IMG/VR virus record: IMGVR_UViG_3300009177_000028
Coordinates: 140,388 to 204,387 of that record
Reading direction: 5' to 3' (one strand)
Length of the DNA stretch: 64,000 nt
Shown here: one piece after another, positions 1 to 64,000 of the stretch
How positions within the stretch are numbered: position 1 is the first letter of the stretch
Layout: each line of letters opens with the position of its first letter
Program-made: the position numbers and the translations under genes
The notes under the pieces: model-generated
The model's input: only the letters and a program-made list of their open reading frames with translations
Told to the model about the DNA's origin: nothing
Database searches by the model: none

Positions 1-119
1 TCGGTTCCTCGTGTAGGTAAAAAAGACTCTGCTAGGGTCCGTAGGTGGGCAACTGGTGCAAACTTAAAAGTAGGTAATTCAGACATTTTTCCTCGAATAT
101 AATGGGCTAAAGTAATTGT

Positions 120-716
120 TTGTCTTTATCTGTCAAGGGTATAAAATCTCATATAATTATGTTCTTCCCGCCAGCAATTATTTTCATTAACTCTGATCCG
201 CTAGACATTACACCTGATGGCTATTTCGTTGACGGCTATTCTGTTAATCCTGATGGGTATATTAATGATCTAACTAGAAATACCTTAGAAACTCAGTTAT
301 TCATTACTGAGACAATCACATTAAAAGAGTTTAATGGAAGAGTTTCTGTTGATCCTAATTATCCTTTTGCGGTTCATGCTCAGGGCTTGAGGGTAATGGT
401 AATTTTGCCAGATTTTCGCGATTACACCAACCGACAGTTGGCGGACCTAGTGCTCTTCTATAGCCACGGTATGGTGACTGTTGAAAAAAATAGATATGGA
501 CCACCCGGTCTTACGCTCCCAATTATAAGACTTAATATTTTCGATCTGTTGCGAGATGTTGGATCTAAATATGTTGTTATCCTACCCATTACTGCTACCA
601 AACCACCACGTAGTTTAGGGGGTATTGTAGTTGATGAATTAGCAGATAGTAGTGGAGTCCATGACCCAAATCCGGATAATGAATATAATAACCCAGATTT
701 TATTAATCGAAAGTAA
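120..716 (+). CDS. hypothetical protein; possible degenerate RecA/DnaB-like C-terminal segment
   Basis: 198-aa ORF; LADLVLFY...VTVEKNRYGPPG resembles the DnaB/RadA C-terminal KNRxG motif, but no Walker A is visible. Confidence 0.45.
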   Translation: MSLSVKGIKSHIIMFFPPAIIFINSDPLDITPDGYFVDGYSVNPDGYINDLTRNTLETQLFITETITLKEFNGRVSVDPNYPFAVHAQGLRVMVILPDFRDYTNRQLADLVLFYSHGMVTVEKNRYGPPGLTLPIIRLNIFDLLRDVGSKYVVILPITATKPPRSLGGIVVDELADSSGVHDPNPDNEYNNPDFINRK

Positions 717-763
717 AAACCGGGCATAATGGTGTATAATTTGTAGTCTTTTTAATAGGTGCC

Positions 764-1321
764 ATGATGAGTAAATACGATAAGTTAATTAAGAAGGTCG
801 AAGTTTTCGAAAAACTAGCAGTTTACGGCGATCGTTCTAACTTTTTAAAGGCTCTTGCCCAAGAAGTTACCCCTACTGTAGGTGGAACGCCAGAAGCCGA
901 TGCATATTTAGCACAATTTCCTCAGAATTCATCTGCACCACCTGCACCAGCTAAACCACAATTGCCATCAATCCCACTAGATGTCCAAGAAATGTTAAGC
1001 AAAATTGTCACCGTTGAAGGTGTCGGATTACCTTTGCAAAATGACGGACAAATTGGTTCAAAAACTAAGCAAGCATTAGATGCTTTTAGAAAAAAGTTTA
1101 ATGTTCCGGGAAACTTTAGCGATCAAGATACCTTTGGTGTAATTAAAAACACCTATAACAGAGATCCAGATAGATACGGTAAACTTTCTACCCCAGGTAA
1201 AGCGCAACCAAAAGCAGCACCAGCTCCAGCTCAACCTCAAGTGCGCGATTTAGATGATGCCTACAAGGCTCAACAAGAGTATTATAAAAAGCAGAGTATT
1301 CCACCAGGTGTTAAAGGATAA
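764..1321 (+). CDS. peptidoglycan-binding-domain (PG_binding_1-like) protein
   Basis: DVQEML...LQNDGQIGSKTKQALDAFRKKFNV fits the DGxxGxxTxxAL pattern; Pro/Ala/Gln-rich linkers. Confidence 0.6.
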   Translation: MMSKYDKLIKKVEVFEKLAVYGDRSNFLKALAQEVTPTVGGTPEADAYLAQFPQNSSAPPAPAKPQLPSIPLDVQEMLSKIVTVEGVGLPLQNDGQIGSKTKQALDAFRKKFNVPGNFSDQDTFGVIKNTYNRDPDRYGKLSTPGKAQPKAAPAPAQPQVRDLDDAYKAQQEYYKKQSIPPGVKG

Positions 1322-1400
1322 CTAAGATAGGATCCCTATCTGAGTTTGAAAGTTCGGATAGAACGCAGGAACTCGACCGATTCTTAACTTAAAATTTCTT

Positions 1401-1436
1401 GGCGGTGAATTTCATGGATTCACCGCCTTTATTTTT
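1401..1436 (+). terminator. intrinsic terminator
   Basis: GGCGGTGAAT-7 nt loop-ATTCACCGCC followed by TTTATTTTT. Confidence 0.85.
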
Positions 1437-1499
1437 GGCCTTAGCGAACTCCTTCTCGACAAAAGAATGGGGGATCATATAGGGGGATCAGTTATATTG

Positions 1500-2183
1500 A
1501 TGATCATGCGCCCCCAAACATTTGATCAGCTATTCCGATTCAGATCCCATTGTCTATGTGGATCTGAACTATCTACATTCTTTCCATATGGATCAAAGCT
1601 AAGAGACGATTATACATTCGTTAATTCTGTCGGTAGTCATCACATTGATGAGACTAGTAGTAAAGTAGTCTTCCTGTGCAACCTAACCGCCAATACCTCT
1701 CCCTATGGGCGAGTAGATTTCATGATGGAATGTTATGTTTCATCTCCTACTTTTAAATTGACGGCGACTAAAGAGTCCAAGAATATAATGTCCGCAGAAG
1801 ATTTCGTGAAGATTCATTTCACGGAGGATATTCAACAGGCGCAATGTATTACTTTAAAACGTATATGCTCTAAGGGAAACCTATGTGATTATCATTATGG
1901 TCTTTCCACCCAGCCCATTCTTTTTGATTTCAAGAGGAAAGAAATTAAACCAATTGATCTGGCTGAAGAATCATTTAGGATCAAGAATGATAAAGGTCTT
2001 GGATTCTACTTTAGAACCAATTTCACTGACGGGACAACTACCATTACCTACACTTCCCCGCATTCAGCCTTCGTAATTGGGACGCAGGAATCTATACAAA
2101 TGAAATCCGAAAAATTCCTCAAGTACCCGCTGAACCGAGAATTTTTATTAAATAAGGTTAAAACATTGCTCCTGTTTTCTTGA
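1500..2183 (+). CDS. Zn-ribbon/FS-tail family member 1 (long form)
   Basis: HCLCGSEL near N-terminus; ends LNKVKTLLLFS-TGA; track start 1467, ATG 1500 preferred. Confidence 0.85.
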   Translation: MIMRPQTFDQLFRFRSHCLCGSELSTFFPYGSKLRDDYTFVNSVGSHHIDETSSKVVFLCNLTANTSPYGRVDFMMECYVSSPTFKLTATKESKNIMSAEDFVKIHFTEDIQQAQCITLKRICSKGNLCDYHYGLSTQPILFDFKRKEIKPIDLAEESFRIKNDKGLGFYFRTNFTDGTTTITYTSPHSAFVIGTQESIQMKSEKFLKYPLNREFLLNKVKTLLLFS

Positions 2184-2224
2184 CCGCCCGTGGTTATACT
2201 ATTTGGGCAGAGGTAAAAGTAACC

Positions 2225-3064
2225 ATGAAACGTCTCGGACCTATTTTATTCATTTCTGCGGTAGTATGTGTATCGTGTACACACGAAGATAATAAGAAGC
2301 TTTCTCCCACGGAAGATGTGCTCCGGCCATCCCTACCGCCAACAAGCTCGGTTGGACTTCCCCAAACCGCCCCTACAGTAGACGCCGCCCCAGCAGGTAA
2401 ATGCCCGGCAGATATGGTGGAAGTGGAGGGTGATTTCTGTCCTAACGTAGATCAAACCTGTATTAAGGTTGATAAGAGTATTCACAACGTTAACGGCTAT
2501 GCTAAGTGTGATGAATTTGCCCCCACCAAATGCTTATCGAAGCAACGAGTCCATATGCATTTTTGTATGGATCGTTATGAATGGCCAAATAAAAAAGAGG
2601 CCCGCCCATTGGTTATGCTAACCTGGAATGATATGAAACGTGAATGTGGGCAGATTGGTAAGAGAATCTGTGTAGATCATGAGTGGTCTCTGGCGTGTGA
2701 AGGGCCTGAAATTCTTCCCTATCCGTATGGGTTGGTGCGAGACGCCACCGCCTGTAATATCGACCATCCGCAAAAGCCTGATGCCAATATCAATAACATG
2801 AGCAAAGAGAATGTGGAATATCTATGGCAGGGCGTTTCTTCTGGTTCCATGGAAAGATGCGTTTCACCTTATGGCGTCCATGATATGACCGGGAACGTAG
2901 ACGAAAGCGTAGTCAATTCTGAGGGCAATCCATATCACAGCGCTGAGATGGGCGGTCATTGGGTAAAAGGTGCCCGCAATAGGTGCCGCCCCAAAACAAC
3001 CATTCATAATGAAGACTTTGCCTTTTATGAAATCGGCGGCCGTTGCTGCAAAGATATCAAATGA
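2225..3064 (+). CDS. formylglycine-generating-enzyme (FGE-sulfatase/SUMF1-EgtB-PvdO fold) lipoprotein
   Basis: lipobox VVCVSC; CPADMVEV, FCMDRYEWPN, EWSLACEG, PYPYG, SPYGVHDMTGNVDE, GGRCC motifs; Cys-rich style typical of myxobacterial members. Confidence 0.85.
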   Translation: MKRLGPILFISAVVCVSCTHEDNKKLSPTEDVLRPSLPPTSSVGLPQTAPTVDAAPAGKCPADMVEVEGDFCPNVDQTCIKVDKSIHNVNGYAKCDEFAPTKCLSKQRVHMHFCMDRYEWPNKKEARPLVMLTWNDMKRECGQIGKRICVDHEWSLACEGPEILPYPYGLVRDATACNIDHPQKPDANINNMSKENVEYLWQGVSSGSMERCVSPYGVHDMTGNVDESVVNSEGNPYHSAEMGGHWVKGARNRCRPKTTIHNEDFAFYEIGGRCCKDIK

Positions 3065-3708
3065 ACCTAACAGAGTTTGTGGAGTATAGGGAACAATGCC
3101 CTATTTGTGATTCCAAACTCCACTTCATTTTTCATTCTAAAAAGTGGCAAAGCATGCGATATGAAGATGATCGCTTACTTGTAATTTTTCGCATGGACTC
3201 CATTAAAAAGCACCAGCAAGACTATAAGGTAGGCTACTCATTTGGAATGAAAGATAATTCTTGGTATGTAGAGTTCTTTTCTAAAGATCAAAAGAGGTTT
3301 GAAGAAGAATCTCCAGAGCACCTGCGTAATAGGTTTAAAGAATTAGATAAGAACTTAAAATACTACCGATTTTACAAGTACTGTACATCTTGTTGTCGTT
3401 ATAATTACTCTTCTAATACCTTTATGTTAAATCAGAAAACTGGCCATATAGACAATTTATGCTTGGGTAACGAGTATTTTGGATTGTCACTTCCATTGGA
3501 GGATGGTAGGTACCGCATCTGTAAATTAAATAATGACTACATATTAAATATGAGTTCAATCTCTTTCTCTAAGGAAAAGAGTAACGTGTGGGCTAGGGCA
3601 GACTCATCAACGAATGAGATGAGTTTTATTCAGATTCCAAGTCTGATTAAGTTTACTACTCATGATGAAACCATTGCCCGAATTAATAAGCTAATGGTCT
3701 TCTCTTAA
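3061..3708 (+). CDS. Zn-ribbon/FS-tail family member 2 (long form)
   Basis: CPIC and CTSCC; ends IARINKLMVFS-TAA; ATGA overlap at 3061-3064. Confidence 0.85.
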   Translation: MNLTEFVEYREQCPICDSKLHFIFHSKKWQSMRYEDDRLLVIFRMDSIKKHQQDYKVGYSFGMKDNSWYVEFFSKDQKRFEEESPEHLRNRFKELDKNLKYYRFYKYCTSCCRYNYSSNTFMLNQKTGHIDNLCLGNEYFGLSLPLEDGRYRICKLNNDYILNMSSISFSKEKSNVWARADSSTNEMSFIQIPSLIKFTTHDETIARINKLMVFS

Positions 3709-4235
3709 AGGAAAGCGCCCATCTTTTTAATGGCTTGCATCCATCTAATAATGTCTACCACAGTATCTACTGGAACATTTTGGGCAGAGCTAGAAATGCC
3801 GTTATCAAACCATTGAAGCCACTTTCTACCAAAGAATCTATTATCTTTAGACCAATCCATTCGGAAATCCATGTTGCAAGGATTACCTGATGGAGTTTTG
3901 TATTTCTTCTCCCAGACCTCAATGTCCATGGTAAGGTCTACGCCTTTCCCAAATTTATCTGGATAGCCATGGTATCTTTCAATCTTAATTAGGAAGTCAC
4001 CCACCTTTATATTCATGCACTTATATAATGCCTCTTGGATGCTGTCTTTCCTGCATTTGGTTACATCCACTACCCCATGATGGTTATGTATTCTAATCTT
4101 TTCTTTGGCAGGTGGGTCAGCCCAGATCCAGGCTTCATCCGGTGGGTTTAAAGGCTCATCCTCATCCGAGTCGTATTGCTGATCGGTTAACTCCTCTAAA
4201 AGTTTGAGGTATTCTTCTTTAGAAATGGAAGTCAT
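3705..4235 (-). CDS. hypothetical protein, paralogue of 8298-8732
   Basis: shares I.EAL.K, D.RF...W and DII...(K)..FL with 8298-8732; tail-to-tail TTAA overlap. Confidence 0.8.
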   Translation of the reverse strand: MTSISKEEYLKLLEELTDQQYDSDEDEPLNPPDEAWIWADPPAKEKIRIHNHHGVVDVTKCRKDSIQEALYKCMNIKVGDFLIKIERYHGYPDKFGKGVDLTMDIEVWEKKYKTPSGNPCNMDFRMDWSKDNRFFGRKWLQWFDNGISSSAQNVPVDTVVDIIRWMQAIKKMGAFL

Positions 4236-4283
4236 GGCTTATTATTAAATATAACCGGTTATTAATAAATTTGTATTTAATAC

Positions 4284-4940
4284 ATGGACGCTAACAAGTT
4301 ACTTAAAAGGGCCATTTACTTTCATTCATTGGCCACTTCTAGCGAAGAGATGCCAGACAATTCTAAGGACTTGAAAACTATTCTCAAGAATATAGAAGGT
4401 CTGGAAAACTACAACTCTCGCAAGGAATATGCAGAAAAGAACCTAAAGCATTTGTCTTCAAGCTCTTCTCGTATCGTCTATTCTACCAGTAAAGATACTA
4501 TTATTAAGTTAGCTAAGAATGATAAAGGTATTGCTCAGAATAAAGCTGAGTGCAACCCTAAGATGAAGTCTAAGTTTTTGAACGAAGTAATCGGTCATGC
4601 CACCAATTATTCTTGGATGGAGACCCATTATTTGGATAAGATCACGGCCAAGGAATTTAATGAGATGACTGGGCTTGATTTTGATGATTTTGGAGAAAGT
4701 ATCCGTTATGGTTTAAAAAATGTTTCCGGCAACACTGACAAAGAAAAGCCAGCTAACTTCGACAAAGTGTCGGAATCGGAAATATATAAGGAGATGTTTA
4801 GGATCGGTAAAGAGTTCAAGCTAATGCCAGGTGACTTAGCAAGAATCTCTTCTTGGGGGACTAAAGATGGCCGCCCAGTTCTTATCGATGCTGGTCTTAC
4901 CAAAGACGTATTCTCCGAGTATTATGAATCTTCCTCATGA
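4284..4940 (+). CDS. protein-kinase-like fold protein
   Basis: SSSSRIVY (degenerate Gly loop), IIKLAKN..GIAQNKAE (Lys/Glu), GDLARISSWG, RPVLIDAG. Confidence 0.6.
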   Translation: MDANKLLKRAIYFHSLATSSEEMPDNSKDLKTILKNIEGLENYNSRKEYAEKNLKHLSSSSSRIVYSTSKDTIIKLAKNDKGIAQNKAECNPKMKSKFLNEVIGHATNYSWMETHYLDKITAKEFNEMTGLDFDDFGESIRYGLKNVSGNTDKEKPANFDKVSESEIYKEMFRIGKEFKLMPGDLARISSWGTKDGRPVLIDAGLTKDVFSEYYESSS

Positions 4941-5536
4941 TTAAATTTTCTTCTTTCAAAGAAGCCATTAACTACCAGCCCGTATGTCCGTTATGTCGTA
5001 GCCAACTACACATTAACGATAGAGATTTGGCCGCTGACTATGGCTTCGAATACCGTGGCGATAAACGTGAGAGAATCTCTTTCTTCGTTAACCGACGAGA
5101 AGATGATACTCTAACTATTGATCCGGAAACTGATGAAGTTGAACTACTTTATGCTAACAGAATGCCACCCAGTATTCCTAATTACAACAGTCCAACACAT
5201 TACACTAACCCTCCAAAAGCATACAATGGAAGATTTCTTCACGCTCTAACTATTGATTGTAAGAGCTGCTGTCAATATGGTTTTACTCTACAACTTCATT
5301 TTGATTTGACAGAACAAAAGTTAGCTTCTGCCTTTCTAAATTCTGAAACCGTAAATATTACGGAATGTGAAATGGTACATGAAATCAAGAATATTTATGC
5401 TACCGAAAAGACTCACTATACTTATTTCCCAAGGGACGGTAGCTGCAAGCAAACCACTCTCCCTTTGATTGCTTTAGACTTATCTAATCCATTAGAGACG
5501 GTGGCGCGCATTCGTAAGCTATTAATTTTTTCATGA
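4937..5536 (+). CDS. Zn-ribbon/FS-tail family member 3 (long form)
   Basis: CPLC, CKSCC; ends VARIRKLLIFS-TGA. Confidence 0.85.
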   Translation: MIKFSSFKEAINYQPVCPLCRSQLHINDRDLAADYGFEYRGDKRERISFFVNRREDDTLTIDPETDEVELLYANRMPPSIPNYNSPTHYTNPPKAYNGRFLHALTIDCKSCCQYGFTLQLHFDLTEQKLASAFLNSETVNITECEMVHEIKNIYATEKTHYTYFPRDGSCKQTTLPLIALDLSNPLETVARIRKLLIFS

Positions 5537-6240
5537 GCCTTTCTGAGTTTTTAACATTTAGTCAGCAGTGTCCCATTTGCGGCGAGTCCCTAAACTTGTA
5601 CATGCAATGGATTAATTTTACTTGTTTTAAGGCTACTTTACTGGAACCAAATCTTTATCAATTTGATCCCTTCCTCCGAAATAATATGGTTTTACAACAG
5701 GTGGAGGACGATGATTATATGCTTTTGAAGAACAATGGGGACACCATAGAAACCCAAATGTCCTCCAGCAAGATTCTCCAAGAGGCCAAGAAATACCACA
5801 TATACTTCTTTTATCTTTGCAATCCATTAGGGTTCCAAAAGAAGAAATATGGAGACTATCAAATTAACCTATATAAAGGATGTTACTATCGAGATAGCGC
5901 CATTATGGAATTTCAAAGGAATGAAGACCAAGATAATAAATCTTGGAAATTAACATACCTAGATAAAGATCATAAACATTTATCTAATAAATGTGAATCA
6001 TTCAGTTTTAAACGTACTCTTAATAATATAGAAAGGGTTTATATGCTAGACCTAAACTATGATCAAAAGGTTACTACCATATGGCACTATTCTGTTACGG
6101 AAGAAGAAAAGAAGATTGAGTCATTCGAGCCCAAGATATTTGAAAAGAAGATGCCTCTACTTAAAAATAGACCTAGATTAGGATTAGAAGATAGGGACAA
6201 ACTAATAGATAGATTTGATTCCTGGATTATTATGTCATGA
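5533..6240 (+). CDS. Zn-ribbon/FS-tail family member 4 (long form)
   Basis: CPIC; ends [14 protein letters not shown]. Confidence 0.8.
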   Translation: MSLSEFLTFSQQCPICGESLNLYMQWINFTCFKATLLEPNLYQFDPFLRNNMVLQQVEDDDYMLLKNNGDTIETQMSSSKILQEAKKYHIYFFYLCNPLGFQKKKYGDYQINLYKGCYYRDSAIMEFQRNEDQDNKSWKLTYLDKDHKHLSNKCESFSFKRTLNNIERVYMLDLNYDQKVTTIWHYSVTEEEKKIESFEPKIFEKKMPLLKNRPRLGLEDRDKLIDRFDSWIIMS

Positions 6241-6632
6241 GTAAAATTGTACTTTGTCCCGATCACTATTATAATTGTCCCATTTGTGGGAAGCCCTGCG
6301 ATGTGGTAGAGCAGGAAGGGTTTAATTTACAAATTAGGTTGCAAGGCTCATGCCAGGTATTTTATTGCTACAACCCACTTGTCACAGACCCTTTGCATTA
6401 TTATAGTCACATAGTGGAGAAAACCAATCCTAACAAGCTAGCCTTCCATGAGTTCTCCTTAAACCTAGGGAATAAAAGCGTATTATTCTCCAACAACTTT
6501 CTGATTCAGAAGAGCTTAATTAAGAATAACAAAGACTCTAAGCCTCTCGAATTGGGTTTTGTTATCATGCCAGATTTTCCAAACCTTGATTCTCTGAAGA
6601 AAAAAGTTAGAACTGCCATTACATTTTCATGA
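6237..6632 (+). CDS. Zn-ribbon/FS-tail family member 5
   Basis: CPIC; ends [19 protein letters not shown]. Confidence 0.85.
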
Positions 6633-7726
6633 AAACGATACTTCAACTGGTTGAATCCTGTCAGGATAAAGTAAAAATCCTGGAAGAGATGATTCCTGTC
6701 AAAAAACATCAGAATAGACTGGCCGAGCTTGACGAACGAGTCTCGATGGACGGAGATCTATGGAATGATCCAAGAGCCGCTGCCGCCCTTATGAAAGAAA
6801 GGCAAAAGCTATCAGACCTTCTAGAGACTATGAAGTACTTCCATGATCAGTCTGAATTCTACTCTGAATGCTGGAAGGTCATGCCTAATGAAATGGATGA
6901 AATGGTCCCGGCCATGTCCCTGTTAGAAGCGACCATGGATAGCTTTGAGTTTAAACAGATGCTCAAAGACCCAGTAGATGACAGTGCCGCCATTGTATCT
7001 ATCAACGCAGGCGCAGGCGGCCTTGAGGCAGCCAATTGGGTAACCATGCTACTCCGCATGTACTCCCGTTATGCAGATTCTTATAAATTCAAGGTGGAGC
7101 TTCTAGATATGAAGCCTTCCGAAGAACATAGCGCCATCTGTACAGACTCAGTTTCCATTAGGGTAGAAGGCCCATATGCCTACGGGTTTCTAAAGGGTGA
7201 GGCTGGCGTTCATAGGTTGATTCGTAACTCTCCATTCAATGCTGGGGATGCCCGCCATACTTCCTTTGCGGCAGTAGCCGTCACGCCCGACATTGAAGAC
7301 ACTATTGATATCGTCATTAATGAAAAAGATATAGAAATCACCACCATGAGAGCCTCTGGAGCTGGTGGACAGAATGTCAACAAGGTTGAAAGCGCAGTCC
7401 GTTTGAAGCACTTACCAACCGGCATAGTTATCAACTCTCGTTCTGAGCGAGACCAGCATACCAATCGTCGTTTAGCCATGAAGATGTTAAAGGCTAAGCT
7501 ATATGATTTAGAGATGCGCAAGAAGATGTCCGAGAAGGAAAAATATCTGATGAGCATGTCGGATAACGCTTTCGGAAACCAAATGCGTACCTATACTTTG
7601 ACCCCCTATCAGCTTGTCAAGGACGAAAGAACCGACCATCAAGTAAGGGACGCCGACAGCGTCCTAGATGGTGATATCCAAGGGTTCCTTATCTCTTATT
7701 TGCGTTTTAGAGATAAACTATTATAA
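6629..7726 (+). CDS. prfB: peptide chain release factor 2 (no programmed frameshift)
   Basis: 365 aa; [24 protein letters not shown] (SPF = RF2 specificity motif), [22 protein letters not shown] (GGQ). Confidence 0.96.
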
Positions 7727-7727
7727 T

Positions 7728-8303
7728 ATGAAGAAGTTTACTGTCAAGGATTTTATCGCTTACAACAACCCTTGCTTTAGCTGCGGCGAAAGAATATCTT
7801 TTAAAATTGGAATCATTGAAAACACAATAGATGGCATGGCCCATTTAAGGCCCACAGTCGCTCCCGAACATACTGTGGTTGATTTAAAGATTACCTATAA
7901 TAGTAGTTTACAGTTATGGATATTCCATAAGTCTAATAAGATTATCTCATCCAATAATAAAGAATTAACCACCTTCTTATCTAAGAACAATATATTTCTA
8001 CATAGCAGATGTGATAAATGCTATACCAACGTTCAGAGTCAATTCTTAGAGTTTAACCTAGATAAGGGGTTCATTAAACCCGTAGGTATTAGCGAAGAAA
8101 TGATTATCATTACGGATGACAATAATATGTACCACGTGAACTCTTCATTCATAGAAGAGCGAACTAGTGTGGTGGTCGACCGCTTGGATAAAGCAACGCC
8201 AGTCTCCCCGATTAAATTTGAATTACCTCTCTTGCCCATGTATAAGTTCAAGGACAAAGAGCATTTTCTTAATAAGATGAAGACTTATGTTCTGTTCTCA
8301 TAA
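7728..8303 (+). CDS. Zn-ribbon/FS-tail family member 6 (long form)
   Basis: CFSC, CDKC; ends FLNKMKTYVLFS-TAA; ATG 7728 just after the RF2 stop. Confidence 0.85.
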   Translation: MKKFTVKDFIAYNNPCFSCGERISFKIGIIENTIDGMAHLRPTVAPEHTVVDLKITYNSSLQLWIFHKSNKIISSNNKELTTFLSKNNIFLHSRCDKCYTNVQSQFLEFNLDKGFIKPVGISEEMIIITDDNNMYHVNSSFIEERTSVVVDRLDKATPVSPIKFELPLLPMYKFKDKEHFLNKMKTYVLFS

Positions 8304-8732
8304 GAACATTTTCAAGTTATTCAATCTCTTAACATACATAATAATATCAATTAGATTCTTAATTCTTAGATTATAGTCTTTGTTTAGTTCAGTCCAGTAT
8401 TGATTCTTAAACCTCTTGTCATTACAGAGGTTGATATTGTAAATGGAACTGCCTGAACGGGAGCGCTCATAAATAGCTACACGGAAGCGGCCGTATTCTT
8501 TAAGACGCTCTCTGTCTTTAGATGAATCAAGCGAGGAAAACAGCAAGCGAATTTGATACATACCAACCATGATGTCGTTCTCGACTAAGGTGTATGTAGT
8601 GGAATCTGGTAATTGAACTAACTCTCGGACTTCGGCCTTGCGGAGGGCTTCCTTGATTTTGTTCTTGGAAATCTTCTCTTTACTAAAGTCTAGAATGGTT
8701 CTGAATTCTTGCTTGCCTTTAATTAAACTCAT
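8298..8732 (-). CDS. hypothetical protein, paralogue of 3705-4235
   Basis: ends LIDIIMYVKRLNNLKMFL; convergent stop overlap with member 6. Confidence 0.8.
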   Translation of the reverse strand: MSLIKGKQEFRTILDFSKEKISKNKIKEALRKAEVRELVQLPDSTTYTLVENDIMVGMYQIRLLFSSLDSSKDRERLKEYGRFRVAIYERSRSGSSIYNINLCNDKRFKNQYWTELNKDYNLRIKNLIDIIMYVKRLNNLKMFL

Positions 8733-9025
8733 CTCTTTAATTCGTATCCTCCGAGGAGATGCTCGTTGTCATCTATGACCTTAATGACATCCTCGGTTAG
8801 CTCATCATCACGATAGTAGCCATAGATGGCCCCACCTAAACCTAATGCAGCTTTATGTACTTTTTCACCATACAAAAAGTACATCCCGATACCAAGTTTA
8901 TCACAATCAAGTATCTCAAAATGGTACCCGATGTCTGACTTAAAAACACGAAGAGTGAAGCGCGTATCGATAGATTTATTTAGAACAATTTCAGTTTTCA
9001 TGTAGAGGTATATATCATGGATCAC
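8729..9025 (-). CDS. hypothetical protein
   Basis: 98-aa ORF with ATGA overlap into 8298-8732. Confidence 0.7.
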   Translation of the reverse strand: MIHDIYLYMKTEIVLNKSIDTRFTLRVFKSDIGYHFEILDCDKLGIGMYFLYGEKVHKAALGLGGAIYGYYRDDELTEDVIKVIDDNEHLLGGYELKR

Positions 9026-9346
9026 TTGTGCCCCATTTGCCAGCGAAAGCTAACTGCGGAAGATGAAAGGAATGAAATTACCGATTATCATTGCTTTCCT
9101 CCGCCCAACGATCATCACTTTAGTAAGCGTATAAAGAACGATCAAGTTCAGAAGATTAAAATTCGTCTTAGCCCAGACGGCAATAAGCTATACCTCAAGA
9201 TTAACTTCGATGAGGGTTACTCTCAAGTCTGGACTAGGCCCGATGATGAGTCATCTAGGATTAAGATCAATCATGTCTTTGAGCCCGACCTTAGTGACCT
9301 AAACGCCCTTCAACAGAAGCTCCGTACCTACCTAATCTTCTCATGA
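9017..9346 (+). CDS. Zn-ribbon/FS-tail family member 7
   Basis: CPIC; ends LQQKLRTYLIFS-TGA. Confidence 0.88.
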   Translation: MDHLCPICQRKLTAEDERNEITDYHCFPPPNDHHFSKRIKNDQVQKIKIRLSPDGNKLYLKINFDEGYSQVWTRPDDESSRIKINHVFEPDLSDLNALQQKLRTYLIFS

Positions 9347-9699
9347 AAGCACCGACCCATTGTCCCAAATGTGGGGACGCTTTAGTTAATGATTTCTATG
9401 AACGGAAATCGCGCAATATCATAATCAAACGTTGTAAAACTCGCCCTGATCATCAATTCCAATGCGTAGTAGGTGAGAATGATACTGACATGCACAGTGC
9501 CACCGTTGCCGTTTCTGTCAATCCTTTGATTAGAGTGGCTTGGCGATTTGACGAGAAGACCTTAGCAGTAGCTAAGGGAACTATAGAAGAAATGATAAAG
9601 AGAGGGGATGATGAAGAATTTTTACCCTTCTTTATGCCAAACTTTAAAGATTATAATAAGCTAATTAAGAAACTCAGAACATATATTACTTTCTCATGA
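9343..9699 (+). CDS. Zn-ribbon/FS-tail family member 8
   Basis: CPKC; ends LIKKLRTYITFS-TGA. Confidence 0.88.
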   Translation: MKAPTHCPKCGDALVNDFYERKSRNIIIKRCKTRPDHQFQCVVGENDTDMHSATVAVSVNPLIRVAWRFDEKTLAVAKGTIEEMIKRGDDEEFLPFFMPNFKDYNKLIKKLRTYITFS

Positions 9700-10112
9700 C
9701 CCCTATGTTTATCTCCATGGCTTGCGGCTTCTGTCGTAAGCCTCTCGAATTTCAAGAGAGGCACTCTGGAGATACTCATTTTGATCTCTATATCTGTCGA
9801 GACTGTCAGGCCCCGAAACATCAAACCCTTTACCGACAACTATATAATAAACAAGGGTTTGTTTTATTATGTGATTATGTTAGAATTGATGAATGGTTTA
9901 TTACAAGATACTATCGCCCTACCTCTAAAGGATCCAAAAGTAACTATTCCATTATTTTTAAAGAAGCGATAGGCATCATAGATGGGTCCGTAGACATGGA
10001 GCCCATCTCTCTTAATAAGCCGGTTTGTGAGGTGGACTGTATTTTAGATTTGCCGCTTAATGATATCGAATTACTGAAGCATAAACTAAGCATTTGGACT
10101 ACTTTTTCCTAA
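9696..10112 (+). CDS. Zn-ribbon/FS-tail family member 9
   Basis: CGFC, CRDC; ends LKHKLSIWTTFS-TAA. Confidence 0.88.
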   Translation: MTPMFISMACGFCRKPLEFQERHSGDTHFDLYICRDCQAPKHQTLYRQLYNKQGFVLLCDYVRIDEWFITRYYRPTSKGSKSNYSIIFKEAIGIIDGSVDMEPISLNKPVCEVDCILDLPLNDIELLKHKLSIWTTFS

Positions 10113-10128
10113 ATTAATTAGTGAGCGT

Positions 10129-10500
10129 TTGCGCAGGGTTATATACGAGTATATGGACGATACTCTGCACTGCCCTATTTGCGGCAATAAAATGCGCACG
10201 GTGAACATAAAGCAACTATATGAAAGAACAGGGAATTGGGCGGAACGCACCTGCAATGGAATGAATCATTCTCTGCAAGTGGTTGCCACTCCAAAAGGGA
10301 AGGTTGATTTACTTAAACTGTCACTCAATCCTAAATACTCAAAATTTTTAGAAATTGATTTTGTCAATCAAAAATGTCGCATTATCTGTATGAAAGATAG
10401 TAAGCCAGATTATATTGACATAGCTAAGATGATTGAGCCAGACTTTCCGGATCTGGTTAAGCTAAAGGAAAGAGTGCTGCTATATGTTACCTTCTCATGA
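10129..10500 (+). CDS. Zn-ribbon/FS-tail family member 10
   Basis: CPIC; ends PDFPDLVKLKERVLLYVTFS-TGA; alternative start ATG 10153. Confidence 0.85.
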   Translation: MRRVIYEYMDDTLHCPICGNKMRTVNIKQLYERTGNWAERTCNGMNHSLQVVATPKGKVDLLKLSLNPKYSKFLEIDFVNQKCRIICMKDSKPDYIDIAKMIEPDFPDLVKLKERVLLYVTFS

Positions 10501-10832
10501 AAACACCATGTCCATTTTGTCGTTCTGAACTTGAAGAGTTTAAAGATAAATTCATTACCACCCATGCCTGTTATGATTCTGCCTGCATCAACGATGATAT
10601 GCCAAGGTATAAGGAAATCTACGAAAACACTTCCGAGTCGTTAATAGAACGATACTTCATGATGGGCGGATACTATATCCAAGTAAGCTATAAGAACAAT
10701 TGGACAGTTATTTCTAGATTAGAAGCATGTCTCCTTTTTGATTCAGTCCAAATACCTACCGCCCTTAAAGTAGATTTAACCAATCCATTAGATATTCTCA
10801 ATAAAGTTAAACTTTTTATGATATTTTCATGA
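10497..10832 (+). CDS. Zn-ribbon/FS-tail family member 11
   Basis: CPFC; ends ILNKVKLFMIFS-TGA. Confidence 0.88.
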   Translation: MKTPCPFCRSELEEFKDKFITTHACYDSACINDDMPRYKEIYENTSESLIERYFMMGGYYIQVSYKNNWTVISRLEACLLFDSVQIPTALKVDLTNPLDILNKVKLFMIFS

Positions 10833-11194
10833 ATGATTATATATTTTGTCCATTTTGCGGAGGCGTTGAATGGATAACCGATAAATCGGGTTATGCGGGA
10901 AATGGACGATTAGAGTCTCATAAGTGTAAAGACTGTAAGAAATTTACTTATGTTAATCATTTTGAAAAAACTACTTCGCCAGGTGGACTAGAGCATTTTA
11001 GAAAAAGTAGATTCTCGATTGATGCTAGAATTGATCCTTATCAAGTAACAGTCTTTTATCATAAAGACTCAACCCAATTTAGGGACATTCACTCTGGATA
11101 CGTTATTTTAGTATTAAAGCAAGCAGTTACATTTAATTGGTATAAAAACGAAGAGCTAGTAGATAAAATTAAGAAGTATGTGGTGTTCTCGTGA
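10829..11194 (+). CDS. Zn-ribbon/FS-tail family member 12
   Basis: CPFC, CKDC; ends LVDKIKKYVVFS-TGA. Confidence 0.88.
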   Translation: MNDYIFCPFCGGVEWITDKSGYAGNGRLESHKCKDCKKFTYVNHFEKTTSPGGLEHFRKSRFSIDARIDPYQVTVFYHKDSTQFRDIHSGYVILVLKQAVTFNWYKNEELVDKIKKYVVFS

Positions 11195-11577
11195 TTTGGC
11201 AATATAAAGACTGTCCACTTTGTGGCTGCGAAATGAAGGTAGTACAAGGGGATCCCAACGAGCCTTTGTATCTAATGAGGTGTCCCACCCAACTAGAGCT
11301 GCCCCAAAAGACCTACTTCACCCTATCAGAAGGTGGACTTATCTTAAACGAAATCATGACTCATTTCGAACTAGAGTTTCAGAATCATAAACCAATCTAT
11401 CAAGTAGTTAGAATCTATCCATTTGCTATTAAATCTTATGATGATGTCTCTAATATTTACAGATATGATGCTAGGATGAATTCTAGATTCATTGCCGAGA
11501 CTCCATATATAAATCTCCCTTGGAACGATAAAGAAAAGATAATCAAGAAACTCTCAACCTATACAGTATTCTCATGA
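11191..11577 (+). CDS. Zn-ribbon/FS-tail family member 13
   Basis: CPLC; ends IIKKLSTYTVFS-TGA; GTGA overlap. Confidence 0.88.
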   Translation: MIWQYKDCPLCGCEMKVVQGDPNEPLYLMRCPTQLELPQKTYFTLSEGGLILNEIMTHFELEFQNHKPIYQVVRIYPFAIKSYDDVSNIYRYDARMNSRFIAETPYINLPWNDKEKIIKKLSTYTVFS

Positions 11578-11975
11578 CGCTACCCTGCCCCGTTTGCCAC
11601 GAAATTATGCAAACAACCGAAACCACTAATCTTATCATGTGCCCAAGGCGCAAGATCCATGTCCCATCTCTTAAACAAGACATAGAGACGGTTCATGCCA
11701 TCTACCATTTGAATTCAGAGAATAAGCCCATCCTAAAGGTCATCGAAGTTCTTCCATATACTTTTGAGATTCATGATAATCCTAAGGGCCTTAAACAAAC
11801 CAGAATAATTAAAACCATTAAATGGAATGACCGTAAATCATCTAGAACTACTAGGCTCAGGACAACCTCTCTGGAACGAGAGAACCTAATTACCGTTCCA
11901 GGAACAGTTAATTGCCAATGGGATGACCCCAAGCAAGTCCAAGAACGTGTCAACATGTATATGTTATTCTCATGA
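11574..11975 (+). CDS. Zn-ribbon/FS-tail family member 14
   Basis: CPVC; ends VQERVNMYMLFS-TGA. Confidence 0.88.
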   Translation: MTLPCPVCHEIMQTTETTNLIMCPRRKIHVPSLKQDIETVHAIYHLNSENKPILKVIEVLPYTFEIHDNPKGLKQTRIIKTIKWNDRKSSRTTRLRTTSLERENLITVPGTVNCQWDDPKQVQERVNMYMLFS

Positions 11976-12343
11976 TATTCTCTACCGATCGTTGTCCATT
12001 ATGCAACCAGAAACTCAAATTAGAAATAATTGACGGTTCCTCGGGTAAGGTCGCCTTTCTCTACTACTGCGAGAAAAGAGAAATAACTCGTAATGAAAGC
12101 AATACAAGTTCCGTTGCAGTCCGACACTACGAGAATAGATCTTATCAAGGCGGAGAATTATCCTTTATGATTATTCCGCCTTTTGAATTGATGCATTCTC
12201 AAGCTAAGAAGTTAACTTCTGTTCGTGCGGCAAGTCCGTATCAACCCAAGAAAATTATTTTTGAAGTGCCCCTGCTTGACTTAGACTATTCCAAGACACA
12301 CCTTGTAATCGATAAAATCAAATTACTTACCCTATTCTCATGA
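11972..12343 (+). CDS. Zn-ribbon/FS-tail family member 15
   Basis: CPLC; ends VIDKIKLLTLFS-TGA. Confidence 0.88.
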   Translation: MIFSTDRCPLCNQKLKLEIIDGSSGKVAFLYYCEKREITRNESNTSSVAVRHYENRSYQGGELSFMIIPPFELMHSQAKKLTSVRAASPYQPKKIIFEVPLLDLDYSKTHLVIDKIKLLTLFS

Positions 12344-12687
12344 ATAATTTTGCCATCGATTTCTGCCCCCTGTGTGACAAACCCCTACGGTTACGCCGTG
12401 TCTCCAAGGTCAATATCTATGATTGCCCCACCACTTACGAAGCCGTAACTGCCAATGGCATTAAGCAAAGAAGCCATTATGAGGTAGAGTGTGATGATGG
12501 CCAATGCATTCAACACGTCTATGTCTTACCCTGGAGTATTGATACTTTCGACAAGTATAATAAGTCCCGAGTTCATAAACTACACAATGGGCACCGCTGG
12601 AAGTTTGTAGTAGAATTACCGCCCATTCATCCAGACAAAGAAGATAAGCTTAAAGAGAGAATTAATCTACTGGTGGCGTATCTATGA
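12340..12687 (+). CDS. Zn-ribbon/FS-tail family member 16
   Basis: CPLC; ends LKERINLLVAYL-TGA. Confidence 0.85.
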   Translation: MNNFAIDFCPLCDKPLRLRRVSKVNIYDCPTTYEAVTANGIKQRSHYEVECDDGQCIQHVYVLPWSIDTFDKYNKSRVHKLHNGHRWKFVVELPPIHPDKEDKLKERINLLVAYL

Positions 12688-13088
12688 CTGAAGAACAAGA
12701 GTTTCAAAACTACCACCTACCAAAACCATGTAAGTTTTGTTCTCAGCCGGCCGGCTATGCACCCATTGATGCGCAGTCCGAAACTAATCGTCTCTGCGTT
12801 TATTTCTGCCATACTTGTAATGCTGAGTATGTCTATTTTAGAGATAATAAGATTATCAGTGAATCACTCTATACCGGCATTAATAATAGAGTTTATCGAT
12901 ATACCATTGCTTATGGCGATATTGGGCAAATTTGGTATGTGGAAAAGCCTGGTATCCCTGGTGCAGTCGTCAACAAGGGGATGAAGTTGCTGAAGAGTTT
13001 CAACCCCGGCAAAAACTGTGATACGACTCCTATCCTAACTCCCCAAAATGTAAATGAGAAGCTAAGAACATGGCTGGTCTTTCTTTGA
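12684..13088 (+). CDS. Zn-ribbon/FS-tail family member 17
   Basis: CKFC, CHTC; ends TPQNVNEKLRTWLVFL-TGA. Confidence 0.85.
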   Translation: MTEEQEFQNYHLPKPCKFCSQPAGYAPIDAQSETNRLCVYFCHTCNAEYVYFRDNKIISESLYTGINNRVYRYTIAYGDIGQIWYVEKPGIPGAVVNKGMKLLKSFNPGKNCDTTPILTPQNVNEKLRTWLVFL

Positions 13089-13480
13089 GATGTCATCTTT
13101 GTAACGCCGAGCTTCGCCCCAACAATTATGCTGATTGGGAAATTAGGAATAGAAAGCAAATTACCTACGCCTGTCCTCCAAGCCATCCTCCCCATGCCGC
13201 GATTGAAATGATCCATCCAGATCTTGAGATCAATTACTATAGCTTCCTCTTCCAAATTAAAGACCAACACTATAAACTGTGTTCCCGTGGCTACTCTATT
13301 ATTAGAGAAGCAGATTTCCCCATTACAGTACTTTATAAAGTAACCGTTGCAAAACAGGGACATACAGAGCACCAGATTCTTAGGATTCCTAGATTTTATC
13401 CTCTTGAATTGGCGCAGAGTTTCAATATTCACTGCCAAACAGTTTATCAAAAAATCAAACCACTAATAGTATTCTCATGA
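13085..13480 (+). CDS. Zn-ribbon/FS-tail family member 18
   Basis: TTG start in TTGA overlap; CHLC; ends VYQKIKPLIVFS-TGA. Confidence 0.85.
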   Translation: MRCHLCNAELRPNNYADWEIRNRKQITYACPPSHPPHAAIEMIHPDLEINYYSFLFQIKDQHYKLCSRGYSIIREADFPITVLYKVTVAKQGHTEHQILRIPRFYPLELAQSFNIHCQTVYQKIKPLIVFS

Positions 13481-13896
13481 AGCACTTCCAAACCAGAACC
13501 TGCCCGCTATGCAGCAAGAAGCTCAAACTGGGAGACGAAGACTCCCTCCATGACTTCTACTGCGAGGACTTCTACCTTAGAGGATACGGGATGAATGAGT
13601 TTTTCCTGCTGCTAGACGATGCCACTTCCGTCAGCAGTAGGCGCCGTACCCACATAAAGGAGCCCCATTACTCTATTGATGTAACGGAAGGAAAATACCG
13701 ACAGAGCACTATTATTCCTCCGTACTGGATTATCAGTACCGAGGAAGATAACAAGTCTCGCATCTATAAATTTGGACAAGAGATTAGCCTTCCATCAGAA
13801 CAAACTCTTCTGATGGAAGTCCCCCTAATTGTCCCCAGCGACTATCTTCCTGAACAATTCGCTAAGAAGATTAAGAACCTAGTCATCTTTACATGA
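13477..13896 (+). CDS. Zn-ribbon/FS-tail family member 19
   Basis: CPLC; ends FAKKIKNLVIFT-TGA. Confidence 0.85.
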   Translation: MKHFQTRTCPLCSKKLKLGDEDSLHDFYCEDFYLRGYGMNEFFLLLDDATSVSSRRRTHIKEPHYSIDVTEGKYRQSTIIPPYWIISTEEDNKSRIYKFGQEISLPSEQTLLMEVPLIVPSDYLPEQFAKKIKNLVIFT

Positions 13897-14236
13897 AGTG
13901 TCTCAGAAGCTCTTGGAGCCCTGCTATATCGAATGGCTTCTTGAGGTAGGTACCTGGTTTGAATTCCTTGTCGAGATCGGCAGAGGCACTCATAACCACG
14001 ATGGGGGTAGAGTTCAGTCCCGCCTTCTTGGCGGCCACTAGAAACTCTCGTCCGCTCATGATGGACATCATCAGGTCAAGCAGGACCAAGCGGGGATGGT
14101 GGTCTTGGAGCCAGTTCAGGGCGTCTTGGCCGTTGTTGCAGGAGGCCATTTCCCACCCACTGTCCTCTAGGACAAAGCCCAGCACTTCTCGGAGGTCGAG
14201 GTCGTCATCCACAACCAGCACTTGAGGTTTATCCAC
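13889..14236 (-). CDS. stand-alone response regulator receiver (CheY-like)
   Basis: VLVVDDD, LVLLDLMM (phospho-Asp), IVVMSA, LKKPF; GTG start 14236 after SD-like AAGG. Confidence 0.92.
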   Translation of the reverse strand: MDKPQVLVVDDDLDLREVLGFVLEDSGWEMASCNNGQDALNWLQDHHPRLVLLDLMMSIMSGREFLVAAKKAGLNSTPIVVMSASADLDKEFKPGTYLKKPFDIAGLQELLRHFM

Positions 14237-14241
14237 AACTT

Positions 14242-15396
14242 CTACCTTTCTTCCAAAACGCCGCTCATGGGCAGGCACAACCTGAAAACAGACCCAGGCC
14301 CATTAGGTGGGTCGTGAATCTCGATCCGCCCGCCAAGGCTCTTGGCGGCCTCTCCGGCGAGCCAAAGGCCAATCCCCATCCCGGCGTACTGGTCACCCGA
14401 GACGGCTCGCTCGAACCTCTGGAAAATGCGCTTGCGGTCTTTCTCAGGCACACCAATGCCATAGTCCCTCACATCGACCACAACCCAGCCGTCTACATGA
14501 GCTACATTGATATCAACAGGTTTTCCACAACCATATTTCATCGCGTTGTTGACCAGATTGGTCATAATCTGCTCAACCTTACTGACATCCCAAGTGCCGC
14601 GAATGCGCACTTTTGGCAAGTCAAGGCGAATCTCAATTCCCTGCCGTTTTGCCAAATCGTCATTCCTGAGCACAGTCTCTCGGATGACCTCACACACATC
14701 CGCATCTTGGAACGTCACTTGCGTGGGACTGGAGCGCCGTGAGACCTCTAGCAGGTCGCGTACAAGAGCGTTGAGCTTTTGTCCAGACCTCTCCACCGCT
14801 CCCAACCTCCTCAGAATCTCTGCCCTTGACAGCTCTTCCTTTGTCAATTTCTGCACCAAGTTCTGCGATGTCAAAAGAATACTAGAGATTGGCGTTTTCA
14901 ACTCATGAGCTGCCACTGAGATAAAGTCCTCTCTGATACTAATTGCCTGCTTGAGCTGCTCTCGATATTGAGATAGCTCAGTTATATCAACAAAGGAGAC
15001 GATTCCTTTGCCATCCTTCCCATGAGCTGGAGGGAGAAGCGCACCCTGACAGAGAAAGGTTCGCTTGTTGCCGGTCTCGGCGCAGGTCCAGTTAATCTCA
15101 TAGGCGGTAAAGGTCTCACCTCGGGCCACCCGTCTGGAGGGGTAGTCCCTTTCGGCAATTTGACTCCCATCGTTCTCGAAAAGCCCGCCCCGCCATCTTG
15201 CCTCATAGAGGCGAAAGGCTTCCGCATTCTCTTCGATACCGGCCGGCTCCACCTCTGGAACGACGTATTTGAGCGCGGTAGCGTTCGCATACAAGATCCG
15301 TGCCGTGTCCAGCTCGACTACAATAACTGCACTGGGAAGCGTATTCAGTAGCGCTTCCATCCACTTACGATGAGCCTGCTCTTCGAGTGTTATCAT
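14242..15396 (-). CDS. PAS-domain sensor histidine kinase
   Basis: PAS-like LNTLPSAVIVVE..ILYAN; H-box AHELKTP; N-box NLVNNAMKY; G1 DYGIG; F-box IFQRF; G2 GMGIGL; GC higher than flanks. Confidence 0.93.
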   Translation of the reverse strand: MITLEEQAHRKWMEALLNTLPSAVIVVELDTARILYANATALKYVVPEVEPAGIEENAEAFRLYEARWRGGLFENDGSQIAERDYPSRRVARGETFTAYEINWTCAETGNKRTFLCQGALLPPAHGKDGKGIVSFVDITELSQYREQLKQAISIREDFISVAAHELKTPISSILLTSQNLVQKLTKEELSRAEILRRLGAVERSGQKLNALVRDLLEVSRRSSPTQVTFQDADVCEVIRETVLRNDDLAKRQGIEIRLDLPKVRIRGTWDVSKVEQIMTNLVNNAMKYGCGKPVDINVAHVDGWVVVDVRDYGIGVPEKDRKRIFQRFERAVSGDQYAGMGIGLWLAGEAAKSLGGRIEIHDPPNGPGSVFRLCLPMSGVLEER

Positions 15397-15528
15397 GCGG
15401 TACCCCTCAGAGACTGTATGACCATGTCTCAGCAAGACGCAAGCACAATCGCCCAGCAAAAATCATGCCATGTTGCCTTTTGCCCCACCTGTGGTTAATT
15501 TTCCATCAGGAACTGGAATCTGAATTTT

Positions 15529-15942
15529 ATGAACTGCCCACTCTGCCAAACACCGCTTTCTATTGATGCTAGCGATGTGTATAAAGATCATCCAACTTAT
15601 AAATGTCCCATTCAAGTTAGTGGAGACGAATATACTCATTCCACTCATTACATCAAATACTTTTCGGCAGATTGGACCTACTCCCATTACAGAGAAGAGG
15701 CTGTCCTCCCACCCTACCGATTGATTAATTATTATAATTTTCGACAGGGCAAGAGTGATTACTCTGCTATCCAGGAGTATAAGTTTGTCAAGCATGCCCT
15801 CCAAAAGAATGGTCAGGTCAAGCGCTTCCCTTGCTTCGACCGATATAAGTTTCAAACGTTGATGCGCTTCGATCAATGCCTCTCCATCCCAGATAGTGAA
15901 CACTTCGTCAATCGAATCAAAACCCTCTTGGTCTTCTCATGA
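15529..15942 (+). CDS. Zn-ribbon/FS-tail family member 20
   Basis: CPLC; ends FVNRIKTLLVFS-TGA. Confidence 0.88.
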   Translation: MNCPLCQTPLSIDASDVYKDHPTYKCPIQVSGDEYTHSTHYIKYFSADWTYSHYREEAVLPPYRLINYYNFRQGKSDYSAIQEYKFVKHALQKNGQVKRFPCFDRYKFQTLMRFDQCLSIPDSEHFVNRIKTLLVFS

Positions 15943-16298
15943 GAACTTGTCCATTATGTAATAAAACTCTAATTAAGCAATCGGCCCAAGATGCTTGTGG
16001 GTACCAAGAGGATTGGTATTGTCCCGATGAGCTTCGTTTGGCCTCGGGACGTAAAGTCAATCACTATCGAGAATATCCTGAATTAGGATACACCGATATA
16101 TACTTACCGCCCTACCGCATCCGCAATCAAGATGGTCAATCCAAAATTGGTTATCTCTCCCAGTACAAAACTAAACGAAGAGTTCGTACTACTAGAGGGA
16201 AATACTATTTCAAAACCATCATCACCTGCCCACAACTCCACCCAGATACCGAAGAGAAACTTCTTAATAGAGTTAAACTCCTCCTATTAATATCATGA
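15939..16298 (+). CDS. Zn-ribbon/FS-tail family member 21
   Basis: CPLC; ends LLNRVKLLLLIS-TGA. Confidence 0.85.
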   Translation: MRTCPLCNKTLIKQSAQDACGYQEDWYCPDELRLASGRKVNHYREYPELGYTDIYLPPYRIRNQDGQSKIGYLSQYKTKRRVRTTRGKYYFKTIITCPQLHPDTEEKLLNRVKLLLLIS

Positions 16299-16675
16299 TG
16301 AATGGATTCAATCAATATCTTTGCGACTTTTGCCAGCAACCTTGCAGACGATCCACTGGAGCTAAAGAGTATGGGAAACATGCCCGATGGCAACGCTGCC
16401 TCTCATGCAAAGTCTCCTACGCCATTAGCCTAACAGGGCAAGTCAAATGCCGAATCTTTCGAGGCCCTGGAGAGGATGAATTCTATCAACTTAGAATCAA
16501 TTACAAAGAGAATATTTCTACCATCTGCTTCCTTAAAAAGGATAGTTGGATGTATAACAACCGCAAACAAACTACTTATAACTCAACCCAAATAGTTACC
16601 TTGGATCATTGCATTAAAGATATCTCGCCCCAAAATGTCCAAGATAAAATCAAATTGTATATTCTATTCTCATGA
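16295..16675 (+). CDS. Zn-ribbon/FS-tail family member 22
   Basis: CDFC, CLSC; ends SPQNVQDKIKLYILFS-TGA. Confidence 0.88.
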   Translation: MMNGFNQYLCDFCQQPCRRSTGAKEYGKHARWQRCLSCKVSYAISLTGQVKCRIFRGPGEDEFYQLRINYKENISTICFLKKDSWMYNNRKQTTYNSTQIVTLDHCIKDISPQNVQDKIKLYILFS

Positions 16676-17034
16676 TTAAATGTCATTTCTGCCAACGAAC
16701 TTGCCGTAAGGTGGTTCCCAATCAAAAAGAATTTGATCGCACTCCCTACTGGCGCTGCGATTATCATGGCTCAACCGTTGTTAGACAATATTACATCTCC
16801 GTTCAAGCGGAACCACTTTGCCTATCTCATATTGGTTTGATTACCTATTATAAAGATCTTCAATATGGAGCCTATCTTTTCTTTGATGAAGCTCACTTCC
16901 CCCATAAATTTAGAATCGATAAGATTAATCCATATCCACGGACCACTCAAACCGTTATGACCCTGGACTTCCATCCAGATATCACACCGGAAAATGTCCA
17001 GCAGAAACTCCCGACCTATATTATGTTCTCATGA
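16672..17034 (+). CDS. Zn-ribbon/FS-tail family member 23
   Basis: CHFC, CDYH; ends TPENVQQKLPTYIMFS-TGA. Confidence 0.88.
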   Translation: MIKCHFCQRTCRKVVPNQKEFDRTPYWRCDYHGSTVVRQYYISVQAEPLCLSHIGLITYYKDLQYGAYLFFDEAHFPHKFRIDKINPYPRTTQTVMTLDFHPDITPENVQQKLPTYIMFS

Positions 17035-17369
17035 ATTACTATTGCCTCTTCTGCGATCAACGATGCAAGAAAACTCACCCGGAAGCCTCCTGGTGGAAAT
17101 GCAGGCCATGCAAGGTCTCCTTCCATGATGATGACAATGGCCTTTGGAAAATTTCTTTCTCCGTCAACAAACCAGATGCCCTTTATACCTTGGACTTGCT
17201 CCTCAATGAAAATAAAACCGAGCTGTATGTCCTGGGCAGAGATCCCGTTCCCTCCATTATCGATTCCATTATGAATGGAAAGCTAACCATCTCCCTCCCC
17301 TCCATTATGCAAAATGTTAATCCCAATAACGTGGCGGATAAAGTAAAAACATTATTGGTCTTCTCCTGA
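17031..17369 (+). CDS. Zn-ribbon/FS-tail family member 24
   Basis: CLFC, CRPC; ends NPNNVADKVKTLLVFS-TGA. Confidence 0.88.
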   Translation: MNYYCLFCDQRCKKTHPEASWWKCRPCKVSFHDDDNGLWKISFSVNKPDALYTLDLLLNENKTELYVLGRDPVPSIIDSIMNGKLTISLPSIMQNVNPNNVADKVKTLLVFS

Positions 17370-17415
17370 AATTTGCCACGACACAAAGTTTCATTCGATC
17401 CGCCCCATTTCGCGC

Positions 17416-17778
17416 ATGCACCTCAAAACCATTAGCTGCCAACAACGCTGGAGATACTACTGCCCCTTCTGCGACCAAGATATCACCCCGCCCGATGGCT
17501 ACACCATCAGCAGCTTCATCCAATGCCAATTCTGCCCCGTCACCACCAACTTGATCGTCAATGGCTCCATTTCCAATCCCAATATCGCCTATATCCAATT
17601 CCAGCAAGACCAGTTCATGATCGAACTCAATCAGGATGACCAAACCACGGCCCTCTTTGCCGGTCCCGTCAATGCTAGGCTTTCCCAAATGCTCAAGCTA
17701 AGCTACCTGGTCCCCGTCAATCCAAACAATTTCCACAATTGGCTAAGCAAGCTGCTCAACCTAAAAGCTTTCTCTTAA
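17416..17778 (+). CDS. Zn-ribbon/FS-tail family member 25
   Basis: CPFC, CQFC; ends NPNNFHNWLSKLLNLKAFS-TAA. Confidence 0.85.
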   Translation: MHLKTISCQQRWRYYCPFCDQDITPPDGYTISSFIQCQFCPVTTNLIVNGSISNPNIAYIQFQQDQFMIELNQDDQTTALFAGPVNARLSQMLKLSYLVPVNPNNFHNWLSKLLNLKAFS

Positions 17779-18419
17779 GGCTCTCGATTATAAACCGAAT
17801 CCCCATAAATGCAATAATTCAAATTGCCCATCGGTAAATGCTGATAAACCGCCACTCGCCTCAATGCCTCATAATCCACGCACCTGGCCTCCGCCCAATT
17901 AAACATCGGCTGCATCAAATAGACATCATCATGCTGCGCTCCCAGCAAATGTCCCATCTCATGCAAAGCAATCCCCGTCACCCACTGATTGTACATGCGG
18001 TCGCGAATCATCCACATGCGGTTGCCGCCAATCTCATTGGCCCAAGCTAATGTATACGACTTGCCATGCTTGGTCTTGTCTAACTCCGTTACCATGGAAT
18101 TGCTGCTGTCCGTCTTCATGACCAACCAGCAATTGCCCAATAAACATTGCTTGATAATCTCCGGCTCCATATCAAATCGATAATTAACAACCCGCAACTT
18201 AACATACCCGTTCAAGGCGTAATTCCATTGAGTAATCGCATCGTCAATGGCAAGCTTATCCGCCTCTCCAAAGTTCTTATCCATGTAAATGGAAATAACC
18301 TTCAACGGAACGGGTGAATATCCACCCGCGTTAATATAATGAAACGGCTCCAGCCCTCGATGAGCAAAACATCCAACCGCTAAATACACTGCTAGTAAGA
18401 TTACTAAAAGTCGTTTCAT
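17775..18419 (-). CDS. secreted/lipoprotein metzincin Zn-metalloprotease (matrixin-like)
   Basis: signal/lipobox LAVYLAVGC; HEMGHLLGAQH (HExxHxxGxxH) plus Met-turn YLMQP. Confidence 0.88.
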   Translation of the reverse strand: MKRLLVILLAVYLAVGCFAHRGLEPFHYINAGGYSPVPLKVISIYMDKNFGEADKLAIDDAITQWNYALNGYVKLRVVNYRFDMEPEIIKQCLLGNCWLVMKTDSSNSMVTELDKTKHGKSYTLAWANEIGGNRMWMIRDRMYNQWVTGIALHEMGHLLGAQHDDVYLMQPMFNWAEARCVDYEALRRVAVYQHLPMGNLNYCIYGDSVYNREP

Positions 18420-18431
18420 AAACCATCTCCC

Positions 18432-19196
18432 TTACTTCTTAGATAAATCAGGAGCTGGCTCGTGATACTCTTTCACCATCTTCTTAACTGAATCCAAATG
18501 AACATAATAGTTCATAAATGGAACTCTAGTTAACCTGGAACAAATTCCAACTAGGTTTCCAGAGCTATCAAAAACTCCACCACCAGAATTGCCAAACCAA
18601 ATAGTTGCATTAACCTGAACTACCTTGCCAATTCCTGAACTCTCGTCTCCACGATAAGCAGAAACAGTTCCCTCAGCATGCGTGTAATACATTCCCTTAG
18701 GATGTCCGACAGAATAAACATGCTCTCCCAATGCTGGCATCTCGCTGGCAAATCCAACTGCCTCGTGCTCTGGTAATCCACCAACGTCTGCTTTAATCAA
18801 TGCCAAATCATGATCCGCATCAAAGGCAACTACCTTGGCCTTGTGAATAGCAGCAGGATCATCCATCACTTCCTTGACTTCCTTGCTAGTTACATAGTAA
18901 GTCTTCTCTCCAACTGGATCCGCTCCCTCTTCACGAGCTACACAGTGTCCTGCCGTAACAATCTCGTCTTGGCTAATCCAAACTCCTGTGCAGTGCGGAC
19001 GAATATCCACGCTGGCATTATCAATCTCCCCATTCTCATCCTTGTGAAGAGTGACCTTAAAATGAACTAAAGCTACCGTGCTCTCTCCAATATGCGCATG
19101 TAACGCATCTGGACTCTTCACCGGTGTCTTAAGTGATGAACCACAACCTACTAAGCCTAACACCATCGCTAGTGTAATTACCAATAAACGTTTCAT
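18432..19196 (-). CDS. trypsin-like (S1) serine protease lipoprotein
   Basis: lipobox LGLVGC; triad motifs VTAGHC, HDLALI, GNSGGG. Confidence 0.92.
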   Translation of the reverse strand: MKRLLVITLAMVLGLVGCGSSLKTPVKSPDALHAHIGESTVALVHFKVTLHKDENGEIDNASVDIRPHCTGVWISQDEIVTAGHCVAREEGADPVGEKTYYVTSKEVKEVMDDPAAIHKAKVVAFDADHDLALIKADVGGLPEHEAVGFASEMPALGEHVYSVGHPKGMYYTHAEGTVSAYRGDESSGIGKVVQVNATIWFGNSGGGVFDSSGNLVGICSRLTRVPFMNYYVHLDSVKKMVKEYHEPAPDLSKK

Positions 19197-19309
19197 GCAG
19201 TACGTCCTAAATTTTCAAAAGACTCCCCAATCGAAGCCCAATTAAGAAAAATACCAGATTATCCCCAATTGTTTCCAATATTTCACAAAACTAAGACAGA
19301 TGTAATTTA

Positions 19310-19852
19310 TTAGATTATAGATTGAATCACTTGGTGTAAACAACCCACTGCCTTGGTTCCCCTAATAATAATCCCGGCATGGTAATCATAATCCCCTTGG
19401 TCATTGTAATCATGCCAGCATTCCAATAACTCCCCTGCCCCCATTACCCTGTACATCCCAGCCACGGATGGATCCATTAAATAAACTAATCCATTCTTAA
19501 TTCCTACCAAAACTACATAGTGCCCATCATCCCAAACCTCAGACATCTTAGTCTCTGCCGTATAACTACCCCACGCCTGAATACTCAAGATAACCGTATA
19601 TCCCTCAGCCGTTAATCCCTGTAACTCCTCCAGAGTCATATTAGATTTACTGTAGGCAGTTAATCCATAGTTCCTAGCCCCTGCTATCAATCCTTCCCCT
19701 GAGGTTCCTTCATCGGTGGTCCCCAGTAAATCGTATAGCTCTGGCTCTCGGCCATCCCAAACGCCCCAATAGTATAAACAACTGGCTAAACTAGCTGCCC
19801 CACAACTGTAGTCATAGGCTTGGCGGACTATAGGTAAATAGATTAAGCTCAT
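19310..19852 (-). CDS. C39-like cysteine peptidase (stand-alone)
   Basis: RQAYDYSCGAA (Q-x5-C), GHYVVL, LMDP. Confidence 0.88.
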   Translation of the reverse strand: MSLIYLPIVRQAYDYSCGAASLASCLYYWGVWDGREPELYDLLGTTDEGTSGEGLIAGARNYGLTAYSKSNMTLEELQGLTAEGYTVILSIQAWGSYTAETKMSEVWDDGHYVVLVGIKNGLVYLMDPSVAGMYRVMGAGELLECWHDYNDQGDYDYHAGIIIRGTKAVGCLHQVIQSII

Positions 19853-20230
19853 TTAGATTACTTCCTTTGAGTGGTTGGGGCGCGGTTAGCGCCCTCTCTT
19901 ATGCCAGTCTATCCCGTTAGGTATGGGGTGATTATATCTGTATTGCTACATAGGGTCACATATGGCAACGTATGGTCATATATGGTCATTAATTAGATCT
20001 TTTATAATGGTATAAGATGCTTATTACTTTTAATAAGTGGGAAATGGTGGGATGGGGTGGCATTTTATGGGAAAGTAATATATATTTTATCGTATTGGTC
20101 GTTTTGGTAATGTATATGTTAGTTGGAGATGGCCCACAGGCTGTGTGATTTGGTGTTTGACCCCTGTTTGGGAGGCGCCATCCCACCCCGCACGACAGTC
20201 TCCCACCTTTTTCGGGCGGCTCCAATGTAG

Positions 20231-20265
20231 GTGGTATGAGTTATGCAATATGCAATCATGCCAAC
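20231..20265 (+). promoter_or_regulatory. repeated sigma54-type element, copy 1
   Basis: TGG-TATGAGTTAT-GC (GG-N10-GC) then AATATGCAATCATGCCAAC. Confidence 0.65.
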
Positions 20266-20380
20266 TACATCGTAATCAATGTAGGATAATCTCTTTTATT
20301 TATCTATACTGTGTGATGAATACTTTTTATTATTATCATTCATCACATGTAGTATATTTTTATTTATTAGAGGAATGTGG

Positions 20381-20415
20381 TTGGTATGCCGTTTGCAATA
20401 TGCAATCATGCCAAC
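20381..20415 (+). promoter_or_regulatory. repeated sigma54-type element, copy 2
   Basis: TTGG-TATGCCGTTT-GC; 26-bp perfect direct repeat with copy 1 (20244-20269 / 20394-20419). Confidence 0.65.
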
Positions 20416-20458
20416 TACAGGTAGGATAAGCAGCAGAAAGCCCCTGAAACCTGGGCGG

Positions 20459-20493
20459 TTGGCATGAAACCTGCAATTAGCAAGCGTGCCAAC
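20459..20493 (+). promoter_or_regulatory. repeated sigma54-type element, copy 3
   Basis: TTGG-CATGAAACCT-GC then AATTAGCAAGCGTGCCAAC. Confidence 0.7.
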
Positions 20494-20560
20494 TACCTGG
20501 GCGGGGCGAGTAGGAGGTCCACCTACCCCAAGCGGGCGCCTCTCTCGTGTGTCGAGCATG

Positions 20561-20644
20561 CCGCGCAACGGCCGATCGTGGCGCGCTAGTGGCGCGGTAG
20601 CGCAAGGATCGGCCGCTAGTGGCGCGGTACCGCGCAACGGCCGA
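20561..20644. repeat. GC-rich A-B-B-A direct repeat block
   Basis: CCGCGCAACGGCCGA at 20561 and 20630; CGCTAGTGGCGCGGTA at 20584 and 20614. Confidence 0.75.
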
Positions 20645-20915
20645 AAGCGCACTAGAAGAGCGCCTAGCGCGACCCTAGCCTATGACACCAAGATCATACC
20701 CCGGATGTAGTCAAAGGTCATGAGCTGTCGTTCAATGTTGCTCGAAAAAGGCTAATGGTTTCGTAGGGTAGACCTACATTATCCGCCAAAACTTTCGGAA
20801 TTCGTCATGGTAGTTTCTTTTCCTACATCGCAATTAGTTGCTGAATTCCGACCAACCAGGACACAAAGATCATTGTGGGATAAGATGCTACACCAATGAT
20901 ATCATATAGTTACAG

Positions 20916-20933
20916 TTGGCACCGACCCTGCAA
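20916..20933 (+). promoter_or_regulatory. sigma54-type promoter
   Basis: TTGGCACCGACCCTGCAA, GG-N10-GC, upstream of boxA and the long plus-strand gene run. Confidence 0.6.
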
Positions 20934-21032
20934 TGACCCCTAGACGCAACGGGAACGGATGAGAGCAGGGGTCACGCGGGCGGATCGCCCGCGCAGCCTG
21001 ACAGCGCACATGGTGCGCGCTGTCGCTCGATG

Positions 21033-21044
21033 TGGTCTTTGACA
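21033..21044 (+). promoter_or_regulatory. rrn-type boxA antitermination element
   Basis: TGGTCTTTGACA, 10/12 to E. coli boxA TGCTCTTTAACA. Confidence 0.5.
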
Positions 21045-21577
21045 ATCTAAACGTCTCACACGGGCGCCTCATGTGCGCCTACAGCGCGCGCCTAGCGCGT
21101 GTGCCTCCTACCTACGGTAAGGGACAGTGTGCGATAGCGGCGACCATATAGGTCCGCTCCTACCGCGTCCCACAATCACCGAGTAGCGCACACAACCGAA
21201 GCCACTGTGGGTTACATGCGGAAGATGTGTGGGCCAGGTGACCCGTCCTACATTCACTCCACACGGGAGACGATGTAGGCTACCCTCACCTAGTGTACGA
21301 ATCCCGAGGAGGGATAAACCGTAGGTAGGGCAATGTCCTGCTAGAGCCGACAATGTAGGCCGCGGTGAGGCGGTATGAGTCCGCAGCGTACGAATCAAGA
21401 GACTAAACGACTATGTGGGAGGGACGCCTAGAGTGTCCTTCCCCCGTAGCGTAAAGCCTACAAGGTAAGTAACTCTCTCCAAGTCTACGGTATTGGAGTA
21501 GGAGAGAACACCTTGTGAGCTTTACGCTGCGATCATCGCAGAGTGTCCCACAACAGCAGACAACAGGAGCCAACATC

Positions 21578-22150
21578 ATGAGCCAGACCACCAGCAACGA
21601 CAGCGCCGTCAAGTCGACCACCATCTCCTCCGATGTGGAGGAGCGTCTCACCGCCACCTTCAAGACCCTTCACCATCTCGTCTCCACCCACATGGTGAGT
21701 GCGGGTGCGAAGCTCACCTTCATGTCGGAGTTCGAGAAGTGTGGGATGGAGGACTACAAGGAGGTCGCGCATGCGGCACGGAAGCTGCTCGGCGCCAAGC
21801 GTCAGGAAAAGTGGGAGAACCGCATCAAGGGGATCCGTGCGGGGATCCAGGGTGTGGTCGACACCTACATGAACCGCAAACGTGCGGCCAAGGCGCAGTT
21901 CGACGCACTCCCGGAGGAGTTGCGCGCAGAAGGTGTGACCTTCAACCCCAACGTCTCCATCCCGGTGAAGGAGCTTGTGGGATGCTTCCCGCAGGGTGCG
22001 ACCCAGGAGCAGATCCTCCGAGACCTGAAGGATCTCTCCTACAACGTCATCCAGAATGCGGAAAAGGCGTACCTCATCCGCGTTGCCTTCGTTGCCGACA
22101 AGGTGGCAGACGAGGCGCCCAAGTCGGAGAAGACCGCCAAGGCGGCCTGA
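21578..22150 (+). CDS. hypothetical protein (first gene of the GC-rich run)
   Basis: AGGAG SD; strongly GC3-biased codons; ends KTAKAA. Confidence 0.85.
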   Translation: MSQTTSNDSAVKSTTISSDVEERLTATFKTLHHLVSTHMVSAGAKLTFMSEFEKCGMEDYKEVAHAARKLLGAKRQEKWENRIKGIRAGIQGVVDTYMNRKRAAKAQFDALPEELRAEGVTFNPNVSIPVKELVGCFPQGATQEQILRDLKDLSYNVIQNAEKAYLIRVAFVADKVADEAPKSEKTAKAA

Positions 22151-22173
22151 GCGCGCAGCGTTCCGCTGAGTCT

Positions 22174-22227
22174 CCTACATCCTGCTCCCAACTGCTCCCA
22201 TGTGGGGTGGTTGGGGGCAGTCGTAGG
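22174..22227 (+). ncRNA. intergenic hairpin family copy H1
   Basis: CCTAC-ATC-CTGCTCCCAAC...GTTGGGGGCAG-TC-GTAGG. Confidence 0.7.
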
Positions 22228-22252
22228 CGAGTCAACCACCAAGGAGGTTCAT

Positions 22253-22474
22253 GTGTTCCATACTCAGCCCAAGACCTACAAGAAGGTCTCTCTCCTCCAC
22301 AAGAACTACTTCGACCTACTCTGCGGCTCCAATGGCTACAGTAGGGAAGAGTACGACATCTGCGAGAAGGAAGACAATCTGGGGTTTCCTGTCTACACCG
22401 TGGACGTGTGGTCGCAAAGGTGCGACGACATGATGCAACGTGTGTTCAGCGAAGCCAACGGCTACAAGCGCTGA
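22253..22474 (+). CDS. hypothetical protein
   Basis: AAGGAGG SD then GTG 22253. Confidence 0.75.
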   Translation: MFHTQPKTYKKVSLLHKNYFDLLCGSNGYSREEYDICEKEDNLGFPVYTVDVWSQRCDDMMQRVFSEANGYKR

Positions 22475-22478
22475 TCTA

Positions 22479-22521
22479 CCTACACCATGCTCCCGAGGGT
22501 TACTTCGGGGGCATGAGTAGG
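22479..22521 (+). ncRNA. intergenic hairpin family copy H2
   Basis: CCTAC-ACC-ATGCTCCCGA...TCGGGGGCAT-GA-GTAGG (compensatory ATGC/GCAT). Confidence 0.72.
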
Positions 22522-22533
22522 AGGACCAGACAC

Positions 22534-22932
22534 ATGTACAAGTACGACGGACACTCCTTCAACATGTGCGAGGAGTGGTCGCAATGCCCACAACATCGAA
22601 CGGAGACCCACATGAAGGACAAGCTCGCTCAAGCGCCCGACCAGGTGCGACAGTTCGTACACGCTCTCATCTCCAACGCCAAAGAGGTGGAAGGGTGGGA
22701 AGTGTGCGACATGGAGGATGGCAAGTGCTTCGCTGACACCATAGCCCACATCGAGCACAAGGAAGACGGAAGGTGGGTGGTGTGCGACAACTACGAACGG
22801 TTCTTCTCTCTCATCTACACCTACACGGTGGCAGGCGAGTGGACCGTGCGCCGCATGTATGGCGAAGGTGGGGAGATGCCCTACAGCTTCGCCAAGTGTA
22901 TGGCGGATGCCTCCATCATGTTCACTGGCTGA
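22534..22932 (+). CDS. hypothetical protein
   Basis: AGGAGG SD; fills the space between H2 and H3. Confidence 0.75.
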   Translation: MYKYDGHSFNMCEEWSQCPQHRTETHMKDKLAQAPDQVRQFVHALISNAKEVEGWEVCDMEDGKCFADTIAHIEHKEDGRWVVCDNYERFFSLIYTYTVAGEWTVRRMYGEGGEMPYSFAKCMADASIMFTG

Positions 22933-22936
22933 TCCA

Positions 22937-22978
22937 CCTACGTCATGCCCTCATGTGTGTACATGGGGGCATTGGTAG
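22937..22978 (+). ncRNA. intergenic hairpin family copy H3
   Basis: CCTAC-GTC-ATGCCCTCATG...CATGGGGGCAT-TG-GTAG. Confidence 0.7.
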
Positions 22979-23019
22979 TGGGATTAGGCTCACTAACACC
23001 AAACAAGGGAGAATGTAAG

Positions 23020-23199
23020 ATGATCAAGTTCATTGTGGTTGTTCTGGCGTGCATCGGGGCATTCTTCGGTCTGGCGATTCTGTCGGGTCATGTCCCCCAG
23101 ATCTCCCACACCGCCTTCAACATCAGCACCTTTCAGGTCACGTGGTTGATGCTGGGCGTGTGTGCGACCGGGTTCGTCTCCTACAAGGTGTGCAAGTAA
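23020..23199 (+). CDS. small two-TM membrane protein, paralogue of 38068-38253
   Basis: MIKF...H.P...AF....WL..G.C...F..YK..K shared. Confidence 0.75.
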   Translation: MIKFIVVVLACIGAFFGLAILSGHVPQISHTAFNISTFQVTWLMLGVCATGFVSYKVCK

Positions 23200-23253
23200 A
23201 GGGTGCTGTAAGCGCCTAACGTACACATAACGTTACTCCAATCGAGGAAAACA

Positions 23254-23300
23254 GCGGCATATAGGCGCCTAGGTGGGTTCGACTCCCACATGCCGCCCTA
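23254..23300 (+). ncRNA. tRNA-like minihelix (acceptor stem plus T-arm)
   Basis: GCGGCAT/ATGCCGC 7-bp stem, TAGG-CG-CCTA mini-hairpin, GTGGG-TTCGACT-CCCAC T-arm. Confidence 0.5.
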
Positions 23301-23324
23301 AGTCATACATCAGCGGAGGATGTC

Positions 23325-23531
23325 ATGGTCAAGGTTACCAAGTGCCCCAATGTGGGTGATGCGGTCAAGATCGTCAAAGGCAAGAGGTCGGGTGATGTAG
23401 GCATCATCAAGCGATGTGCCTCGGTGTGGGGAGAGGACCGACTCAAGTGGTCGTCCTTCCTACTCGACATCAATGGTGAGGAAGTGTGGGTGCGTACGCA
23501 CCATGTGGAGAAACTGGAGAACGCGGCCTGA
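23325..23531 (+). CDS. KOW/SH3-like small protein
   Basis: VGDAVKIVKGKRSGDVGII KOW-like motif; ends ENAA. Confidence 0.6.
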   Translation: MVKVTKCPNVGDAVKIVKGKRSGDVGIIKRCASVWGEDRLKWSSFLLDINGEEVWVRTHHVEKLENAA

Positions 23532-23533
23532 CA

Positions 23534-23574
23534 CCCACACCCTGCTCCTAAGTAATCCTTGGGGGCAGAAGTGG
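23534..23574 (+). ncRNA. intergenic hairpin family copy H4
   Basis: CCCAC-ACC-CTGCTCC...GGGGGCAG-AA-GTGG (compensatory CCAC/GTGG). Confidence 0.7.
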
Positions 23575-23608
23575 TTGGCACGCTTGCATATAGCACAACG
23601 TATGCCAA
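23574..23608 (-). promoter_or_regulatory. repeated sigma54-type element, copy 4 (antisense)
   Basis: minus strand TTGG-CATACGTTGT-GC then TATATGCAAGCGTGCCAAC. Confidence 0.65.
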
Positions 23609-23620
23609 AGGAGGATTCCC

Positions 23621-24145
23621 ATGAAGATCAAGAGCCAGCGCACCACGACCTACACCGAGACCTACTCCCTCACCTTCGAGTACATCGGCTCCAATGGGAG
23701 CGGGTGTGCGTTCGACTGCGACAAGGAGGGAAAGGTCGACCTGACCAAGCTGCACCCGTGTGCGATTCTGACCTACACCGAAGCCAAGTTCGGACAGGTC
23801 ACCCGACGTGAGAACGTGCAGTACCGTGTGGGTGCAGATGGGGAATACGAGCCCATCCCCGGCACGGGTGAGATGGTCACCCGAGAGGTGAGCAAGGGTG
23901 AGGTCATCACCTACATCAACCGCCAGATCGTTCCTGCGGTGGGAGAGTGTGATTGTTGTGGGAGGGATGTCCACCTCTACGGTTTCACCAACACATGTGA
24001 GTGTGGGGCCGACTACAACATGTCGGGTCAGATGCTCGCTCCTCGTGAACAGTGGGGAGAGGAGACAGGTGAGACAGCCGCCGACATCCTCTCCTTCGAC
24101 TCCTACGATCGGGAGCCCATGGGCACCGATGAAGGATGGTTCTGA
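23621..24145 (+). CDS. hypothetical Cys-rich protein
   Basis: GGAGG SD; CDCC..C.C cluster. Confidence 0.8.
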   Translation: MKIKSQRTTTYTETYSLTFEYIGSNGSGCAFDCDKEGKVDLTKLHPCAILTYTEAKFGQVTRRENVQYRVGADGEYEPIPGTGEMVTREVSKGEVITYINRQIVPAVGECDCCGRDVHLYGFTNTCECGADYNMSGQMLAPREQWGEETGETAADILSFDSYDREPMGTDEGWF

Positions 24146-24161
24146 CAAAGTAGGAGTGCCG

Positions 24162-24203
24162 CCTACACCCTGCCTTCATGTGCAAGCATGAGGGTAGAAG
24201 TAG
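24162..24203 (+). ncRNA. intergenic hairpin family copy H5
   Basis: CCTAC-ACC-CTGCCTTCATG...CATGAGGGTAG-AA-GTAG (two G-U pairs on plus strand). Confidence 0.72.
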
Positions 24204-24237
24204 TTGGCATGCTTGCATGTAGCAGATTGTATGCCAA
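24203..24237 (-). promoter_or_regulatory. repeated sigma54-type element, copy 5 (antisense)
   Basis: minus strand TTGG-CATACAATCT-GC then TACATGCAAGCATGCCAAC. Confidence 0.65.
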
Positions 24238-24269
24238 TCGACCCCAAACACCCAAGGTAGGAGAGTGTC

Positions 24270-24830
24270 ATGAACTTCACGACCAAACCGGATACGTTCG
24301 TTCTCGTGGTGGCGGCCCTGTCGGATAAGCTGGTCCAGAAGGAGAACGAGTGTGTGGAGCTGCGAGACCACATCGCCTCCGACCATGCCAGCATGGACGA
24401 CATGCAGCGCACCATCACCGACCTGCGGGTCCAGTGTGAGCGACTGCAAGACAAGGCGGATGATGTGGACTACTTCCGCACTCGCTATCAGGACATGTCC
24501 CACAAGCTGGAGAACTACGAACACCTCCGCTCACAGAATGCCGAACTGTGGGAGCAGGTGCGAGTCCTGAAGATGGAGAACCACAAGCTCCGCTACGGTG
24601 GGCAGACTCCCGAGGAGACGGCCAACAACTACATGCTCTCCCAGGGGAGGCAGGTGTGGGAGCGTGGCAACAAGATTCAGTGCATCAAGGAGGTGCGAGA
24701 GGTGAGTGGATGGGGGCTGAAGGAAACCAAGGATTGGTGCGAAGCCTACATCGCCCGCCTGGATAACGAAAAGGAGGAGAGCGGCCCCGGTACCAAGCGC
24801 TCCTCCGGCAACGTAGCCAAAACTGGCTGA
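24270..24830 (+). CDS. coiled-coil protein with ribosomal bL12 (L7/L12) C-terminal-domain-like motif
   Basis: heptad-rich region then NKIQCIKEVREVSGWGLKETKDWCE. Confidence 0.65.
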   Translation: MNFTTKPDTFVLVVAALSDKLVQKENECVELRDHIASDHASMDDMQRTITDLRVQCERLQDKADDVDYFRTRYQDMSHKLENYEHLRSQNAELWEQVRVLKMENHKLRYGGQTPEETANNYMLSQGRQVWERGNKIQCIKEVREVSGWGLKETKDWCEAYIARLDNEKEESGPGTKRSSGNVAKTG

Positions 24831-24834
24831 CGCA

Positions 24835-24876
24835 CCTACACCCTGCCTCTATGTGTGAACATGGGGGCAGGAGTAG
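24835..24876 (+). ncRNA. intergenic hairpin family copy H6
   Basis: CCTAC-ACC-CTGCCTCTATG...CATGGGGGCAG-GA-GTAG. Confidence 0.72.
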
Positions 24877-24911
24877 CTGATTCAGACACAACACATGAAA
24901 GGAGAGAGGTC

Positions 24912-25037
24912 ATGAAGGTTCACAAGTCGCAGCGTGTGTTCCAAGAGGAGAAGAAGTATCCGGGTGTGGGTGCCCTCATCTGCGTCGGCTCTGGTCTCCT
25001 CTTTTGGGGGAGCTTGGCCTACCTCTTCGTTCACTGA
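24912..25037 (+). CDS. small membrane protein
   Basis: GAGG SD; C-terminal hydrophobic helix. Confidence 0.55.
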   Translation: MKVHKSQRVFQEEKKYPGVGALICVGSGLLFWGSLAYLFVH

Positions 25038-25057
25038 GGGAGTAGTGGGTCCAAGGG

Positions 25058-25092
25058 GTTGGCATGCTTGCATAGTGCAACATCCATGCCAC
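25058..25092 (-). promoter_or_regulatory. repeated sigma54-type element, copy 6 (antisense)
   Basis: minus strand GTGG-CATGGATGTT-GCA, canonical TTGCA -12 box. Confidence 0.7.
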
Positions 25093-25237
25093 AGCAGGCA
25101 TGTCGCCCCTACACCTACCTCAGAATACCTTCACCTATAATTCTTGTTGCACCTAACTTGAAACGTGCTAACTTATAATCTCGCCATTCTCGCAAGCCAA
25201 GGCCAAAACCTACATCGGCCCCATTAGGAGATAAGTC

Positions 25238-26131
25238 ATGAACGTGTATGAGATTGTCACCGAACGGATCATTGCAGCCCTGGAAAAGGGTGTCGTACCT
25301 TGGCGCATGCCCTGGCGTACCCAAGGTGGGAGCGGTCTCCCCAAGAACCTACAGAGTGGGAAGGAGTACCGAGGTGTCAACATCTTCCTACTGGGTGCGC
25401 AGGGGTACGCCTCTCCCTGGTGGGTTACCTACAAGCAGTGTACGGCCCGAGGTGGGCAGGTGCGCAAAGGTGAGAAGGGCACCCCGGTCATCTTCTGGAA
25501 GGTAGGAGATCATAAGACCAAGGTGGGCAAGAGTGGGAAACCGGAGAAGATGTTTATCCTCCGGTACTACACTGTCTTCAATGTCGCCCAGTGTGATGGG
25601 CTGGACTACCCCAAGGAGGCGGTGGTGGAAGCTCCCACCTTCGACCCCATCGAGCAATGCGAGAAGATCGTTCTCGCCTACAAGACCCTACCCAAGATTG
25701 AGCACGGAGGTGGGCGAGCCTGCTACTCCCCCTCCTTCGACAAGGTGATGATGCCGGAAAAGGAGAGCTTTGGTAAGAGGGAGGAATACTACTCCACACT
25801 CTTCCACGAGCTTACCCACAGCACCGGACATGAGAGCAGGTTGAACCGGGATGGGATCATGAATCCCATTCGGTTTGCCTCACATGACTACAGCTTTGAG
25901 GAGCTGGTAGCAGAATGTGGGGCGGCCTTTCTCTGCGCACATGCGGGTATCTTGGATACCACGCTGGACAACTCGGCCGCCTACATCTCCCACTGGGTGA
26001 GCAAGCTGAAGAGTGAGCCAAGGTGGATTGTGGAAGCCTCAAGTAAGGCAGCTAAGGCGGCTGACTACATCATGGGAGACCTGGTCAAAAAGGAGTCAGA
26101 GTCGGAGGAGTCAAGCGAGGAAGCCGCTTGA
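25238..26131 (+). CDS. ardC: ArdC-family ssDNA-binding antirestriction protein with zincin-like domain
   Basis: GVVPWRMPW, YRGVN, TYKQ..GGQVRKGEKG, YTVFNVAQ, TLFHELTHSTGH..RLNR, YSFEELVAE. Confidence 0.93.
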   Translation: MNVYEIVTERIIAALEKGVVPWRMPWRTQGGSGLPKNLQSGKEYRGVNIFLLGAQGYASPWWVTYKQCTARGGQVRKGEKGTPVIFWKVGDHKTKVGKSGKPEKMFILRYYTVFNVAQCDGLDYPKEAVVEAPTFDPIEQCEKIVLAYKTLPKIEHGGGRACYSPSFDKVMMPEKESFGKREEYYSTLFHELTHSTGHESRLNRDGIMNPIRFASHDYSFEELVAECGAAFLCAHAGILDTTLDNSAAYISHWVSKLKSEPRWIVEASSKAAKAADYIMGDLVKKESESEESSEEAA

Positions 26132-26218
26132 ACCGACATGTCAGGGACTGGGCTGGCCTACTCGGCTGGCTCAGTCTATTATCCTACATCCTCACACACA
26201 AGCCCTGAAAGGACGACC

Positions 26219-26638
26219 ATGAACGACAAGAGACCCTGGAATGAGGGAGGGGAGGAGAAGCCATATAGTGTCTCACTGTGGATACAGGATCCCTCCGACA
26301 TGAGTGACAATGACACATGTATGGCCGGGGAAGACTTCGCCACCGAAAAGGAAGCGCGAATGTGTCTGGCCGACATGAACGCACACTTCAATGACAGGTT
26401 CTACAAGGACGTACCTTATGTCCTGTTGGACGGCCCGAACGACCTACACGAGGTGACAGTGCGCACCCAAGCCCTCAAGCGGATGCAACGTGAGAGGGAG
26501 TGCGAGGACAGGGCGGCAAGGTCGGAGATGGCCATGCAAGCTGGGATGGGTATGGGCATTCATGCCTACAACGACATGATGGGATACGACTCTGAAGAGT
26601 ACGACCCTGACCTACACGGATACCTGCACGAAGACTGA
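26219..26638 (+). CDS. hypothetical protein
   Basis: AAAGGA SD; acidic. Confidence 0.75.
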   Translation: MNDKRPWNEGGEEKPYSVSLWIQDPSDMSDNDTCMAGEDFATEKEARMCLADMNAHFNDRFYKDVPYVLLDGPNDLHEVTVRTQALKRMQRERECEDRAARSEMAMQAGMGMGIHAYNDMMGYDSEEYDPDLHGYLHED

Positions 26639-26667
26639 GCAACCACAACAACCCGAAAGGTACGACC

Positions 26668-26886
26668 ATGAGCGACAACAACGGCAACAAGAGCGAAGGT
26701 AGCATCAAGACCGACAAGCGGAAGCAGTCTCTCTACTTTCCGGAGAGCATGCTCCAAGAGATCAAGGAGGAGGCGGCTCGGCTGGATCGTAGTCTGTCGT
26801 GGGTGGTTCAGCGTGCATGGAAGCTGGCACGCACCGAAGTCAAGAATCTGCCCAGCGTCTCCGACATCGAGACGGAGGACGAGTAA
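26668..26886 (+). CDS. MXAN_4361/MXAN_4362-family (TIGR04563-like) ribbon-helix-helix small protein
   Basis: DKRKQSLYFPESMLQEIKEEAARLDRSLSWVVQRAWKLAR matches the myxobacterial family as recalled. Confidence 0.88.
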   Translation: MSDNNGNKSEGSIKTDKRKQSLYFPESMLQEIKEEAARLDRSLSWVVQRAWKLARTEVKNLPSVSDIETEDE

Positions 26887-26894
26887 TCGTACCA

Positions 26895-26936
26895 CCTACA
26901 CCCTGCCCATTAGTGAGAGCTAGTGGGCAGGAGTAG
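26895..26936 (+). ncRNA. intergenic hairpin family copy H7
   Basis: CCTAC-ACC-CTGCCCATTAG...CTAGTGGGCAG-GA-GTAG. Confidence 0.72.
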
Positions 26937-26970
26937 TTGGCATGCTTGCATGTTGCACATCTCATGCCAC
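26936..26970 (-). promoter_or_regulatory. repeated sigma54-type element, copy 7 (antisense)
   Basis: minus strand GTGG-CATGAGATGT-GC then AACATGCAAGCATGCCAAC. Confidence 0.65.
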
Positions 26971-27004
26971 GGGGCGCCAGGCCCACACTCACCCACAATT
27001 CAGC

Positions 27005-27022
27005 GTGGCACATGACTTGCAT
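27005..27022 (+). promoter_or_regulatory. sigma54-type promoter (sense)
   Basis: GTGGCACATGACTTGCAT, canonical TGGCAC-N5-TTGC. Confidence 0.65.
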
Positions 27023-27079
27023 GTAATTGCATGGTCAATCAAAAGTGCTACAATTGATCAAAAGGAAAAGGAGGTTATC

Positions 27080-27313
27080 ATGTTTGGTATGAACAAGGCG
27101 CACATTGACACCGTCTATCAGCGAGAGGACGACATGTCCGACCTGATGCGCCGATGTCGGATGGCCCTCGACATGGGAGCCTCCAAGGAAGAAGTTCACG
27201 ACATCTGCATCCAAGCGGGTCAAAGTGAGGAACAAGCCTACTTGACCTACATCGCAGCCAAGCTGCTCACACGTGACGAAGCGTGCGAGACTGGCGCCCG
27301 AAAGGTGGCCTGA
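27080..27313 (+). CDS. hypothetical protein
   Basis: AAGGAGG SD, ATG 27080. Confidence 0.75.
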   Translation: MFGMNKAHIDTVYQREDDMSDLMRRCRMALDMGASKEEVHDICIQAGQSEEQAYLTYIAAKLLTRDEACETGARKVA

Positions 27314-27314
27314 C

Positions 27315-27791
27315 ATGTACTCCAAAGAGATCAAAGGTAGTTGGTTCGGCGTGACCATTCCCGAATGGTTGCGAGCCTTCGACTGTCGGTCCAGCGAGGA
27401 CGATATCGCACCTCGTACTCCCTGGGGCTCCTATCTCTGGTCAAGTGAGAGAGCTGCCGTGGACCTGGGCCTGCGTGCGGAAGGTGTCTACAACGACACT
27501 ACGCCCGTGGGCTGCTCCACCTACATCGATGCTCGTACGGCTCCTGAGTCGGAGTTGAAACGACAGGTGGAGAATATGGTGGCAGAGGCGACCAGACTTC
27601 GGGAGGAGTACCTAGAAGGGAAGAAGTTTCCCGATACTGAGGGACAAGGTGGGAGTTGTCTCTACATGCCGGTGGCTGTCTGCCTGAGTAACTTCGGGTG
27701 GTCGGTCCTGGCAGATCGGACCCAAGGAATCGTTCGCCGGTTTGGCTACAATGCCACACCCAAACGTACCAAGAAAGGAAGTGTGCGATGA
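27315..27791 (+). CDS. hypothetical protein
   Basis: abuts previous stop; ATGA overlap to next. Confidence 0.75.
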   Translation: MYSKEIKGSWFGVTIPEWLRAFDCRSSEDDIAPRTPWGSYLWSSERAAVDLGLRAEGVYNDTTPVGCSTYIDARTAPESELKRQVENMVAEATRLREEYLEGKKFPDTEGQGGSCLYMPVAVCLSNFGWSVLADRTQGIVRRFGYNATPKRTKKGSVR

Positions 27792-28390
27792 GCAAGTACA
27801 AGGGTGACGGGGCGTTGGAGCAGATCAACCCCGAGCGACTTACCTTGGGGTGTGTGGTGCGCATGCCCTACGGAAGTGGGGAAGTGCCTGCCTTTGGTGA
27901 CAGTGTCATCATCGGTATCCACGTCTCCTACTCTTCCAAGCGAACGAGTAAGGAGCGGTGCGATAAGCGCCACTACGAGACTCTCGCACAAGCTCTTACC
28001 CAAGCGCAGGATGGCGACTTCGTGGTGGTGAGTCTGGCTCGCCCCTACGTGTACGCCAACAACCCCTTCGTCTCTACACCGGGCTGGCTGGTCGGGTGCG
28101 AGAAGTACGAGGTGATGGGAGACCGCATCATCGACACCCACAAGGTGGTGGTTCAGAGCACGGGTGAGTATGCCACCTACAACATCAAACCTGCGCTCCA
28201 TTCGTGGGAGGTGGTGGTTGGCAACATCGGGAGCGTCTATCGCGACTTGTCGGAGAGCGCGGCCCGAGCCACCTACAAGGTGTACGTAGAGAACAGCAAG
28301 TGGCAGGGTGGACGTGCCAGTGGGGAAAGCGTCACTCTCTTCTGCGATGGTGAGATTGTGGAGGAGCATGTGGGGACGGTGGAAGGATGA
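27788..28390 (+). CDS. hypothetical protein
   Basis: coupled ORF, coding-like GC3. Confidence 0.75.
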   Translation: MSKYKGDGALEQINPERLTLGCVVRMPYGSGEVPAFGDSVIIGIHVSYSSKRTSKERCDKRHYETLAQALTQAQDGDFVVVSLARPYVYANNPFVSTPGWLVGCEKYEVMGDRIIDTHKVVVQSTGEYATYNIKPALHSWEVVVGNIGSVYRDLSESAARATYKVYVENSKWQGGRASGESVTLFCDGEIVEEHVGTVEG

Positions 28391-28629
28391 TTACATACCT
28401 CGACCCCAAACAAGTCATTGCCAAGCGCCAGACCACTCCTCCCCACAACCGGAGTCGCAGTGGGTATGGCAACAAGCTGCCTACATCCTGGGAGCTTCAA
28501 CTACAGGACAAGCGGTGGAGGCGGGTGTACGTGATTCAGTGGAGCAACGCTGGATCCGCCTACATCCTGGTCAAAGGTGAGAAGTTGTTCCTGGGTTCCT
28601 ACGAACCCTCCTATGAAGGGAAGGTGTGA
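28387..28629 (+). CDS. conserved phage-type hypothetical protein
   Basis: GYGNKLPT...RRVY..WSNAGSAY motif recalled from phage hypotheticals. Confidence 0.7.
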   Translation: MITYLDPKQVIAKRQTTPPHNRSRSGYGNKLPTSWELQLQDKRWRRVYVIQWSNAGSAYILVKGEKLFLGSYEPSYEGKV

Positions 28630-28630
28630 G

Positions 28631-29011
28631 ATGGGCTGGGATAAAGCATGCGGAGATGAGCAGTGTGAGGGATGTGACGCCACCCTGGAGGAAGGGGAGG
28701 ACATGTATGTCCAAGGGGACAGCGTGTACTGCGAAGGGTGCAACGAGGACCGCTTGGATGACGAAGCGGGTGAATGGGATGAATTGGACTACATGGACCG
28801 TGAAGGTGACTATCCCATCGATGGGGTAGGATTCGCGGACCCTGGTGGTCACTCGGCCCTACGTGCAGCTACACCCAACAACCCAAGGGACTGCGATTGT
28901 CCTACCTGTGGGGCGGAGGACGTTCTGACCCGCATCGACCGTCAACGTGGGTATCAGTGCGACAGGTGCGCTGATCGGGCGGAAGGTCGGAGCGGGTACG
29001 GAGACTACTGA
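28631..29011 (+). CDS. Zn-finger acidic protein
   Basis: several CxxC pairs (CEGC, CPTC, CDRC). Confidence 0.75.
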   Translation: MGWDKACGDEQCEGCDATLEEGEDMYVQGDSVYCEGCNEDRLDDEAGEWDELDYMDREGDYPIDGVGFADPGGHSALRAATPNNPRDCDCPTCGAEDVLTRIDRQRGYQCDRCADRAEGRSGYGDY

Positions 29012-29012
29012 C

Positions 29013-29330
29013 ATGAAGACACTGGTGCTGGTGGAGGATGATCTGATGCTTGCTAGCACCTTCATTCGGGTGTTGGGCAAAACTCACAACATCCTCCACT
29101 TCCTGACAGTCAAGGATGCCAGAGCACATCTGGCCTTGAATCCCACACCTGATGTCCTCCTCCTGGATCGTCAGGTGGGGTATGACAATGGGTGGGCGTT
29201 GCGGGAGGAGGTGGGTACGGGTGTCAGGGTGGTCCTGATGACGGGCGCTCCTCCCCAAGGCAATTCACTTACCTTCTTCCACAAGGGAGTAGATAACATA
29301 CAAAAACTTATCAGTATGGTAGAAGGCTAA
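29013..29330 (+). CDS. stand-alone receiver domain protein
   Basis: LVLVEDD, VLLLD, VLMTG, FHKG. Confidence 0.8.
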   Translation: MKTLVLVEDDLMLASTFIRVLGKTHNILHFLTVKDARAHLALNPTPDVLLLDRQVGYDNGWALREEVGTGVRVVLMTGAPPQGNSLTFFHKGVDNIQKLISMVEG

Positions 29331-29334
29331 ACTT

Positions 29335-29377
29335 CCTACACCCTGCCTATTAGAATTATCTAGTGGGCAGAAGTAGG
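29335..29377 (+). ncRNA. intergenic hairpin family copy H8
   Basis: CCTAC-ACC-CTGCCTATTAG...CTAGTGGGCAG-AA-GTAGG. Confidence 0.72.
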
Positions 29378-29421
29378 GGGATTCATCCTGAATCTTCTGA
29401 GACAAGGAAAGAGGAGAGCGC

Positions 29422-29976
29422 ATGAATAAGTTGGTGTATGCGGTAGTGGTTGCCTTGGCAGCGGTGGTGGGATGTGCAGCTCCGGTGGGAGACAAGTCGG
29501 AGCAGGTGGGACAGGTCAGTCAGGCGCTGGTTACCTTCGACCCTGCGACAGGGACGGGGTTTGTGGGGAAAGGTGATATCCAGCTTCCCTTCGGGTGGAA
29601 CAATGCCACCTTGCAGGCCAATGCAAGTTCGCTCACCTTCACCTACCAGAGCAGCGCCACCTACGAGGCGGTGTGCGAGTGGACCACCGGTGAAGGGACT
29701 CGTGGTCAACGGACCCACGATGTCACACACACCAAGACCAGTGTGGTCAACGACACCATCTCCTACGATGCTCGCACCCACAAGCAGGTGGACGGATTCT
29801 TCCTGACAGGGTACGGCAGTGTGACCGAAGGTGGGGAACCTGTTCCCGAGGTAGGAGGACCCTGCCCTGGCAACCCTGGAACGGATGGGGTGTGGGTCAG
29901 TGTGGTCCTGCTCAACTCCACGGGTGGGGGCTTGTGGGTGACCAACGCAGCGGGTGGGACGGCTCAGCTTCTGTAG
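29422..29976 (+). CDS. lipoprotein of unknown function
   Basis: lipobox LAAVVGC; FDPATGTGFVGKGDIQLPFGWNN motif recalled from bacterial secreted hypotheticals. Confidence 0.8.
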   Translation: MNKLVYAVVVALAAVVGCAAPVGDKSEQVGQVSQALVTFDPATGTGFVGKGDIQLPFGWNNATLQANASSLTFTYQSSATYEAVCEWTTGEGTRGQRTHDVTHTKTSVVNDTISYDARTHKQVDGFFLTGYGSVTEGGEPVPEVGGPCPGNPGTDGVWVSVVLLNSTGGGLWVTNAAGGTAQLL

Positions 29977-29984
29977 AGATACTT

Positions 29985-30058
29985 TCTACATCCTGCCGAT
30001 TATTCGTCTGGCTGATAAACTCGGTTTATTCGTCTGGCAGATAGTCGGCAGTAGTAGG
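29985..30058 (+). ncRNA. intergenic hairpin family copy H9 (extended)
   Basis: TCTAC-ATC-CTGCCGATTAT...ATAGTCGGCAG-TA-GTAGG; loop holds TATTCGTCTGGC twice (30001, 30027). Confidence 0.68.
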
Positions 30059-30304
30059 AGGTGTGTCATGTAATCGGCTAACTAACTTGTTTACCCGATA
30101 GTGTGGGAAACCCTGAGAGTGTGTCGCGACATTCAAGACATGGTGTATTGAATGGGCGCATGTGAGAATCCACGATACCCCAAGAGCTTTTGACGACAAT
30201 GTAGTTCTAAGTCTTCTATTACTCGCCTATAACCGAAACCTGCCGAAAGGGTGGGGAGTAGGTTATGGGCGCACATAGAGGGATTAGAAAGGAAAGGCAA
30301 GACC

Positions 30305-30769
30305 ATGCACGACATCAACGGCAAACCACTTCACATCGGCTCGGACATCTACTCTTCCCTACATGGACTCTGCAAGATCGTCGGTGTGCGAGAGGAGCAC
30401 AATCCCGACCAGGGAGGAGCTTGCATCGAGGTAAACTCCTACACTCGGGGTGGAGGTATCATCCTTCGCACTCACGAGCACAAGGTGACCAAGGTGCGTA
30501 CTTGGAAGGAGATGGCGGATGAATCCCTACGGGTGCAGGATGCCTGCAACCTGTCGGGAGTGGTCCACGCTTTCTCTACCATCATCACCGAGGTGCGCAC
30601 ACGGTTGGACAGTGAGGGCCAGGGTGGGACGGACAACGTCAACAACCATCCTGTCTGTCGTCTCTTCTCCGACAAGATTGCTTCCCTGACGGGTACGCAA
30701 TTCTGCAACGATGACGCACACCAAAACTTCTCCGATGCCTACAAGTGGGCACACGAGCAGAGCAAGTGA
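30305..30769 (+). CDS. hypothetical protein
   Basis: SD-like GGAAAGG; GTGA overlap to next. Confidence 0.75.
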   Translation: MHDINGKPLHIGSDIYSSLHGLCKIVGVREEHNPDQGGACIEVNSYTRGGGIILRTHEHKVTKVRTWKEMADESLRVQDACNLSGVVHAFSTIITEVRTRLDSEGQGGTDNVNNHPVCRLFSDKIASLTGTQFCNDDAHQNFSDAYKWAHEQSK

Positions 30770-30981
30770 GCAAGAAGCCTACTTACTCCCTGGTGAAGGG
30801 AGATGTCTTCATCGGGTCTGACTTGCAAGCCTGGACGGTGGACGAAGTGGTCAAACCGGAGGGCTGGAACACACTTCCGCAGATTGGGGAAAAGCCCAAG
30901 GTGTGGGAGGTGAGAGCACATCGGGGCCAAGCCAATCGGCGCTTCTACTACCACGGCACACGTTTGGTGGAAGTCAAGTAG
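30766..30981 (+). CDS. hypothetical protein
   Basis: GTGA overlap. Confidence 0.65.
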   Translation: MSKKPTYSLVKGDVFIGSDLQAWTVDEVVKPEGWNTLPQIGEKPKVWEVRAHRGQANRRFYYHGTRLVEVK

Positions 30982-31127
30982 TTACGCGCACTTAGGTGAG
31001 ACATTATCGGTATGGCGATAAGAATATCGCTATAGCGATAAAAAGTCTGTAACCACTTGGAACTACAGGGGAATGCGCGAACTAGGGCGCGAGAGTCGGA
31101 GGTGTAGGGCGGGCTGGGCCTGGGGTG

Positions 31128-31162
31128 GTTGGCATGTTTGCATGTAGCAAAAAGGGTGCCAC
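31128..31162 (-). promoter_or_regulatory. repeated sigma54-type element, copy 8 (antisense)
   Basis: minus strand GTGGCACCCTTTTTGCT, canonical TGGCAC-N5-TTGC. Confidence 0.7.
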
Positions 31163-31375
31163 CTGCCGCTGGAGCTTCTGGGAGGCGCACCCGCACCTAC
31201 CTTCTGCTTCAATTCTTTTGCAATTGAGCGTTTCTTAGTGGCGCATGTGAAAGCGCGCTCCCATAATGAATGGCCAGCGCAAACAAACGAATGAGAGGGG
31301 TGGGACAATGAAGCTGGGAATCTGACAACGGCAATTCAACCTGCAACCTCAACCTACAGAGAAGGATAATCAACC

Positions 31376-31705
31376 ATGGCAATGCGAGCAATCAACGAAG
31401 TTCACGACAGCGCAATCATCCGACAGTTGGTCACGATGGACGAGATGGACCTCTTCATGTCCACCTTCGACCAGACTGTCACGGTAGGTGAGCATCCACT
31501 AACCTTCTCGGGATGGGCAATCAAGAATGAAGTGCAGGTGATGCAGTGTGCGTCCGAGTGCGACATCGCCTTGGGGCTGCTGGCGCTGTCTCCCATCTTT
31601 CAGCACAAGGACTACGCGGATGACGCCTTGTACGAGGTGGGATGTCTGATGCACGGTAGCGAAGAAGAATACATCAACTTCTTGATGTTGATCAGCAATC
31701 GCTGA
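31376..31705 (+). CDS. hypothetical protein
   Basis: GAAGGA SD. Confidence 0.75.
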   Translation: MAMRAINEVHDSAIIRQLVTMDEMDLFMSTFDQTVTVGEHPLTFSGWAIKNEVQVMQCASECDIALGLLALSPIFQHKDYADDALYEVGCLMHGSEEEYINFLMLISNR

Positions 31706-31709
31706 TTGT

Positions 31710-31754
31710 CCTACACCCTGCCCATAACTGGAAACGGTTGTGGGCATGAGTAGG
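31710..31754 (+). ncRNA. intergenic hairpin family copy H10
   Basis: CCTAC-ACC-CTGCCCATAAC...GTTGTGGGCAT-GA-GTAGG. Confidence 0.7.
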
Positions 31755-31782
31755 CGAATCAACGCCAACAACGGAGGATGTC

Positions 31783-32376
31783 ATGTTGAATCAAAAGAAC
31801 CAAACATGCCACATGAAGCACTTCTGTGAGCGTGAGTCGTTCAATCGGAAGCGCCGGTTGTACACCGATGGGAGCTACCGTGAGTCAAGGTACGAGGTGT
31901 GGGATCCTTACTACCGGGGTGGTCCTGACGAGGTACCCGATGAGGTGCTGGTGTACGAGGCCGAATCCAAAGAGGAGTGTGAGGCTTACATGGCCACGCA
32001 GGGTAAGGCATTGGAGCTTCGGGAGAACGGTGTGTGTCAGGTGTGCGACCTGTACGAGAAGCGTCAGGCGCACCTTCGGGATGGACGTGTGGATCCCTTC
32101 TACCTGGTGGTTTCAGGTACGAGTCGCCACTACGGTGGACCCGAAGAGGGTGGATGGTGGTACAACTGGACGGAGATTCTGGAGGTGCGCCGAGCGTTCA
32201 CCTTTCAGGAGGGACTCCGACAAGCTCGTGAGTTGAGAGATAAGTACCCACAACCTAAGTACGACATCTACTCGTGCGCCAACGATGGTGAGCCCAATAC
32301 GGAGATTACCCTCTGTTACGGGGAAGCGGATCCACGTTGGCCACATGAGAGTACAGAAAGGCCAAGGTACGAGTGA
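31783..32376 (+). CDS. conserved phage-type hypothetical protein
   Basis: YGGPEEGGWWY motif recalled from phage hypotheticals. Confidence 0.75.
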   Translation: MLNQKNQTCHMKHFCERESFNRKRRLYTDGSYRESRYEVWDPYYRGGPDEVPDEVLVYEAESKEECEAYMATQGKALELRENGVCQVCDLYEKRQAHLRDGRVDPFYLVVSGTSRHYGGPEEGGWWYNWTEILEVRRAFTFQEGLRQARELRDKYPQPKYDIYSCANDGEPNTEITLCYGEADPRWPHESTERPRYE

Positions 32377-32600
32377 TGGAAGTCCAGGTGGAGAAAGAGC
32401 ACATGGTGGCGGAGCTGGTGGGTAACTTCGATGATGTCACCTGCGTGGTGGTACATTGTCAGGACTACGACCACTTTCGCCGACTTCCGCAGGTGGTCTC
32501 CTACCAGGGAATCCTGTGTGGGAAAACGGGGTGGAACTCGGATACCAACCGAGCCCACTATCAAAGCAACGCATCGCTGGTCAAAGTGGAGAGGAGGTAG
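32373..32600 (+). CDS. hypothetical protein
   Basis: GTGA overlap. Confidence 0.65.
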   Translation: MMEVQVEKEHMVAELVGNFDDVTCVVVHCQDYDHFRRLPQVVSYQGILCGKTGWNSDTNRAHYQSNASLVKVERR

Positions 32601-32604
32601 GACA

Positions 32605-32805
32605 ATGGCGGTCAAGGTATCGGACTTGAAGGATCAGATAGGTGTGGGTGGCCCTCACCCTATCCTCTACTGTCGGTGTTGTGGGGGAGAGTATTCGGCC
32701 AACAAAGGCGATTACTTTCTCCTACCTCCTGACGAAGTGATGACTTGTTGTGAGCAAGAGTTGGTGCTTGTCACCAAACGTGTGGTGTATCAAGAGACAA
32801 GCTGA
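32605..32805 (+). CDS. small Cys-containing protein
   Basis: GGAGG SD; CRCC and CC. Confidence 0.65.
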   Translation: MAVKVSDLKDQIGVGGPHPILYCRCCGGEYSANKGDYFLLPPDEVMTCCEQELVLVTKRVVYQETS

Positions 32806-33221
32806 TGGGAGTTGCTGCACACACCATCCTCATTGTTGAGGATAACAACGACATTCGGCTTCTTTTCACCGCAGTGTTCACCTTATGTGGGATGAATGTT
32901 CTTGCCACCCGCACACTTAGGGATGCATGTCGGGCATTCGAGGCAGGTGTTCAGATTGACGCCATTATGGTAGATTACACATTACCGGATGGTGTAGGTC
33001 CCAACATCTTGACCCTTCTGGGCGACAAGTTGCCTAAGGTGCGAGTGTTGGTAACTGGACACGATATCACACATCCTGGTTTCAGTGAATGCTTCACCAA
33101 ACCAGTAGACATGGGCCTACTTTGTAGGTCGGTTCGTTCAGGATTGGAGAAGGTATACCATGCAACTAGCGAAGCAAGTGGAACATGCGGGCAAGTCGGT
33201 CAAGGTGTTCTACGACCCTGA
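32805..33221 (+). CDS. stand-alone receiver domain protein
   Basis: ILIVEDN, IMVDYTLPDG, VLVTG, FTKPV. Confidence 0.88.
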   Translation: MGVAAHTILIVEDNNDIRLLFTAVFTLCGMNVLATRTLRDACRAFEAGVQIDAIMVDYTLPDGVGPNILTLLGDKLPKVRVLVTGHDITHPGFSECFTKPVDMGLLCRSVRSGLEKVYHATSEASGTCGQVGQGVLRP

Positions 33222-33777
33222 TCCGCTCAACCCGCGCAAGGAGTGGGACAACGGCACCATCATGCTTCATTGGCATCCGAGGTACGACCTTGGAGACAAG
33301 AAGGTGGAGCGGTGCACGGCGGATGAGGTGCGAGAGGAGTACCAGGACAGGGGTGACCCGGTCCTCTGTATTCTCCCTCTTTACCTGTACGACCATTCGG
33401 GTCTGAGTGTCAGCACGGGTGGCTTCTCCTGTCGGTTCGACTCGGGCCAGGTGGGATGGGTCATCATCACTCAGTCCAAGAAGGAGGAGATGGGATTCCC
33501 CGATAACTACACTACGGAGATGTACGAGGAAGTCATCAAACAGGATGTCAAGACCTACGATGACTACCTGACCGGACAGGTGTTCGGATACGAGGTGGAG
33601 GGGCGAGATGGTGACACCCTGGACTCCTGTTGGGGTTTCGTGGGTGACATGGAGGATTGCCTCTCCGAAGGTAAGAGTGCAGCCGAAGGGTGCGAGGATC
33701 CTGCGGTTGCTCGGGAGGTGGAGGAGCTACAGGCACGGGCCACCTACGCTGGTGTGGGTGGAAAGGAGGAGTCATGA
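33160..33777 (+). CDS. conserved hypothetical protein of mobile elements
   Basis: NPRKEWDN, LPLYLYDHSG, FDSGQVGW, DSCWGF motifs recalled from phage/ICE proteins. Confidence 0.75.
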   Translation: MQLAKQVEHAGKSVKVFYDPDPLNPRKEWDNGTIMLHWHPRYDLGDKKVERCTADEVREEYQDRGDPVLCILPLYLYDHSGLSVSTGGFSCRFDSGQVGWVIITQSKKEEMGFPDNYTTEMYEEVIKQDVKTYDDYLTGQVFGYEVEGRDGDTLDSCWGFVGDMEDCLSEGKSAAEGCEDPAVAREVEELQARATYAGVGGKEES

Positions 33778-34028
33778 GAGAGTTTCGTTGCACACGTATC
33801 ACCCCATTCGGCCACCCCTACAACACCAACGCCCCGGCCTACATGGACACCTCGGCTCGCCAAGGCCACTACGTCCACGCACGGGATGAGGTGGAGGCTT
33901 ACAACAAGATGGCAAAGGAGTTTCCGGAAGACATTGAAGGCAAACCTCTGACGGAAACCTTCACGGTCGAATTCGTCAAGGATGTTACGGCCTGGTATGC
34001 TCCAAAGGAAAAGAAGGTGGGACCATGA
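33774..34028 (+). CDS. hypothetical protein
   Basis: ATGA overlaps on both sides. Confidence 0.7.
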   Translation: MREFRCTRITPFGHPYNTNAPAYMDTSARQGHYVHARDEVEAYNKMAKEFPEDIEGKPLTETFTVEFVKDVTAWYAPKEKKVGP

Positions 34029-34312
34029 ACGACAACAAGCGTTTTCGTAATTCCGAATCGCGCAACCTGATGGCGTTCGTGCTCGCACTCGACCCCACCA
34101 TGCGAGATACTCTCCGACAGTTGCTTCGCATGGGGGCGTACAACATCCGGCACGACCACATGTACGTGCTCAACAAGGAGACTGGGAAGTATGACTACCT
34201 CCCGGATCCTACTGCGTGGAATGCCGACCTGGACGCCTTTGGTGGGAAGAACAACATGGGTGTCACCATGTTGCGCACACGTCAGGGCGAGTGGTTTCTC
34301 AACGGCTGCTGA
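34025..34312 (+). CDS. hypothetical protein
   Basis: ATGA overlap. Confidence 0.7.
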   Translation: MNDNKRFRNSESRNLMAFVLALDPTMRDTLRQLLRMGAYNIRHDHMYVLNKETGKYDYLPDPTAWNADLDAFGGKNNMGVTMLRTRQGEWFLNGC

Positions 34313-34323
34313 AAGGAGCACAC

Positions 34324-34506
34324 ATGCTGGTCATTCAGGTTCTTTGGTCGGATGGTTTCATTCATAACGAGTGGAACACCGACAAGGAAGATGAAAAGGC
34401 AATTCAGGAGGCGCGCGATCACCTTCAGGATCCTACCTTCGAGGGTGACTACATGCGCATCATCACGAGCGATGGTGAGCTGGTGTGGGATAGTCGGAAC
34501 CAGTAA
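34324..34506 (+). CDS. hypothetical protein
   Basis: AAAGGAG SD. Confidence 0.65.
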   Translation: MLVIQVLWSDGFIHNEWNTDKEDEKAIQEARDHLQDPTFEGDYMRIITSDGELVWDSRNQ

Positions 34507-34663
34507 ACGTTACTCTCTGCGGAGAAGAAAGGCACGGTGGGACAACGTATACATATCAGATATAATCCAAAACGCACAGCCAAAACTAAAACTTCGTAGT
34601 ATATTGGGAGACAATGTCAGATAGGATAATATCCTGTCGTAGTGTGTAAAAGGGGTAAGACTA

Positions 34664-35062
34664 ATGTATACTGTTATGATCGTGGAAGATGACGATGATC
34701 AAATAGTCCTACTGTCGGGTCTCATATCCTCCTTTGGATACCGTGTTCTGACCGCTCGTTCCAAAAAAGAAGCTATGTCTATCATTGACTCACATGTCAA
34801 GATAGATGTTCTCTTTACCGACTTCATGCTCGGAGATGGGACGGGAGGTGAGATTCTGGCCGAGATGCGGGAACGTCTCCCACGTATCATGACCATCCTT
34901 TACACTGGTGTAACCAAGTTTCCTCCCAGTCTCAGTGGTGGGTTTGATGACTACCTAACCAAACCTGTCAATACAAGTGACCTTCGCTGCACCATTGCAT
35001 CCTGCTTAGAGGTGCGCACGCAGCGACAGAGTGATGTGAAGAAGAGTGAACGAGCAGCCTGA
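34664..35062 (+). CDS. stand-alone receiver domain protein
   Basis: VMIVEDDDD, LFTDFMLGDG, ILYTG, LTKPV; ends ERAA. Confidence 0.9.
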   Translation: MYTVMIVEDDDDQIVLLSGLISSFGYRVLTARSKKEAMSIIDSHVKIDVLFTDFMLGDGTGGEILAEMRERLPRIMTILYTGVTKFPPSLSGGFDDYLTKPVNTSDLRCTIASCLEVRTQRQSDVKKSERAA

Positions 35063-35078
35063 AAGGAAGGATACGACC

Positions 35079-35261
35079 ATGAATTCAGTTACCATCAAAC
35101 CGAGCAACAAGCGTTCCTTTCGTCTTACCATGCTGAATCCGCGCACCAAGGATCGTTTCACCTGCACGGTGGAAGGATTCACCAAGGTGGATGCGGAGAG
35201 GCGAGCACGTAAGCAGGCTCCCAACTTTTCGGTATGTGTGGAAGTTCAGGAGGCAGCTTGA
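35079..35261 (+). CDS. hypothetical protein
   Basis: GGAAGGA SD; ends QEAA. Confidence 0.65.
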   Translation: MNSVTIKPSNKRSFRLTMLNPRTKDRFTCTVEGFTKVDAERRARKQAPNFSVCVEVQEAA

Positions 35262-35578
35262 ACAAGAAACTAATTGTGTTGATTGGTAGGCGCTGGTTCC
35301 AAAAGGGACCGGGTAATACCTACCACGACACGGAGATCATTGCTCAGGGTTTCAAAGGCGGAATCCTCCACCATCGAACCACCATGGATTACGGGTATGG
35401 AGATACCTACATCCAAACAGGTGCTCGCTGGTTGGAGGATCAAGGTGTGCTCAAGTTGGAGCGTTACTCCAATGGAGCAGTGGAGCCGCTCTGGCGCTAC
35501 TGTCAGGACCACGGCATCAAACTGATTACTTCAGTGGTGGATGTGGGTTCCAGAAAGGAATTGAAGGAAGATGCCTAG
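35258..35578 (+). CDS. hypothetical protein
   Basis: TTGA overlap; GRRWFQK..GNTYH. Confidence 0.7.
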   Translation: MNKKLIVLIGRRWFQKGPGNTYHDTEIIAQGFKGGILHHRTTMDYGYGDTYIQTGARWLEDQGVLKLERYSNGAVEPLWRYCQDHGIKLITSVVDVGSRKELKEDA

Positions 35579-35747
35579 CTTCATATATCGGCCCGGACCT
35601 TACAGAGGTCCCTGGCCAGTGGAACCGTGCGCCTTCTGCGATGAGCCAACCACCTGTAAGAGCAGGTGTGGGAAGTTCTTTCATTGCAGTGTCTGTCAGT
35701 TCAACAAGGTCGACAAGCGAACAAGGAAAGTGAAGGTAGCAGCATGA
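35571..35747 (+). CDS. small Zn-finger protein (not in ORF track)
   Basis: 58 aa read by hand: CAFC..C..C..HCSVC; ends KVAA; ATGA overlap to 35744. Confidence 0.6.
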   Translation: MPSFIYRPGPYRGPWPVEPCAFCDEPTTCKSRCGKFFHCSVCQFNKVDKRTRKVKVAA

Positions 35748-35965
35748 CTCCCAAGCGCGCACAAGAGATTATCCAGGCTGCTTACGACCGCTGCACCTGT
35801 GGTCCCTGGTGTGACCAGTTGGACAAGGTGATGACGGATCAGGAAAGGAAGGAAGTCAACCAGGTGTGGGATACCATGCCAGGTGATACCAACTTCGTGG
35901 ATGCCATCTACCGCATTGCTCGTACAGACGCGCCCAACTGGGCCATCAAGACAGGACGTGAATGA
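35744..35965 (+). CDS. hypothetical protein
   Basis: ATGA overlap. Confidence 0.65.
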   Translation: MTPKRAQEIIQAAYDRCTCGPWCDQLDKVMTDQERKEVNQVWDTMPGDTNFVDAIYRIARTDAPNWAIKTGRE

Positions 35966-36032
35966 AAGTACACACAATCAAGGGAAACATCACACACTGG
36001 GAAGAAGATCCTTATCGGGAAAGGAGGCATAA

Positions 36033-36416
36033 TTGACTACTCCAAACACAAACATCACTAAAGGTACGCTCATGGTGGTTGATGATGATGCAGATAACCT
36101 GGAGCTAATGGAGTTTTCCTTGCTCCATCAGGGTTACGAAGTCATCAAAGCAGCTTCCATGTGCGAGGCCGTGGAAACGTTCCGCAGCAGTCCGTACCCT
36201 ATCCGTGCTCTGATTACCGACTATTGGTTGGGAGACGGGACTGGAGCAGAGCTGGTCACACACCTAGGGGAGAGTGCTCCTAGTGTGAGGATTCTGGTCA
36301 GCGGAAGTTCAGAGATTCGTACCAATAGGACGTTTGATGCTTTTCTGGTCAAACCTGTCCTACCTAATAGGCTTCAGGAGATTCTAGCGGATCTCCTTCA
36401 TGAGAGGGCGGTGTAG
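36033..36416 (+). CDS. stand-alone receiver domain protein
   Basis: LMVVDDD, LITDYWLGDG, ILVSG, LVKPV. Confidence 0.9.
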   Translation: MTTPNTNITKGTLMVVDDDADNLELMEFSLLHQGYEVIKAASMCEAVETFRSSPYPIRALITDYWLGDGTGAELVTHLGESAPSVRILVSGSSEIRTNRTFDAFLVKPVLPNRLQEILADLLHERAV

Positions 36417-36417
36417 T

Positions 36418-36612
36418 ATGTCGGCTTCTCAATTCGCAATTCAGTGTGTTCAACTCGCACAAGAAAGGATCAAGAAGATACTGTCAGACCAAACCATCAA
36501 AGTTCCAACGGATGTGCGCAAGTCTTTGATGGATTCTTTCGATGACCTACATCGGGCCGATGTGTGCCTAAACATGAGAAAGGAGGATCACAATGAGGCA
36601 AAAGGGACCTAA
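36418..36612 (+). CDS. hypothetical protein
   Basis: abuts previous stop. Confidence 0.55.
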   Translation: MSASQFAIQCVQLAQERIKKILSDQTIKVPTDVRKSLMDSFDDLHRADVCLNMRKEDHNEAKGT

Positions 36613-37099
36613 GTTCTTCGTTTCCCGACAGAATTACTGGGGGATGTGTGAGGGAGATGGAACTATCGTAGAGGTCGCCCAAGGTGGTAGTGACTACGCC
36701 AACCCCGACATGCTCGGGGTTAGGTGGGCTCACCTGGGAGAGGGTAAGGAATTCTCGGATCCTCGGGAAGCGGTCGATGCTGCTATCGCTATCTGCGAAG
36801 AGTGGAAAAAGACCGACCCCAACGCTCATGTGGCGATGGGTAGCACCATGGGTTTCACCATGTACTTCGAGTGGGAGGAGTACGATAGCCTACGCCAGAA
36901 GGCGGAGGAGTTGTACCAGAAGCTCCCGAAGTGCGATGAGTGTGGCGGCCTGATGGGTGATGAGACATTCACCCACGACTACGCACTTGGTACTGACGAG
37001 AAGTTCTGCCGGGAATACTGTGCGGAAGAGAACTACCGCAAGATCGTCATCCAAGACCAGGAAGACGCACAAGAGGAGGAAGGTGATGAAGAATCCTAA
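36593..37099 (+). CDS. hypothetical protein with C-terminal Zn finger
   Basis: CDEC...FCREYC; acidic tail. Confidence 0.75.
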   Translation: MRQKGPKFFVSRQNYWGMCEGDGTIVEVAQGGSDYANPDMLGVRWAHLGEGKEFSDPREAVDAAIAICEEWKKTDPNAHVAMGSTMGFTMYFEWEEYDSLRQKAEELYQKLPKCDECGGLMGDETFTHDYALGTDEKFCREYCAEENYRKIVIQDQEDAQEEEGDEES

Positions 37100-37505
37100 A
37101 TTGCAGGAGGAGCTAACCAAACTCCTCAACTTGTCGGAGAGGGACCGCAACGATAAGCTCCGGCTTATCGAAGGTGAGCATCTTCTCGACTTGTTGGATG
37201 AGGAACGACATAAGTTCATGGACTCCAACAAGGGTTTCATGAATGCCATGTGCGATGAGCTGGTCGTACGTGGCATCTATCCCTCCAATGAAGGCAAGAT
37301 CAACACCATCTACCAGATGGTGAGTGGTTGGGGTGCACGGTGGCATGTGTGGTCGGGACCGTTCAACTGTCAGTTTTGCGGGACTGACCTGCGAGACCAG
37401 AAGGCGGGACCTCCCTTCAAACGTGAGATTGGCATCTACGATAGGGGACGTGACCGCACGGTTGCCTACCAATGCCCCGACTGTAAAAAGGAGTGGCCAA
37501 GATGA
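37086..37505 (+). CDS. hypothetical protein with Zn ribbon
   Basis: CQFC...CPDC. Confidence 0.7.
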   Translation: MKNPKLQEELTKLLNLSERDRNDKLRLIEGEHLLDLLDEERHKFMDSNKGFMNAMCDELVVRGIYPSNEGKINTIYQMVSGWGARWHVWSGPFNCQFCGTDLRDQKAGPPFKREIGIYDRGRDRTVAYQCPDCKKEWPR

Positions 37506-37662
37506 ATCATCTCACCTCTATTCGTCGAGCCTTCACCCAACTTCAGAAAGCCTACGATGTGGTCCAAAAGGAAGGGCGTAAGGCGGAGGCTATCCAACTG
37601 GTCCAATCTGCGGAACAGTATGTAGCTATGGCCAAGCATGTTCTTACCTCCGAAGAGGGTAA

Positions 37663-37989
37663 GTGAACATGCGTAAGGTGGAGCGTCTCAAGAGTGAAGC
37701 TCGGGAAGCTGCCCACAAAAGGGGACATCAACTCAAACCGTTTCTGAGAGACCCACTCAAGGATACCTCTCGGAAAGTCTACTCCACTGTCTGTCTCAAT
37801 TGCGAGATGGGAGTGGTGGTAAACGATAGGCCGGCACCCAACGACATTGACATCAGTGGTGAGGCGGTGGCGCTCAACTGCAAGCGGGATGTTTCCAAGC
37901 TGCGCACTTCCTGTGTGCTGTGTGGAAACGAGATGGAAGGAAAGCGCCGGTGTCCCCTCTGTGGGGCACCGGAGGGAATCAAAGGATAA
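37663..37989 (+). CDS. Zn-finger hypothetical protein
   Basis: CLNC, CVLC, CPLC. Confidence 0.7.
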   Translation: MNMRKVERLKSEAREAAHKRGHQLKPFLRDPLKDTSRKVYSTVCLNCEMGVVVNDRPAPNDIDISGEAVALNCKRDVSKLRTSCVLCGNEMEGKRRCPLCGAPEGIKG

Positions 37990-38067
37990 GTCTTCCACGA
38001 ATTGCTCATAAGCATATTCGCTTATGGGCAAGGGTGGTGGAATTACCCACTAGAAAGGAAGTTGAAT

Positions 38068-38253
38068 ATGATCAAGTTCGCATTCGCCTTGTTTGTTCTT
38101 GGGTGTGTTTTCATGTGCGGGAGTCGTCTTCTGGATCACTGGTTTCCCAGCTTGGCTCAGAAGGTAGCATTCGAGACACCACTCGGCCCCATCAACTGGC
38201 TACTCATCGGGACATGTACGCTCTGTTTCGGAGCTTACAAGATGATGAAGTAG
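38068..38253 (+). CDS. small two-TM membrane protein, paralogue of 23020-23199
   Basis: MIKF start, WLLIGTC..F..YKMMK end. Confidence 0.75.
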   Translation: MIKFAFALFVLGCVFMCGSRLLDHWFPSLAQKVAFETPLGPINWLLIGTCTLCFGAYKMMK

Positions 38254-38382
38254 GATGTTTCAGACATCTACTACATCCTTACAGTTGTGCATTCATTCCG
38301 ATGTGGGAATCGCGCGTCAGCGCAGGGGTAACCACACCGTGAGGCGCTGGGTTCAATCTCAAGCCATGTAAGAGGTTCTACT

Positions 38383-38733
38383 ATGGGCGTCCAAGTTGAA
38401 TTGAATTGGTGTAACGTAGCGGTTGACATGCCCAACATGGGGCCTGGAGCCGACCGTGCGGGATGGTGGGTGGAATACTTAGAAGAGCTTACATTCCTAG
38501 GTAAGTACGAAGCAATCTTACAATACCTGGCATATGCCAAACGTAGTCGTGCACTTGAAATCATCAATAAAGCGCATGAGCAAGTCAAACGTGCGCGAGT
38601 TGAGGACAATAGATCCAAGTCTGGTGTACAGAAAGCGGTTACTAGGGCAACTCTACCGGGCCCTAAGAAGACTTCACTTCCTACCAAGTCGGAGCCTTAC
38701 TTCTATACCAAGACGAACACCGGTACCAAGTAG
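38383..38733 (+). CDS. hypothetical protein
   Basis: GAGG SD. Confidence 0.65.
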   Translation: MGVQVELNWCNVAVDMPNMGPGADRAGWWVEYLEELTFLGKYEAILQYLAYAKRSRALEIINKAHEQVKRARVEDNRSKSGVQKAVTRATLPGPKKTSLPTKSEPYFYTKTNTGTK

Positions 38734-38746
38734 AAAGGAACGAGTC

Positions 38747-39004
38747 ATGAGGTGGAACGCATACATCAATAGACGACTGAAGAATGGGGATATCGAGACC
38801 TCCAAAGAGGTATTCGAGCTTCCGAATACGACCAGGGCCGATGGGCGCTTTGCCACCCTTCATGCTTCCAAGACCTACAACATGAACGAAGATGCGATTC
38901 TGTGCATTCCCGGTTGCACCATCGCATGCTCAGGTGAGAATCATACTCCTGAGTGTGATGAGAAGTATCATCCTTCTGCCCCCATCATTACCAAAGCTCG
39001 CTGA
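38747..39004 (+). CDS. hypothetical protein
   Basis: AAAGGA SD. Confidence 0.65.
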   Translation: MRWNAYINRRLKNGDIETSKEVFELPNTTRADGRFATLHASKTYNMNEDAILCIPGCTIACSGENHTPECDEKYHPSAPIITKAR

Positions 39005-39017
39005 AAGGAAATACATC

Positions 39018-39473
39018 ATGTCCAATCGACACGGAATCGACTTGATTCGTTACGCGGTTCACATGCTGGACCACTGTAATGAAAGTTTCAATCAGCGCTT
39101 TCATCGGGCGGAGGACTTGCTCAAGATTGCAAACGCATGTCAGCAGTCCAAGTGGGACTTCTACCCCGATCAGTGGGACGAGCAGCAGATTCAGGAGTGC
39201 CTGCTTTTCGGGCGTACACCTGATTGGGCAGAACGACAGGATGGGAAAATCTATCCTGTCTACCTGCATGATGGTCCAAAGGAGTTTCAGGTGGGAATTA
39301 CCTGGACCATGACGGCAACTGTCCCCATCCGCGCACACAACCTGGACGAAGCTCTCGATTGGGCGGAAGGTGATATGCCACTTCCGAACAATGGTGAGTA
39401 TCTGGATGACTCTTTCGAGATTGACCAGGATACCACCAATGAGATGAATGCTGGCGAAAAGGAAGAAGGATGA
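39018..39473 (+). CDS. hypothetical protein
   Basis: AAAGGA SD; acidic. Confidence 0.7.
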   Translation: MSNRHGIDLIRYAVHMLDHCNESFNQRFHRAEDLLKIANACQQSKWDFYPDQWDEQQIQECLLFGRTPDWAERQDGKIYPVYLHDGPKEFQVGITWTMTATVPIRAHNLDEALDWAEGDMPLPNNGEYLDDSFEIDQDTTNEMNAGEKEEG

Positions 39474-39870
39474 GTTGGTAGACTACATTGTCGACCGAGA
39501 TGAGCTAGCCAGGCGCTTTCAGGAAAGCACACGCCTATCAGAGGATAGGGTAAAGACGATTCGAGAAAGGGAAGCCCTACTGCGCGAATTGGGTAGGGTA
39601 TGTGACCGCACAAGGTCTCTCATTGGTTCCCTGGATAAGGTATCTGCAAAGGAGGTGATTGAAAGTAATCGCACAATCAACCACGCCTTTCAGATTGCAA
39701 CCAAAAGGCCCGAAAACTGCGTAATGAAAACGTGCAGTTGTGGGCGAGTCATCGCACCATCTGAGTGGTTTCAACTCAACCTGGTTGGTTATCAGTCGAC
39801 CCAATCTATTGGAGGAGAACTGCGCAACTGTAGTTGTCAATCTACCCTCCTTGTCATTACTAAAAGGTAA
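39448..39870 (+). CDS. hypothetical protein with C-terminal Cys motif
   Basis: KTCSCG...ELRNCSCQSTL; start uncertain. Confidence 0.6.
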   Translation: MLAKRKKDELVDYIVDRDELARRFQESTRLSEDRVKTIREREALLRELGRVCDRTRSLIGSLDKVSAKEVIESNRTINHAFQIATKRPENCVMKTCSCGRVIAPSEWFQLNLVGYQSTQSIGGELRNCSCQSTLLVITKR

Positions 39871-39876
39871 AAAGGT

Positions 39877-39906
39877 AATTGACTTTGCACCAAGTCAATT
39901 CATAAT
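39877..39906 (+). promoter_or_regulatory. sigma70-type promoter overlapped by a palindromic operator
   Basis: TTGACT-16 nt-CATAAT; AATTGACTT-6 nt-AAGTCAATT perfect inverted repeat. Confidence 0.65.
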
Positions 39907-39925
39907 TAGGTGAAGGGAGCCGAAC

Positions 39926-41308
39926 ATGGACAACGAAACTCGCGTTTTCAAGATTCCTTCCGATAACTTGGGAGTCCTGGAAGAGAAGTTCAAAAAGCTT
40001 GCTCGGCGAGCCAAGAAGCTCAACCTTCCTGCACCTACCTTCACCGAGATCAAGGTGGAGCGTATTCAAAAGAAGAACCCCCATACCGACATGGTGGAGC
40101 GTACGTACCTCCTTCACCACATTACGGTCGACTCTGGTTGTGCAGTTGTGAAGGTTCAGGGTTGGACCTTCATTGCTACCATTCAGCACACCGAAGAAGG
40201 GAACATCATCCGCAAGGTGGGGAGGGCGGAGATCCCGGTGCAGTATCGTACTGTCACCAACTTGTGTGAGCACTGTAATACCAACCGCTATCGCAAGGAT
40301 ACCTACATCCTTTCCCATGAGGATGGTTCCTACAAGCAGGTTGGTCGTAACTGCTTGGCTGACTTTTTCGGACATGATGCTCTCATGTACGCCGAGCGCG
40401 CCCAGTACCTGACGGACCTGGACGCACTTGGTGAGAGCATGGAAGACGAGATGGGATTCGGGGGTGGAGGTGGTCCGTCCTACGAGCCTCTGGAGACATA
40501 CCTGGGATATGTCGCCGAGTGTATCAAGCTGGACGGCTGGATGAGCCGAGGTAAGGCGCGCGAGCTGAACATGGAGGGATGTGCGACCTGCGAGATTGCG
40601 CAGAAGCACCTACATCCTCGGCTTGCTGGGCCTCACTTCAAGCCGATGTTTTCCTCACCTTCTCCCGAGTCTTTCCAGGTGGGAGAGGCTGCCATCGAGT
40701 GGGCGGCTGACATCGAAGGTGAGGAAATTCCCGACTACCTCCACAACATTCGCACCATTGCCCGCAGGTGTGTTTACGAGGGACGCGACATGGGCCTTGC
40801 GGCCAGCATTGTTGCCGCGTATCAACGACACCTCAGTACCCTTCGGTGGAAGGAGCTTCAGGCCAAGCGTGCGGAAATTGCCCAGCATGTGGGCAATGTG
40901 GGAGATCGTGTGCGCATGAAGGTAATGGTGGAGAAGGTGGTTCAATGTGATAGCCAGTGGGGCACTTCACACCTTCATATCATGTCGGATGACAACGGCA
41001 ACGTTTTCATCTGGTTTGCTTCTTCGGGCGCGCATGAGACGGGGAGCGAGATCATCCTGAAGGGGACCATCAAAAAGCACGATGTGCGAGATGGTGTCAA
41101 GCAGAATGTTTTGACCCGCTGTGAGGAAGTGGAATTGAAAACCTACTTCGTTATGGTGGATGATACCAAGTACACCTTCCAAGCTGAAAAGGAGTTGGAG
41201 GTGCGCAAGCTCCTGCGTGAGAAGTTGGGCGTAGCGAAGCTGCCCAAGGGTACGCGCATCATCGAAGATGTCCCGCAGGTGGTGTCGGAAGAAAGGGTGG
41301 CGGTGTAA
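39926..41308 (+). CDS. conserved phage-type protein, Zn motif plus C-terminal OB-fold-like region
   Basis: CEHC..R.R...QVGRNCLADF; HVGNVGDRV...GTIKKH...KQNVLTRC. Confidence 0.7.
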   Translation: MDNETRVFKIPSDNLGVLEEKFKKLARRAKKLNLPAPTFTEIKVERIQKKNPHTDMVERTYLLHHITVDSGCAVVKVQGWTFIATIQHTEEGNIIRKVGRAEIPVQYRTVTNLCEHCNTNRYRKDTYILSHEDGSYKQVGRNCLADFFGHDALMYAERAQYLTDLDALGESMEDEMGFGGGGGPSYEPLETYLGYVAECIKLDGWMSRGKARELNMEGCATCEIAQKHLHPRLAGPHFKPMFSSPSPESFQVGEAAIEWAADIEGEEIPDYLHNIRTIARRCVYEGRDMGLAASIVAAYQRHLSTLRWKELQAKRAEIAQHVGNVGDRVRMKVMVEKVVQCDSQWGTSHLHIMSDDNGNVFIWFASSGAHETGSEIILKGTIKKHDVRDGVKQNVLTRCEEVELKTYFVMVDDTKYTFQAEKELEVRKLLREKLGVAKLPKGTRIIEDVPQVVSEERVAV

Positions 41309-41502
41309 TGAAATTGGAGTTGCGAGACCCGGGTATGCATCCACTCACATTGGATGTAATTACTTTTGACGATGTGGTAATGAATCTTCGTAAATATAAC
41401 ACGGACTTCACTACCGCTTTTCTTTCAAGAGACGGAGTTGTATTCATGAATGCTCGGCGTCAGGTGGGCGACCGCACCTGGAACATTAGGCTCACAACAT
41501 AG
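41308..41502 (+). CDS. hypothetical protein
   Basis: TAATG overlap. Confidence 0.6.
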   Translation: MKLELRDPGMHPLTLDVITFDDVVMNLRKYNTDFTTAFLSRDGVVFMNARRQVGDRTWNIRLTT

Positions 41503-41511
41503 CGGGGTGTA

Positions 41512-41724
41512 ATGAATCACAATCAGATTCAGGAGATTGCGACCAAGTATGATCTTGGTCGCGTTCACTTTCAATACAACATCGCTCAGAATACGGGGCG
41601 AGAGTTTGAAGTAGGATATGTGACGGTGGATGGTAGGAGGGAGTTGTTCTGTAAACGACAACCCAATACCAATCCCGACCAATTCTATCTCTGTAATGAA
41701 TTCCGCAAACTGGAGGAGGCGTGA
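41512..41724 (+). CDS. hypothetical protein
   Basis: tiles the operon. Confidence 0.6.
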   Translation: MNHNQIQEIATKYDLGRVHFQYNIAQNTGREFEVGYVTVDGRRELFCKRQPNTNPDQFYLCNEFRKLEEA

Positions 41725-42116
41725 CTATGGATAAGCTGGAGTGGGGAATCAACCCCGAGGGTGAGAAGGCCATTGCTTACGGCGCACGAGCTATCTACAA
41801 TGGGCCGGGCACGTTGGATCTCCTCTGGGATCGTCAGTGCATGGTGGGTGGGGAGCCGGGGCAACGTGAGGAATTCTGTAAGTTCCTCAATGAGTACGGC
41901 ATACCTGCAATCAAGGATCTCACCAAGAAGGAGTTTCTGCGCGGAAGTGAGGACCGACAGTTGCATACCCAGCTTCACGGCTGGCATATCACGGTGAGCC
42001 CGAAAGGTTCCTGTGGATATCTCTACATCGGTGTCTTTCCTGTGGATAACGGAGACCCGAACTACATTCCCGCACCTGTCCCTTCTCCCAAGGTGAAGTC
42101 CAGCAAACGAAGGTAG
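41721..42116 (+). CDS. hypothetical protein
   Basis: GTGA overlap; SPKGSCGYLY. Confidence 0.7.
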   Translation: MTMDKLEWGINPEGEKAIAYGARAIYNGPGTLDLLWDRQCMVGGEPGQREEFCKFLNEYGIPAIKDLTKKEFLRGSEDRQLHTQLHGWHITVSPKGSCGYLYIGVFPVDNGDPNYIPAPVPSPKVKSSKRR

Positions 42117-42122
42117 GTAGAT

Positions 42123-42503
42123 ATGGAAGTAGGAACCAGCCGTACCGATGGTGTGGTTGTAATCACAAGGTTCACCGAGTATTACCTTGTGGAATGTTCC
42201 ATGTGCCACTGGAGACAATCTTACGAGTCGGCACATACGGCTGGTTGGTTGGCATTCTGCCATAACCGCAACTTCCGTAAAGAGGGCTGTGGAAGCAGGA
42301 GAACGATCATGATTGGTGTCTACGATGTGAGTGAGGCTGACGAAGCGGCGTCCGACAAGGAAACCGCCCTGCGCAATCTTCGGTCGCAGGTGGAGAGAGG
42401 TGAGACTCCCGCCATCATCGACATGTACGAGCGCGCAGCGTGGCAGTGTGGGGCCACGGTGGCAGAGACGGAGGCCACTATCAAGAAGGGTAGGGTCAAG
42501 TAA
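42123..42503 (+). CDS. hypothetical protein
   Basis: CSMC..H motif. Confidence 0.65.
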   Translation: MEVGTSRTDGVVVITRFTEYYLVECSMCHWRQSYESAHTAGWLAFCHNRNFRKEGCGSRRTIMIGVYDVSEADEAASDKETALRNLRSQVERGETPAIIDMYERAAWQCGATVAETEATIKKGRVK

Positions 42504-42694
42504 CTCACTATCAGGCCCTTAGACTCCGAATGGGAGATAAGGTGCGCCTAAGACTGCGAGGCCAGGTTTCTGTAGTAGAGGTGACACATATCGCACATGA
42601 TGTATTGATCAAAGTGGTCTACATTAGTGTGGTTGCGAATGATGGGATGTCGTACCATAGCATCCCACATCACAAGTTTGAAAAGGAGTGAGTA

Positions 42695-42880
42695 ATGAAA
42701 TTCACACTGACAATCGAATTGGGCAACGAGGCCATGCGCACTCGGGGCCACCTGGCCGCCAAACTGAAAGAGGTGGCCAAAGATGTTCTCAGCTCGCCGG
42801 CCACTGTCAAGAACGAAGGTCGGAAACTTCGTGACATCAACGGCAACACTGTCGGTGAATGGAAGTTCGAGGAGGATTGA
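42695..42880 (+). CDS. conserved small phage-type protein
   Basis: AAGGAG SD; LRDINGNTVGEW motif. Confidence 0.7.
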   Translation: MKFTLTIELGNEAMRTRGHLAAKLKEVAKDVLSSPATVKNEGRKLRDINGNTVGEWKFEED

Positions 42881-42883
42881 CCC

Positions 42884-43111
42884 ATGAGTGAAAACCACTT
42901 TGGATTCCAAGTTCCCAACTTGGATGACACTACGTGTAATCCGAAAGAGTACCTGGATACGGCAAGTGTGCTGGAGAATCTCTCCAAGTACCTTCGTCAC
43001 AAGGCAGCGGCTCAGATTGCGCGCAAGCGTGGGAACATGACCACTGCCATCATGAACGACCAGAAGTGCGATGCTCTCTTCAAGAAGTTGCCCGATTGGG
43101 CTAGGTGGTGA
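42884..43111 (+). CDS. hypothetical protein
   Basis: ends LPDWARW. Confidence 0.65.
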   Translation: MSENHFGFQVPNLDDTTCNPKEYLDTASVLENLSKYLRHKAAAQIARKRGNMTTAIMNDQKCDALFKKLPDWARW

Positions 43112-43114
43112 ATC

Positions 43115-43612
43115 ATGCTACAAATGAGTATTCGTAATGTTGCACATCAGATTGTGCAGCATGAGCTACTCGGGAAGGGTCGAGAGAAGGAAGGTCTCTA
43201 CCTCAACTTCGACCTGCGCATGAGTCACCACACCGACCGTGGGTCCTACGACCAGAGCAGAGGTCTGCACCTTCTGTACTACGTTCACCCACACGGCACC
43301 TACGTCACTGTCTTTGCCAGCGTGACCAAATCACCTTTCGCTACCCTTCGTGATGTCAAGGAATGGAAGCACGAATGCACGCATGATTCGTGCTGGCGAG
43401 ACATCAACACCTTTTCGCAGGTGTACTTCGATATGGCGGAATGCATCAACTCTGCTCTTCAGAAAAACAAGTTGGATGCTATCGCACCAAAGGATATGCA
43501 CGAGTACAACAGCTTTGGTCGGAGCGGTTTGTACGAGTGGGTACCTGTCGAGGTGACCAAGGATCCGGAAGACGACCGCAACTATCGCAGGTTGGTCAAG
43601 GTACTCCGATGA
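43115..43612 (+). CDS. hypothetical protein
   Basis: tiles the operon. Confidence 0.7.
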   Translation: MLQMSIRNVAHQIVQHELLGKGREKEGLYLNFDLRMSHHTDRGSYDQSRGLHLLYYVHPHGTYVTVFASVTKSPFATLRDVKEWKHECTHDSCWRDINTFSQVYFDMAECINSALQKNKLDAIAPKDMHEYNSFGRSGLYEWVPVEVTKDPEDDRNYRRLVKVLR

Positions 43613-43908
43613 CCCCACAAGAAATGCGCACACTGTCGTACAAGTGTGGTCAGATGGGATACCGCAACTTGGCGATGTACTGGTCAGAAAAAGCGTCAGA
43701 GAAGGAGATTGCAATGAATCAGATGCGATTGTGCGATGCGGGCATTCGGGAGCAAGAGTGGGCGCAAAAGCTCATCAACGAAAAGCAGCTTCCTTCCGAC
43801 ATCTCCTACAAAGACTTCCTGGATCACGGTGTGTATGATGCTCGGACCGATGAGGTCATGCTCACTATCAAGGGTGTGTGCCTCAAGTTCAAAGTAGAAC
43901 GAGGATGA
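43609..43908 (+). CDS. hypothetical protein
   Basis: ATGA overlap. Confidence 0.65.
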   Translation: MTPQEMRTLSYKCGQMGYRNLAMYWSEKASEKEIAMNQMRLCDAGIREQEWAQKLINEKQLPSDISYKDFLDHGVYDARTDEVMLTIKGVCLKFKVERG

Positions 43909-43978
43909 ACTAAAAAACTCTGTATAGCAAATCGCCTTGGTAACGTCTCGGTAACCAAAGGGATATAAGGTGATTCAT

Positions 43979-44287
43979 ATGAAGACAGGTCTGGTTTGTG
44001 TTGCCTTGTTGGTTTCGGGGGTTGCGTGTTCGACATCCACCGAGGAGTCGGATAGTGCAATTGGAAGTGAGTCAAGCGCATACACAACTTTCGGATATTG
44101 TGAGGTCAATTCAACCACGAACACTCTCACTGGGCGATGTCGAGGCGGACTTTCTTACTGTTGTGCCAATCCAGTCTCTACCTGCACAGCAGGAGCGGTG
44201 GCTGGGGGAGTATCGTACTTCTACTCCTCTATGTGTGGGGTGGTGGCGTACGACAATACCGTGCACTGTACCGAATGGTGTAGATAA
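43979..44287 (+). CDS. Cys-rich lipoprotein
   Basis: lipobox LVSGVAC; eight Cys in the mature region. Confidence 0.75.
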   Translation: MKTGLVCVALLVSGVACSTSTEESDSAIGSESSAYTTFGYCEVNSTTNTLTGRCRGGLSYCCANPVSTCTAGAVAGGVSYFYSSMCGVVAYDNTVHCTEWCR

Positions 44288-44301
44288 GAAGTTGTAGGTA
44301 G

Positions 44302-44340
44302 GAAGGGGCCGCTAGGGATCATTCTAGCGGCCCCTTCTCT
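44302..44340 (+). terminator. strong hairpin, probable terminator
   Basis: GAAGGGGCCGCTAG-8 nt-CTAGCGGCCCCTTC; weak pyrimidine tail. Confidence 0.6.
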
Positions 44341-44367
44341 CTGCCAACCAAAAGAGAGGAGTAAGAC

Positions 44368-44820
44368 ATGCTGGTCAACTTGAACGGTTCGTACGATAAG
44401 CTCCTTCAACACCTTCAGACGGGTCTCTATCTGGTCAAAGATATGATGGCCCAGCACATCATCTTCATGGAGGAAAAAGGCTGGTACGAATTCGATCATG
44501 AGTGGCCGGAATTCCAGGGAGATGTTGACTCACGTTTGAAGTCACTTCGGGAGAGGTTCGATAAAGGAATCTACTTCAACGACTTTGGTTCCTGCGACTC
44601 ACCCGAGCAGTTTCTTTCCCACCATTACGGGAAAGTTTTGCAGGAATCGGAACACCGATACTGCGTTTTCTTTACACCGATGTCCAAGGAAGATCATCCT
44701 GGTTATCGGTGGCACAAGAATGGTCCTTACATTGGTGCAAAAGAGCAGCAGTGTGAGCACTTCGGTGATGAGCCGGAGATTGACCACATCTACCAATTCC
44801 ACATCTACCGAAAGAGATAA
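44368..44820 (+). CDS. hypothetical protein
   Basis: GAGGAG SD; GYRWHKNGPYIG. Confidence 0.75.
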   Translation: MLVNLNGSYDKLLQHLQTGLYLVKDMMAQHIIFMEEKGWYEFDHEWPEFQGDVDSRLKSLRERFDKGIYFNDFGSCDSPEQFLSHHYGKVLQESEHRYCVFFTPMSKEDHPGYRWHKNGPYIGAKEQQCEHFGDEPEIDHIYQFHIYRKR

Positions 44821-44821
44821 C

Positions 44822-45010
44822 ATGTCTATTCACATTATCATCAATGGGGCGCGCAAGGTGGAGCGTGAGCGCGACTCCGGCAAAAAGGAATGGTGGGTCA
44901 TGCACCCATCCAACGATTCCATTCTCGCCTACTGTGATTCCGAAGAAGAGGCCGATAAGGTTATCTCCTCTTTCAATGAAGTATCTTCAGCTCTATCAGG
45001 GCAGAGGTGA
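44822..45010 (+). CDS. hypothetical protein
   Basis: abuts previous stop. Confidence 0.6.
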   Translation: MSIHIIINGARKVERERDSGKKEWWVMHPSNDSILAYCDSEEEADKVISSFNEVSSALSGQR

Positions 45011-45139
45011 GTACAGTTCTCTTCATGTGATTCTGGGTGTCCACATCCAGGACAGCAGGTACAATCCTCTTCATATTGATCACATGAGTTACAGATTGGG
45101 ATTCTCGGAATATCCACCATCACACCTGTAGGTTTTGAG

Positions 45140-45424
45140 ATGAACTTCAAAAACGTTCAAGATTTTTTCAAGAGCTGGGGCATGTATCCAAGTGGGGAGG
45201 ATACAGACGACTACAGCCCCGATGTCATCGAACAGGGCATCAATCGCGGTTGCTACTTCAAACTGATTGAGGAGGCCAAGCGAGCAAACGGTGATTCGTT
45301 TGCGCAGTTCTGCTCACGTCAGATTGACGCCACGGATGATGCCTTCTACCTGACCGCCGATTCTTGGGGCGAGCTGGAGGACGCTTGGGCGGAATGGACG
45401 ATGCACAACGCGGTAGGCGTCTGA
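45140..45424 (+). CDS. acidic hypothetical protein
   Basis: 94-aa ORF. Confidence 0.65.
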   Translation: MNFKNVQDFFKSWGMYPSGEDTDDYSPDVIEQGINRGCYFKLIEEAKRANGDSFAQFCSRQIDATDDAFYLTADSWGELEDAWAEWTMHNAVGV

Positions 45425-45455
45425 TCGACCAAGACTGATTCATCCAACTTTTAGC

Positions 45456-45483
45456 TTGACTCATTCAATCCAAGAATTATAAT
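45456..45483 (+). promoter_or_regulatory. sigma70-type promoter
   Basis: TTGACT-16 nt-TATAAT. Confidence 0.7.
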
Positions 45484-45632
45484 TGAGGTCATCCCCGTAG
45501 CGGAGGATCCACTCTACTACCAGAACCCTATAAATTCCTCAGTAATTCCGGATAATTACCGGAAGTGTTTCTCGACAAACGAATGAGGGATCTATGGGAG
45601 AAGTAAGTATATAGAGGATCAGGAGGAGCATC

Positions 45633-45815
45633 ATGAGTGTCAAGGTGGGTGATAAGTACCCCTGGAACAACAAGGGTGCTATTCTTCAGGTGGTGGAAGT
45701 AAAAGGTCGGAAGGTAAAGTTCGAGGTGTTTGGAGCTGTTCCCTTGTATGGGAGCATGAGACTTCAGGACTTTACCGAGAAGTACCTCAGCAGAAAAGTA
45801 CGAAAAGCAGCATGA
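45633..45815 (+). CDS. small SH3-like hypothetical protein
   Basis: GGAGGAG SD; ends RKAA. Confidence 0.65.
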   Translation: MSVKVGDKYPWNNKGAILQVVEVKGRKVKFEVFGAVPLYGSMRLQDFTEKYLSRKVRKAA

Positions 45816-46018
45816 AGTGGCCAGCTCAATTCATTCTGGAATTACGTTGGCCCCGAGATATCCCAGTGTGGTGGGATTGGCGGCAGAGGTGGGGAGTGGA
45901 CACACATCAGGTCGAGCAAGGGAATTGGCCTGATGGTTCCCCTATGAGCCCCGCCACCACACGTATTCACTGGTGGGTTTGGACCCTAATCATCATCTGG
46001 AAAACGAGAAAGTCATGA
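45812..46018 (+). CDS. Trp-rich small protein
   Basis: ATGA overlaps. Confidence 0.55.
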   Translation: MKWPAQFILELRWPRDIPVWWDWRQRWGVDTHQVEQGNWPDGSPMSPATTRIHWWVWTLIIIWKTRKS

Positions 46019-46356
46019 ACCGAAAAGAAGTTGAGAATCTCCGTCTCCGAAAGTCGGATGATCTGGTCAAGCTGGCGGCTGACTTGGGATACGACTCCGC
46101 CCCTCAGCAGCTCCAATGTAACAATGGGGCACACGTCTCCGGACTTCTCAACTTCTTTGACGACAATCCTGGTGCCATGGAAGTTCTTCAGGAGTGGATT
46201 CTGGAGAACTACGGCCTAGGTGAGGATGTCGAGGACGAAGAGGAAGAGAGTGAAGAGGGTTACATTCACGACAGCATGGAAGAATGTGCGGTCGCAGGTG
46301 ACCATCTCAAATCATGTGATGATGACGGTTACTGCAACAACTGTGGTTTCCAGTGA
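46015..46356 (+). CDS. acidic hypothetical protein
   Basis: ATGA overlap; C..H..C..C..C tail. Confidence 0.7.
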   Translation: MNRKEVENLRLRKSDDLVKLAADLGYDSAPQQLQCNNGAHVSGLLNFFDDNPGAMEVLQEWILENYGLGEDVEDEEEESEEGYIHDSMEECAVAGDHLKSCDDDGYCNNCGFQ

Positions 46357-46367
46357 AGGAGGATGTC

Positions 46368-46643
46368 ATGGACTTCAACAAGTTTCCGTTCAAGAAGACG
46401 TTTCCGCACACGGGTAGTGACTTCTCCGCCACCCACGCAGCAGAGAGTTGGCTGAAGGAAAATGGATTCAGCCTGGGGACCATGTGTTCTCCCGAGCCGC
46501 GAGCCATCATGAAGGGAGAAGTGTTCCTGCCGAAGTGGCATCACTTCTCGACCAAGGATCATGCATCCTTCGATGGGGTTGCGACGGCTACCAACTGGCG
46601 CACGGGTGACGTAACGGTCTACCTCAAGGCCGAGCCAGTGTGA
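46368..46643 (+). CDS. conserved hypothetical protein
   Basis: GGAGG SD; AAESWLKENGFSLG.M..PRAI. Confidence 0.7.
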   Translation: MDFNKFPFKKTFPHTGSDFSATHAAESWLKENGFSLGTMCSPEPRAIMKGEVFLPKWHHFSTKDHASFDGVATATNWRTGDVTVYLKAEPV

Positions 46644-46737
46644 TATGCTTACCGTCCGCCAGCACTACGTCCTACGTACGGTATCGCTAGCGGTAATCCT
46701 CCTACTTTGGATTACCTGCAAGTAAAGGAGAACTCAA

Positions 46738-47007
46738 ATGTGCAATGGTGAGAGCTGTCGTATCGAGAAGGGGAATGAAGGTCCCACTCTCAATCACGTC
46801 TACAACAACCTACTCCAACGCTGGGGTGCTAATGGCACCGATGCTTCCCCCGAGTGTGAGGATTGCGGATGCGACCTCACAGGTAAGGAAGTGTACGAGA
46901 CCAGCACCAACTGGTTGTGCGCCGAGTGCAAGGAAAAGGATGACGAGACCTACCACGAGCCAATCTGGCAGGAAGACTTCTACGCAGGTCGGTACGTGGC
47001 CAGGTGA
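46738..47007 (+). CDS. Zn-finger small protein
   Basis: CEDC, CAEC. Confidence 0.65.
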   Translation: MCNGESCRIEKGNEGPTLNHVYNNLLQRWGANGTDASPECEDCGCDLTGKEVYETSTNWLCAECKEKDDETYHEPIWQEDFYAGRYVAR

Positions 47008-47008
47008 A

Positions 47009-47377
47009 TCACTCCTGGTCTTTCTCGATGGTATGACAGACGGTTACACGTCGCATTGAGACATCGCTCAGGCGCAGGTTACTTCCCTGGTGGATGGCGA
47101 AGTTCTTCAGGATGTGTGCCTTGACCGTCTTCTGCATTTCTTCGTAGGTACTTGGAGTTACATTGAATCCATGTAGGACGAAGTGAATCAAAGCCTCCAT
47201 ATCCATTGAGTCGCAATCGAATCGCCGGAAGATACCGAGGATCGTTTCCTGAATTCGGTGGTTCTCAAACGTACTGATGGATACAGTAGGGCGCCTGGTG
47301 GGACGCAGCATGTTGCTGTAGGATGAGGCAAACGGAAGAGTCTTGGGCTTGGTCATCGCAGAGACATAATAGCGCAT
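47009..47377 (-). CDS. antisense gene, paralogue of 52534-52845
   Basis: IQ...G.F....DM.A.IHF....F.V...Y......K.H...NF...GS..R....MRR shared. Confidence 0.8.
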   Translation of the reverse strand: MRYYVSAMTKPKTLPFASSYSNMLRPTRRPTVSISTFENHRIQETILGIFRRFDCDSMDMEALIHFVLHGFNVTPSTYEEMQKTVKAHILKNFAIHQGSNLRLSDVSMRRVTVCHTIEKDQE

Positions 47378-47650
47378 GAGCCGCCTGTTTGGGAAGTAAA
47401 ATCGGCAGCGACCTCAGCTATTGAACGTGGGATAAGTTATCCACATTGGGGAAAGGAAGGTTGCAATAATGAAACGGTCGGAGATTCCCGGATTCATAAG
47501 TGAAATGAACGCAATGTTTGCGCAGCAGATGTCGGCTCTTCCGGTCAAGAAGAAGGCACTGGAGGACATGAAGGCAGGATTCAGCGATGGTGTGCGAATA
47601 TGCATCCATATGCTCCAAGAAAAGGGACACCTGAAAGTGGAGGAATGACC

Positions 47651-48067
47651 ATGAAACACATCTCTCTCGTGAGCGTCTTCTTACTTGCCTGTAGCAGCGC
47701 TACCTACGTCTACCCCAACCCCAACTCTACCGAGAATGGGGTAGACGGTGGTTCCAAGTCGGATGACAGTGGAGATCCAACCATCTCCGGGAAGGATGTG
47801 AGTCAAACGGATTCTTCTACCACCAACACCGACACTGGTTCACCTGTCAACACGCCCGACTCGTCAACCACACCTGATACCACACCGGATACTGGTGTCG
47901 GAAACGCACCCGATGCTGGGAGTAGTTGTGTGCGTCAATCCAACCTGGACTACCAGTGTGGCGGAGCTGGGCCCAAGAACTACCTATGCAGTACCAGCAT
48001 GCCACCTGGTCAAGGGTGCAACTTGTACGAGCACTCGGTCAACGGGTATGTTTACTGCTGTCCGTGA
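47651..48067 (+). CDS. lipoprotein with Ser/Thr linker and Cys-rich C-terminal domain
   Basis: lipobox VFLLAC; CVRQ..C..C..C..YCCP. Confidence 0.8.
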   Translation: MKHISLVSVFLLACSSATYVYPNPNSTENGVDGGSKSDDSGDPTISGKDVSQTDSSTTNTDTGSPVNTPDSSTTPDTTPDTGVGNAPDAGSSCVRQSNLDYQCGGAGPKNYLCSTSMPPGQGCNLYEHSVNGYVYCCP

Positions 48068-48073
48068 GGCACC

Positions 48074-48313
48074 ATGAACAACTTTCTGGCACGCTGGTCT
48101 GAAGCATACGACAAGCTGAAGAAGTGCACATCACCCATCTCTGCCTTCACCAAGGCATTCGAGATGACAGCCAAGAATCCTACGGATGCTTCTGCACATC
48201 GGGAAGCTCTGTTGGATGTGTGCGTGGAAAAGGGCTGGATGGCCTCCAAGCACGCAGGTCCAACCACAACTCAAGTTCTGACAATGGAGGAGAAAGATGT
48301 TCGACAAGGGTGA
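48074..48313 (+). CDS. hypothetical protein
   Basis: GAGG SD. Confidence 0.6.
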   Translation: MNNFLARWSEAYDKLKKCTSPISAFTKAFEMTAKNPTDASAHREALLDVCVEKGWMASKHAGPTTTQVLTMEEKDVRQG

Positions 48314-48497
48314 TCGTGTGATGACTCCGGGTGGGGCGGGTACTGTCGTCTACAAGCGCATGGCCCCGCCCGACTTTTTCGAGGTGGATGTCTACAGTGT
48401 GTGCTTGGACACCCGCAAGGCGGAGACGGAGAAGCCTCCTTTCCCGAGCTACAGTGGAACCATCTACAAGGCCGAGATGGTCAAGCCGGAGAAGTGA
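48297..48497 (+). CDS. SH3-like small protein, paralogue of 49284-49475
   Basis: KGDRV.TPGG.G....RM.PP...V..L...YSGTIY.A..VK shared. Confidence 0.75.
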   Translation: MFDKGDRVMTPGGAGTVVYKRMAPPDFFEVDVYSVCLDTRKAETEKPPFPSYSGTIYKAEMVKPEK

Positions 48498-48792
48498 ATG
48501 TGGTTTCACTTCCGCAAGCGTGACCTACTTTGGATGATGGTGAAATCCATATTCACCAATCCAACTACAACCAAGGAAATCCAATGTCCGAGTTGCAAAA
48601 AGAAGTTCAACATCTCGAATTAGTGGATGGGGATGGAAAGGTGGCAGCGGTCATGACCAAAGCATCACCTCTCCCTATCTGCTGTGACCCAGGCAGACAT
48701 TGCGCACATCATGGAGGAGACCCCTTCTTTTGCTGCAAGTGCGCCGCTGAATTCAGCTACGCAGATGTCGTGGAAAAGAAAGGAAAGTTCAC

Positions 48793-49287
48793 ATGAGTAG
48801 GAAACTCCCGTTGGAGATTCAACGAAACTACACCATCATCGACCGGAAGCAAGCGTGGGAGTTGAAGTGTATTGTTTGCAATGAACGATATCAGCTCAAC
48901 AAGCCCACCAAGGGAGAGGATGTTCACGGTGGAAACATCCTTCACCTTCTGGATCATGCGGCCTCACATCCGCTCCCGCAGGAGGACGGTGAGCCTACGT
49001 TGGATGAGGTGGAGGTCATCCCATCTCCTCCCATCTCGCAGGTTTCACTATCTCCCACCAATCACAATTCCAGCGCTCCTACACTGAAGTATCCCAATAC
49101 TTACATGGTGGAGATGACTGCCAATATCACCAAAGTTTCTGCATTCCGAGATCCCACCTTCGAGGACTATCGGAAGGTTCAGAAGGTGAATGACACTCAA
49201 TACAGAGTGGTCGTTCGTGCAGCTAACGGCAAACATGCCCAGTTGATGGGAACGAGGCTCATCCAAAAAGCTTTGGATGCAAAATGA
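48793..49287 (+). CDS. hypothetical protein with Zn finger
   Basis: CIVC...HLLDHAASH. Confidence 0.65.
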   Translation: MSRKLPLEIQRNYTIIDRKQAWELKCIVCNERYQLNKPTKGEDVHGGNILHLLDHAASHPLPQEDGEPTLDEVEVIPSPPISQVSLSPTNHNSSAPTLKYPNTYMVEMTANITKVSAFRDPTFEDYRKVQKVNDTQYRVVVRAANGKHAQLMGTRLIQKALDAK

Positions 49288-49475
49288 TCTTTGGAAAAGG
49301 AGACCGTGTATTGACACCTGGAGGTGAAGGTGATATCATCTTCAGACGGATGAAACCGCCACGCAAAGTGGAGGTTCAATCTTACTGTGTCAAACTGTAT
49401 TCCAAAGCAAAGAATCCAGTTTATTCAGGAACCATCTACCCGGCAAAGGACGTAAAGTCCACCAACGAGGAGTAA
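49284..49475 (+). CDS. SH3-like small protein, paralogue of 48297-48497
   Basis: see paralogue; ATGA overlap. Confidence 0.75.
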   Translation: MIFGKGDRVLTPGGEGDIIFRRMKPPRKVEVQSYCVKLYSKAKNPVYSGTIYPAKDVKSTNEE

Positions 49476-49479
49476 GACA

Positions 49480-49839
49480 ATGTATTGTTCCAATGCAGCA
49501 CTGACCACCCACAACTACAGTGTGATTCGTGAGCTGACCCAGGAGGTTCCCGTGTTCAAGAGCATGTCGCAGCTTCGGGCTCGCAATAAGAAGATTGGCC
49601 ACATCTTCTTCTCTCGTGCTACCATGAAGCAGTGGAACAGCAAAATCGAGACGACTCTCTACAAAGGACGATTCTTCATCATGTCGGAGCAGGGACGTGA
49701 GCAGAACGCCAAGCGGAAGTTCAAGATTTGGGAGGCTCTTCAATCGGGGGAGGTTGTCAGTCTCGGTCAGGGCATCGCTTACCCCGACCTGGATACAGCC
49801 AAGGAAGCTCTCCGTGCCATCCTGAAGATGTACAAGTGA
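49480..49839 (+). CDS. conserved phage-type hypothetical protein
   Basis: HIFFSRATMKQWNSKIE..GRFFIMSEQ motif. Confidence 0.7.
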   Translation: MYCSNAALTTHNYSVIRELTQEVPVFKSMSQLRARNKKIGHIFFSRATMKQWNSKIETTLYKGRFFIMSEQGREQNAKRKFKIWEALQSGEVVSLGQGIAYPDLDTAKEALRAILKMYK

Positions 49840-50577
49840 GTGCCAGCAATCGCAAGGTAATGGCAAAGCCGAAAAAGGATGACCTACCTACACGGTTATA
49901 CTTCTTTGCCATCCGACACCAAGGTGATTCGTACGCAGCCGAAGTGTTGATGTCGTTTTGCCGAGGAGATTGTTTACATCTTGCCGATGAAACGGATAGG
50001 TGTGAGTTGTGCGGCACCAAGAGGGTGAGGAATTGAGCGAGCTAATCACTATTGTCTGTTCGTTAGTGGCGGTGGGAGGTATCGTCCTGTTTGCGAAACT
50101 CACCCTCACTCGCCCCAAACGAAAAGAAGATAGGTGGTTCGAGGTTGATTCCGCACAAGTTACACATGCGCACCGGAAAGCGAAAGAGAAAAAGCGATGA
50201 ACCAAAAACCGGAATTGGTTCCACACTGGGTCATCTTCTACTACGATGATGGTACGTGGTGGACCAGTGGCCCATATGCCGATAAGTTGGTAGCAGATGA
50301 CTTCTACGATTCCTGTACCGGCGTTCGGCTTCACGTTTACAAGCGGAAGGTAATGCTTCCCCTAATCAAGGAAAACAAGAGATGAAGACATACACTGAAG
50401 CAGAGGTGGATGCCATGACCGACTGCACCTGTGATGGTGCGTTGGAGCATGACAACCAAGGACAGCTCGTCATCTACACCGGCATCTTTCGGTGGAATGA
50501 TGGGACCTTTCATGACGAGCCGGATCCCAGCATGAATGACGAGGACGAAGATTCGTAAAAGAAAACGTCAATTGTAA

Positions 50578-50606
50578 TTGACAAGAAACCAATTGAGTGA
50601 TAGAGT
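50578..50606 (+). promoter_or_regulatory. sigma70-type promoter
   Basis: TTGACA-17 nt-TAGAGT with upstream TG. Confidence 0.65.
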
Positions 50607-50626
50607 TTGAATTGAAAGGGAGAATC

Positions 50627-50971
50627 ATGAAACACATCAATGCATTGTTTTCGTTCTCGGTAATGGCGGCTTCTCTGGTGGCAGCGGGCGGTAGCTATCT
50701 GATGCTGACCACTCCAATCAAGGCGGAGACTGCCAGGGTGGAGGCGCCCCATGCGCCTCCGGCCCCCATTCCTTCCGTGGAGGTTCCGCCTCCGGATCCG
50801 ATGATCCTGTCCGAGGTGGTCATTGCGGCCCCAAAGAATACGGTCAAGCCTGCACCGATTCGTGCTAAGGTGGCCCTCCCCAAACCGCCCACCCCCAAGC
50901 AGTTCCTCTGTGAGGAAAACTGGCAGGACAGTGCCATTGGAGGACGTTACAAGCGGTGTGATTGGAAGTAA
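50627..50971 (+). CDS. membrane-anchored Pro-rich protein
   Basis: N-terminal TM helix, Pro-rich stalk, C-terminal Cys pair. Confidence 0.7.
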   Translation: MKHINALFSFSVMAASLVAAGGSYLMLTTPIKAETARVEAPHAPPAPIPSVEVPPPDPMILSEVVIAAPKNTVKPAPIRAKVALPKPPTPKQFLCEENWQDSAIGGRYKRCDWK

Positions 50972-50982
50972 GGAGCAAGCCA

Positions 50983-51204
50983 ATGGCTGGCGCTACAAGA
51001 CATACCTACAAGCAAGAGTTGATCAAACAGATTACGCAGAGTTTCCGACGTTCCAGCTTGGTAGCTGTGCCGGAGTCATGCCTGCGAGATATGTCTACAT
51101 CTTCCCTTGCTGCATTCCAGGAGTGGTTGGAGCCTCTCCTCCGGGATAATCCATCTCTCACTCCAGCTTCACATAGGTTACCAAGTAAGAAAGGTAGGGA
51201 TTGA
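50983..51204 (+). CDS. hypothetical protein
   Basis: AAGGAG SD. Confidence 0.6.
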   Translation: MAGATRHTYKQELIKQITQSFRRSSLVAVPESCLRDMSTSSLAAFQEWLEPLLRDNPSLTPASHRLPSKKGRD

Positions 51205-51208
51205 ACGA

Positions 51209-51544
51209 ATGGACCGCGTAAATTTGGGAGAGCGTCTGCAACAGTGGCATTCATCGATGCACGATCCGGTTTATGCGGTCGGTTCGTTCTACTTTGCCGA
51301 CCAGGTGTATCCGAAGAAAGAGATTGTGGAGCATTGTATTCGCAATCTCAAAGAGGATATCCGGGACAAGAAAAAGATGCTGAAGGGCATCAAGGTTCGT
51401 CGCTACAACAGCTTCTACGGTAAGTGGATTGACGACCAGAAAAAGTTCGCTGGCTACACCAACGCACAATTGCGAACTGACATCAAAGACCTGGAAGACA
51501 TCGTGAAGGAAGTGGAGTGGTTCCTCCGGGAAGACTACAAGTAA
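51209..51544 (+). CDS. hypothetical protein
   Basis: WHSSMHDPVYAVGS motif. Confidence 0.65.
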   Translation: MDRVNLGERLQQWHSSMHDPVYAVGSFYFADQVYPKKEIVEHCIRNLKEDIRDKKKMLKGIKVRRYNSFYGKWIDDQKKFAGYTNAQLRTDIKDLEDIVKEVEWFLREDYK

Positions 51545-51714
51545 ATGTTGCTCGTCAAGATGACATTGAAGCAGGCCGAGATGTTGGGAATCGTCAAGTG
51601 TAAGCACTGCGGCTACCCACCCAACAACCACTTCACACACGGTAAAAAAGTGTGTGCTCATGCTCCATGTCCTGGTTATGAGCACTCTATCGTCTTACCA
51701 AAGGAGAACCACAA

Positions 51715-52026
51715 GTGAATCAGAAAGAACGTGAGAAGCGCTTGGCTTATGCTCGGAATCAATTCGAGATATCCAAGCTCCATGCAATGATGGCTTTTGC
51801 CGAGGCTACCACGGGAGTTGCCACCATGCGCGACACTGCGCAGGGAAGGGAGCCTACCGAAGAGGAAAGGGCCAAGGGAGTGACCATTGGTTGGAGACCT
51901 CATACCGACCAAGAGAAGATCAAGAACTCTCTGATGGTCATGCAGCGCCACATTCAATTCATGTCAGAACTGAACGACACCATCCACAAACTGATGAGTG
52001 ATGAGAATGAAAACGACGGCACATGA
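51715..52026 (+). CDS. hypothetical protein
   Basis: AAGGAG SD, GTG start. Confidence 0.7.
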   Translation: MNQKEREKRLAYARNQFEISKLHAMMAFAEATTGVATMRDTAQGREPTEEERAKGVTIGWRPHTDQEKIKNSLMVMQRHIQFMSELNDTIHKLMSDENENDGT

Positions 52027-52231
52027 GATCATCTCCAAGCTCAACTGCATGACAGAGCAGGAGCGAGAGCGAGTCCTTTGCGAATTGCTCAATCACTTCT
52101 GCGTGGCCTGTGGGCGAGCTGGAGACTGGCGAGAAGAGACCTGCGACTGTGATCCTTCCGAGGTTCGAGAGCAGGAGCCCGAAGCTATCCAATTGTGGCT
52201 GGTTTATCGGGGAGAGGAGAAGGCTGCCTAA
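51998..52231 (+). CDS. hypothetical protein
   Basis: FCVACG..CDC; ends EKAA. Confidence 0.6.
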   Translation: MMRMKTTAHEIISKLNCMTEQERERVLCELLNHFCVACGRAGDWREETCDCDPSEVREQEPEAIQLWLVYRGEEKAA

Positions 52232-52411
52232 TGGGATTCTTCGATTGGATTGCGAGTCTGTTCGAGCCTCCCCCGAGGTACAAACCACCTGGACGAGTCT
52301 GCCGGCAATGCGGCCGATCCTACCCACATTCGGATCAAGCTCGAATCTGTGAGGATTGGGACAAGGTGTTGGGGAAGGGGAGGCACGAGGCGGGGTGACC
52401 CGCCCGGTGTA

Positions 52412-52446
52412 GGTGGCATGCTTGCAATTAGCAATTTATAGACCGT
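52412..52446 (-). promoter_or_regulatory. repeated sigma54-type element, copy 9 (antisense)
   Basis: minus strand CGG-TCTATAAATT-GC then TAATTGCAAGCATGCCAC; -24 box degenerate, spacing kept. Confidence 0.55.
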
Positions 52447-52456
52447 GGGCCCAAAG

Positions 52457-52486
52457 TTCGGGGCGGCCGAAAACAACCGCCCCGAA
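52457..52486. terminator. GC-rich hairpin, probable terminator of 52534-52845
   Basis: TTCGGGGCGG-10 nt-CCGCCCCGAA. Confidence 0.55.
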
Positions 52487-52533
52487 ACTCTGCTTGCATC
52501 TTTCTTGGTGTGTGTTACACTAGCAATTGAACA

Positions 52534-52845
52534 TCACTTCTTTGGAGATCGTTTCTGAGGGTCTGTATAAAAAACCACCGACCTTCTCATTACCAATTCA
52601 CCTACCCTACACATACTTCCATGCCGAGTATCGAAGTTGCGGATGAGGTGCTGTTTGAGCGCTTGATATACCACCAGGTAGTTGTAAGCGTTCACCTCGA
52701 ATGAGGCCATGGCGAAGTGGATGATGGCATCCATATCGTGTGGGCCAAACCCATACTTCTTGAAGACGCCTACAAGGGCTCTCTGAATGTGTTCGTCATC
52801 CATGTTCGGAAACGAAGCGCCCGGAATAGTCGGCATTGTTGCCAC
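52534..52845 (-). CDS. antisense gene, paralogue of 47009-47377
   Basis: see paralogue. Confidence 0.8.
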   Translation of the reverse strand: MATMPTIPGASFPNMDDEHIQRALVGVFKKYGFGPHDMDAIIHFAMASFEVNAYNYLVVYQALKQHLIRNFDTRHGSMCRVGELVMRRSVVFYTDPQKRSPKK

Positions 52846-52878
52846 ACTTATTGACCTTTCACTACAGAAGGAGGGAGC

Positions 52879-53274
52879 GTGAATATTGCTGAGTTAGCTG
52901 CGCACATTGATGAGCTGTGCGACAAGCATGAGATTGAGGTATACGGTCACACTCGTGGCGGTCGCGCCTACAAGGCAAGCCGCCAGATCCACATTCGTCC
53001 CGTCAAAACCCACATCACCTACTTCATCGCCTTGCATGAGATAGGCCACGTGGTTCATCCCCCTGCGGGGAACGGGCTACCTAGGCTGGAGAAAGAGTAC
53101 CACGCTTGGGACTGGGCGATAGCTAATGCGCTCATTGATCCCAGTGATGTGGTTATGCAGCGCATCCGTAAATACCTTTCCTCCTATCTCGCCAAGGCAC
53201 GGCGTTCGCCTCGTATGAAGTTGCCTGACACGACCCACCCCTTTTGGGATATGGTGGGAGAGAGACCGAGATAA
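52879..53274 (+). CDS. small zincin-like (HExxH) protein
   Basis: IALHEIGH and downstream EYHAW. Confidence 0.65.
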   Translation: MNIAELAAHIDELCDKHEIEVYGHTRGGRAYKASRQIHIRPVKTHITYFIALHEIGHVVHPPAGNGLPRLEKEYHAWDWAIANALIDPSDVVMQRIRKYLSSYLAKARRSPRMKLPDTTHPFWDMVGERPR

Positions 53275-53278
53275 CCAC

Positions 53279-53830
53279 ATGGGCTACTACACTGCCGTCC
53301 TGTTCTCCCACAACTGGTTCGCCAACGAGGGAACCTACACCATCACACGTGAGGTGCAGACCTGCGATTTGAAGGTCATTTTTGAGTATCTCACTTCCGA
53401 AGGGAAAGTCAAGAAGCGGCAGGTCGATACGATTCTCTTGCTGAAGAACGGAAAACACTCACCTGAGGTGGTTGATGTATGGTCATCCAAGGCAGGGAGT
53501 TTCAACGAATTGTGGAGAACAGCAGTGTCTGATATTTCACTACACATTCAGAAAAACATGACGCCTGATGAGAGGAAGCTCTTCATCATCAACTTCTGCG
53601 GACACAACCCACATTATCGTGGCGCACATGTCGCTGACATTTTGGAGATTCTGTATGACACCGACTCTCATGTGGAGAAAACGGATGCCATGTACGAAGC
53701 TCACAAGGCCGACATTGACCAGTATCAGCGGGGGCTGTATTCGATGTGTGTTTTTGTCGCCCTCTATCTCGGGAAGGGCACCGAATGGGAGACCATCAGC
53801 GGTCTCATGCAACGTTTCAATACAAAATAG
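53279..53830 (+). CDS. hypothetical protein
   Basis: 183-aa ORF; may hold two domains. Confidence 0.65.
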   Translation: MGYYTAVLFSHNWFANEGTYTITREVQTCDLKVIFEYLTSEGKVKKRQVDTILLLKNGKHSPEVVDVWSSKAGSFNELWRTAVSDISLHIQKNMTPDERKLFIINFCGHNPHYRGAHVADILEILYDTDSHVEKTDAMYEAHKADIDQYQRGLYSMCVFVALYLGKGTEWETISGLMQRFNTK

Positions 53831-53880
53831 GGCAGTACCACACCAGTGTGATACCGCCCCACCTTGTGCCGGAGAAAGAG

Positions 53881-54396
53881 CTAGCGGCGCCCGAAACGAG
53901 CGTTGAGCTGCTCAACCCATTTTGCCATCAATTCGCCGTCTGTCAACCCACGGTTCTCCTTGAACCTTCTGTCGGGCTTGCCTTCGATGGTGACGTGCAT
54001 GTCACCGATGACCCCACCTGTCCGAGCCCTGCTTTCATCGCTGACCTCTTGCACCGGGGGCGGAAGATCACGCTGCCCCTTGAAACGGCGGTCTGGATAG
54101 CCGCTCTTGGTGAGAGGCCCCGCTCCCTGGACGTTTTGAGAGGGACGACCAGAGGGGCGGCCGGAGGGCCGTCCAGAGCCAGGGCGAGGCTGCTGCGTGT
54201 CGGTGTTGTCGATGATCTCTACCTCTCGGTCATCATCGTACATCCGACCAGTAGGTGGGACGCTGACTCCAACGCGCTGAGCAGGTGCGAACCCACCCCG
54301 CTGTTGAACGTTCTGGTAGGGGTTAGTGCGATGATCAGGGGGTGCGTTCGACTGACCAATCTGCGACACCGGAATAGATTGTGCTGACCTTGCCAT
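53881..54396 (-). CDS. low-complexity protein with two GxPDRRFK repeats
   Basis: LTKSGYPDRRFKGQR and VTIEGKPDRRFKENR; GRPS x3; AAAGGAG SD. Confidence 0.75.
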   Translation of the reverse strand: MARSAQSIPVSQIGQSNAPPDHRTNPYQNVQQRGGFAPAQRVGVSVPPTGRMYDDDREVEIIDNTDTQQPRPGSGRPSGRPSGRPSQNVQGAGPLTKSGYPDRRFKGQRDLPPPVQEVSDESRARTGGVIGDMHVTIEGKPDRRFKENRGLTDGELMAKWVEQLNARFGRR

Positions 54397-54750
54397 GGTG
54401 TGGTTGTCTCCTTTCAACCATCATAAGTCTGCAATCTTAGATTCCAAGATGCAAGGTACTTTTTACTATGACGGATGAGGTCGCCTTCTACCTACGTGTA
54501 ATGAAGGGTTTTTCCGCCCCATGGCGATGATGATTCTTTTTCTGTAGTGTTCATTACAACAAAACTCTACCATACAAATGATGTAGGTTCCTGTGGGACG
54601 CTTCTCCATAATGAGGCACTCTCTCCACACATTGTCGCAGAGAAAAAACCCTTTCAGATTCAGGCCCCAATCAACCCCCATGTGCATTGTTGGAAGATTA
54701 CATTTTCATACTTGAGCTGTCAACTGCGTTTTTTCTCCACACATTATCCA

Positions 54751-54795
54751 CTGGCATACATCTTGCTAGTGGGTAAGATTGGCATAAACTTTGCA
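54751..54795 (+). promoter_or_regulatory. two tandem sigma54-type promoters
   Basis: CTGGCATACATCTTGCT (54751) and TTGGCATAAACTTTGCA (54779), both GG-N10-GC with TTGC. Confidence 0.7.
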
Positions 54796-54854
54796 TCGCT
54801 GAATTTAGTTGCAGGTGATTGCTTAGTGTGATATTACCAAAGATTGGGAGATCA

Positions 54855-56435
54855 ATGCAGCCGATTGATGGTTATTCTAAACCGCTGCTGGACGTGGCTA
54901 ATCCGTTGGACCAATTGGTTGATGTGGCTGAGAAGCATCTCGCCCAAGAACCTACATTGTTCCAGAAGGCGGGTGAGCTAGTATGTATCCTGAAAGACCA
55001 CAATGGTCGTTTAGCTCTCAAACCTACCAAGTCATCCATCATCCGATATCTATTGAGTCGGGTGATTACTTGGTGCAATGAAGGCGAGAGGATCCATCCT
55101 CCTACTTCAGTTGCCAAGTGTTTGGTGGACAAAAGTGGTTGGCAGAATGTCCGCAAGCTGCGGTCTCTCACCACCTTTCCGCCCATTGGAGCTAATGGAT
55201 CCATCAATACTACAGAGGGATATCATCCTGATACTTACGTCTACTTTACAGGCGAAGTAGACTGTAAGATTCCGGATCATCCTACTCAGCAGGATGCTAA
55301 GCGAGCTGTCAGTATTCTTACTGACATTGTATGTGATTTCCCTTTTGCAGAAGAGGGGCATCGTTCGGCTTGGTTGGCCGGTCTCCTTTCTCCACTCTCC
55401 CGTTTTGCTCACGATGGGAATACTCCCATGGTGGTAGTTCAGGCTAATGGTCCGAGGGTAGGTAAAACCAGTCTCGTCAAGATCATCTCCTATATCCTGA
55501 CAGGTGATGAGTGTCCAGTTGTTACTCATACCAAGAATGAGGATGAAACCAGAAAGAGGATTTTGTCCTACCTGAGGATTGGTAGGAGCATGGTTCTGGT
55601 GGATAACGTAGTCGGTGAATATGGTGGAGCTGCCATCAACGCCATGGCTACCAGTCGTCAGTGGGAGGATCGTGTCCTAGGTCATTCTAAGGTTCTACAA
55701 GTACAGAATGATACTACATGGTTCATCACTGGTAACAATATCCTACTGGCCCCCGATACAGCGGAACGGTGTTTGAATATCCGACTTCGTTGTTTGGATG
55801 AGAAACCACATCTTCGTACAGGATTCAAGTATCCTGATTTGTGGAATGTGGTAAGAGAGCGTCGAGCCGAATTGCTCAGTTCCGCACTCATCATTCTCAA
55901 AGCCTACATTATGGCAGGGATGCCGGATCAGAAGTTGCCCAAGTGGGGAAGCTTTGAGCAGTGGTCCAAACTGGTTCGTGGAGCCCTAGTGTGGGCTGGA
56001 GCAGTTGATCCTGCTACCACTAGGCAAGAGTTGGAGATGGAGTCTGATGTAGGCAGATACACTGCCAATGGAATCATCGAAGGATGGTTGCAATTGCAGC
56101 AGATGGTGGGAGCTAAAGATGGGCTTACCACTCGTGAAGCCTATGATTTTATCTCACAAGGTTTGATGGTACCTTCATTGCGAGATGCGTTGGAGGAGAT
56201 TGCGGGCGGTGTAGGGAAACTCCCTAATGCTCATACCATTGGAAGACATCTGCGGGAGATCAAAGACCGTAACTTCAATGGTAAGTGTCTTCGGTGTGTG
56301 CCGAATGATAAGACGGGACATCGTTGGTATGTTGCTGATCTTGGTGGTTCGGGGACAGGGGGACAGGGGGGACAGGATTCGGCCCGAAAAACTAACGGGC
56401 TCAATGGCCATACCAATGGCACGAATCATGCTTGA
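54855..56435 (+). CDS. P-loop ATPase, primase-associated/SF3-like helicase type
   Basis: Walker A GPRVGKT; VLVDNV; RVLGHS; ITGNN; D..RC..IRL; no recognisable primase domain. Confidence 0.65.
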   Translation: MQPIDGYSKPLLDVANPLDQLVDVAEKHLAQEPTLFQKAGELVCILKDHNGRLALKPTKSSIIRYLLSRVITWCNEGERIHPPTSVAKCLVDKSGWQNVRKLRSLTTFPPIGANGSINTTEGYHPDTYVYFTGEVDCKIPDHPTQQDAKRAVSILTDIVCDFPFAEEGHRSAWLAGLLSPLSRFAHDGNTPMVVVQANGPRVGKTSLVKIISYILTGDECPVVTHTKNEDETRKRILSYLRIGRSMVLVDNVVGEYGGAAINAMATSRQWEDRVLGHSKVLQVQNDTTWFITGNNILLAPDTAERCLNIRLRCLDEKPHLRTGFKYPDLWNVVRERRAELLSSALIILKAYIMAGMPDQKLPKWGSFEQWSKLVRGALVWAGAVDPATTRQELEMESDVGRYTANGIIEGWLQLQQMVGAKDGLTTREAYDFISQGLMVPSLRDALEEIAGGVGKLPNAHTIGRHLREIKDRNFNGKCLRCVPNDKTGHRWYVADLGGSGTGGQGGQDSARKTNGLNGHTNGTNHA

Positions 56436-56529
56436 TCTGTTTGGTCCATTTGACTCCATTCCAGTTGAGTGTTATTCTCGTTGGTCCTGGGCGACGTTCA
56501 TGACGCGCCATGTCATAAAGGGGGTATCA

Positions 56530-56766
56530 ATGGGTAAGGGGTTGCTGGTGGTCGGGGCTTTCCTGGTCTCTCTTGTTGCGGTGGTGTCGCCTCAGGGGCC
56601 CTACGTGGCTGCTGGGAGCGATGCGAAGGCCGATTACAGCTCGTGCCGTCGAGCCTGCGAGAAGACCTTCAGCGAGTGCATGCTGCGCTGCTCTGAATGG
56701 CCAACGGATTCTGATAGGTGCAAAGCGGACTGCCAACGTGAGTACCAGCGCTGCAATTGCAGCTAA
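56530..56766 (+). CDS. small secreted Cys-rich peptide
   Basis: signal-like N-terminus; C-x3-C-x6-C-x3-C-x9-C-x3-C-x6-C-x-C. Confidence 0.7.
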   Translation: MGKGLLVVGAFLVSLVAVVSPQGPYVAAGSDAKADYSSCRRACEKTFSECMLRCSEWPTDSDRCKADCQREYQRCNCS

Positions 56767-56776
56767 CGAATTATAC

Positions 56777-56804
56777 TTGACACTTACTGGTTCGGTGCTA
56801 CAAC
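56777..56804 (+). promoter_or_regulatory. sigma70-type promoter
   Basis: TTGACA-16 nt-TACAAC with upstream TG. Confidence 0.5.
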
Positions 56805-56849
56805 TAATAATGCCGGGGCAATTGAGCCCTAAAAGAGAGAGAGAAAGCC

Positions 56850-57212
56850 ATGATCCCGAATGCGTTTTTCCAGAAGTATGTCGTCTACGGTGCGAACGGC
56901 TCGGTCGATGTGAAGAAGTCGGTCAAGTCCTTCGAGGAAGACTTCAACGCCTGGTGTCGTGAACAGGGCGACCTGAAGCCGGCTATCCTCCAGGAGCTGA
57001 CCAACTACAAGCGGCTCGGAGAGGGGAAGCTCACCCACTTCGTCCTCCATCAGCTCAAGCTGGAGCCGACCAAGGAGAACGTGGACCGCATCCAGAATGC
57101 GCTTCAGGAGTTGCAGCGCGCTGGGAAGATCCTCTACAAGACCACGGAAAGCGGCAAGCGCCGTGGACGTGGTGCAGGTTGGGTGATCCGGGAGGATGCG
57201 CGCGCTGCCTGA
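56850..57212 (+). CDS. putative DNA-binding protein, distant paralogue of 61592-61981
   Basis: GSVDV..S....E; THFVLHQL; RGRGAGWV; ends ARAA. Confidence 0.75.
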   Translation: MIPNAFFQKYVVYGANGSVDVKKSVKSFEEDFNAWCREQGDLKPAILQELTNYKRLGEGKLTHFVLHQLKLEPTKENVDRIQNALQELQRAGKILYKTTESGKRRGRGAGWVIREDARAA

Positions 57213-57244
57213 TCCTTCCGGAGCGACCAGAGTGTAATGTGGGG

Positions 57245-57281
57245 AAAGCCCGGTCTCAGCGAAAGCTGAGCCGGGCTTTTC
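57245..57281 (+). terminator. intrinsic terminator
   Basis: AAAGCCCGG(T)CTCAGC-GAAA-GCTGAGCCGGGCTTTT. Confidence 0.85.
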
Positions 57282-57315
57282 GCTTTGGATCCAATCTCTC
57301 AGCATGTAGGGCATC

Positions 57316-58071
57316 ATGATGAAATCGGTTCTGTCATTCGGCTTGGTCTCGATTCCAGTAGAGATTCAGAATACAGTGGCCCCTAATGGAGGCATGTGCT
57401 GGCTATCTCCACAAGGTAATCGAGTATCAGTAGAGTACGTTGACAGTGTGACCGGAGAACGTCTGGTGCGCAATCAGCTCCTTCATGGAGTAGAGGTAAT
57501 CAAGGAAAAGTATGTTACCTTCACCAATGCAGAGCTAAAGGCATTGTTGGATGATAGGGGTAATACCATCCTGATTCAACAGGTAATACCAATTCGAGCA
57601 CTTTCCCTTCATGGTGTGGAAAAGTCATACTACCTGACCCCACATAAGATCCATAAACCATACCGTCTACTACATAGTTGCCTAAAGTCTTCCAACAGGG
57701 CTGCTGTAGGTAAATGGCATACGAGGGGCAAAGACCACCTTGTCTTACTTTACCCTACACCTAGCTCATTGGTCATGCTTCAGCTACACTATCAGACCGA
57801 GTTACGGGAGGTGTGCTTCAGCTTTGCCAAGGGATCCGAGCCCAATCGGCAAGAGGTCGCATTAGCGAACGAATTGCTTGACAGGCTTGCCTCAGACGGG
57901 TTAGATGTGGCGTCCTATCAGGACGAGTATGCCCAGCGCTTGCGTGCCGCAGTTGAGGCAAAACAAGCAGGGAACCCGGATCTCGCGACATTACTACGTA
58001 AGTCGCTGAAAGGCAAACATGAAGGTAGAGCTAAGGGACGCCAAAGTCGAGCTGGAGGTAGGAGAAGGTAA
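57316..58071 (+). CDS. ku: Ku (NHEJ/Gam-like) DNA end-binding protein
   Basis: LSFGLVSIPV, VDSVTGE, YVTFT..EL, EKSYYL.P, YRLL..L....AVG, LH(Y)..ELR, E..LA..L, YQDEY..RL...V.AK. Confidence 0.88.
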   Translation: MMKSVLSFGLVSIPVEIQNTVAPNGGMCWLSPQGNRVSVEYVDSVTGERLVRNQLLHGVEVIKEKYVTFTNAELKALLDDRGNTILIQQVIPIRALSLHGVEKSYYLTPHKIHKPYRLLHSCLKSSNRAAVGKWHTRGKDHLVLLYPTPSSLVMLQLHYQTELREVCFSFAKGSEPNRQEVALANELLDRLASDGLDVASYQDEYAQRLRAAVEAKQAGNPDLATLLRKSLKGKHEGRAKGRQSRAGGRRR

Positions 58072-58378
58072 ACACTTTCTCCACATCAACGGACAGAATG
58101 TCCCAATTCCGAGAGATGTAGGTGTAGCCCTCATCTTTGGAGAAGAAAAACCTCGACCTGCCCCTACCGCCCCGACCAAACCATGTCCACCTTCCAAGGC
58201 GGAGAGGAAGTACGGGTGTCAGACACCATCCGCCAGGAAGAAGCTCTCAGCATCTCTCCTCAAGTTTCACGCCAAACGTAGGCGAAAGGAAGCCGCTGAA
58301 CTGAAAAAGGGCACTCCGGCCAAGAAACATCTCAATGGGAAGTCCCACCTCAACGGTGCCGGGCTCCACATCAACTAA
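58019..58378 (+). CDS. basic hypothetical protein
   Basis: SARKKLSASLLKFHAKRRR basic helix. Confidence 0.65.
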   Translation: MKVELRDAKVELEVGEGKHFLHINGQNVPIPRDVGVALIFGEEKPRPAPTAPTKPCPPSKAERKYGCQTPSARKKLSASLLKFHAKRRRKEAAELKKGTPAKKHLNGKSHLNGAGLHIN

Positions 58379-58388
58379 GAGCAAAAAC

Positions 58389-58465
58389 CAAACGGCCCCT
58401 ACTTCGTAGGCCGATCTCACTCAGTGTGGTGAGGTTGGACCTTCGACTAGGGGCCGTTTTTATTT
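58389..58465 (+). terminator. long hairpin/terminator
   Basis: AAACGGCCCCTA...TAGGGGCCGTTTTTATTT. Confidence 0.75.
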
Positions 58466-58789
58466 GTCCTACGTATCCTACATTTCCCTACATAGTTACC
58501 CACTGTAGTCGTCAAGCAAATACCATGCCATGACGCGGTAACGCAGCCAGCTACGCAAAGAGTGCAAAGTTGCCACAATCTTGCGTACCGAGCAAAAGTG
58601 CCACAACCGTAGGCTTTACGGCTTAGCTACGATGTAGGTGTCGCAACTTTTTGCAGACTGCCACAACGGCCGAGGTCGGGCGGTAGATCGCAGTGCCCTG
58701 GTAGCTCGTGGTCTAATTGACTTGGTTTTCCGGGCAATTACGAGCTTCAATTGTACCCTGCTGGTCTCAGTGTGAATGACCTGCGAAAG

Positions 58790-58806
58790 CTGGCATGGCA
58801 TTAGCA
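58790..58806 (+). promoter_or_regulatory. sigma54-type promoter
   Basis: CTGGCATGGCATTAGCA, GG-N10-GC, about 60 nt upstream of boxA. Confidence 0.55.
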
Positions 58807-58864
58807 ATAGCTCTCATCACGTGGCAACCAGCCACAAAGCAAAAGCAGAATAGCAATTCTGCCA

Positions 58865-58883
58865 TGCTCTTTGAAAACTGAAT
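58865..58883 (+). promoter_or_regulatory. rrn-type boxA antitermination element
   Basis: TGCTCTTTGAAAACTGAAT; 10/12 to E. coli boxA and like the TCTTTGAAAACTGAA form of many rrn leaders. Confidence 0.7.
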
Positions 58884-59199
58884 CCTGACAGTCGGTTAGT
58901 TTCATACTTACCGAGTAGGTTCGAATCGTGGATCCAAAGTGCCACGGTTCGCGGGCTACGTAGCTCGGGCGCGACCTAAGTACCCTTCTGAAACAAGCAG
59001 AGTAGGAGGGCGAAAACACTAGAGAGTCGGCTGACTTGGCTTGCCAAGCGGCCCTCCCTACCGGCGCACTATCTCGAAAGATGAGCATGCACTAATACTT
59101 CTAGTCAGAGTAAAAAGCAAGTTTAGTACCGTATTAGATTACTTATCAACTACGGTACACTAAGTAGTAATTCAGTTTTCACAATGAGAGGAGTCAATC

Positions 59200-59706
59200 A
59201 TGAACGAGACCAAGCAGCAAGCGGTTGCAGTCAAGGTGGAGGATCGATTCAAGGCGCCTCGGCCGGCTTATACGGCGCCCGACAACGGGGGCGTCACAAT
59301 GCCTCAGCCGAAGGACAATCGCCCGGCCCTGAGCCTCAGGGAGCAAGCAAAGCAGAGTGGTGACGACAAGTTGGCGGCGCTCTTCGCTAAGGCAGAAGAG
59401 AATGCTCGCAAGTCGCTGGACCGAGCACAAGGTAAGGTGGTGGAGTCGAAACCCCGAGTTACCAAAAGCCGAAAGCAAAAGGAGCAAACGACCCCCATTA
59501 TTCCTGCTCAATTCAAGCCGGAAGATGTGTGTGATGATGTCACCTTCCTGAAGCGAACCATCAGCGGTGACTACCATTCCCCCGAGATGAAAGCGCTCTT
59601 CTGGGCCAACGGTGGGGAAAAGTTTCTGAAGGCCGGTCTCAGCTACGCTTCGGCTTTCTCCAATCTCCGTAGGGAAAAGCAGAACGCTATCTCCGCAAAG
59701 AAGTAA
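59200..59706 (+). CDS. hypothetical protein
   Basis: GAGGAG SD; charged. Confidence 0.75.
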   Translation: MNETKQQAVAVKVEDRFKAPRPAYTAPDNGGVTMPQPKDNRPALSLREQAKQSGDDKLAALFAKAEENARKSLDRAQGKVVESKPRVTKSRKQKEQTTPIIPAQFKPEDVCDDVTFLKRTISGDYHSPEMKALFWANGGEKFLKAGLSYASAFSNLRREKQNAISAKK

Positions 59707-59727
59707 AGAGAAGGAAAGGAATTCACA

Positions 59728-60453
59728 ATGACCACCAGCAAGATGTCCCCCAAGCGTTTCGTGTCTGCCAAGTTCTCCGGCAAGGTGAGTGCGGAGGGGT
59801 TTCTGTCGGCTCATTGGGAATTCTTGAAAGGTCAGGATTATCTGACCCACATCTTGGAGGCGTACGAAAAGAAAGAGTTGCTCCCTACTCCTACTCTCAT
59901 TGCATGTCAGCAAGCGGTCATTGACCACCTTGGGCAAGTGAGTGAGAACAAGGGGAAAGAGGAAGCTAAAAGGACTACCAGCGGAACCAAGGTGGTTCGA
60001 CGTAAGAAGAATACGCAAGAAGTGGATGCTTCAGAAGTTCCGGATTCCAATTACCTTATCACACTGATGTGCAAGGTGTATGATCGTGCAGGTGCTTGTA
60101 CGATTCAGGTTGGAACGGTGGAACACTTGAATACGGTGGAGGAAGAGAAGAACGGTTTGGTAGTTACCAAAACTGTAAAGACAAGTGAACCTGCTATTTT
60201 TGAAGCAGATACCTTCAATGTAGCTGCGCGGATTGCAGATAGACACTTGTTCAATCGTGGTGATTCGGTGTATGCAATCATCGAAAACACACAAGGGAAA
60301 CCGATTCAAACAATCGTCAATCGGGATGATGCAATCGCCCGAACCTTGGTAAAGCCGAAGGGTCCTAGTGTGAGGAACACTTCATCCGGGGGAAGTAATC
60401 TCGGATTCGGAATCAAGGCAAAGAATGATCGGTCTCACTTTTCGAGAGGATGA
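59728..60453 (+). CDS. hypothetical protein
   Basis: AAGGA SD; 241 aa. Confidence 0.75.
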   Translation: MTTSKMSPKRFVSAKFSGKVSAEGFLSAHWEFLKGQDYLTHILEAYEKKELLPTPTLIACQQAVIDHLGQVSENKGKEEAKRTTSGTKVVRRKKNTQEVDASEVPDSNYLITLMCKVYDRAGACTIQVGTVEHLNTVEEEKNGLVVTKTVKTSEPAIFEADTFNVAARIADRHLFNRGDSVYAIIENTQGKPIQTIVNRDDAIARTLVKPKGPSVRNTSSGGSNLGFGIKAKNDRSHFSRG

Positions 60454-60461
60454 ATTCAATC

Positions 60462-60623
60462 ATGAGCCAGAAGATCAAGCCTCGTCAGCAAAAGAAGCCT
60501 CGTAACTACATCGCTATGGATGCAATCCTTCACTACAAGGGTGGACCCATGCGTGACCGTAGGGAAAAGAGGACTCGAAACCCCCGCAAGAGCTGGGAGA
60601 CGGAGCAGGACAATGTCTTTTGA
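60462..60623 (+). CDS. small basic protein (not in ORF track)
   Basis: 53 aa read by hand: KKPRNYIAMDA..KGGPMRDRREKR. Confidence 0.6.
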   Translation: MSQKIKPRQQKKPRNYIAMDAILHYKGGPMRDRREKRTRNPRKSWETEQDNVF

Positions 60624-60944
60624 TATTACTGAAGTAGAGGAAGAGGTTACTGAAGTAGAAGTAGCTTCGCTTTTGTTCGGTGGTTCTTTTCACCTACTCT
60701 GGGAAGAGCAGCGTGAACGTAAGGAAAAAGAGGAGTTTTGGGCCGACCCTTGTTGGTCGGAGGAATAACCTGACATAGATGTGAGGTCAGCCATGTATCG
60801 GGTAATCAATCAAGGAAAAGTAGTAGGTAACTTTCAATTCTTTTTTGATGCATGGCTACACGCCTTTCTTGAATTACCTGTCTACTCCCGGATCAAAGGT
60901 CCGGATGGTGTGTGGACGGTCAACCCTCTAACCAACTGAGAAGT

Positions 60945-61094
60945 ATGATTACTAATCTGAATGTGCGCAAAGTCGAGAACGGATACTTTGCCGACTACTG
61001 GAAAGCGGATGAAAAAGGAAGTTCCAAGTCATATCAGCGAGTCTTCTACACATGGGAAGAGCTGTGTGACTGGCTAAAGGAGCAAGTCAAGTGA
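60945..61094 (+). CDS. small hypothetical protein
   Basis: VRKVENGY motif; GTGA overlap to next. Confidence 0.6.
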
Positions 61095-61414
61095 AGATCG
61101 AATTGTCGAGTGCGGAATTGCAGGTGCTTATGGCACCGGGTGAGCGTGCCCAGACCGAGGTAGTTCGTCTGAATGCGGAAGTTGCAAAGTTGAATACCCA
61201 ACTTGCAATGATGTCGGCGGGTCCTACAGGGACAGCAGAAGATAACAGGTATCCAGTTATCAATGCCCTGACTCATGTGTGTACGGCACTGGTCAATGGA
61301 AACAAGATCACTGCAATCAAGATTACCCGAGAGTTGACGGGTCTTGGTTTGAAGGAAGCAAAGGATGTCGTGGAAGGAAACTACACGGGTCCAGGTGTGC
61401 GGAAGACGTACTGA
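61091..61414 (+). CDS. coiled-coil plus ribosomal bL12 (L7/L12) C-terminal-domain-like protein
   Basis: [26 protein letters not shown] vs E. coli bL12 [25 protein letters not shown]. Confidence 0.8.
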
Positions 61415-61591
61415 TTCAATCAACTACATGTGAGATTACTTATCAATCATGTAGTTCTAATTATCGATTATCTTACTTGTAACTATTACAATGACAGCTT
61501 GGGTAGCATGTTGTTATCCCGGTGATCGCCAGAGTAATTCTCGGAAACAGAAACCGTCACAATTGTGACAGAAAAAACAGGAGTATACATC

Positions 61592-61981
61592 ATGAGCAAG
61601 TCCCTTTCTTTCGCCCTCGTTCTCTCGGCCGGTACCATCGACCGTGAGGCTTCTCTCAGCGCTGCCGAGGTTGCCCTCGACAAGTACATCTCGGAGCACG
61701 AGACGGAGCAGTCGACCATCTCGGATGCGGTTCACGCGGTGTTCGACCAGTACAAGGGTGCGTCTCTCACGATGCCCACGATCGGCGGCATGACGCTTCG
61801 TCAGCTCAATGCGCAGCCGGGCAACTACAAGTCGCTGGAGAAGCGCGTGCTCGACTTCGTTCGCGCCAATGCGGGTACCCGTGAGTCGGGTGCGTCGTTC
61901 AGCATCAACAAGGGTGTTGGTGGTGGCGTGCGCCGCTGGGCGGATGTTCCCGCCGAGACCCCGGCCACCGACAGCAAGTGA
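61592..61981 (+). CDS. putative DNA-binding protein, family of 56850/47009/52534
   Basis: ISDAVHAVFDQY..MP.I...L..QPGNY..L...V..FV..N; KGVGGGV. Confidence 0.75.
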   Translation: MSKSLSFALVLSAGTIDREASLSAAEVALDKYISEHETEQSTISDAVHAVFDQYKGASLTMPTIGGMTLRQLNAQPGNYKSLEKRVLDFVRANAGTRESGASFSINKGVGGGVRRWADVPAETPATDSK

Positions 61982-62324
61982 TACATAGGGGATAAGGGGA
62001 TAATTATCATAACCGGAGTTATCCCCTCCTCTATGAGCACGGTTGTTAGCTACATGTGAGATTACTAAAAGCTTCTAACTTACTTAGTAAGCCATCAATC
62101 ATGTAGCCCCGGTGTGTGTACGATAGGCAACAAGTCCTCCTCTCTCGGCATAGCTCCTCGTACACACGCCACTAATTCCATTATTGTTTTCAATAATGAA
62201 AAAGCTTGGGTAACCGCCCGGCCGACAGAAGCAAACAAGCAAACAGCTTCTTAGATAAGCAACATAAAGAGCTTCTCTCACTCGGGCGGTACCCAAGAGC
62301 CTTCTACCTTACAGGTACATAATC

Positions 62325-62858
62325 ATGTCCAATAGTGATTTCGGAAATGGTTACGACGTAAGTGAGTCCTATGAATCCTTTGTTGAGGATCTCAAAAAAG
62401 CAGGATTCAAGTATCTTAGTGAAGGTTCTTTTCGTACTGCTTACCAGCGTGGAGAAGTAGTTATCAAAGTACCAGTTACCAGTGACGGTATCCTTGATAA
62501 CATGGTTGAAGCGAAAGCTTGGAAAACTTACGGCAAACAACCCACATCGATGGGTGTACACCTGGCTCCCTGTCGTCTACTTCCGAATGGATGTTTGATG
62601 ATGGTGTTTGTCAGGAAGTGGAATCTCCTCAATAAGCCTGGGTGGGCACATCTGGTAGATGGTCAACAGGTTGGAACCTACAAGGGGCGTGCAGTTGCAT
62701 ATGACTATGCGCTGGACCTAACCGAGAGGTTTATGTGGGAGAAGGAATGGAAGAAGTTTTCTACCTTCTTCAATTCGGAAGAGTGGGCCAAGCGGCGCCC
62801 ACACATTCAAAGCTACCTTCGTACTACCAAAAAGAAGTCTTCTAGAAAAGTTGCTTAG
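62325..62858 (+). CDS. minimal protein-kinase-like protein
   Basis: YLSEGSFRTAY, VVIKVP, NMVE, LAPC, DGQQVG, AYDYA. Confidence 0.6.
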   Translation: MSNSDFGNGYDVSESYESFVEDLKKAGFKYLSEGSFRTAYQRGEVVIKVPVTSDGILDNMVEAKAWKTYGKQPTSMGVHLAPCRLLPNGCLMMVFVRKWNLLNKPGWAHLVDGQQVGTYKGRAVAYDYALDLTERFMWEKEWKKFSTFFNSEEWAKRRPHIQSYLRTTKKKSSRKVA

Positions 62859-62864
62859 GAGCAT

Positions 62865-63293
62865 ATGAGTTTACGCCATGTAAGCCAAGTACATAGTAGC
62901 GGATGTTTTACTGCATGCGTTGCTATGTTACTTGGCAAGTCGTACGAAGAGGTACATTCACTTCTCCATCCCACCTCCGATCCTCAGGACTACGATTGTC
63001 CTGGCATTCGAAGTGAGAAGGTAGATGAGGCAGCTAGCGAAAAGCTTCAGCAGCTTGGAATCAAGGTCAAGCGAGCCAAGCTTCGGCAGTTGCGTTCACT
63101 GTTGCGACACTCACGTAAGCACGCACTACTCATTATTCGGTGGGAATGGGCGCCTACTTTGTGTCATGCAATTGTCTTCGATGTAGATAGGAAAAGGTTT
63201 CTGGACCCTACAGGTCGTACATTGAAGCGTAAGATTTATGAGCGGCAGTTGGACAGTGTGTTCTACGTGGACCCTCCCAAGAAAGCCGCCTAA
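62865..63293 (+). CDS. C39-like cysteine peptidase
   Basis: SQVHSSGCFTACVAM (Q-x5-C), CHAIVF, FLDP; ends KKAA. Confidence 0.7.
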   Translation: MSLRHVSQVHSSGCFTACVAMLLGKSYEEVHSLLHPTSDPQDYDCPGIRSEKVDEAASEKLQQLGIKVKRAKLRQLRSLLRHSRKHALLIIRWEWAPTLCHAIVFDVDRKRFLDPTGRTLKRKIYERQLDSVFYVDPPKKAA

Positions 63294-63599
63294 GTGTTTC
63301 CAAACAATCAACCATCAGAAGGAATGCAGACAATGGAAAAGGATGATTTGAACAAGGTAACCAAGGAGGATCTGAGCAAAGAGATTCAGTCCAATCTCTC
63401 GGATCTGAGGGAGCATGCGCAGGGGCTTTTGGCCCTGTGTACCCAGCTTCAAACCATTGCCAACAACGGTGATGCGGCTCTCACGGCTATCAAGGAAGCC
63501 AAGGTCGTGGCGGACAACATGAAGGACGCCAAGGATGCGCTCGACAAGGTGCGCAAGGCCCTGAAGACGCGCGCGCAAGCCATTCTGAAGGACTGCTGA
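63294..63599 (+). CDS. coiled-coil hypothetical protein
   Basis: helical, Ala/Lys/Asp-rich; start may be ATG 63324 or 63333. Confidence 0.7.
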   Translation: MFPNNQPSEGMQTMEKDDLNKVTKEDLSKEIQSNLSDLREHAQGLLALCTQLQTIANNGDAALTAIKEAKVVADNMKDAKDALDKVRKALKTRAQAILKDC

Positions 63600-63730
63600 T
63601 TTCGCCCTTCTCGATCCCCTGTTGTGGTGTCAGGGGATATTGAGAACGTCTGCTGGAACGAGACCAAAAAACTGACACTTGCGGCTGTCAGCCAGTCCAA
63701 GTGTCAACCTAATTCAACGAGACTATCCCA

Positions 63731-64000
63731 ATGAAAGTACTATTGTCACTTACATTGGTGGCAATGATGGGATGCCTCAAGCCATTGCCACCTGAACCTC
63801 CTAGACCAATTGTGGTGGAGATTCGCAGACTACCTCCTACGGTAGTCAAAGGAGAGATGATTGAGGTTCTTCCGGAACCGGAGCCACCTGTACATACGTG
63901 GTTGACTGGGGAGGAACTTCAAAAGGTGTTGGAAGAACGGGCCAAGAAGCAAAGTGATTGCTGGTGCTCAGAGGGAGATCCTCTGTGCGGTTGTCTTCCG
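63731..64000 (+). CDS. Pro-rich lipoprotein (runs off the window)
   Basis: read by hand: MKVLLSLTLVAMMGC lipobox; ends CWCSEGDPLCGCLP at the window edge. Confidence 0.65.
   Translation, partial: MKVLLSLTLVAMMGCLKPLPPEPPRPIVVEIRRLPPTVVKGEMIEVLPEPEPPVHTWLTGEELQKVLEERAKKQSDCWCSEGDPLCGCLP

What the first reader, a model, noticed from the sequence alone, without database searches (positions are those of the whole stretch)
20231..31754. Synthesis: a T7-like early-region architecture rebuilt from myxobacterial parts
Seen in order: tandem sigma54-type promoters, boxA, a long structured leader, then a plus-strand run with conserved internal-loop hairpins between genes and antisense copies of the promoter element. 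Knowledge: T7 uses tandem host promoters A1-A3 and RNase III hairpins; lambda uses boxA-based antitermination; T4-type PeSL promoter/stem-loop cassettes mediate modular shuffling. Inference: one integrated control system (sigma54 initiation, Nus antitermination, hairpin processing, antisense shut-off), possibly tied to host phosphorelays through the receivers and kinase, and doubling as recombination substrates for early-gene exchange.
Basis: inference. Interest (0 to 1): 0.8.

Follow-up and report, generated by a model that had tools for sequence, protein, structure and literature searches.

The report
Sigma-54-type promoter regulon in soil phage
An uncultured ~204-kb soil phage, probably of myxobacteria, appears to run its early genes from sigma-54-type promoters, a long folded leader and repeated gene-end RNA hairpins, a control layout barely documented in phages.

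Summary
Three tandem sigma-54-type sites (20232, 20382, 20460) and a fourth (20917) head a 1.7-kb gene-free stretch. Its last 640 nt fold far better than shuffles (z -5.1). Ten copies of one internal-loop hairpin sit just after stop codons between 22.1 and 31.8 kb. Five copies of the promoter element lie on the minus strand.

The TGGCAy-N5-yTGCw motif is about 10-fold enriched, and recurs at matching positions in six related phage genomes with variable spacers. The hairpins show strong covariation and fold better as plus-strand RNA in 10 of 10 copies, so they act in the sense mRNA.

A 70%-identical relative (L176) keeps the tandem promoters, leader and hairpins. There the intergenic elements are double, reading sigma-54-like on both strands. 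In the window only the antisense half has correct spacing.

The boxA-like site in this leader is weak and not conserved in L176. A canonical boxA sits in a second leader at 58.9 kb.

A myxobacterial (Polyangiaceae) host has real though indirect support. Processing by RNase III, antisense shut-off, a phosphorelay link and recombination roles are untested. No activator (EBP) gene was found in the window.

The parts
20224..20269 (+). Element A copy 1 (P1). Sigma-54-type core TGGTATGAGTTATGCA at 20232-20247, then ATATGCAATCATGCCAACTAC and a CTACAT..ATGTAG hairpin.
   Evidence: one strain change T>C at 20237 moves it towards TGGCAC
20374..20419 (+). Element A copy 2 (P2). Core TGGTATGCCGTTTGCA at 20382-20397.
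20452..20497 (+). Element A copy 3 (P3). Core TGGCATGAAACCTGCA at 20460-20475.
20917..20932 (+). P4, a simple sigma-54-type site TGGCACCGACCCTGCA without the palindromic extension. Its orthologue in L176 is at 5869, inside a conserved block.
20498..21577 (+). Leader 1, an untranslated and strongly structured RNA leader ahead of the first early gene. Islands conserved with L176 lie at 21301-21322 (ATCCCGAGGAGGGATAAACCGT) and 21347-21359 (CCGACAATGTAGG).
   Evidence: no Rfam family matches
21033..21052 (+). boxA-like motif TGGTCTTTGACAATCTAAAC.
   Evidence: not above chance alone; resembles the boxA of the leader-2 family; only TTGACA is kept in L176
21578..22150 (+). First early gene (190 aa), an orphan with no homologues outside its own cluster.
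22174..22228 (+). Hairpin B copy after the stop codon of gene 1. Strains with a 19-nt deletion place it 4-5 nt after the stop.
22479..22521 (+). Hairpin B copy, 4 nt after a TGA stop. Its 3' arm GTAGGAGG overlaps the Shine-Dalgarno sequence of the next gene.
22937..22980 (+). Hairpin B copy, 4 nt after a TGA stop.
23534..23574 (+). Hairpin B copy with a compensated CCCAC/GTGG lower stem, abutting an inverted element A.
23571..23608 (-). Element A, antisense copy. Core TGGCATACGTTGTGCT at 23592-23607 on the minus strand.
   Evidence: some strains carry a 31-nt insertion between the hairpin and the element
24162..24203 (+). Hairpin B copy abutting an inverted element A.
24200..24243 (-). Element A, antisense copy. 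Core TGGCATACAATCTGCT at 24221-24236.
24835..24876 (+). Hairpin B copy, 4 nt after a TGA stop. Strain L013 has an extra 116-aa gene inserted about 15 nt downstream.
25055..25092 (-). Element A, antisense copy upstream of ArdC. Core TGGCATGGATGTTGCA at 25076-25091. The orthologous L176 element is double-sided.
26895..26936 (+). Hairpin B copy. In three strains the distal stem is replaced at 10 positions with pairing kept.
26933..26970 (-). Element A, antisense copy. Core TGGCATGAGATGTGCA at 26954-26969.
27006..27021 (+). Simple sense sigma-54-type site TGGCACATGACTTGCA, 59 nt before the ATG at 27080.
29335..29377 (+). Hairpin B copy, 4 nt after a TAA stop.
29981..30062 (+). Longer hairpin B variant after the stop at 29976, followed by a Shine-Dalgarno sequence and a start-stop ATGTAA at 30068-30073.
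31125..31162 (-). Element A, antisense copy. Core TGGCACCCTTTTTGCT at 31146-31161.
31710..31754 (+). Hairpin B copy, 4 nt after a TGA stop.
26668..26886 (+). Ribbon-helix-helix (RHH) protein of family TIGR04563, a host-lineage clue and a candidate DNA-binding regulator.
15455..15470 (-). Outside the finding: sigma-54-type site 59 nt upstream of the histidine kinase gene (14242-15396, minus strand).
54752..54795 (+). Outside the finding: two tandem sigma-54-type sites upstream of the replicative helicase gene (54855-56435). The tandem pair is kept in relative L174.
58379..59199 (+). Outside the finding: leader 2. It holds promoter P(c) at 58791-58806, a canonical boxA TGCTCTTTGAAAACTGAA at 58865-58882, and a covarying hairpin at 59126-59158. 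It is homologous to the 750-850-nt leaders of five related phages.

Best explanation
This is the early control region of an uncultured ~204-kb tailed phage, probably of a Polyangiaceae-type myxobacterium, and it relies on host sigma-54 RNA polymerase.

Shown:
- Three tandem extended sigma-54-type promoters (element A) and a fourth simple one face a gene-free, strongly structured leader of about 1.1 kb and a plus-strand run of small early genes.
- A ten-member hairpin family sits immediately after stop codons and is selected as sense-strand RNA.
- Element A is an imperfect palindrome. In a 70%-identical relative its intergenic copies read as sigma-54 promoters on both strands. In this phage the five intergenic copies keep correct -24/-12 spacing only on the antisense strand.

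Inferred:
- Sigma-54 holoenzyme, with an unidentified activator (host-encoded, or encoded elsewhere in the phage), starts a long polycistronic early transcript at P1-P4.
- The leader protects or regulates this untranslated stretch.
- The gene-end hairpins punctuate the mRNA as processing, stability or attenuation sites, recognised through their conserved CCUAC/GUAGG base and internal loop.
- The antisense halves of element A fire short antisense RNAs across the gene ends.

Of these inferences, sigma-54 dependence is the best supported. The biochemical role of the hairpins and any role of the antisense promoters are the least.
For: Motif enrichment: 7 against 0.25 expected and 16 against 1.8.

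Conservation: 29 sites in six phage genomes have invariant GG and GC 12 nt apart and variable spacers.

Matching positions across phages:
- a tandem pair upstream of the helicase gene in the window and in L174;
- a site overlapping the helicase stop codon in five phages;
- promoters P(b) and P(c) of leader 2;
- P4 in the window and in L176.

Spacing: three sites lie 59-60 nt before start codons.

Leader: z -5.1, with conserved islands against L176.

Hairpins: 95% of cells paired, 9 of 15 pairs with compensatory changes, 0 of 500 shuffles as good. The plus strand is more stable than the minus strand in 10 of 10 copies. One strain variant swaps the distal stem and keeps the pairing.

Antisense half: it has sigma-54 spacing in both phages.

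Precedent: Pseudomonas phage YuA uses a sigma-54-like promoter (PMC10914365).

Host lineage: the TIGR04563 protein and RF2 point to myxobacteria. From general knowledge, myxobacteria are rich in sigma-54 activators.
Against: - No transcript data: no RNA run was listed.
- No activator ATPase or sigma-54 domain in the 64-kb window. The contig is not among 75 viral contigs with EBP Walker-A peptides, which is a weak negative.
- The helicase gene also has a sigma-70-like TTGCAG-N17-TAT(T/A)AC that is shared with L014, where no sigma-54-like site lies upstream.
- Element A is palindromic with a very conserved non-sigma-54 part, and in L176 the plus half is invariant including its spacer. Either could mean a binding site for another protein.
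- The same promoter type driving both sense and antisense transcription is hard to rationalise.
- The boxA-like motif of this leader is not conserved in L176.
- Phage G+C (39-57%) is far below that of known Polyangiaceae (about 70%, general knowledge).
Confidence: 0.55

Rival explanations
1. Element A is not a promoter. It is an operator or recognition site for a phage DNA-binding protein, for example the ribbon-helix-helix TIGR04563 protein or an unknown dimer. On this reading its resemblance to sigma-54 promoters comes from a palindromic half-site TTGGCAT-N6-TGC, and transcription starts elsewhere.
For: The element is an imperfect palindrome TTGGCAT...ATGCCAA with no strand preference in folding. 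Its conserved part reaches well beyond -24/-12, as ATGCAAGCATGCCAAC. In L176 the plus half is invariant including the spacer. The orientation differs between orthologous places in the two phages and in leader 2.
Against: Non-palindromic single sites fit the sigma-54 consensus even better: P4, 27006, the helicase sites, the kinase site and P(c). They are conserved across phages and always sense-oriented. In the window the two halves have unequal spacing (6 against 3 nt), which a symmetric dimer site would not tolerate. The half with variable spacer but fixed GG-N10-GC is the classic sigma-54 pattern.
Confidence: 0.2
2. The hairpin plus element A units are PeSL-like mobile regulatory cassettes, each a stem-loop attenuator followed by a promoter. 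Their main evolutionary role is to carry and shuffle small early genes. In the window's phage the sense promoter half has decayed, so the antisense reading is a by-product without function.
For: In L176 the order is stop codon, hairpin, sense promoter, Shine-Dalgarno sequence, ATG. That is the layout described for PeSLs (PMC2839356 and PMC4122927).

Strain-level differences cluster at the cassettes:
- a 31-nt insertion between hairpin and element;
- a swapped distal stem;
- an extra gene 15 nt after a hairpin in L013.

The early genes are orphans.
Against: All five window copies share the same 3-nt-shorter sense half and an intact antisense half with different spacers. That indicates long-term selection on the antisense half, not decay. 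The hairpins lack U-tracts. Seven of ten hairpins have no element A beside them. The one gene gain seen is not bounded by two cassettes.
Confidence: 0.15
3. The hairpins are translational devices rather than processing sites. A ribosome stopping at the stop codon 4 nt upstream melts the 5' arm. That either frees the downstream ribosome-binding site (coupling) or stalls termination.
For: The stop codon lies 4 nt before the hairpin in six of ten copies. Strain deletions restore that spacing after gene 1. The 3' arm GTAGGAGG overlaps the Shine-Dalgarno sequence at 22479 and 29981.
Against: In most copies the next ribosome-binding site lies 20-45 nt beyond the hairpin, or beyond element A. The conserved internal loop and base sequence suggest recognition by a protein.
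Confidence: 0.1

Closest known systems
Sigma-54-dependent promoters used by a phage (Pseudomonas phage YuA, promoter P015)
   Same: Host alternative sigma factor of the -24/-12 type used for phage genes. A transcription start there was mapped by ONT-cappable-seq and agrees with an earlier promoter-trap assay (PMC10914365).
   Different: YuA has one such promoter beside sigma-70 and phage-specific ones. Here at least 16 sites lie in 64 kb. They include tandem arrays, palindromic double sites and antisense copies, and they recur across a family of ~200-kb or larger phages. Nothing here is tested experimentally.
T7 early region (tandem host promoters A1-A3, RNase III sites between early genes)
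   Same: Three tandem host-type promoters at the head of a plus-strand early operon, and conserved internal-loop hairpins between genes (layout, from general knowledge).
   Different: The promoters are sigma-54-type, not sigma-70. There is a leader of about 1.1 kb. The hairpin geometry differs: a 4-5-bp lower stem, a 3x2 internal loop and a 10-13-bp upper stem. RNase III cleavage is untested, no sequence kinship exists, and no phage RNA polymerase gene was seen in the window.
PeSL cassettes of T4-type phages (PMC2839356, PMC4122927)
   Same: Repeated composite intergenic units of a stem-loop and an early promoter, in a region rich in small orphan genes. Strain differences sit next to them.
   Different: PeSL promoters are sigma-70-type and sense-oriented, and the stem-loops are effective terminators. 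Here the promoters are sigma-54-type, antisense-only in this phage and double in L176. The hairpins lack U-tracts, and recombination between them is not shown.
rrn / lambda boxA-dependent (Nus factor) antitermination
   Same: A boxA-like sequence downstream of a promoter in a long untranslated leader. Leader 2 at 58865-58882 reads TGCTCTTTGAAAACTGAA and is conserved in five phages.
   Different: In the leader of this finding the motif has two mismatches and is not conserved in L176. No boxB or boxC assignment was made, no N or Q protein was found, and no binding was tested.
REP (repetitive extragenic palindromes) of bacteria
   Same: Imperfect palindromes just downstream of stop codons, in many copies, with a conserved base that includes a GTAG/CTAC motif and a variable top (general knowledge).
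   Different: All copies here lie on one strand of a phage early operon, and no RAYT transposase was seen in the window. The G-U pattern shows selection at the RNA level.

Membership tests
Sigma-54-dependent promoter | GG and GC dinucleotides exactly 12 nt apart within TGGCAC-N5-TTGCW | tested here: met
   All sites tabulated keep GG-N10-GC. Enrichment is shown.
Sigma-54-dependent promoter | Spacer free to vary while the -24 and -12 elements stay fixed, among paralogues and orthologues | tested here: met
   (information profile). The exception is the plus halves in L176, which are invariant.
Sigma-54-dependent promoter | Sense orientation and a sensible distance to a downstream gene | tested here: inconclusive
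   Met for P1-P4, 27006, 54752/54780, 56417, 15455 and all sites in the relatives. Not met for the five intergenic copies or for 58515.
Sigma-54-dependent promoter | An enhancer-binding AAA+ activator and upstream activator sites | tested here: inconclusive
   No PF00158-type domain is in the window. The contig is absent from the EBP peptide scan (low sensitivity). The only shared upstream word is ATGTAGG. The remaining 140 kb of the contig was not read.
Sigma-54-dependent promoter | Transcription start 11-13 nt after the GC, dependent on rpoN | not testable with these tools
   No RNA run was listed.
boxA / Nus antitermination site | Match to GCTCTTTAACAA-type consensus downstream of the promoter in an untranslated leader | tested here: inconclusive
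   Site 21033-21052 has two mismatches and is not above chance. Leader 2 has a near-perfect copy.
boxA / Nus antitermination site | Conservation of the motif in orthologous leaders | tested here: not met
   For leader 1, L176 keeps only TTGACA. For leader 2 the feature is met in five phages.
boxA / Nus antitermination site | NusB/NusE binding and read-through of terminators | not testable with these tools
   -
RNase III processing site (T7 type) | Sense-strand RNA hairpin with an internal loop between genes | tested here: met
RNase III processing site (T7 type) | About two helical turns of duplex and cleavage in or near the internal loop | not testable with these tools
   The helices total 15-18 bp. 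No cleavage data exist.
PeSL-type mobile regulatory cassette | Composite stem-loop plus early promoter repeated in intergenic regions of an orphan-gene region | tested here: met
PeSL-type mobile regulatory cassette | Sigma-70-like sense promoter and terminator activity of the stem-loop | tested here: not met
   The promoter halves are sigma-54-like, and antisense in the window. There is no U-tract and no enrichment of terminator-like sites.
PeSL-type mobile regulatory cassette | Insertions, deletions and replacements between relatives bounded by the cassettes | tested here: inconclusive
   A few strain differences lie next to cassettes. No indel bounded by two cassettes was seen.

The most novel reading that the evidence does not exclude
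Element A is a face-to-face double sigma-54 promoter that evolution can set to sense, antisense or both. In this phage the antisense setting makes short RNAs that start at a conserved AUGCCAAC 5' end and pair with the gene-end hairpins of the early mRNA. The resulting duplexes are cut or silenced, which times early-gene shut-off. The switch would be thrown by a host enhancer-binding protein that the phage's own kinase and receiver proteins control.
Probability: 0.1. Interest if true: 0.85.

Novelty: new variant of a known kind. Interest (0 to 1): 0.62.

Why it matters
Sigma-54 promoters cannot fire without an ATP-driven activator. A phage whose early, replication and signalling genes sit behind them must either bring or hijack such an activator, which ties infection to host signalling. 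Only isolated sigma-54 promoters have been reported in phages (YuA).

Here a whole family of ~200-kb or larger soil phages shows them at conserved positions, in tandem arrays and in palindromic double form. With them come two long leaders, one carrying a canonical boxA, and a covarying gene-end hairpin family.

If confirmed, this would be a new style of phage gene control. It would also be a first look at the regulation of phages of Polyangiaceae, a group for which I know of no characterised phages. The hairpin and promoter models built here can be used to find more members.

Tried and rejected
Searches that found nothing useful:
- Megablast of the region against cultured phages gave no match.
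- Rfam at gathering and E-value thresholds gave nothing, apart from one chance-level hit on the tRNA-like element.
- tRNA search gave none.
- The first early protein has no homologues outside its own cluster.
- No RNA sequencing run was listed.
- The TIGR04563 protein has no match in phage or plasmid collections, and no paper mentions the family.

Strain data:
- Laying contigs of four DNA runs repeated strain variants already seen. It added one further gene-1 hairpin variant and showed that low word shares were low coverage.

Ideas rejected:
- The long leaders of the relatives are not orthologous to the finding's leader. They match a second leader at 58.4-59.2 kb. A covariance model of that leader hits leader 1 only at E 0.83.
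- Element A copies are not sigma-70 or plus-strand promoters. The -10 hexamers are poor, and GG and GC are 9 nt apart.
- Hairpin B is not the 5' hairpin of antisense transcripts. The plus strand is more stable in 10 of 10 copies.
- The stretch 56.4-57.3 kb is not a third leader. It holds two small genes that my ORF picking had missed.
- The kinase is not NtrB-like.

Weak or unresolved:
- The EBP scan of viral contigs used only Walker-A peptides, so its negative is weak.
- Wobble analysis of the element A palindrome gave no strand preference.
- A search for upstream activator sites found only the ATGTAGG word.

Full report
**Source and setting**

The window is the last 64 kb of a 204,387-bp viral contig, IMGVR_UViG_3300009177_000028. 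It has no near match among cultured phages. Nearly identical DNA is present in at least 20 soil, rhizosphere and groundwater metagenomes from many studies. No RNA run was listed.

The finding lies at a divergent junction.
- To the left are minus-strand genes: a C39 peptidase, a trypsin-like protease, a metalloprotease-like protein, a histidine kinase and a receiver.
- To the right is a plus-strand run of small genes, mostly orphans, that includes ArdC.

*Promoter-like sites.* Three copies of a 46-nt element (element A) at 20224-20497 each contain a sigma-54-type core, TGGyAy-N5-yTGCw. A fourth, simple site lies at 20917. The strict pattern occurs 7 times against 0.25 expected. A relaxed one occurs 16 times against 1.8.

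*Leader.* The 1.7 kb between 19853 and 21577 has no called gene. Its last 640 nt fold with z -5.1.

*Hairpins.* A hairpin family, CCTAC-acc-CTGCC...GGCAG-ga-GTAGG, occurs ten times between 22.1 and 31.8 kb. All copies are on the plus strand, and most lie 4 nt after a stop codon.

*Antisense copies.* Five more copies of element A lie on the minus strand in intergenic regions. Three of them directly abut a hairpin.

*Ordinary signals.* Sigma-70-like promoters and intrinsic terminators are not enriched in 19-33 kb.

**Are the sites sigma-54 promoters?**

The window holds independent simple sites in sense orientation:
- 59-60 nt before the start codons of the kinase gene (15455, minus strand), of a gene at 27080, and of the replicative helicase gene (54780, with a second site at 54752);
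- one site overlapping the helicase stop codon (56417).

Relatives were found through the helicase and fetched as L014, L015, L016, L174 and L175. They carry the same motif at matching positions:
- a tandem pair upstream of the helicase gene in L174;
- the site at the helicase stop codon in four relatives;
- two sites, P(b) and P(c), at the head of a 750-850-nt leader.

Across the sites tabulated, GG and GC stay fixed 12 nt apart while the spacer varies. That is the expected signature of this promoter class.

A precedent exists in Pseudomonas phage YuA.

Against this:
- no enhancer-binding ATPase is encoded in the window;
- a low-sensitivity scan did not find one on the contig;
- the helicase gene also has a sigma-70-like promoter shared with L014, which has no sigma-54-like site upstream of its helicase gene.

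**A closer relative changes the reading of the antisense copies**

A pattern scan for the hairpin found a second contig of 202,609 bp (L176). It is 64-78% identical and syntenic with 17.8-29 kb of the window. It keeps:
- three tandem element A promoters and the orthologue of P4;
- a leader of about 690 nt with conserved islands, ATCCCGAGGAGGGATAAACCGT and CCGACAATGTAGG;
- hairpins after stop codons.

In L176 the order is stop codon, hairpin, element A, ribosome-binding site, start codon. Most of its intergenic elements read as sigma-54 sites on both strands:
- the plus half is invariant, TGGCATACTCTGTGCw;
- the minus half has a variable spacer.

In the window the plus half of all five intergenic copies is 3 nt too short (GG and GC 9 apart), and only the minus half is intact.

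The antisense half is therefore the part common to both phages, which argues that it is selected. What it does remains unknown.

Element A folds about equally on both strands, so the palindrome is a DNA-level feature.

**The hairpins act in the sense RNA**

- With 14 copies from the two phages, 95.2% of cells pair, 9 of 15 pairs show compensatory changes, and no shuffle or slid control comes close (window alone).
- G-U pairs are frequent.
- The plus-strand fold is 3-13 kcal/mol more stable than the minus-strand fold in 10 of 10 copies.
- In three strains the distal stem of the 26895 hairpin is rewritten at 10 positions with pairing kept.
- A 19-nt deletion in some strains restores the 4-nt distance from the stop codon of gene 1.
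- The base (CCUAC/GUAGG), the internal loop and the first upper pairs are conserved in sequence, while the top varies. This suggests recognition by a protein.
- The word ATGTAGG/CCTACAT is also enriched in both leaders.
- The hairpins lack U-tracts, so they are not ordinary intrinsic terminators.

Whether they are RNase III sites, stabilisers, attenuators or coupling devices cannot be decided here.

**boxA**

The site at 21033-21052 is a fair match but is not above chance. L176 keeps only TTGACA there.

The window has a second long leader at 58.4-59.2 kb, and this one is the true homologue of the relatives' leaders. It contains:
- promoter P(c);
- a near-perfect boxA, TGCTCTTTGAAAACTGAA, conserved in five phages;
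- helices with covariation.

A covariance model of that leader finds leader 1 as its best other hit, but only at E 0.83.

The idea of Nus-type antitermination in long untranslated leaders is therefore well founded for this phage. For the leader of the finding it is only weakly founded.

**Host and the 'myxobacterial parts'**

- The 72-aa ribbon-helix-helix protein at 26668-26886 belongs to TIGR04563 (E 4.6e-33).
- It has more than 6,000 homologues. Every one named by NCBI is from Polyangiaceae, Byssovorax or Myxococcales, at 78-89% identity.
- The four best genome hits of the phage's release factor 2 are also Polyangiaceae-type myxobacteria, at 44-47% against about 40% for others.
- Kinase look-alikes are taxonomically mixed.
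- The helicase is only 25-29% identical to cultured phage proteins.

A myxobacterial host is thus likely but not shown. The low G+C of the phage is unusual for such a host.

**Recombination**

Strain differences do cluster at the cassettes:
- a 31-nt insertion exactly between a hairpin and element A;
- the swapped stem;
- an extra 116-aa gene 15 nt after a hairpin in strain L013;
- an 11-bp loop inversion at 20603-20613.

This resembles PeSL behaviour but is anecdotal.

**Verdict**

- Sigma-54-type initiation and sense-RNA hairpins are well supported.
- The antisense promoters are real features of unknown function.
- The boxA of this leader, RNase III processing, the phosphorelay link and recombination roles remain hypotheses.

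Noticed in passing
window 58379-59199: A second long leader, homologous to the 750-850-nt leaders of five related phages. It has a sigma-54-type site (58791-58806), a canonical boxA TGCTCTTTGAAAACTGAA (58865-58882) and a covarying hairpin with a conserved loop (59126-59158). This is a candidate new structured leader RNA family.
   Followed up: partly
window 58390-58530 (minus strand): In leader 2 the first promoter element is inverted relative to the relatives (TGGCATGGTATTTGCT on the minus strand). It is followed by a CUACA..UGUAG hairpin and a bidirectional terminator, so it could make a small RNA of about 130 nt.
   Followed up: no
window 23254-23299; L176 about 8443-8466: A tRNA-like minihelix: a 7-bp acceptor-like stem GCGGCAT/ATGCCGC and a T-arm GTGGG-TTCGACT-CCCAC, with no D or anticodon arm. 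It sits in the one early intergenic region that lacks hairpin B. The T-arm is conserved in L176. ARAGORN finds no tRNA there.
   Followed up: partly
window 6629-7726: The phage encodes a full-length peptide chain release factor 2 (PCRF and RF-1 domains). Its best genome matches are Polyangiaceae. Genes in the window read normally under the standard code.
   Followed up: partly
window 1-12700 versus 20000-34000: A sharp G+C change within one genome: 37-42% in the tightly packed left block and 53-57% in the early region (GC3 up to 0.8).
   Followed up: no
window 17775-19852 (minus strand): A cluster of three predicted peptidases (C39-like, trypsin-like, metalloprotease-like) lies next to a histidine kinase and a receiver. 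The kinase also lies beside the helicase gene in relatives L014 and the P0002 contig.
   Followed up: no
window 20603-20613: An 11-bp segment is exactly inverted in five strains (CAAGGATCGGC against GCCGATCCTTG). It is the loop of a small hairpin, so this is a flip-flop polymorphism.
   Followed up: partly
window 30057-30073: After the long hairpin variant there is a strong Shine-Dalgarno sequence followed by a start-stop ATGTAA.
   Followed up: no
L013 5292-5642: One strain carries an extra 116-aa gene, apparently a winged-helix type, inserted between hairpin 24835 and the small membrane-protein gene.
   Followed up: partly
window 56417-56435 and relatives: A sigma-54-type site overlaps the last five codons and the stop codon of the helicase gene in five phages. 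Both the protein C-terminus (G-x-x-x-A) and the DNA motif are kept.
   Followed up: partly
window 57316-58071 and 25238-26131: The phage encodes a Ku homologue and an ArdC-type anti-restriction/metallopeptidase protein. ArdC relatives occur in phiCbK-like Caulobacter and Brevundimonas jumbo phages.
   Followed up: no
whole window: The same phage, at 98.4-100% identity, turns up in soil, rhizosphere and groundwater metagenomes of more than ten studies. A second contig (L176) is almost the same length, 202.6 kb against 204.4 kb.
   Followed up: partly

What the first reader, a model, noticed from the sequence alone, without database searches (positions are those of the whole stretch)
21033..58883. 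Two rRNA-operon-type boxA elements, each just downstream of a sigma54-type promoter
Seen: TGGTCTTTGACA at 21033 (about 100 nt after the 20916 promoter) and TGCTCTTTGAAAACTGAAT at 58865 (about 60 nt after the 58790 promoter). Both precede several hundred nt of non-coding, hairpin-rich leader and a long plus-strand gene run. Knowledge: boxA recruits NusB-NusE(S10) with NusA, NusG and SuhB for rrn antitermination. Inference: the element hijacks host rrn antitermination; no N-like protein or boxB is recognisable in the window.
Basis: partly seen in the sequence, partly recalled or inferred. Interest (0 to 1): 0.7.

Follow-up and report, generated by a model that had tools for sequence, protein, structure and literature searches.

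The report
rRNA-type boxA elements in phage leaders
A large soil phage carries, just after two sigma-54-style promoters, exact or near copies of the short RNA signal (boxA) that bacteria place in front of their ribosomal RNA genes. It probably borrows the host's rRNA anti-termination machinery to transcribe long, folded, untranslated leaders and the genes behind them.

Summary
Both sequences are present as described, on the + strand, in ORF-free leaders. By the E. coli consensus alone they are not significant (3 hits against 1.7 expected). Three other tests make them real.

1. The site-2 19-mer TGCTCTTTGAAAACTGAAT is identical to a sequence found in at least 120 bacterial species genomes. Of those loci, 54 lie just upstream of 16S or 23S rRNA.
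2. In diverged relatives of the phage (first protein 43-57% identical), the -24/-12 promoter, a hairpin with compensatory changes and the boxA are all kept at the same spacing. At site 1 the boxA is the longest conserved island in an otherwise diverged leader.
3. A relative with a short leader keeps the promoter but has no boxA.

Leader 2 is a conserved structured RNA: 79-82% nucleotide identity, against 62-64% for the gene behind it. The 3' half of its boxA pairs with a conserved segment next to the ribosome-binding site.

Best reading: these are rrn-type, N-independent boxA elements that load host NusB-S10. Binding and read-through are untested, the host is unknown, and a Polyangiaceae host is unsupported. 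I rate it a new variant of a known kind.

The parts
20917..20934 (+). Sigma-54-type (-24/-12) promoter-like site TGGCACCGACCCTGCAAT upstream of leader 1.
   Evidence: It is conserved as TTGGCAACGATCCTGCAAT at the same relative place in relative L160.
21000..21024 (+). Hairpin (GACAGCGCACA / TGCGCGCTGTC) ending 8 nt before boxA-1, in the boxB-like position of rrn leaders.
   Evidence: I9; -16.2 kcal/mol. L160 has a different hairpin sequence in the same place.
21033..21050 (+). boxA-1, TGGTCTTTGACAATCTAA. This is the spacer-type (..GACAA) form, with an unusual G at position 3.
   Evidence: L160 has TGTTCTTTGACAATCTAA, 17 of 18 identical, and this is the longest conserved block of the leader. 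TGTTCTTTGACAA occurs in real 16S-23S spacers.
20943..21577 (+). Leader 1, about 635 nt, untranslated and strongly structured. The 5' end is inferred from the promoter.
   Evidence: z = -7.1; no ORF; no gene called in 4 assemblies.
21578..22150 (+). First gene after leader 1 (190 aa, unknown function). It heads a + strand run that includes ArdC at 25238-26131.
   Evidence: Relatives L159 and L160 also have ArdC downstream.
58791..58808 (+). Sigma-54-type promoter-like site TGGCATGGCATTAGCAAT upstream of leader 2.
   Evidence: TGGCATG-N4-(C/G/T)(T/A)GCAAT is invariant in five lineages while the spacer varies.
58845..58862 (+). Hairpin GCAGAAT-AGCA-ATTCTGC ending 2 nt before boxA-2.
   Evidence: Compensatory changes in relatives: GCAGAAC/GTTCTGC and GCGGAAC/GTTTCGC.
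58865..58883 (+). boxA-2, TGCTCTTTGAAAACTGAAT, of the leader type. It is an exact copy of the rrn-leader 19-mer of many bacterial phyla.
   Evidence: It is conserved in relatives L154, L155/L156, L161 and L164.
58872..58883 (+). 5' strand of a long-range helix, overlapping the 3' half of boxA-2.
   Evidence: 12 of 12 complementary to 59170-59181. The helix UUGAAAACUG / CAGUUUUCAA is kept in 4 lineages.
59170..59181 (+). 3' strand of the long-range helix (ATTCAGTTTTCA), 5 nt before the Shine-Dalgarno sequence GAGAGGAG (59186-59193).
   Evidence: CAGTTTTCA is invariant inside an otherwise variable stretch.
58818..59199 (+). Leader 2, about 380 nt and untranslated. Its core (58865 to about 59115) is a conserved structured RNA. 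The 5' end is inferred.
   Evidence: z = -5.1; core 79-82% nt identity against 62-64% for the gene; consensus fold with 6 compensatory pairs. No Rfam family.
59200..59706 (+). First gene after leader 2 (168 aa, unknown function).

Best explanation
Both elements are genuine rrn-type boxA RNA signals built into the 5' part of two long, untranslated, highly structured leaders of a jumbo-phage gene region. That region encodes ArdC, Ku, a primase-like protein and many small genes.

Proposed sequence of events:
1. Transcription starts at a -24/-12 (sigma-54-type) promoter. (Inferred.)
2. A hairpin and then boxA emerge within the first 50-100 nt. (The order is shown in the sequence.)
3. Host NusB-S10 binds the single-stranded GCUCUUUG / GGUCUUUG core. 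With NusA, NusG and SuhB or its equivalent, it converts RNA polymerase into the termination-resistant form used on rRNA operons. (Inferred.)
4. The polymerase can then cross 330-550 nt of ribosome-free RNA, which would otherwise be open to Rho, and continue into the genes. (Inferred.)
5. As proposed for pre-rRNA, holding boxA at the polymerase would also keep the 5' strand of the leader-2 closing helix close until its partner next to the ribosome-binding site is made, and so help the leader fold. (Inferred.)

No phage N-like protein is required.
For: Match to real rrn boxA:
- The site-2 19-mer is identical to a sequence in at least 120 species genomes.
- Of those loci, 46 lie 55-330 nt before 16S and 8 lie in the spacer before 23S. 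Another 28 sit at contig ends.
- Real operons carry a leader type (..GAAAA) and a spacer type (..GACAA). The phage has one of each.
- Both sites keep G2, C5, U6 and U8, the positions that NusB-S10 reads (PMC3177189).

Conservation in relatives:
- In leader 2, promoter, hairpin (with compensatory changes) and boxA keep the same spacing in five lineages whose first protein is about 55% identical.
- In leader 1, boxA is the longest conserved block between the window and L160, whose first protein is 43% identical.
- L157 keeps the promoter but has a leader of only about 100 nt and no boxA.

Other support:
- The boxA core is unpaired in the consensus fold.
- There are no + strand intrinsic-terminator-like sites in 21500-41000. 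This fits an anti-Rho role rather than an anti-hairpin role.
- The same 19-mer lies in intergenic DNA shortly upstream of genes in other viral contigs, none of them next to rRNA.
Against: - No binding or read-through data exist. The structure job was not folded and no RNA run was listed.
- The host is unknown, so its own boxA could not be compared directly.
- Site 1 has G at position 3. This was not seen in 25 other rrn boxA-like sequences sampled, and its flank ATCTAA is not rrn-linked in 695 genomes sampled.
- One relative, L164, has U6 changed to A in the core while the 3' half stays invariant. So part of the constraint is structural rather than NusB-S10 binding.
- Sigma-54 promoters need an enhancer-binding ATPase, and none is encoded in the 204 kb held.
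- Internal sigma-70-like promoters mean that long-range antitermination may not be needed for the distal genes.
Confidence: 0.6

Rival explanations
1. The conserved sequence is kept as RNA structure, not as a Nus site. It would be one strand of a leader-closing helix that controls access to the ribosome-binding site or marks an RNase III-type processing stem. Its likeness to boxA would be incidental.
For: TGAAAACTGAAT pairs perfectly with ATTCAGTTTTCA 5 nt before the Shine-Dalgarno sequence. The helix is kept in four lineages. L164 changes the boxA core (TCATT) but not the 3' half. The whole leader core is more conserved than the gene behind it.
Against: - The 19 of 19 identity with the rrn-leader sequence of many phyla is unlikely to be incidental.
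- The GCTCTTT core is unpaired yet conserved in 4 of 5 lineages.
- Site 1 is conserved in L160 without any conserved long-range partner.
- The two roles are not exclusive. In pre-rRNA, boxA also sits next to the leader strand of a long-range helix (PMC10250234, abstract).
Confidence: 0.2
2. The elements are real Nus-binding boxA sites but act negatively, as in E. coli suhB. There the Nus complex on the 5' UTR blocks translation and so promotes Rho termination. Here this would act as a brake or timer on the phage genes.
For: A precedent exists in PMC5725501. boxA-2 is linked by pairing to the region around the ribosome-binding site.
Against: The boxA elements lie 335-545 nt from the start codons, much further than the 50-nt window used for boxA sites of this kind in PMC5725501. 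Their position 50-100 nt after the promoter, behind a hairpin, matches rrn leaders.
Confidence: 0.1
3. The elements are DNA-level sites (an operator or part of a promoter), or an intrinsic terminator or attenuator made of the hairpin plus a T-rich tail.
For: The simple scan lists the hairpin at 58845-58862 with the tail CATGCTCTTT as terminator-like. boxA-1 contains TTGACA.
Against: The T run is only 3 long and is interrupted. No -10 element follows TTGACA at 16-18 nt, either in the window or in L160. The strand-specific match to an RNA signal and the compensatory changes in the hairpin both argue for an RNA function.
Confidence: 0.05
4. The two matches are chance matches.
For: Against the E. 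coli consensus with up to 2 mismatches there are 3 hits against 1.7 expected.
Against: Both are conserved in diverged relatives at a fixed position. The 19-mer is identical to rrn leaders. There are 2 hits against 0.01 expected for the multi-phylum rrn form.
Confidence: 0.03

Closest known systems
Bacterial rrn leader and spacer antitermination signals (boxB-boxA-boxC; the rrnTAC of NusA, NusB, NusE/S10, NusG, SuhB and S4)
   Same: The boxA sequence is the same (site 2 is identical over 19 nt). boxA lies within about 50-100 nt of the transcription start and directly after a hairpin. It sits ahead of long, structured, untranslated RNA. In leader 2 it lies next to the 5' strand of a long-range helix. 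No phage protein is needed.
   Different: The elements are in a phage and in front of protein-coding genes, not rRNA. They follow a -24/-12 promoter rather than strong sigma-70 rrn promoters. No boxC could be assigned. Site 1 has G at position 3.
Lambdoid nut sites (boxA-boxB with N protein)
   Same: A phage uses boxA and host Nus factors for processive antitermination of early operons.
   Different: In nut sites the order is boxA then boxB, the boxA is a weak variant (CGCUCUUA), and N bound to boxB is essential. Here the order is hairpin then boxA, the boxA has the full rrn form, and no N-like gene was identified (none was searched for exhaustively).
boxA in the 5' UTR of cellular genes (E. 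coli and Salmonella suhB; predicted for other genes; PMC5725501)
   Same: An rrn-type boxA lies in the leader of a protein-coding gene.
   Different: Those sites are close to the start codon and act negatively. Here the boxA is far from the start codon and at the 5' end of a long leader.
Cis-acting antiterminator RNAs (HK022 put, Bacillus EAR)
   Same: Both involve a conserved structured RNA at the start of a long operon.
   Different: There is no sequence or Rfam match. Those RNAs act without boxA. That the leader-2 core acts on polymerase is only a possibility.

Membership tests
rrn-type boxA (NusB-S10 binding RNA) | Sequence fits the boxA of real rRNA operons and keeps the positions read by NusB-S10 (G2, C5, U6, U8). 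| tested here: met
   Site 2 is TGCTCTTTGAAAA, identical to 47 leader and 8 spacer boxAs retrieved. Site 1 is TGGTCTTTGACAA and keeps G2, C5, U6 and U8, but G3 is not seen in the rrn sample.
rrn-type boxA (NusB-S10 binding RNA) | Lies on the transcribed strand, early in the transcript, in non-coding RNA. | tested here: met
   Both are on the + strand, 59 and 101 nt after conserved promoter-like sites, with no ORF. The transcription start itself was not mapped.
rrn-type boxA (NusB-S10 binding RNA) | The core is single-stranded. | tested here: met
   GCUCUUU is unpaired in the consensus fold of four lineages, while the 3' half is paired in a long-range helix. For site 1 the single-sequence fold is not robust.
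rrn-type boxA (NusB-S10 binding RNA) | Evolutionary conservation beyond that of its surroundings. | tested here: met
   One lineage (L164) has U6 changed to A.
rrn-type boxA (NusB-S10 binding RNA) | Binds the NusB-S10 heterodimer of the host. | not testable with these tools
   The complex job was returned unfolded, and the host is unknown.
rrn-type boxA (NusB-S10 binding RNA) | Confers Nus-dependent read-through of Rho-dependent terminators. | not testable with these tools
   No transcript data are available.
Lambdoid nut site | boxA is followed by a boxB hairpin that binds an N protein encoded nearby. | tested here: not met
   The conserved hairpin is 5' of boxA, not 3'. No N-like protein was identified among the proteins scanned.
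Sigma-54 (-24/-12) promoter | GG and GC are spaced 10 nt apart within TGGCAC-N5-TTGCW, and these blocks are conserved while the spacer varies. | tested here: met
Sigma-54 (-24/-12) promoter | Depends on sigma-54 and an enhancer-binding ATPase. | tested here: inconclusive
   Neither PF00158 nor PF04552 is in the 204 kb held, but the contig is only about 48% of the genome and the host could supply both.

The most novel reading that the evidence does not exclude
The roughly 300-nt leader-2 RNA, and perhaps leader 1, is a new class of phage RNA built like a miniature pre-rRNA. It has boxA at the 5' end, a closing leader-trailer-type helix and a conserved folded core, and it is transcribed by a Nus-modified polymerase that also chaperones its folding. 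Such an RNA could be a processive antiterminator in its own right. Alternatively it could be a decoy that draws NusB-S10 away from host rRNA operons during infection.
Probability: 0.15. Interest if true: 0.85.

Novelty: new variant of a known kind. Interest (0 to 1): 0.6.

Why it matters
boxA-dependent antitermination in phages is textbook only for lambdoid phages, where it needs the N protein. An N-independent, full rrn-type boxA in the leaders of an uncultured jumbo phage, behind sigma-54-type promoters, would show three things:

- Phages outside the lambdoid group tap the rRNA transcription machinery directly.
- The signal is portable across many phyla, because the 19-mer is nearly universal.
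- Long structured phage leaders may be transcribed and folded the way pre-rRNA is.

The same 19-mer lies in intergenic DNA of other, unrelated viral contigs. It also lies before non-rRNA genes in bacteria, such as recA in an Acidobacteriota genome. Both suggest that the Nus regulon is wider than is currently annotated.

Tried and rejected
- Stop-codon recoding as the reason for the short ORFs in the high-GC part. No coherent long frames appear under any recoding.
- Assembly chimera at the 40% to 55% GC jump. Rejected, because three independent assemblies span the junction.
- Known RNA families. None at gathering score or at E up to 5 in either leader.
- Homology between the two leaders. None beyond chance.
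- Close relatives in annotated phage and plasmid collections, or in viral contigs by single-protein query. None found.
- A long-range partner for boxA-1. One is found in the window (22 nt, 77%) but it is not kept in L160, so it was dropped.
- Host assignment. ArdC (about 48% to Bacillales, Desulfovibrio and Hymenobacter plasmids), the tail sheath (about 30% to Bacillus phage G), and Atlas taxa for Ku and the L12-like protein all gave no decision.
- The site-1 flank as a host marker. It is not rrn-linked in 695 genomes sampled.
- Phage RNA polymerase among the large proteins. No such domains were found; the large proteins are tail and fibre-like.
- NusB-S10-RNA modelling. The job was not folded.
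- RNA-seq runs. None was listed.
Full report
**Setting.** The window is the last 64 kb of a 204,387-bp IMG/VR contig from a soil or rhizosphere metagenome. CheckV estimates the contig at about 48% of the genome. The first 140 kb encode tail-sheath and tail-fibre-like proteins and other very large proteins, with no RNA polymerase domains, so this is a large tailed phage. GC content is about 40% up to window position ~14 kb and 52-58% from 21 kb onward. Three independent assemblies span the junction, so it is not a chimera. The high-GC part is a run of mostly small + strand genes. It includes ArdC (25238-26131), Ku (57316-58071), a primase-like protein (54855-56435), single-domain response regulators and two L7/L12-C-terminal-like proteins.

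**The observation.** Both sequences are present as described.
- boxA-1, TGGTCTTTGACAA, is at 21033-21045. It lies 101 nt after TGGCACCGACCCTGCA (20917-20932) and 545 nt before the ATG at 21578.
- boxA-2, TGCTCTTTGAAAACTGAAT, is at 58865-58883. It lies 59 nt after TGGCATGGCATTAGCA (58791-58806) and 335 nt before the ATG at 59200.
- Neither leader has a + strand ORF longer than 40 aa.
- Both leaders fold much better than shuffles, z = -7.1 and -5.1.
- Each boxA is preceded by a stable hairpin that ends 2-8 nt upstream.

**Is it more than chance?** Against the E. coli consensus with up to 2 mismatches it is not: 3 hits against 1.7 expected. Three other tests settle the question.

*Test 1: match to real rRNA operons.* I scanned one genome from each of 185,579 prokaryote species for the exact site-2 19-mer. 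The hits span Acidobacteriota, Verrucomicrobiota, Planctomycetota, Bdellovibrionota, Nitrospirota, Desulfobacterota, Spirochaetota, Poribacteria, Bacillota and others.
- Rfam confirmed rRNA genes next to the match in 6 of 18 loci tested.
- A BLAST classification of all 120 placed 46 matches 55-330 nt upstream of 16S, 8 in the spacer before 23S, 3 next to rRNA in some other arrangement, 28 too close to a contig end to judge, and 35 with no rRNA within 1.5 kb.
- So site 2 is letter-for-letter the widespread rrn-leader boxA with its 3' flank.
- Real operons carry a leader form (..TCTTTGAAAA) and often a spacer form (..TCTTTGACAA). Position 3 is C, T or A.
- The phage has one of each form. TGNTCTTTGAMAA occurs twice in the window against 0.01 expected.
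- The only other such match in the contig is inside an ORF.

*Test 2: conservation in relatives.* The proteins encoded just after each leader have relatives at 39-57% identity in other metagenomes.
- Leader 2, five lineages (window, L154, L155/L156, L161, L164). All keep TGGCATG-N4-NWGCAAT with a variable spacer, then a hairpin with compensatory changes (GCAGAAT/ATTCTGC, GCAGAAC/GTTCTGC, GCGGAAC/GTTTCGC), then boxA with the invariant TTGAAAACTGAATCCTGACA. The 5' end of boxA varies: TGCTC, CGGTC, and CGCTCA in L164.
- Leader 1, window against L160 (first protein 43% identical). The leader is otherwise diverged, and the longest conserved block is the boxA: TGGTCTTTGACAATCTAA against TGTTCTTTGACAATCTAA. 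It again follows a hairpin of different sequence and a conserved TTGGCA(C/A)CGA(C/T)CCTGCAAT. L160's 13-mer is a form found in real spacers.

*Test 3: boxA goes with the long leader.* A more distant relative, L157, keeps the -24/-12 site but has a leader of only about 100 nt and no boxA.

**What else the leaders are.**
- The leader-2 core (boxA plus 245 nt) is 79-82% identical at the nucleotide level between lineages. The first gene is 62-64% identical and the upstream DNA 51-60%.
- The consensus fold has 82 pairs, 6 of them with compensatory changes.
- The fold includes a 10-bp long-range helix between the 3' half of boxA (UUGAAAACUG) and CAGUUUUCAA, which lies 5 nt before the Shine-Dalgarno sequence. 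CAGTTTTCA is invariant inside a variable stretch.
- The GCUCUUU core stays unpaired.
- boxA-2 is therefore both a boxA and the 5' strand of a leader-closing helix. This recalls boxA next to the leader-trailer helix of pre-rRNA (PMC10250234, abstract).
- No Rfam family matches either leader, and the two leaders are not homologous to each other.

**The promoters.** Sites of the form TGGYAY-N5-YWGCA number 11 in the contig against 1.3 expected. Seven are in the high-GC part, and most of these are in intergenic gaps (gene calls). Conservation of the -24 and -12 blocks with variable spacers supports real -24/-12 promoters. No sigma-54 gene or enhancer-binding ATPase gene is in the 204 kb held, so the activator is unknown.

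**Mechanism.** Shown:
- sequence identity to rrn boxA;
- retention of G2, C5, U6 and U8, the bases read by NusB-S10 (PMC3177189);
- the order promoter, hairpin, boxA;
- conservation in relatives;
- an unpaired core;
- co-occurrence with long untranslated leaders.

Inferred: NusB-S10 binds, an rrn-type complex forms with NusA, NusG and SuhB, the polymerase resists Rho across the ribosome-free leader, and leader folding is assisted. No + strand intrinsic-terminator-like site lies in 21500-41000, which fits an anti-Rho role. Good sigma-70-like promoters inside the run (45456, 49311, 50578) mean that a single 37-kb transcript is not established.

**Points against or unresolved.**
- Site 1 has G at position 3, which is not seen in my rrn sample. 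L154 and L161 also use G there, so this phage lineage appears to tolerate it.
- L164 has U6 changed to A.
- The site-1 flank is not an rrn sequence in 695 genomes sampled.
- The host is unknown. The hints are weak and mixed, and nothing points to Polyangiaceae.
- The NusB-S10-RNA modelling job was not folded and gives no evidence either way.
- No RNA-seq run was listed.

**Comparison and novelty.** The elements work like rrn leader signals: hairpin, then boxA, with no phage factor. They do not fit a lambdoid nut site, where boxA is followed by boxB and N is required. They differ from suhB-type 5' UTR boxA sites in their distance from the start codon. My literature searches returned only rrn, lambdoid and suhB-type cases. 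They were not exhaustive. I therefore rate this a new variant of a known kind.

**Wider pattern.** The same 19-mer occurs in 16 viral-contig loci, none beside rRNA. Twelve have no covering ORF of 100 aa or more, and many lie 39-90 nt before a same-strand ORF. It also occurs before non-rRNA genes in bacteria, for example 87 nt upstream of recA in an Acidobacteriota genome. Use of boxA outside rRNA operons may therefore be common.

Noticed in passing
window 14000-21000 (contig 154-161 kb): GC content jumps sharply from about 40% to 52-58%. The high-GC part runs to the contig end. Three independent assemblies span the junction, so it is real. Its origin is unexplained; it could be an acquired module or a distinct early region.
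   Followed up: partly
window 19853-20900: The upstream ~1 kb of the 1.7-kb non-coding gap (19853-21577) that ends at the leader-1 gene contains three ~34-bp near-palindromes of the form TTGGYATG..TTGCAATATGCAA..CATGCCAA (about 20232, 20382, 20460; a fourth on the - strand at 25091). It also has short tandem CATATGG-type repeats, an AT-rich inverted repeat, and a GC-rich long hairpin whose loop is inverted in assembly L004. L160 also has three TGGCA..TTGCAATATGCAA elements upstream. These could be operators, tandem promoters or an origin.
   Followed up: partly
window 58572, 58600, 58660, 58831: The motif GCCACAA is repeated four times, three of them 130-220 nt upstream of the 58791 promoter. 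This may be an enhancer or activator site. GCCACA also recurs upstream in L154 and L155.
   Followed up: partly
window 54752-54795: Two tandem sigma-54-like sites (TGGCATACATCTTGCT and TGGCATAAACTTTGCA) lie 60-100 nt before the primase-like gene at 54855. The leader there is short and has no boxA.
   Followed up: no
window 24270-24830 and 61091-61414: Two small proteins hit the ribosomal L7/L12 C-terminal domain (PF00542; the first hit is weak). One lies in each boxA-led gene run. Their function is unknown.
   Followed up: partly
window 14242-15459 (-), 32805-33221, 34676-35062, 36072-36416: The phage encodes a histidine kinase (HisKA and HATPase_c domains) and several single-domain CheY-like response regulators. 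Relative L154 carries the same kinds of genes.
   Followed up: no
window 9017-17778: About 19 tandem + strand ORFs of 110-140 aa are distant paralogues of one another (20-29% identity, BLASTP E down to 1e-12). This is an expanded small-protein family.
   Followed up: partly
window 64000 (contig end): Contigs from other assemblies (L005, L008) stop within about 36 nt of the same position. This suggests a physical genome end or a repeat boundary just beyond the window.
   Followed up: no
window 20000-64000, intergenic regions: CCTACAT and ATGTAGG, and also GAGTAGG, are over-represented in the intergenic regions and leaders. Their meaning is unknown.
   Followed up: no
L046:6128-7504; L025, L047, L057, L108, L120, L122: The exact rrn boxA 19-mer lies 87 nt upstream of recA in an Acidobacteriota (Acidiferrales) genome. 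It also occurs in several copies behind a TATAGT-like box and a hairpin: three in one Candidatus Angelobacter genome (L025, L047, L057) and three near-identical copies (L108, L120, L122) whose source genomes were not shown. None of these is next to rRNA.
   Followed up: partly
L138-L153 (viral contigs): Sixteen viral-contig loci carry the exact 19-mer, none beside rRNA. Most are intergenic, and several lie 39-90 nt before a same-strand ORF (for example L141, L144, L148). boxA may be used by other, unrelated phages.
   Followed up: partly
L159:37-56 (- strand): In this relative of the leader-1 gene there is no + strand boxA. Instead, a boxA-like TGCTCTTTCACAA lies on the opposite strand, about 480 nt downstream of two - strand sigma-54-like sites. 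This may be a rearranged leader.
   Followed up: no

What the first reader, a model, noticed from the sequence alone, without database searches (positions are those of the whole stretch)
22174..31754. Family of ten intergenic RNA hairpins with a conserved 3x2 internal loop and covariation
Seen: CCTAC-A(C/T)C-CTGC(C/T)..variable stem-loop..GGCAG-(G/A)A-GTAG(G) at 22174, 22479, 22937, 23534, 24162, 24835, 26895, 29335, 29985, 31710, most starting 3-9 nt after a stop codon. Compensatory changes: CTGC/GCAG to ATGC/GCAT (H2, H3) and CTAC/GTAG to CCAC/GTGG (H4). G-U pairs occur only if the plus strand folds, so this is an mRNA-sense structure. No U-tract; the 3' arm sometimes runs into the next SD (GTAGGAGG at H2). 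Inference: RNase III-type processing sites, protein-binding antitermination sites like HK022 put, or translation-coupling switches; probably not in Rfam.
Basis: partly seen in the sequence, partly recalled or inferred. Interest (0 to 1): 0.8.

Follow-up and report, generated by a model that had tools for sequence, protein, structure and literature searches.

The report
Phage intercistronic RNA hairpin family
Ten near-identical-based RNA hairpins punctuate the ends of successive early-type genes in an uncultivated soil huge phage; they are a real, strongly covarying, undescribed mRNA structure that most likely marks sites where the polycistronic message is recognised and cut or regulated.

Summary
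All ten hairpins exist at the stated coordinates, all on the + (coding) strand. A covariance model finds no others in the 204-kb phage contig, 5 in a related 203-kb phage contig and more than 25 in soil and rhizosphere metagenome contigs. It finds no true match in 185,000 bacterial species genomes, in Bacillus phage G or in Rfam. Across 42 distinct copies, 97.5% of cells pair and 13 of 16 pairs show double compensatory changes. G·U versus A·C mismatches are 65:2, and 13 of 20 tetraloops are GNRA, so the folded molecule is sense-strand RNA. The element is larger than reported. The flanks form a third helix (P0) that usually contains the upstream stop codon, giving an interrupted helix of roughly 20-25 bp. 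The invariant part is CUAC/GUAG, a 3x2 loop (ACC/RA) and CUGC/GCAG. Apical stems are hypervariable. The hairpins sit between ORFan genes and an ArdC anti-restriction gene, downstream of three tandem sigma-54-like promoter motifs. They have no U-tracts and usually no room for a promoter. The best reading is that they are T7/SP82-like intercistronic processing or recognition sites for RNase III or a dedicated factor. This function is inferred, not shown.

The parts
22174..22227 (+). H1, long-apex hairpin after gene 21515-22150. P0 pairs UGA 22167-22169 with the 3' flank up to about 22234.
   Evidence: CM R1 48.8 bits; fold z -5.1
22479..22521 (+). H2, 4 nt after the stop of 22253-22474. The 3' arm GUAGGAGG is the SD of 22534-22932.
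   Evidence: 59.1 bits; z -6.9
22937..22979 (+). H3, 4 nt after the stop of 22534-22932. Variant internal loop GUC/UG.
   Evidence: 51.2 bits; z -4.6
23534..23575 (+). H4, 2 nt after the stop of 23325-23531. P1 variant CCAC/GUGG. Abuts a 34-bp motif.
   Evidence: 52.4 bits; z -2.7
24162..24204 (+). H5, 16 nt after the stop of 23621-24145. Abuts a 34-bp motif. P0 pairs with the 5' half of that motif.
   Evidence: 55.8 bits; z -5.7
24835..24877 (+). H6, 4 nt after the stop of 24270-24830.
   Evidence: 60.5 bits; z -5.3
26895..26937 (+). H7, 8 nt after the stop of 26668-26886 (RHH-like). Abuts a 34-bp motif. The apex is hypervariable between strains.
   Evidence: 62.2 bits; z -6.2; apex replacement
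29335..29377 (+). H8, 4 nt after the stop of 29013-29330 (receiver domain, assigned by eye only).
   Evidence: 59.3 bits; z -3.8
29985..30058 (+). H9, long-apex hairpin 8 nt after the stop of 29422-29976.
   Evidence: 40.7 bits; z -5.9
31710..31754 (+). H10, 4 nt after the stop of 31376-31705.
   Evidence: 53.2 bits; z -6.2
20231..20492 (+). Three tandem 34-bp quasi-palindromes (20231-20264, 20381-20414, 20459-20492) with sigma-54-like GG-N10-GC on the + strand, upstream of the hairpin-bearing gene array. Candidate promoters; role unproven.
23575..23608 (-). 34-bp motif directly after H4; the canonical GG-N10-GC arm reads on the - strand.
24204..24237 (-). 34-bp motif directly after H5; same orientation as the copy after H4.
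25059..25092 (-). 34-bp motif upstream of ardC, with no hairpin before it.
26937..26970 (-). 34-bp motif directly after H7.
31129..31162 (-). 34-bp motif in the non-coding stretch upstream of gene 31376-31705.

Best explanation
Each element is a cis-acting structure in the sense-strand mRNA of an early-type, operon-like gene array of a huge (phage-G-like) soil phage. It is a three-helix interrupted hairpin. P0 is 5-8 bp, variable in sequence, and usually contains the stop codon of the upstream gene. P1 is the invariant CUAC/GUAG. A 3x2 loop ACC/RA follows. P2 starts with the invariant CUGC/GCAG, continues as a freely covarying stem, and is often capped by a GNRA tetraloop. I propose that the invariant P1-loop-P2 base is the recognition and cleavage site of a double-strand-specific endoribonuclease. 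This would be host RNase III, or a phage factor that directs or replaces it. The nuclease would cut at or near the internal loop on the 3' side. The polycistronic early transcript would thereby be divided into single-gene mRNAs. The upstream product would keep its stop codon and a protective 3' P2 hairpin. The downstream product would begin with A-GUAGG just ahead of its Shine-Dalgarno sequence. Because a terminating ribosome must melt P0 and P1, translation of the upstream gene and processing or SD exposure would be coupled. Shown: the structure, its strand, its covariation, its position and its phylogenetic spread. Inferred: cleavage, the identity of the factor and the consequences for expression.
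For: The structure is real and RNA-level. 97.5% of cells pair, 13/16 pairs have double changes, and 0/500 shuffles reach this. G.U:A.C is 65:2. 13/20 tetraloops are GNRA. The minus-strand CM scores of the same loci are 20-40 bits lower. The third helix is supported: native flank duplexes average -7.1 kcal/mol against -5.0 for swapped partners, with 0/20000 permutations reaching the native mean, and the stop codon is paired in 20/32 cases. The total duplex is roughly 20-25 bp with internal loops. T7 and SP82 RNase III substrates likewise carry internal loops and are cut once on the downstream side (PMC1935012; PMC4838370). Position: 39 of 43 copies lie within 34 nt downstream of a stop on the coding strand, with a mode of 4 nt. 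There is no U-tract and no excess of sigma-70 promoters or terminators. Many next-gene starts lie only 11-45 nt after the hairpin, so transcription must read through. The context resembles the T7 early region, with three tandem promoter-like motifs upstream, ArdC anti-restriction and ORFans. The core is invariant between phages whose flanking proteins are only 34-50% identical.
Against: There are no RNA data: no RNA run was listed. No RNase III gene is present in the two ~200-kb phage fragments, which are only about 48% complete, and the host is unknown. P1 is only 4-5 bp, and P0 is weak or absent in some copies. RNase III does not normally require a 22-nt invariant sequence, so the conservation points at least as strongly to a sequence-specific binder whose action need not be cleavage. 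In G001 and L045, several copies are followed by a co-oriented promoter-like motif, which would also fit a terminator/promoter cassette.
Confidence: 0.45

Rival explanations
1. The hairpin is an operator for a dedicated phage-encoded RNA-binding protein that does not cleave. The protein would bind the invariant P1/loop/P2 base at every early cistron junction and co-ordinately repress or time translation of the downstream genes, or protect the mRNAs. This would be an RNA regulon like T4 RegA or coat-protein operators.
For: 22 nt are nearly invariant in more than 40 copies while the rest of the stem is free to vary. The internal loop itself covaries: ACC/RA, GUC/UG twice, and U7 with U82 in 4/4 cases. 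One lineage, L045, shifted most copies together to CCAC/GUGG, as expected if the copies co-evolve with one reader. Hairpin ends lie within about 35 nt of the next start codon in roughly half the cases.
Against: No candidate RNA-binding protein was identified. The neighbouring genes are ORFans with no RNA-binding Pfam or PHROG hit. The distance to the next start ranges from 3 to more than 150 nt, which is loose for a translational operator.
Confidence: 0.22
2. The hairpin is part of a composite terminator/attenuator plus promoter cassette, PeSL-like. It would stop or attenuate transcription from upstream, the 34-bp sigma-54-like motif behind it would restart transcription, and the repeated cassettes would serve as recombination points for shuffling ORFans.
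For: The hairpin is directly followed by the 34-bp motif at H4, H5 and H7. It is followed by co-oriented GG-N10-GC motifs in G001, L045, L038, L048 and L056. Gene order around hairpins is shuffled between G000, G001 and L045. The apex of H7 was replaced in an otherwise 97%-identical strain. The PeSL precedent is described in PMC2839356.
Against: There is no U-tract. Seven of ten window hairpins have no motif behind them, and the next gene follows after 12-45 nt, so efficient termination would silence it. In G000 the five internal motifs have their canonical arm on the opposite strand. A gene indel next to H6 does not have its end-points at the hairpin.
Confidence: 0.15
3. The hairpin is a self-contained translational-coupling switch with no trans-acting factor. 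It would sequester downstream sequence until a ribosome terminating at the stop codon inside P0 melts P0 and P1.
For: The stop codon is paired in P0 in 20/32 cases against 44% in swapped controls. The stop-to-hairpin spacing peaks at 4 nt, which places P1 inside the footprint of a terminating ribosome (footprint size from general knowledge). GUAGGAGG or P0 3' strands overlap the SD in H2, H9, L049, L048:4088, L052 and K2.
Against: In most copies the SD lies 10-40 nt beyond the structure. A pure switch gives no reason for an invariant internal loop and P2 base.
Confidence: 0.1
4. The hairpin is a DNA-level element: an attC-like or REP-like single-strand DNA hairpin used by a recombinase or transposase, or a hairpin promoter or origin.
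For: The architecture recalls integron attC, with a conserved basal box, an unpaired spacer, a second box and a variable top, one after each small co-oriented ORF. Gene content is shuffled among relatives.
Against: The GNRA tetraloop excess and the 65:2 G.U:A.C ratio point to RNA. The attC R-box consensus is absent. No tyrosine recombinase is present in either fragment. The gene indel in L040 carries no hairpin of its own. There are no copies outside one 10-kb stretch of 204 kb and no true match in 185k bacterial genomes.
Confidence: 0.04

Closest known systems
RNase III processing sites of the phage T7 early region (R0.3-R1.3) and of Bacillus phage SP82 early mRNA
   Same: Both are sense-strand hairpins between successive early cistrons. 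Both are interrupted by an asymmetric internal loop, span about two helical turns in total, and share sequence around the loop among the copies in one phage. Both lie in an operon headed by tandem promoters that includes an anti-restriction gene. In T7 and SP82 the loop restricts cutting to one site on the 3' side (PMC1935012).
   Different: There is no sequence relation. P1 is only 4-5 bp, and there are two internal loops. The stop codon is built into the basal helix. The core is far more invariant, across phages with 34-50% protein identity. The apex is hypervariable. Cleavage has not been demonstrated, and the host is unknown.
PeSLs (promoter-early stem-loops) of T4-type phages (PMC2839356, PMC4122927)
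   Same: Both are repeated intergenic stem-loops, some paired with promoter motifs, that flank ORFans in a plastic region. Gene order is shuffled between relatives.
   Different: In PeSLs the conserved part is a sigma-70 promoter, and the stem-loop is a generic G/C-rich terminator. Here the conserved part is the hairpin base with its internal loop. The accompanying motif is sigma-54-like, is present at only a minority of copies, and is inverted in G000. There is no sigma-70 excess.
Integron attC sites
   Same: Both have a conserved basal box, an unpaired spacer, a second box and a variable terminal structure, located just after the stop codon of small co-oriented genes.
   Different: attC sites fold as DNA and are recombined by IntI at RYYYAAC/GTTRRRY boxes. 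Here the signatures are those of RNA (G.U pairs, GNRA loops), the boxes differ, no integrase was found, and an observed indel is not a gene-plus-hairpin unit.
HK022 put antitermination RNAs
   Same: Both are cis-acting phage RNA structures that lack a U-tract.
   Different: put consists of two stem-loops located once downstream of each early promoter. The hairpins here are single and follow ten successive genes.

Membership tests
Phage RNase III processing sites (T7 / SP82 type) | Sense-strand RNA duplex of about 20 bp or more (two helical turns) | tested here: met
   P0+P1+P2 give roughly 20-25 bp in most copies. RNA-level folding is supported by a G.U:A.C ratio of 65:2 and GNRA loops.
Phage RNase III processing sites (T7 / SP82 type) | Internal loop or bubble within the duplex, which limits cutting to the 3' side | tested here: met
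   The 3x2 loop ACC/RA is present in all copies. This property of T7 and SP82 substrates is taken from PMC1935012.
Phage RNase III processing sites (T7 / SP82 type) | Intercistronic position within a polycistronic transcript | tested here: inconclusive
   The intergenic, coding-strand position is met. Polycistronic transcription is inferred only from the lack of promoters and terminators.
Phage RNase III processing sites (T7 / SP82 type) | Actual cleavage by RNase III | not testable with these tools
   No RNA run was listed. No RNase III gene is present in the phage fragments. The host is unknown.
Intrinsic (rho-independent) terminator | GC-rich hairpin followed by a U-tract | tested here: not met
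   None of the ten is called by the terminator scan, and no T-run follows any copy.
HK022 put | Two-stem-loop RNA in the promoter-proximal leader, one per early operon | tested here: not met
   These are single hairpins at the 3' ends of ten successive genes.
PeSL cassettes | Sigma-70 early promoter fused to the stem-loop | tested here: not met
   Five sigma-70-like sites were found against 7.5 expected, and none lies at a hairpin. The adjacent motif is GG-N10-GC type.
PeSL cassettes | Flank ORFans in a plastic region, with shuffling between relatives | tested here: met
   Gene order is rearranged among G000, G001 and L045. The genes are ORFans.
Integron attC | R''/R' boxes RYYYAAC / GTTRRRY and an IntI integrase | tested here: not met
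   The boxes are CCUAC / GUAGG. There is no PF00589 hit in G000 or G001 (both are fragments).
REP / REPIN | Many dispersed near-identical copies genome-wide, with a RAYT transposase | tested here: not met
   Copies are confined to 10 kb of 204 kb. The apices are all different. No true match was found in bacterial genomes.
Any Rfam family | Match to a curated covariance model | tested here: not met
   There are no hits at gathering thresholds. No hairpin is hit at E<=1.

The most novel reading that the evidence does not exclude
The hairpins are the cis half of a phage-specific 'RNA punctuation' system. A dedicated phage-encoded, sequence-specific RNA-binding protein or endonuclease, not host RNase III, would read the invariant CUAC-ACC-CUGC / GCAG-RA-GUAG motif at the end of every early cistron. 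Because the stop codon is locked into the basal helix, translation termination and RNA processing would be mechanically coupled. The apical stems are replaced wholesale between strains. Together with sigma-54-type promoter palindromes, the hairpins would form exchangeable regulatory cassettes in a compositionally foreign (55% vs 40% GC) early region of huge phages.
Probability: 0.25. Interest if true: 0.8.

Novelty: new variant of a known kind. Interest (0 to 1): 0.62.

Why it matters
Huge phages are known almost only from metagenomes, and very little is known about how they organise early gene expression. This is a clean, strongly covarying and easily synthesised RNA element with about 40 natural variants. 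It would give a direct experimental handle on that question through in vitro cleavage, binding or reporter assays, without culturing the phage. The element is also a compact lineage marker, since it was found only in this phage group among all collections searched. It should be added to RNA family databases.

Tried and rejected
1. Chimeric contig. Rejected: the 40%/55% GC junction is syntenic in the independent contig G001.

2. Bacterial or prophage origin. G000 is an IMG/VR virus record, 48% complete, with tail-fibre and baseplate genes. Its nearest isolate is Bacillus phage G, at 31% identity on the baseplate wedge.

3. Hairpins in phage G or in bacterial genomes. None were found. The pattern hits in 8 bacterial genomes score 22-27 bits with no upper stem, so they are chance matches.

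4. Stop-codon read-through or recoding signal. The frame after the stop often stays open through the hairpin (19/32). However, the downstream gene is not preferentially in frame (14:8:10), and H2, H4, H7, H8, H9 and H10 hit a stop within 7-15 codons. Rejected.

5. K-turn. Rejected by inspection: no tandem G.A pairs follow the 3-nt side of the loop.

6. Phage-encoded RNase III, tyrosine recombinase, sigma-54 or bEBP. None is present in G000 or G001, but both are roughly half genomes.

7. Functions of neighbouring genes. Pfam, PHROGs and the protein Atlas gave only ArdC, a weak RHH hit, an L12-CTD-like segment and a coiled coil, plus a receiver domain assigned by eye. No RNA-binding candidate emerged.

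8. RNA evidence. No RNA run was listed. DNA contigs from four soil runs showed strain variants that keep the hairpin, plus a 31-nt insertion exactly between H4 and the 34-bp motif.

9. Other hairpin families in 32-64 kb. None was found.

10. CCTAC/GTAGG over-representation outside the hairpins. Not significant (z about 1.4-1.6).

Full report
**Observation.** The 11-mer CYACRYCMTGC has ten exact matches in the 64-kb window. All are on the + strand and all lie at the stated sites. There is no further copy in the whole 204,387-bp contig. Each folds on its own into CUAC/GUAG, a 3x2 internal loop and an upper stem. In seven of the ten the hairpin is 42 nt with a 12-bp upper stem and a tetraloop.

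**What the genome is.** The window is the last 64 kb of an IMG/VR virus record that CheckV rates 48% complete. It carries tail-fibre and baseplate genes. Its nearest isolate is Bacillus phage G, at 31% identity on the baseplate wedge. It is therefore a fragment of an uncultivated huge myovirus.
- Near-identical DNA occurs in many soil, rhizosphere and groundwater runs.
- The contig is about 40% GC up to roughly window 20000 and 50-57% GC after it.
- The same junction and synteny occur in an independent 202,609-bp viral contig, G001. The GC jump is therefore real and not an assembly chimera.

**Family and covariation.** A covariance model (R1) was built from the ten copies plus two from G001.
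- It finds only those ten copies in G000 and five in G001.
- It finds more than 25 further copies in soil and rhizosphere metagenome contigs fetched by a pattern scan.
- The eight bacterial genomes hit by the same pattern are chance matches of 22-27 bits with no upper stem.
- Phage G has none. Rfam has nothing at gathering or E<=1 thresholds.
- In 42 distinct sequences, 97.5% of cells pair and 13 of 16 pairs carry changes on both sides (86 cells). No shuffle out of 500 and no slid register comes close.
- This alignment was fitted to the model. However, the MAFFT alignment of the first twelve sequences already gave 8 pairs with double changes.

**Evidence that the folded molecule is sense RNA.**
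- Mismatches of the G.U type outnumber the A.C type 65 to 2. Unselected transitions would give equal numbers, and the complementary strand would carry 65 A.C mismatches.
- Thirteen of 20 apical tetraloops are GNRA, against 1/32 expected.
- The minus-strand CM scores for the same loci are 20-40 bits lower.

**Extended anatomy.** Folding with 15-nt flanks shows a third, basal helix in most copies.
- Native upstream and downstream flank pairs form duplexes averaging -7.1 kcal/mol, against -5.0 for swapped partners. None of 20,000 permutations reaches the native mean.
- The flank sequences differ from copy to copy and change in step, for example UGAUC/GAUCA, UGAGC/GCUCA, UGAUU/AAUCA and gUGA/UCAa.
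- The 5' strand of this helix usually contains the stop codon of the upstream gene. At least two of its three bases are paired in 20 of 32 copies, against 44% with swapped flanks, and 0/200 controls reach the observed mean.
- The distance from stop codon to hairpin peaks sharply at 4 nt (17 of 39), then at 8 nt (10 of 39).
- The whole element is therefore P0 / small loop / P1 CUAC:GUAG / ACC:RA / P2, giving roughly 20-25 bp.
- The internal loop itself covaries. It is ACC/RA in most copies and GUC/UG twice, and U at position 7 always occurs with U at 82.
- The invariant part is about 22 nt around the loop. The remainder of P2 is free to vary.
- Between G000 and a strain 97% identical in the flanks, 10 of 18 apical nucleotides of H7 differ, all compensated. 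A second strain shows paired indels in the same hairpin.

**Context.** The hairpins lie in one 10-kb stretch of co-oriented small genes with good Shine-Dalgarno sequences.
- Only ArdC (anti-restriction), a weak RHH hit and a receiver domain (assigned by eye) are recognisable. The rest are ORFans.
- There is no excess of sigma-70 promoters or intrinsic terminators, and no U-tract follows any copy.
- Many downstream start codons lie only 11-45 nt after the hairpin. There is no room for a promoter, so transcription must continue through the hairpin.
- About 1.7 kb upstream of H1 lie three tandem 34-bp quasi-palindromes with sigma-54-type GG-N10-GC spacing on the + strand. Five more copies lie inside the array, three of them abutting H4, H5 and H7, but with the canonical arm on the minus strand.
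- In G001 and L045 the equivalent motifs behind hairpins are co-oriented with the genes.
- Gene order around the hairpins is shuffled among G000, G001 and L045.
- One strain-level gene indel beside H6 does not have its ends at the hairpin.

**Mechanism.** The size, the internal loops, the intercistronic position and the operon layout match the phage RNase III processing sites of the T7 early region and of SP82. The layout comprises tandem promoter-like motifs, an anti-restriction gene and a hairpin after each cistron. In T7 and SP82, internal loops restrict cutting to one site on the 3' side.
- A cut on the RA side would leave the upstream mRNA with its stop codon and a 12-bp 3' hairpin. It would start the downstream mRNA just ahead of its SD. 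This is an inference.
- The near-invariance of the core across phages with only 34-50% protein identity is more than RNase III is known to need.
- The joint shift of most L045 copies to CCAC/GUGG points the same way. A dedicated phage reader, nuclease or not, is therefore a serious rival.
- A terminator/promoter cassette of the PeSL type fits the copies followed by the 34-bp motif, but not the majority without it.
- Pure translational coupling fits the stop codon in P0, but not the invariant loop.
- DNA-level readings (attC-like, REP-like) are contradicted by the RNA signatures, the absence of an integrase, the wrong box consensus and the confinement to 10 kb.

**Not supported.** The put-like antitermination reading fails on position and architecture. 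Read-through signalling fails because downstream genes are not preferentially in frame and six of ten window copies meet a stop within 7-15 codons.

**Verdict.** This is a real, well-supported and undescribed family of sense-strand mRNA hairpins, specific to a lineage of huge soil phages. Its function is not shown. The best-supported reading is a processing or recognition site at cistron boundaries of an early operon (confidence about 0.45). I class it as a new variant of a known kind.

Noticed in passing
window 20231-20264, 20381-20414, 20459-20492 (+); 23575-23608, 24204-24237, 25059-25092, 26937-26970, 31129-31162 (canonical arm on -); weaker copies near 52409 and 54779: A second repeat family: a 34-bp quasi-palindrome, TTGGYAYG..TTGCA-N3-TGCAA..TGCCAA. 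One arm has sigma-54 -24/-12 spacing (GG-N10-GC). G001 has six co-oriented copies of TTGGCATACTCTGTGCTACTTGCA. In G000 the five internal copies are inverted relative to the genes. No sigma-54 or bEBP gene is present in the fragments.
   Followed up: partly
window ~20000 (G000:160,000): GC content jumps abruptly from about 40% to 50-57% and stays high to the contig end. The jump is conserved in the related contig G001. The high-GC part holds ArdC, Ku (57316-58071), a primase/polymerase-like gene (54819-56435) and mostly ORFans. It may be a compositionally foreign module within a huge phage.
   Followed up: partly
window 23254-23298 (+): A tRNA-like minihelix: a 7-bp acceptor stem plus a T arm (GTGGG-TTCGACT-CCCAC), with only a short palindrome in place of the D and anticodon arms. 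ARAGORN does not call it. Rfam gives only a sub-threshold hit (E 0.46).
   Followed up: partly
window 26903-26930 versus L043:1779-1821 and run X2: The apical stem of H7 is hypervariable between strains. Ten of 18 nt differ, all compensated, while 135 nt of flanks differ at 2 positions. This suggests replacement or conversion of hairpin tops.
   Followed up: partly
window 23570/23571: Contigs from two soil runs (X14, X16) carry a 31-nt insertion, containing its own small GACCC/GGGTC hairpin, exactly at the junction between H4 and the 34-bp motif. The two modules are therefore separable.
   Followed up: no
window 24890-24912 versus L040: A strain 91-95% identical has an extra 116-aa gene between H6 and the 41-aa gene at 24912-25037. 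G000 retains what looks like that gene's stop codon fused to the next SD (TGAAAGGA).
   Followed up: partly
window 20500-21500: About 1 kb of GC-rich non-coding sequence lies between the three promoter-like motifs and the first gene. It contains internal repeats (for example TAGTGGCGCGGTA twice) and many GTAGG/CCTAC words. It may be a long structured leader.
   Followed up: no
window 14242-19852 (- strand): The phage encodes a PAS histidine kinase (14242-15459). It also encodes three peptidase-like genes: a weak M10/M12-like match at 17775-18419, trypsin-like at 18432-19196 and C39-like at 19310-19852. A stand-alone receiver domain at 29013-29330, inside the hairpin array, was assigned by eye only.
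   Followed up: partly
window 24270-24830: The gene before H6 combines a coiled coil with a segment matching the ribosomal protein L7/L12 C-terminal domain (26.6 bits against a cut-off of 25.9).
   Followed up: no
window 30990-31050: A non-coding stretch contains repeated ATCGCTATAGCGAT-type palindromes (GGTATGGCGATAAGAATATCGCTATAGCGATAAAAAG). It looks operator-like.
   Followed up: no
all hairpin loci: The reading frame that continues past the upstream stop codon stays open through the hairpin in 19 of 32 cases, against 6-7 of 32 for the other two frames. The downstream gene is nevertheless not preferentially in that frame. This is unexplained.
   Followed up: partly
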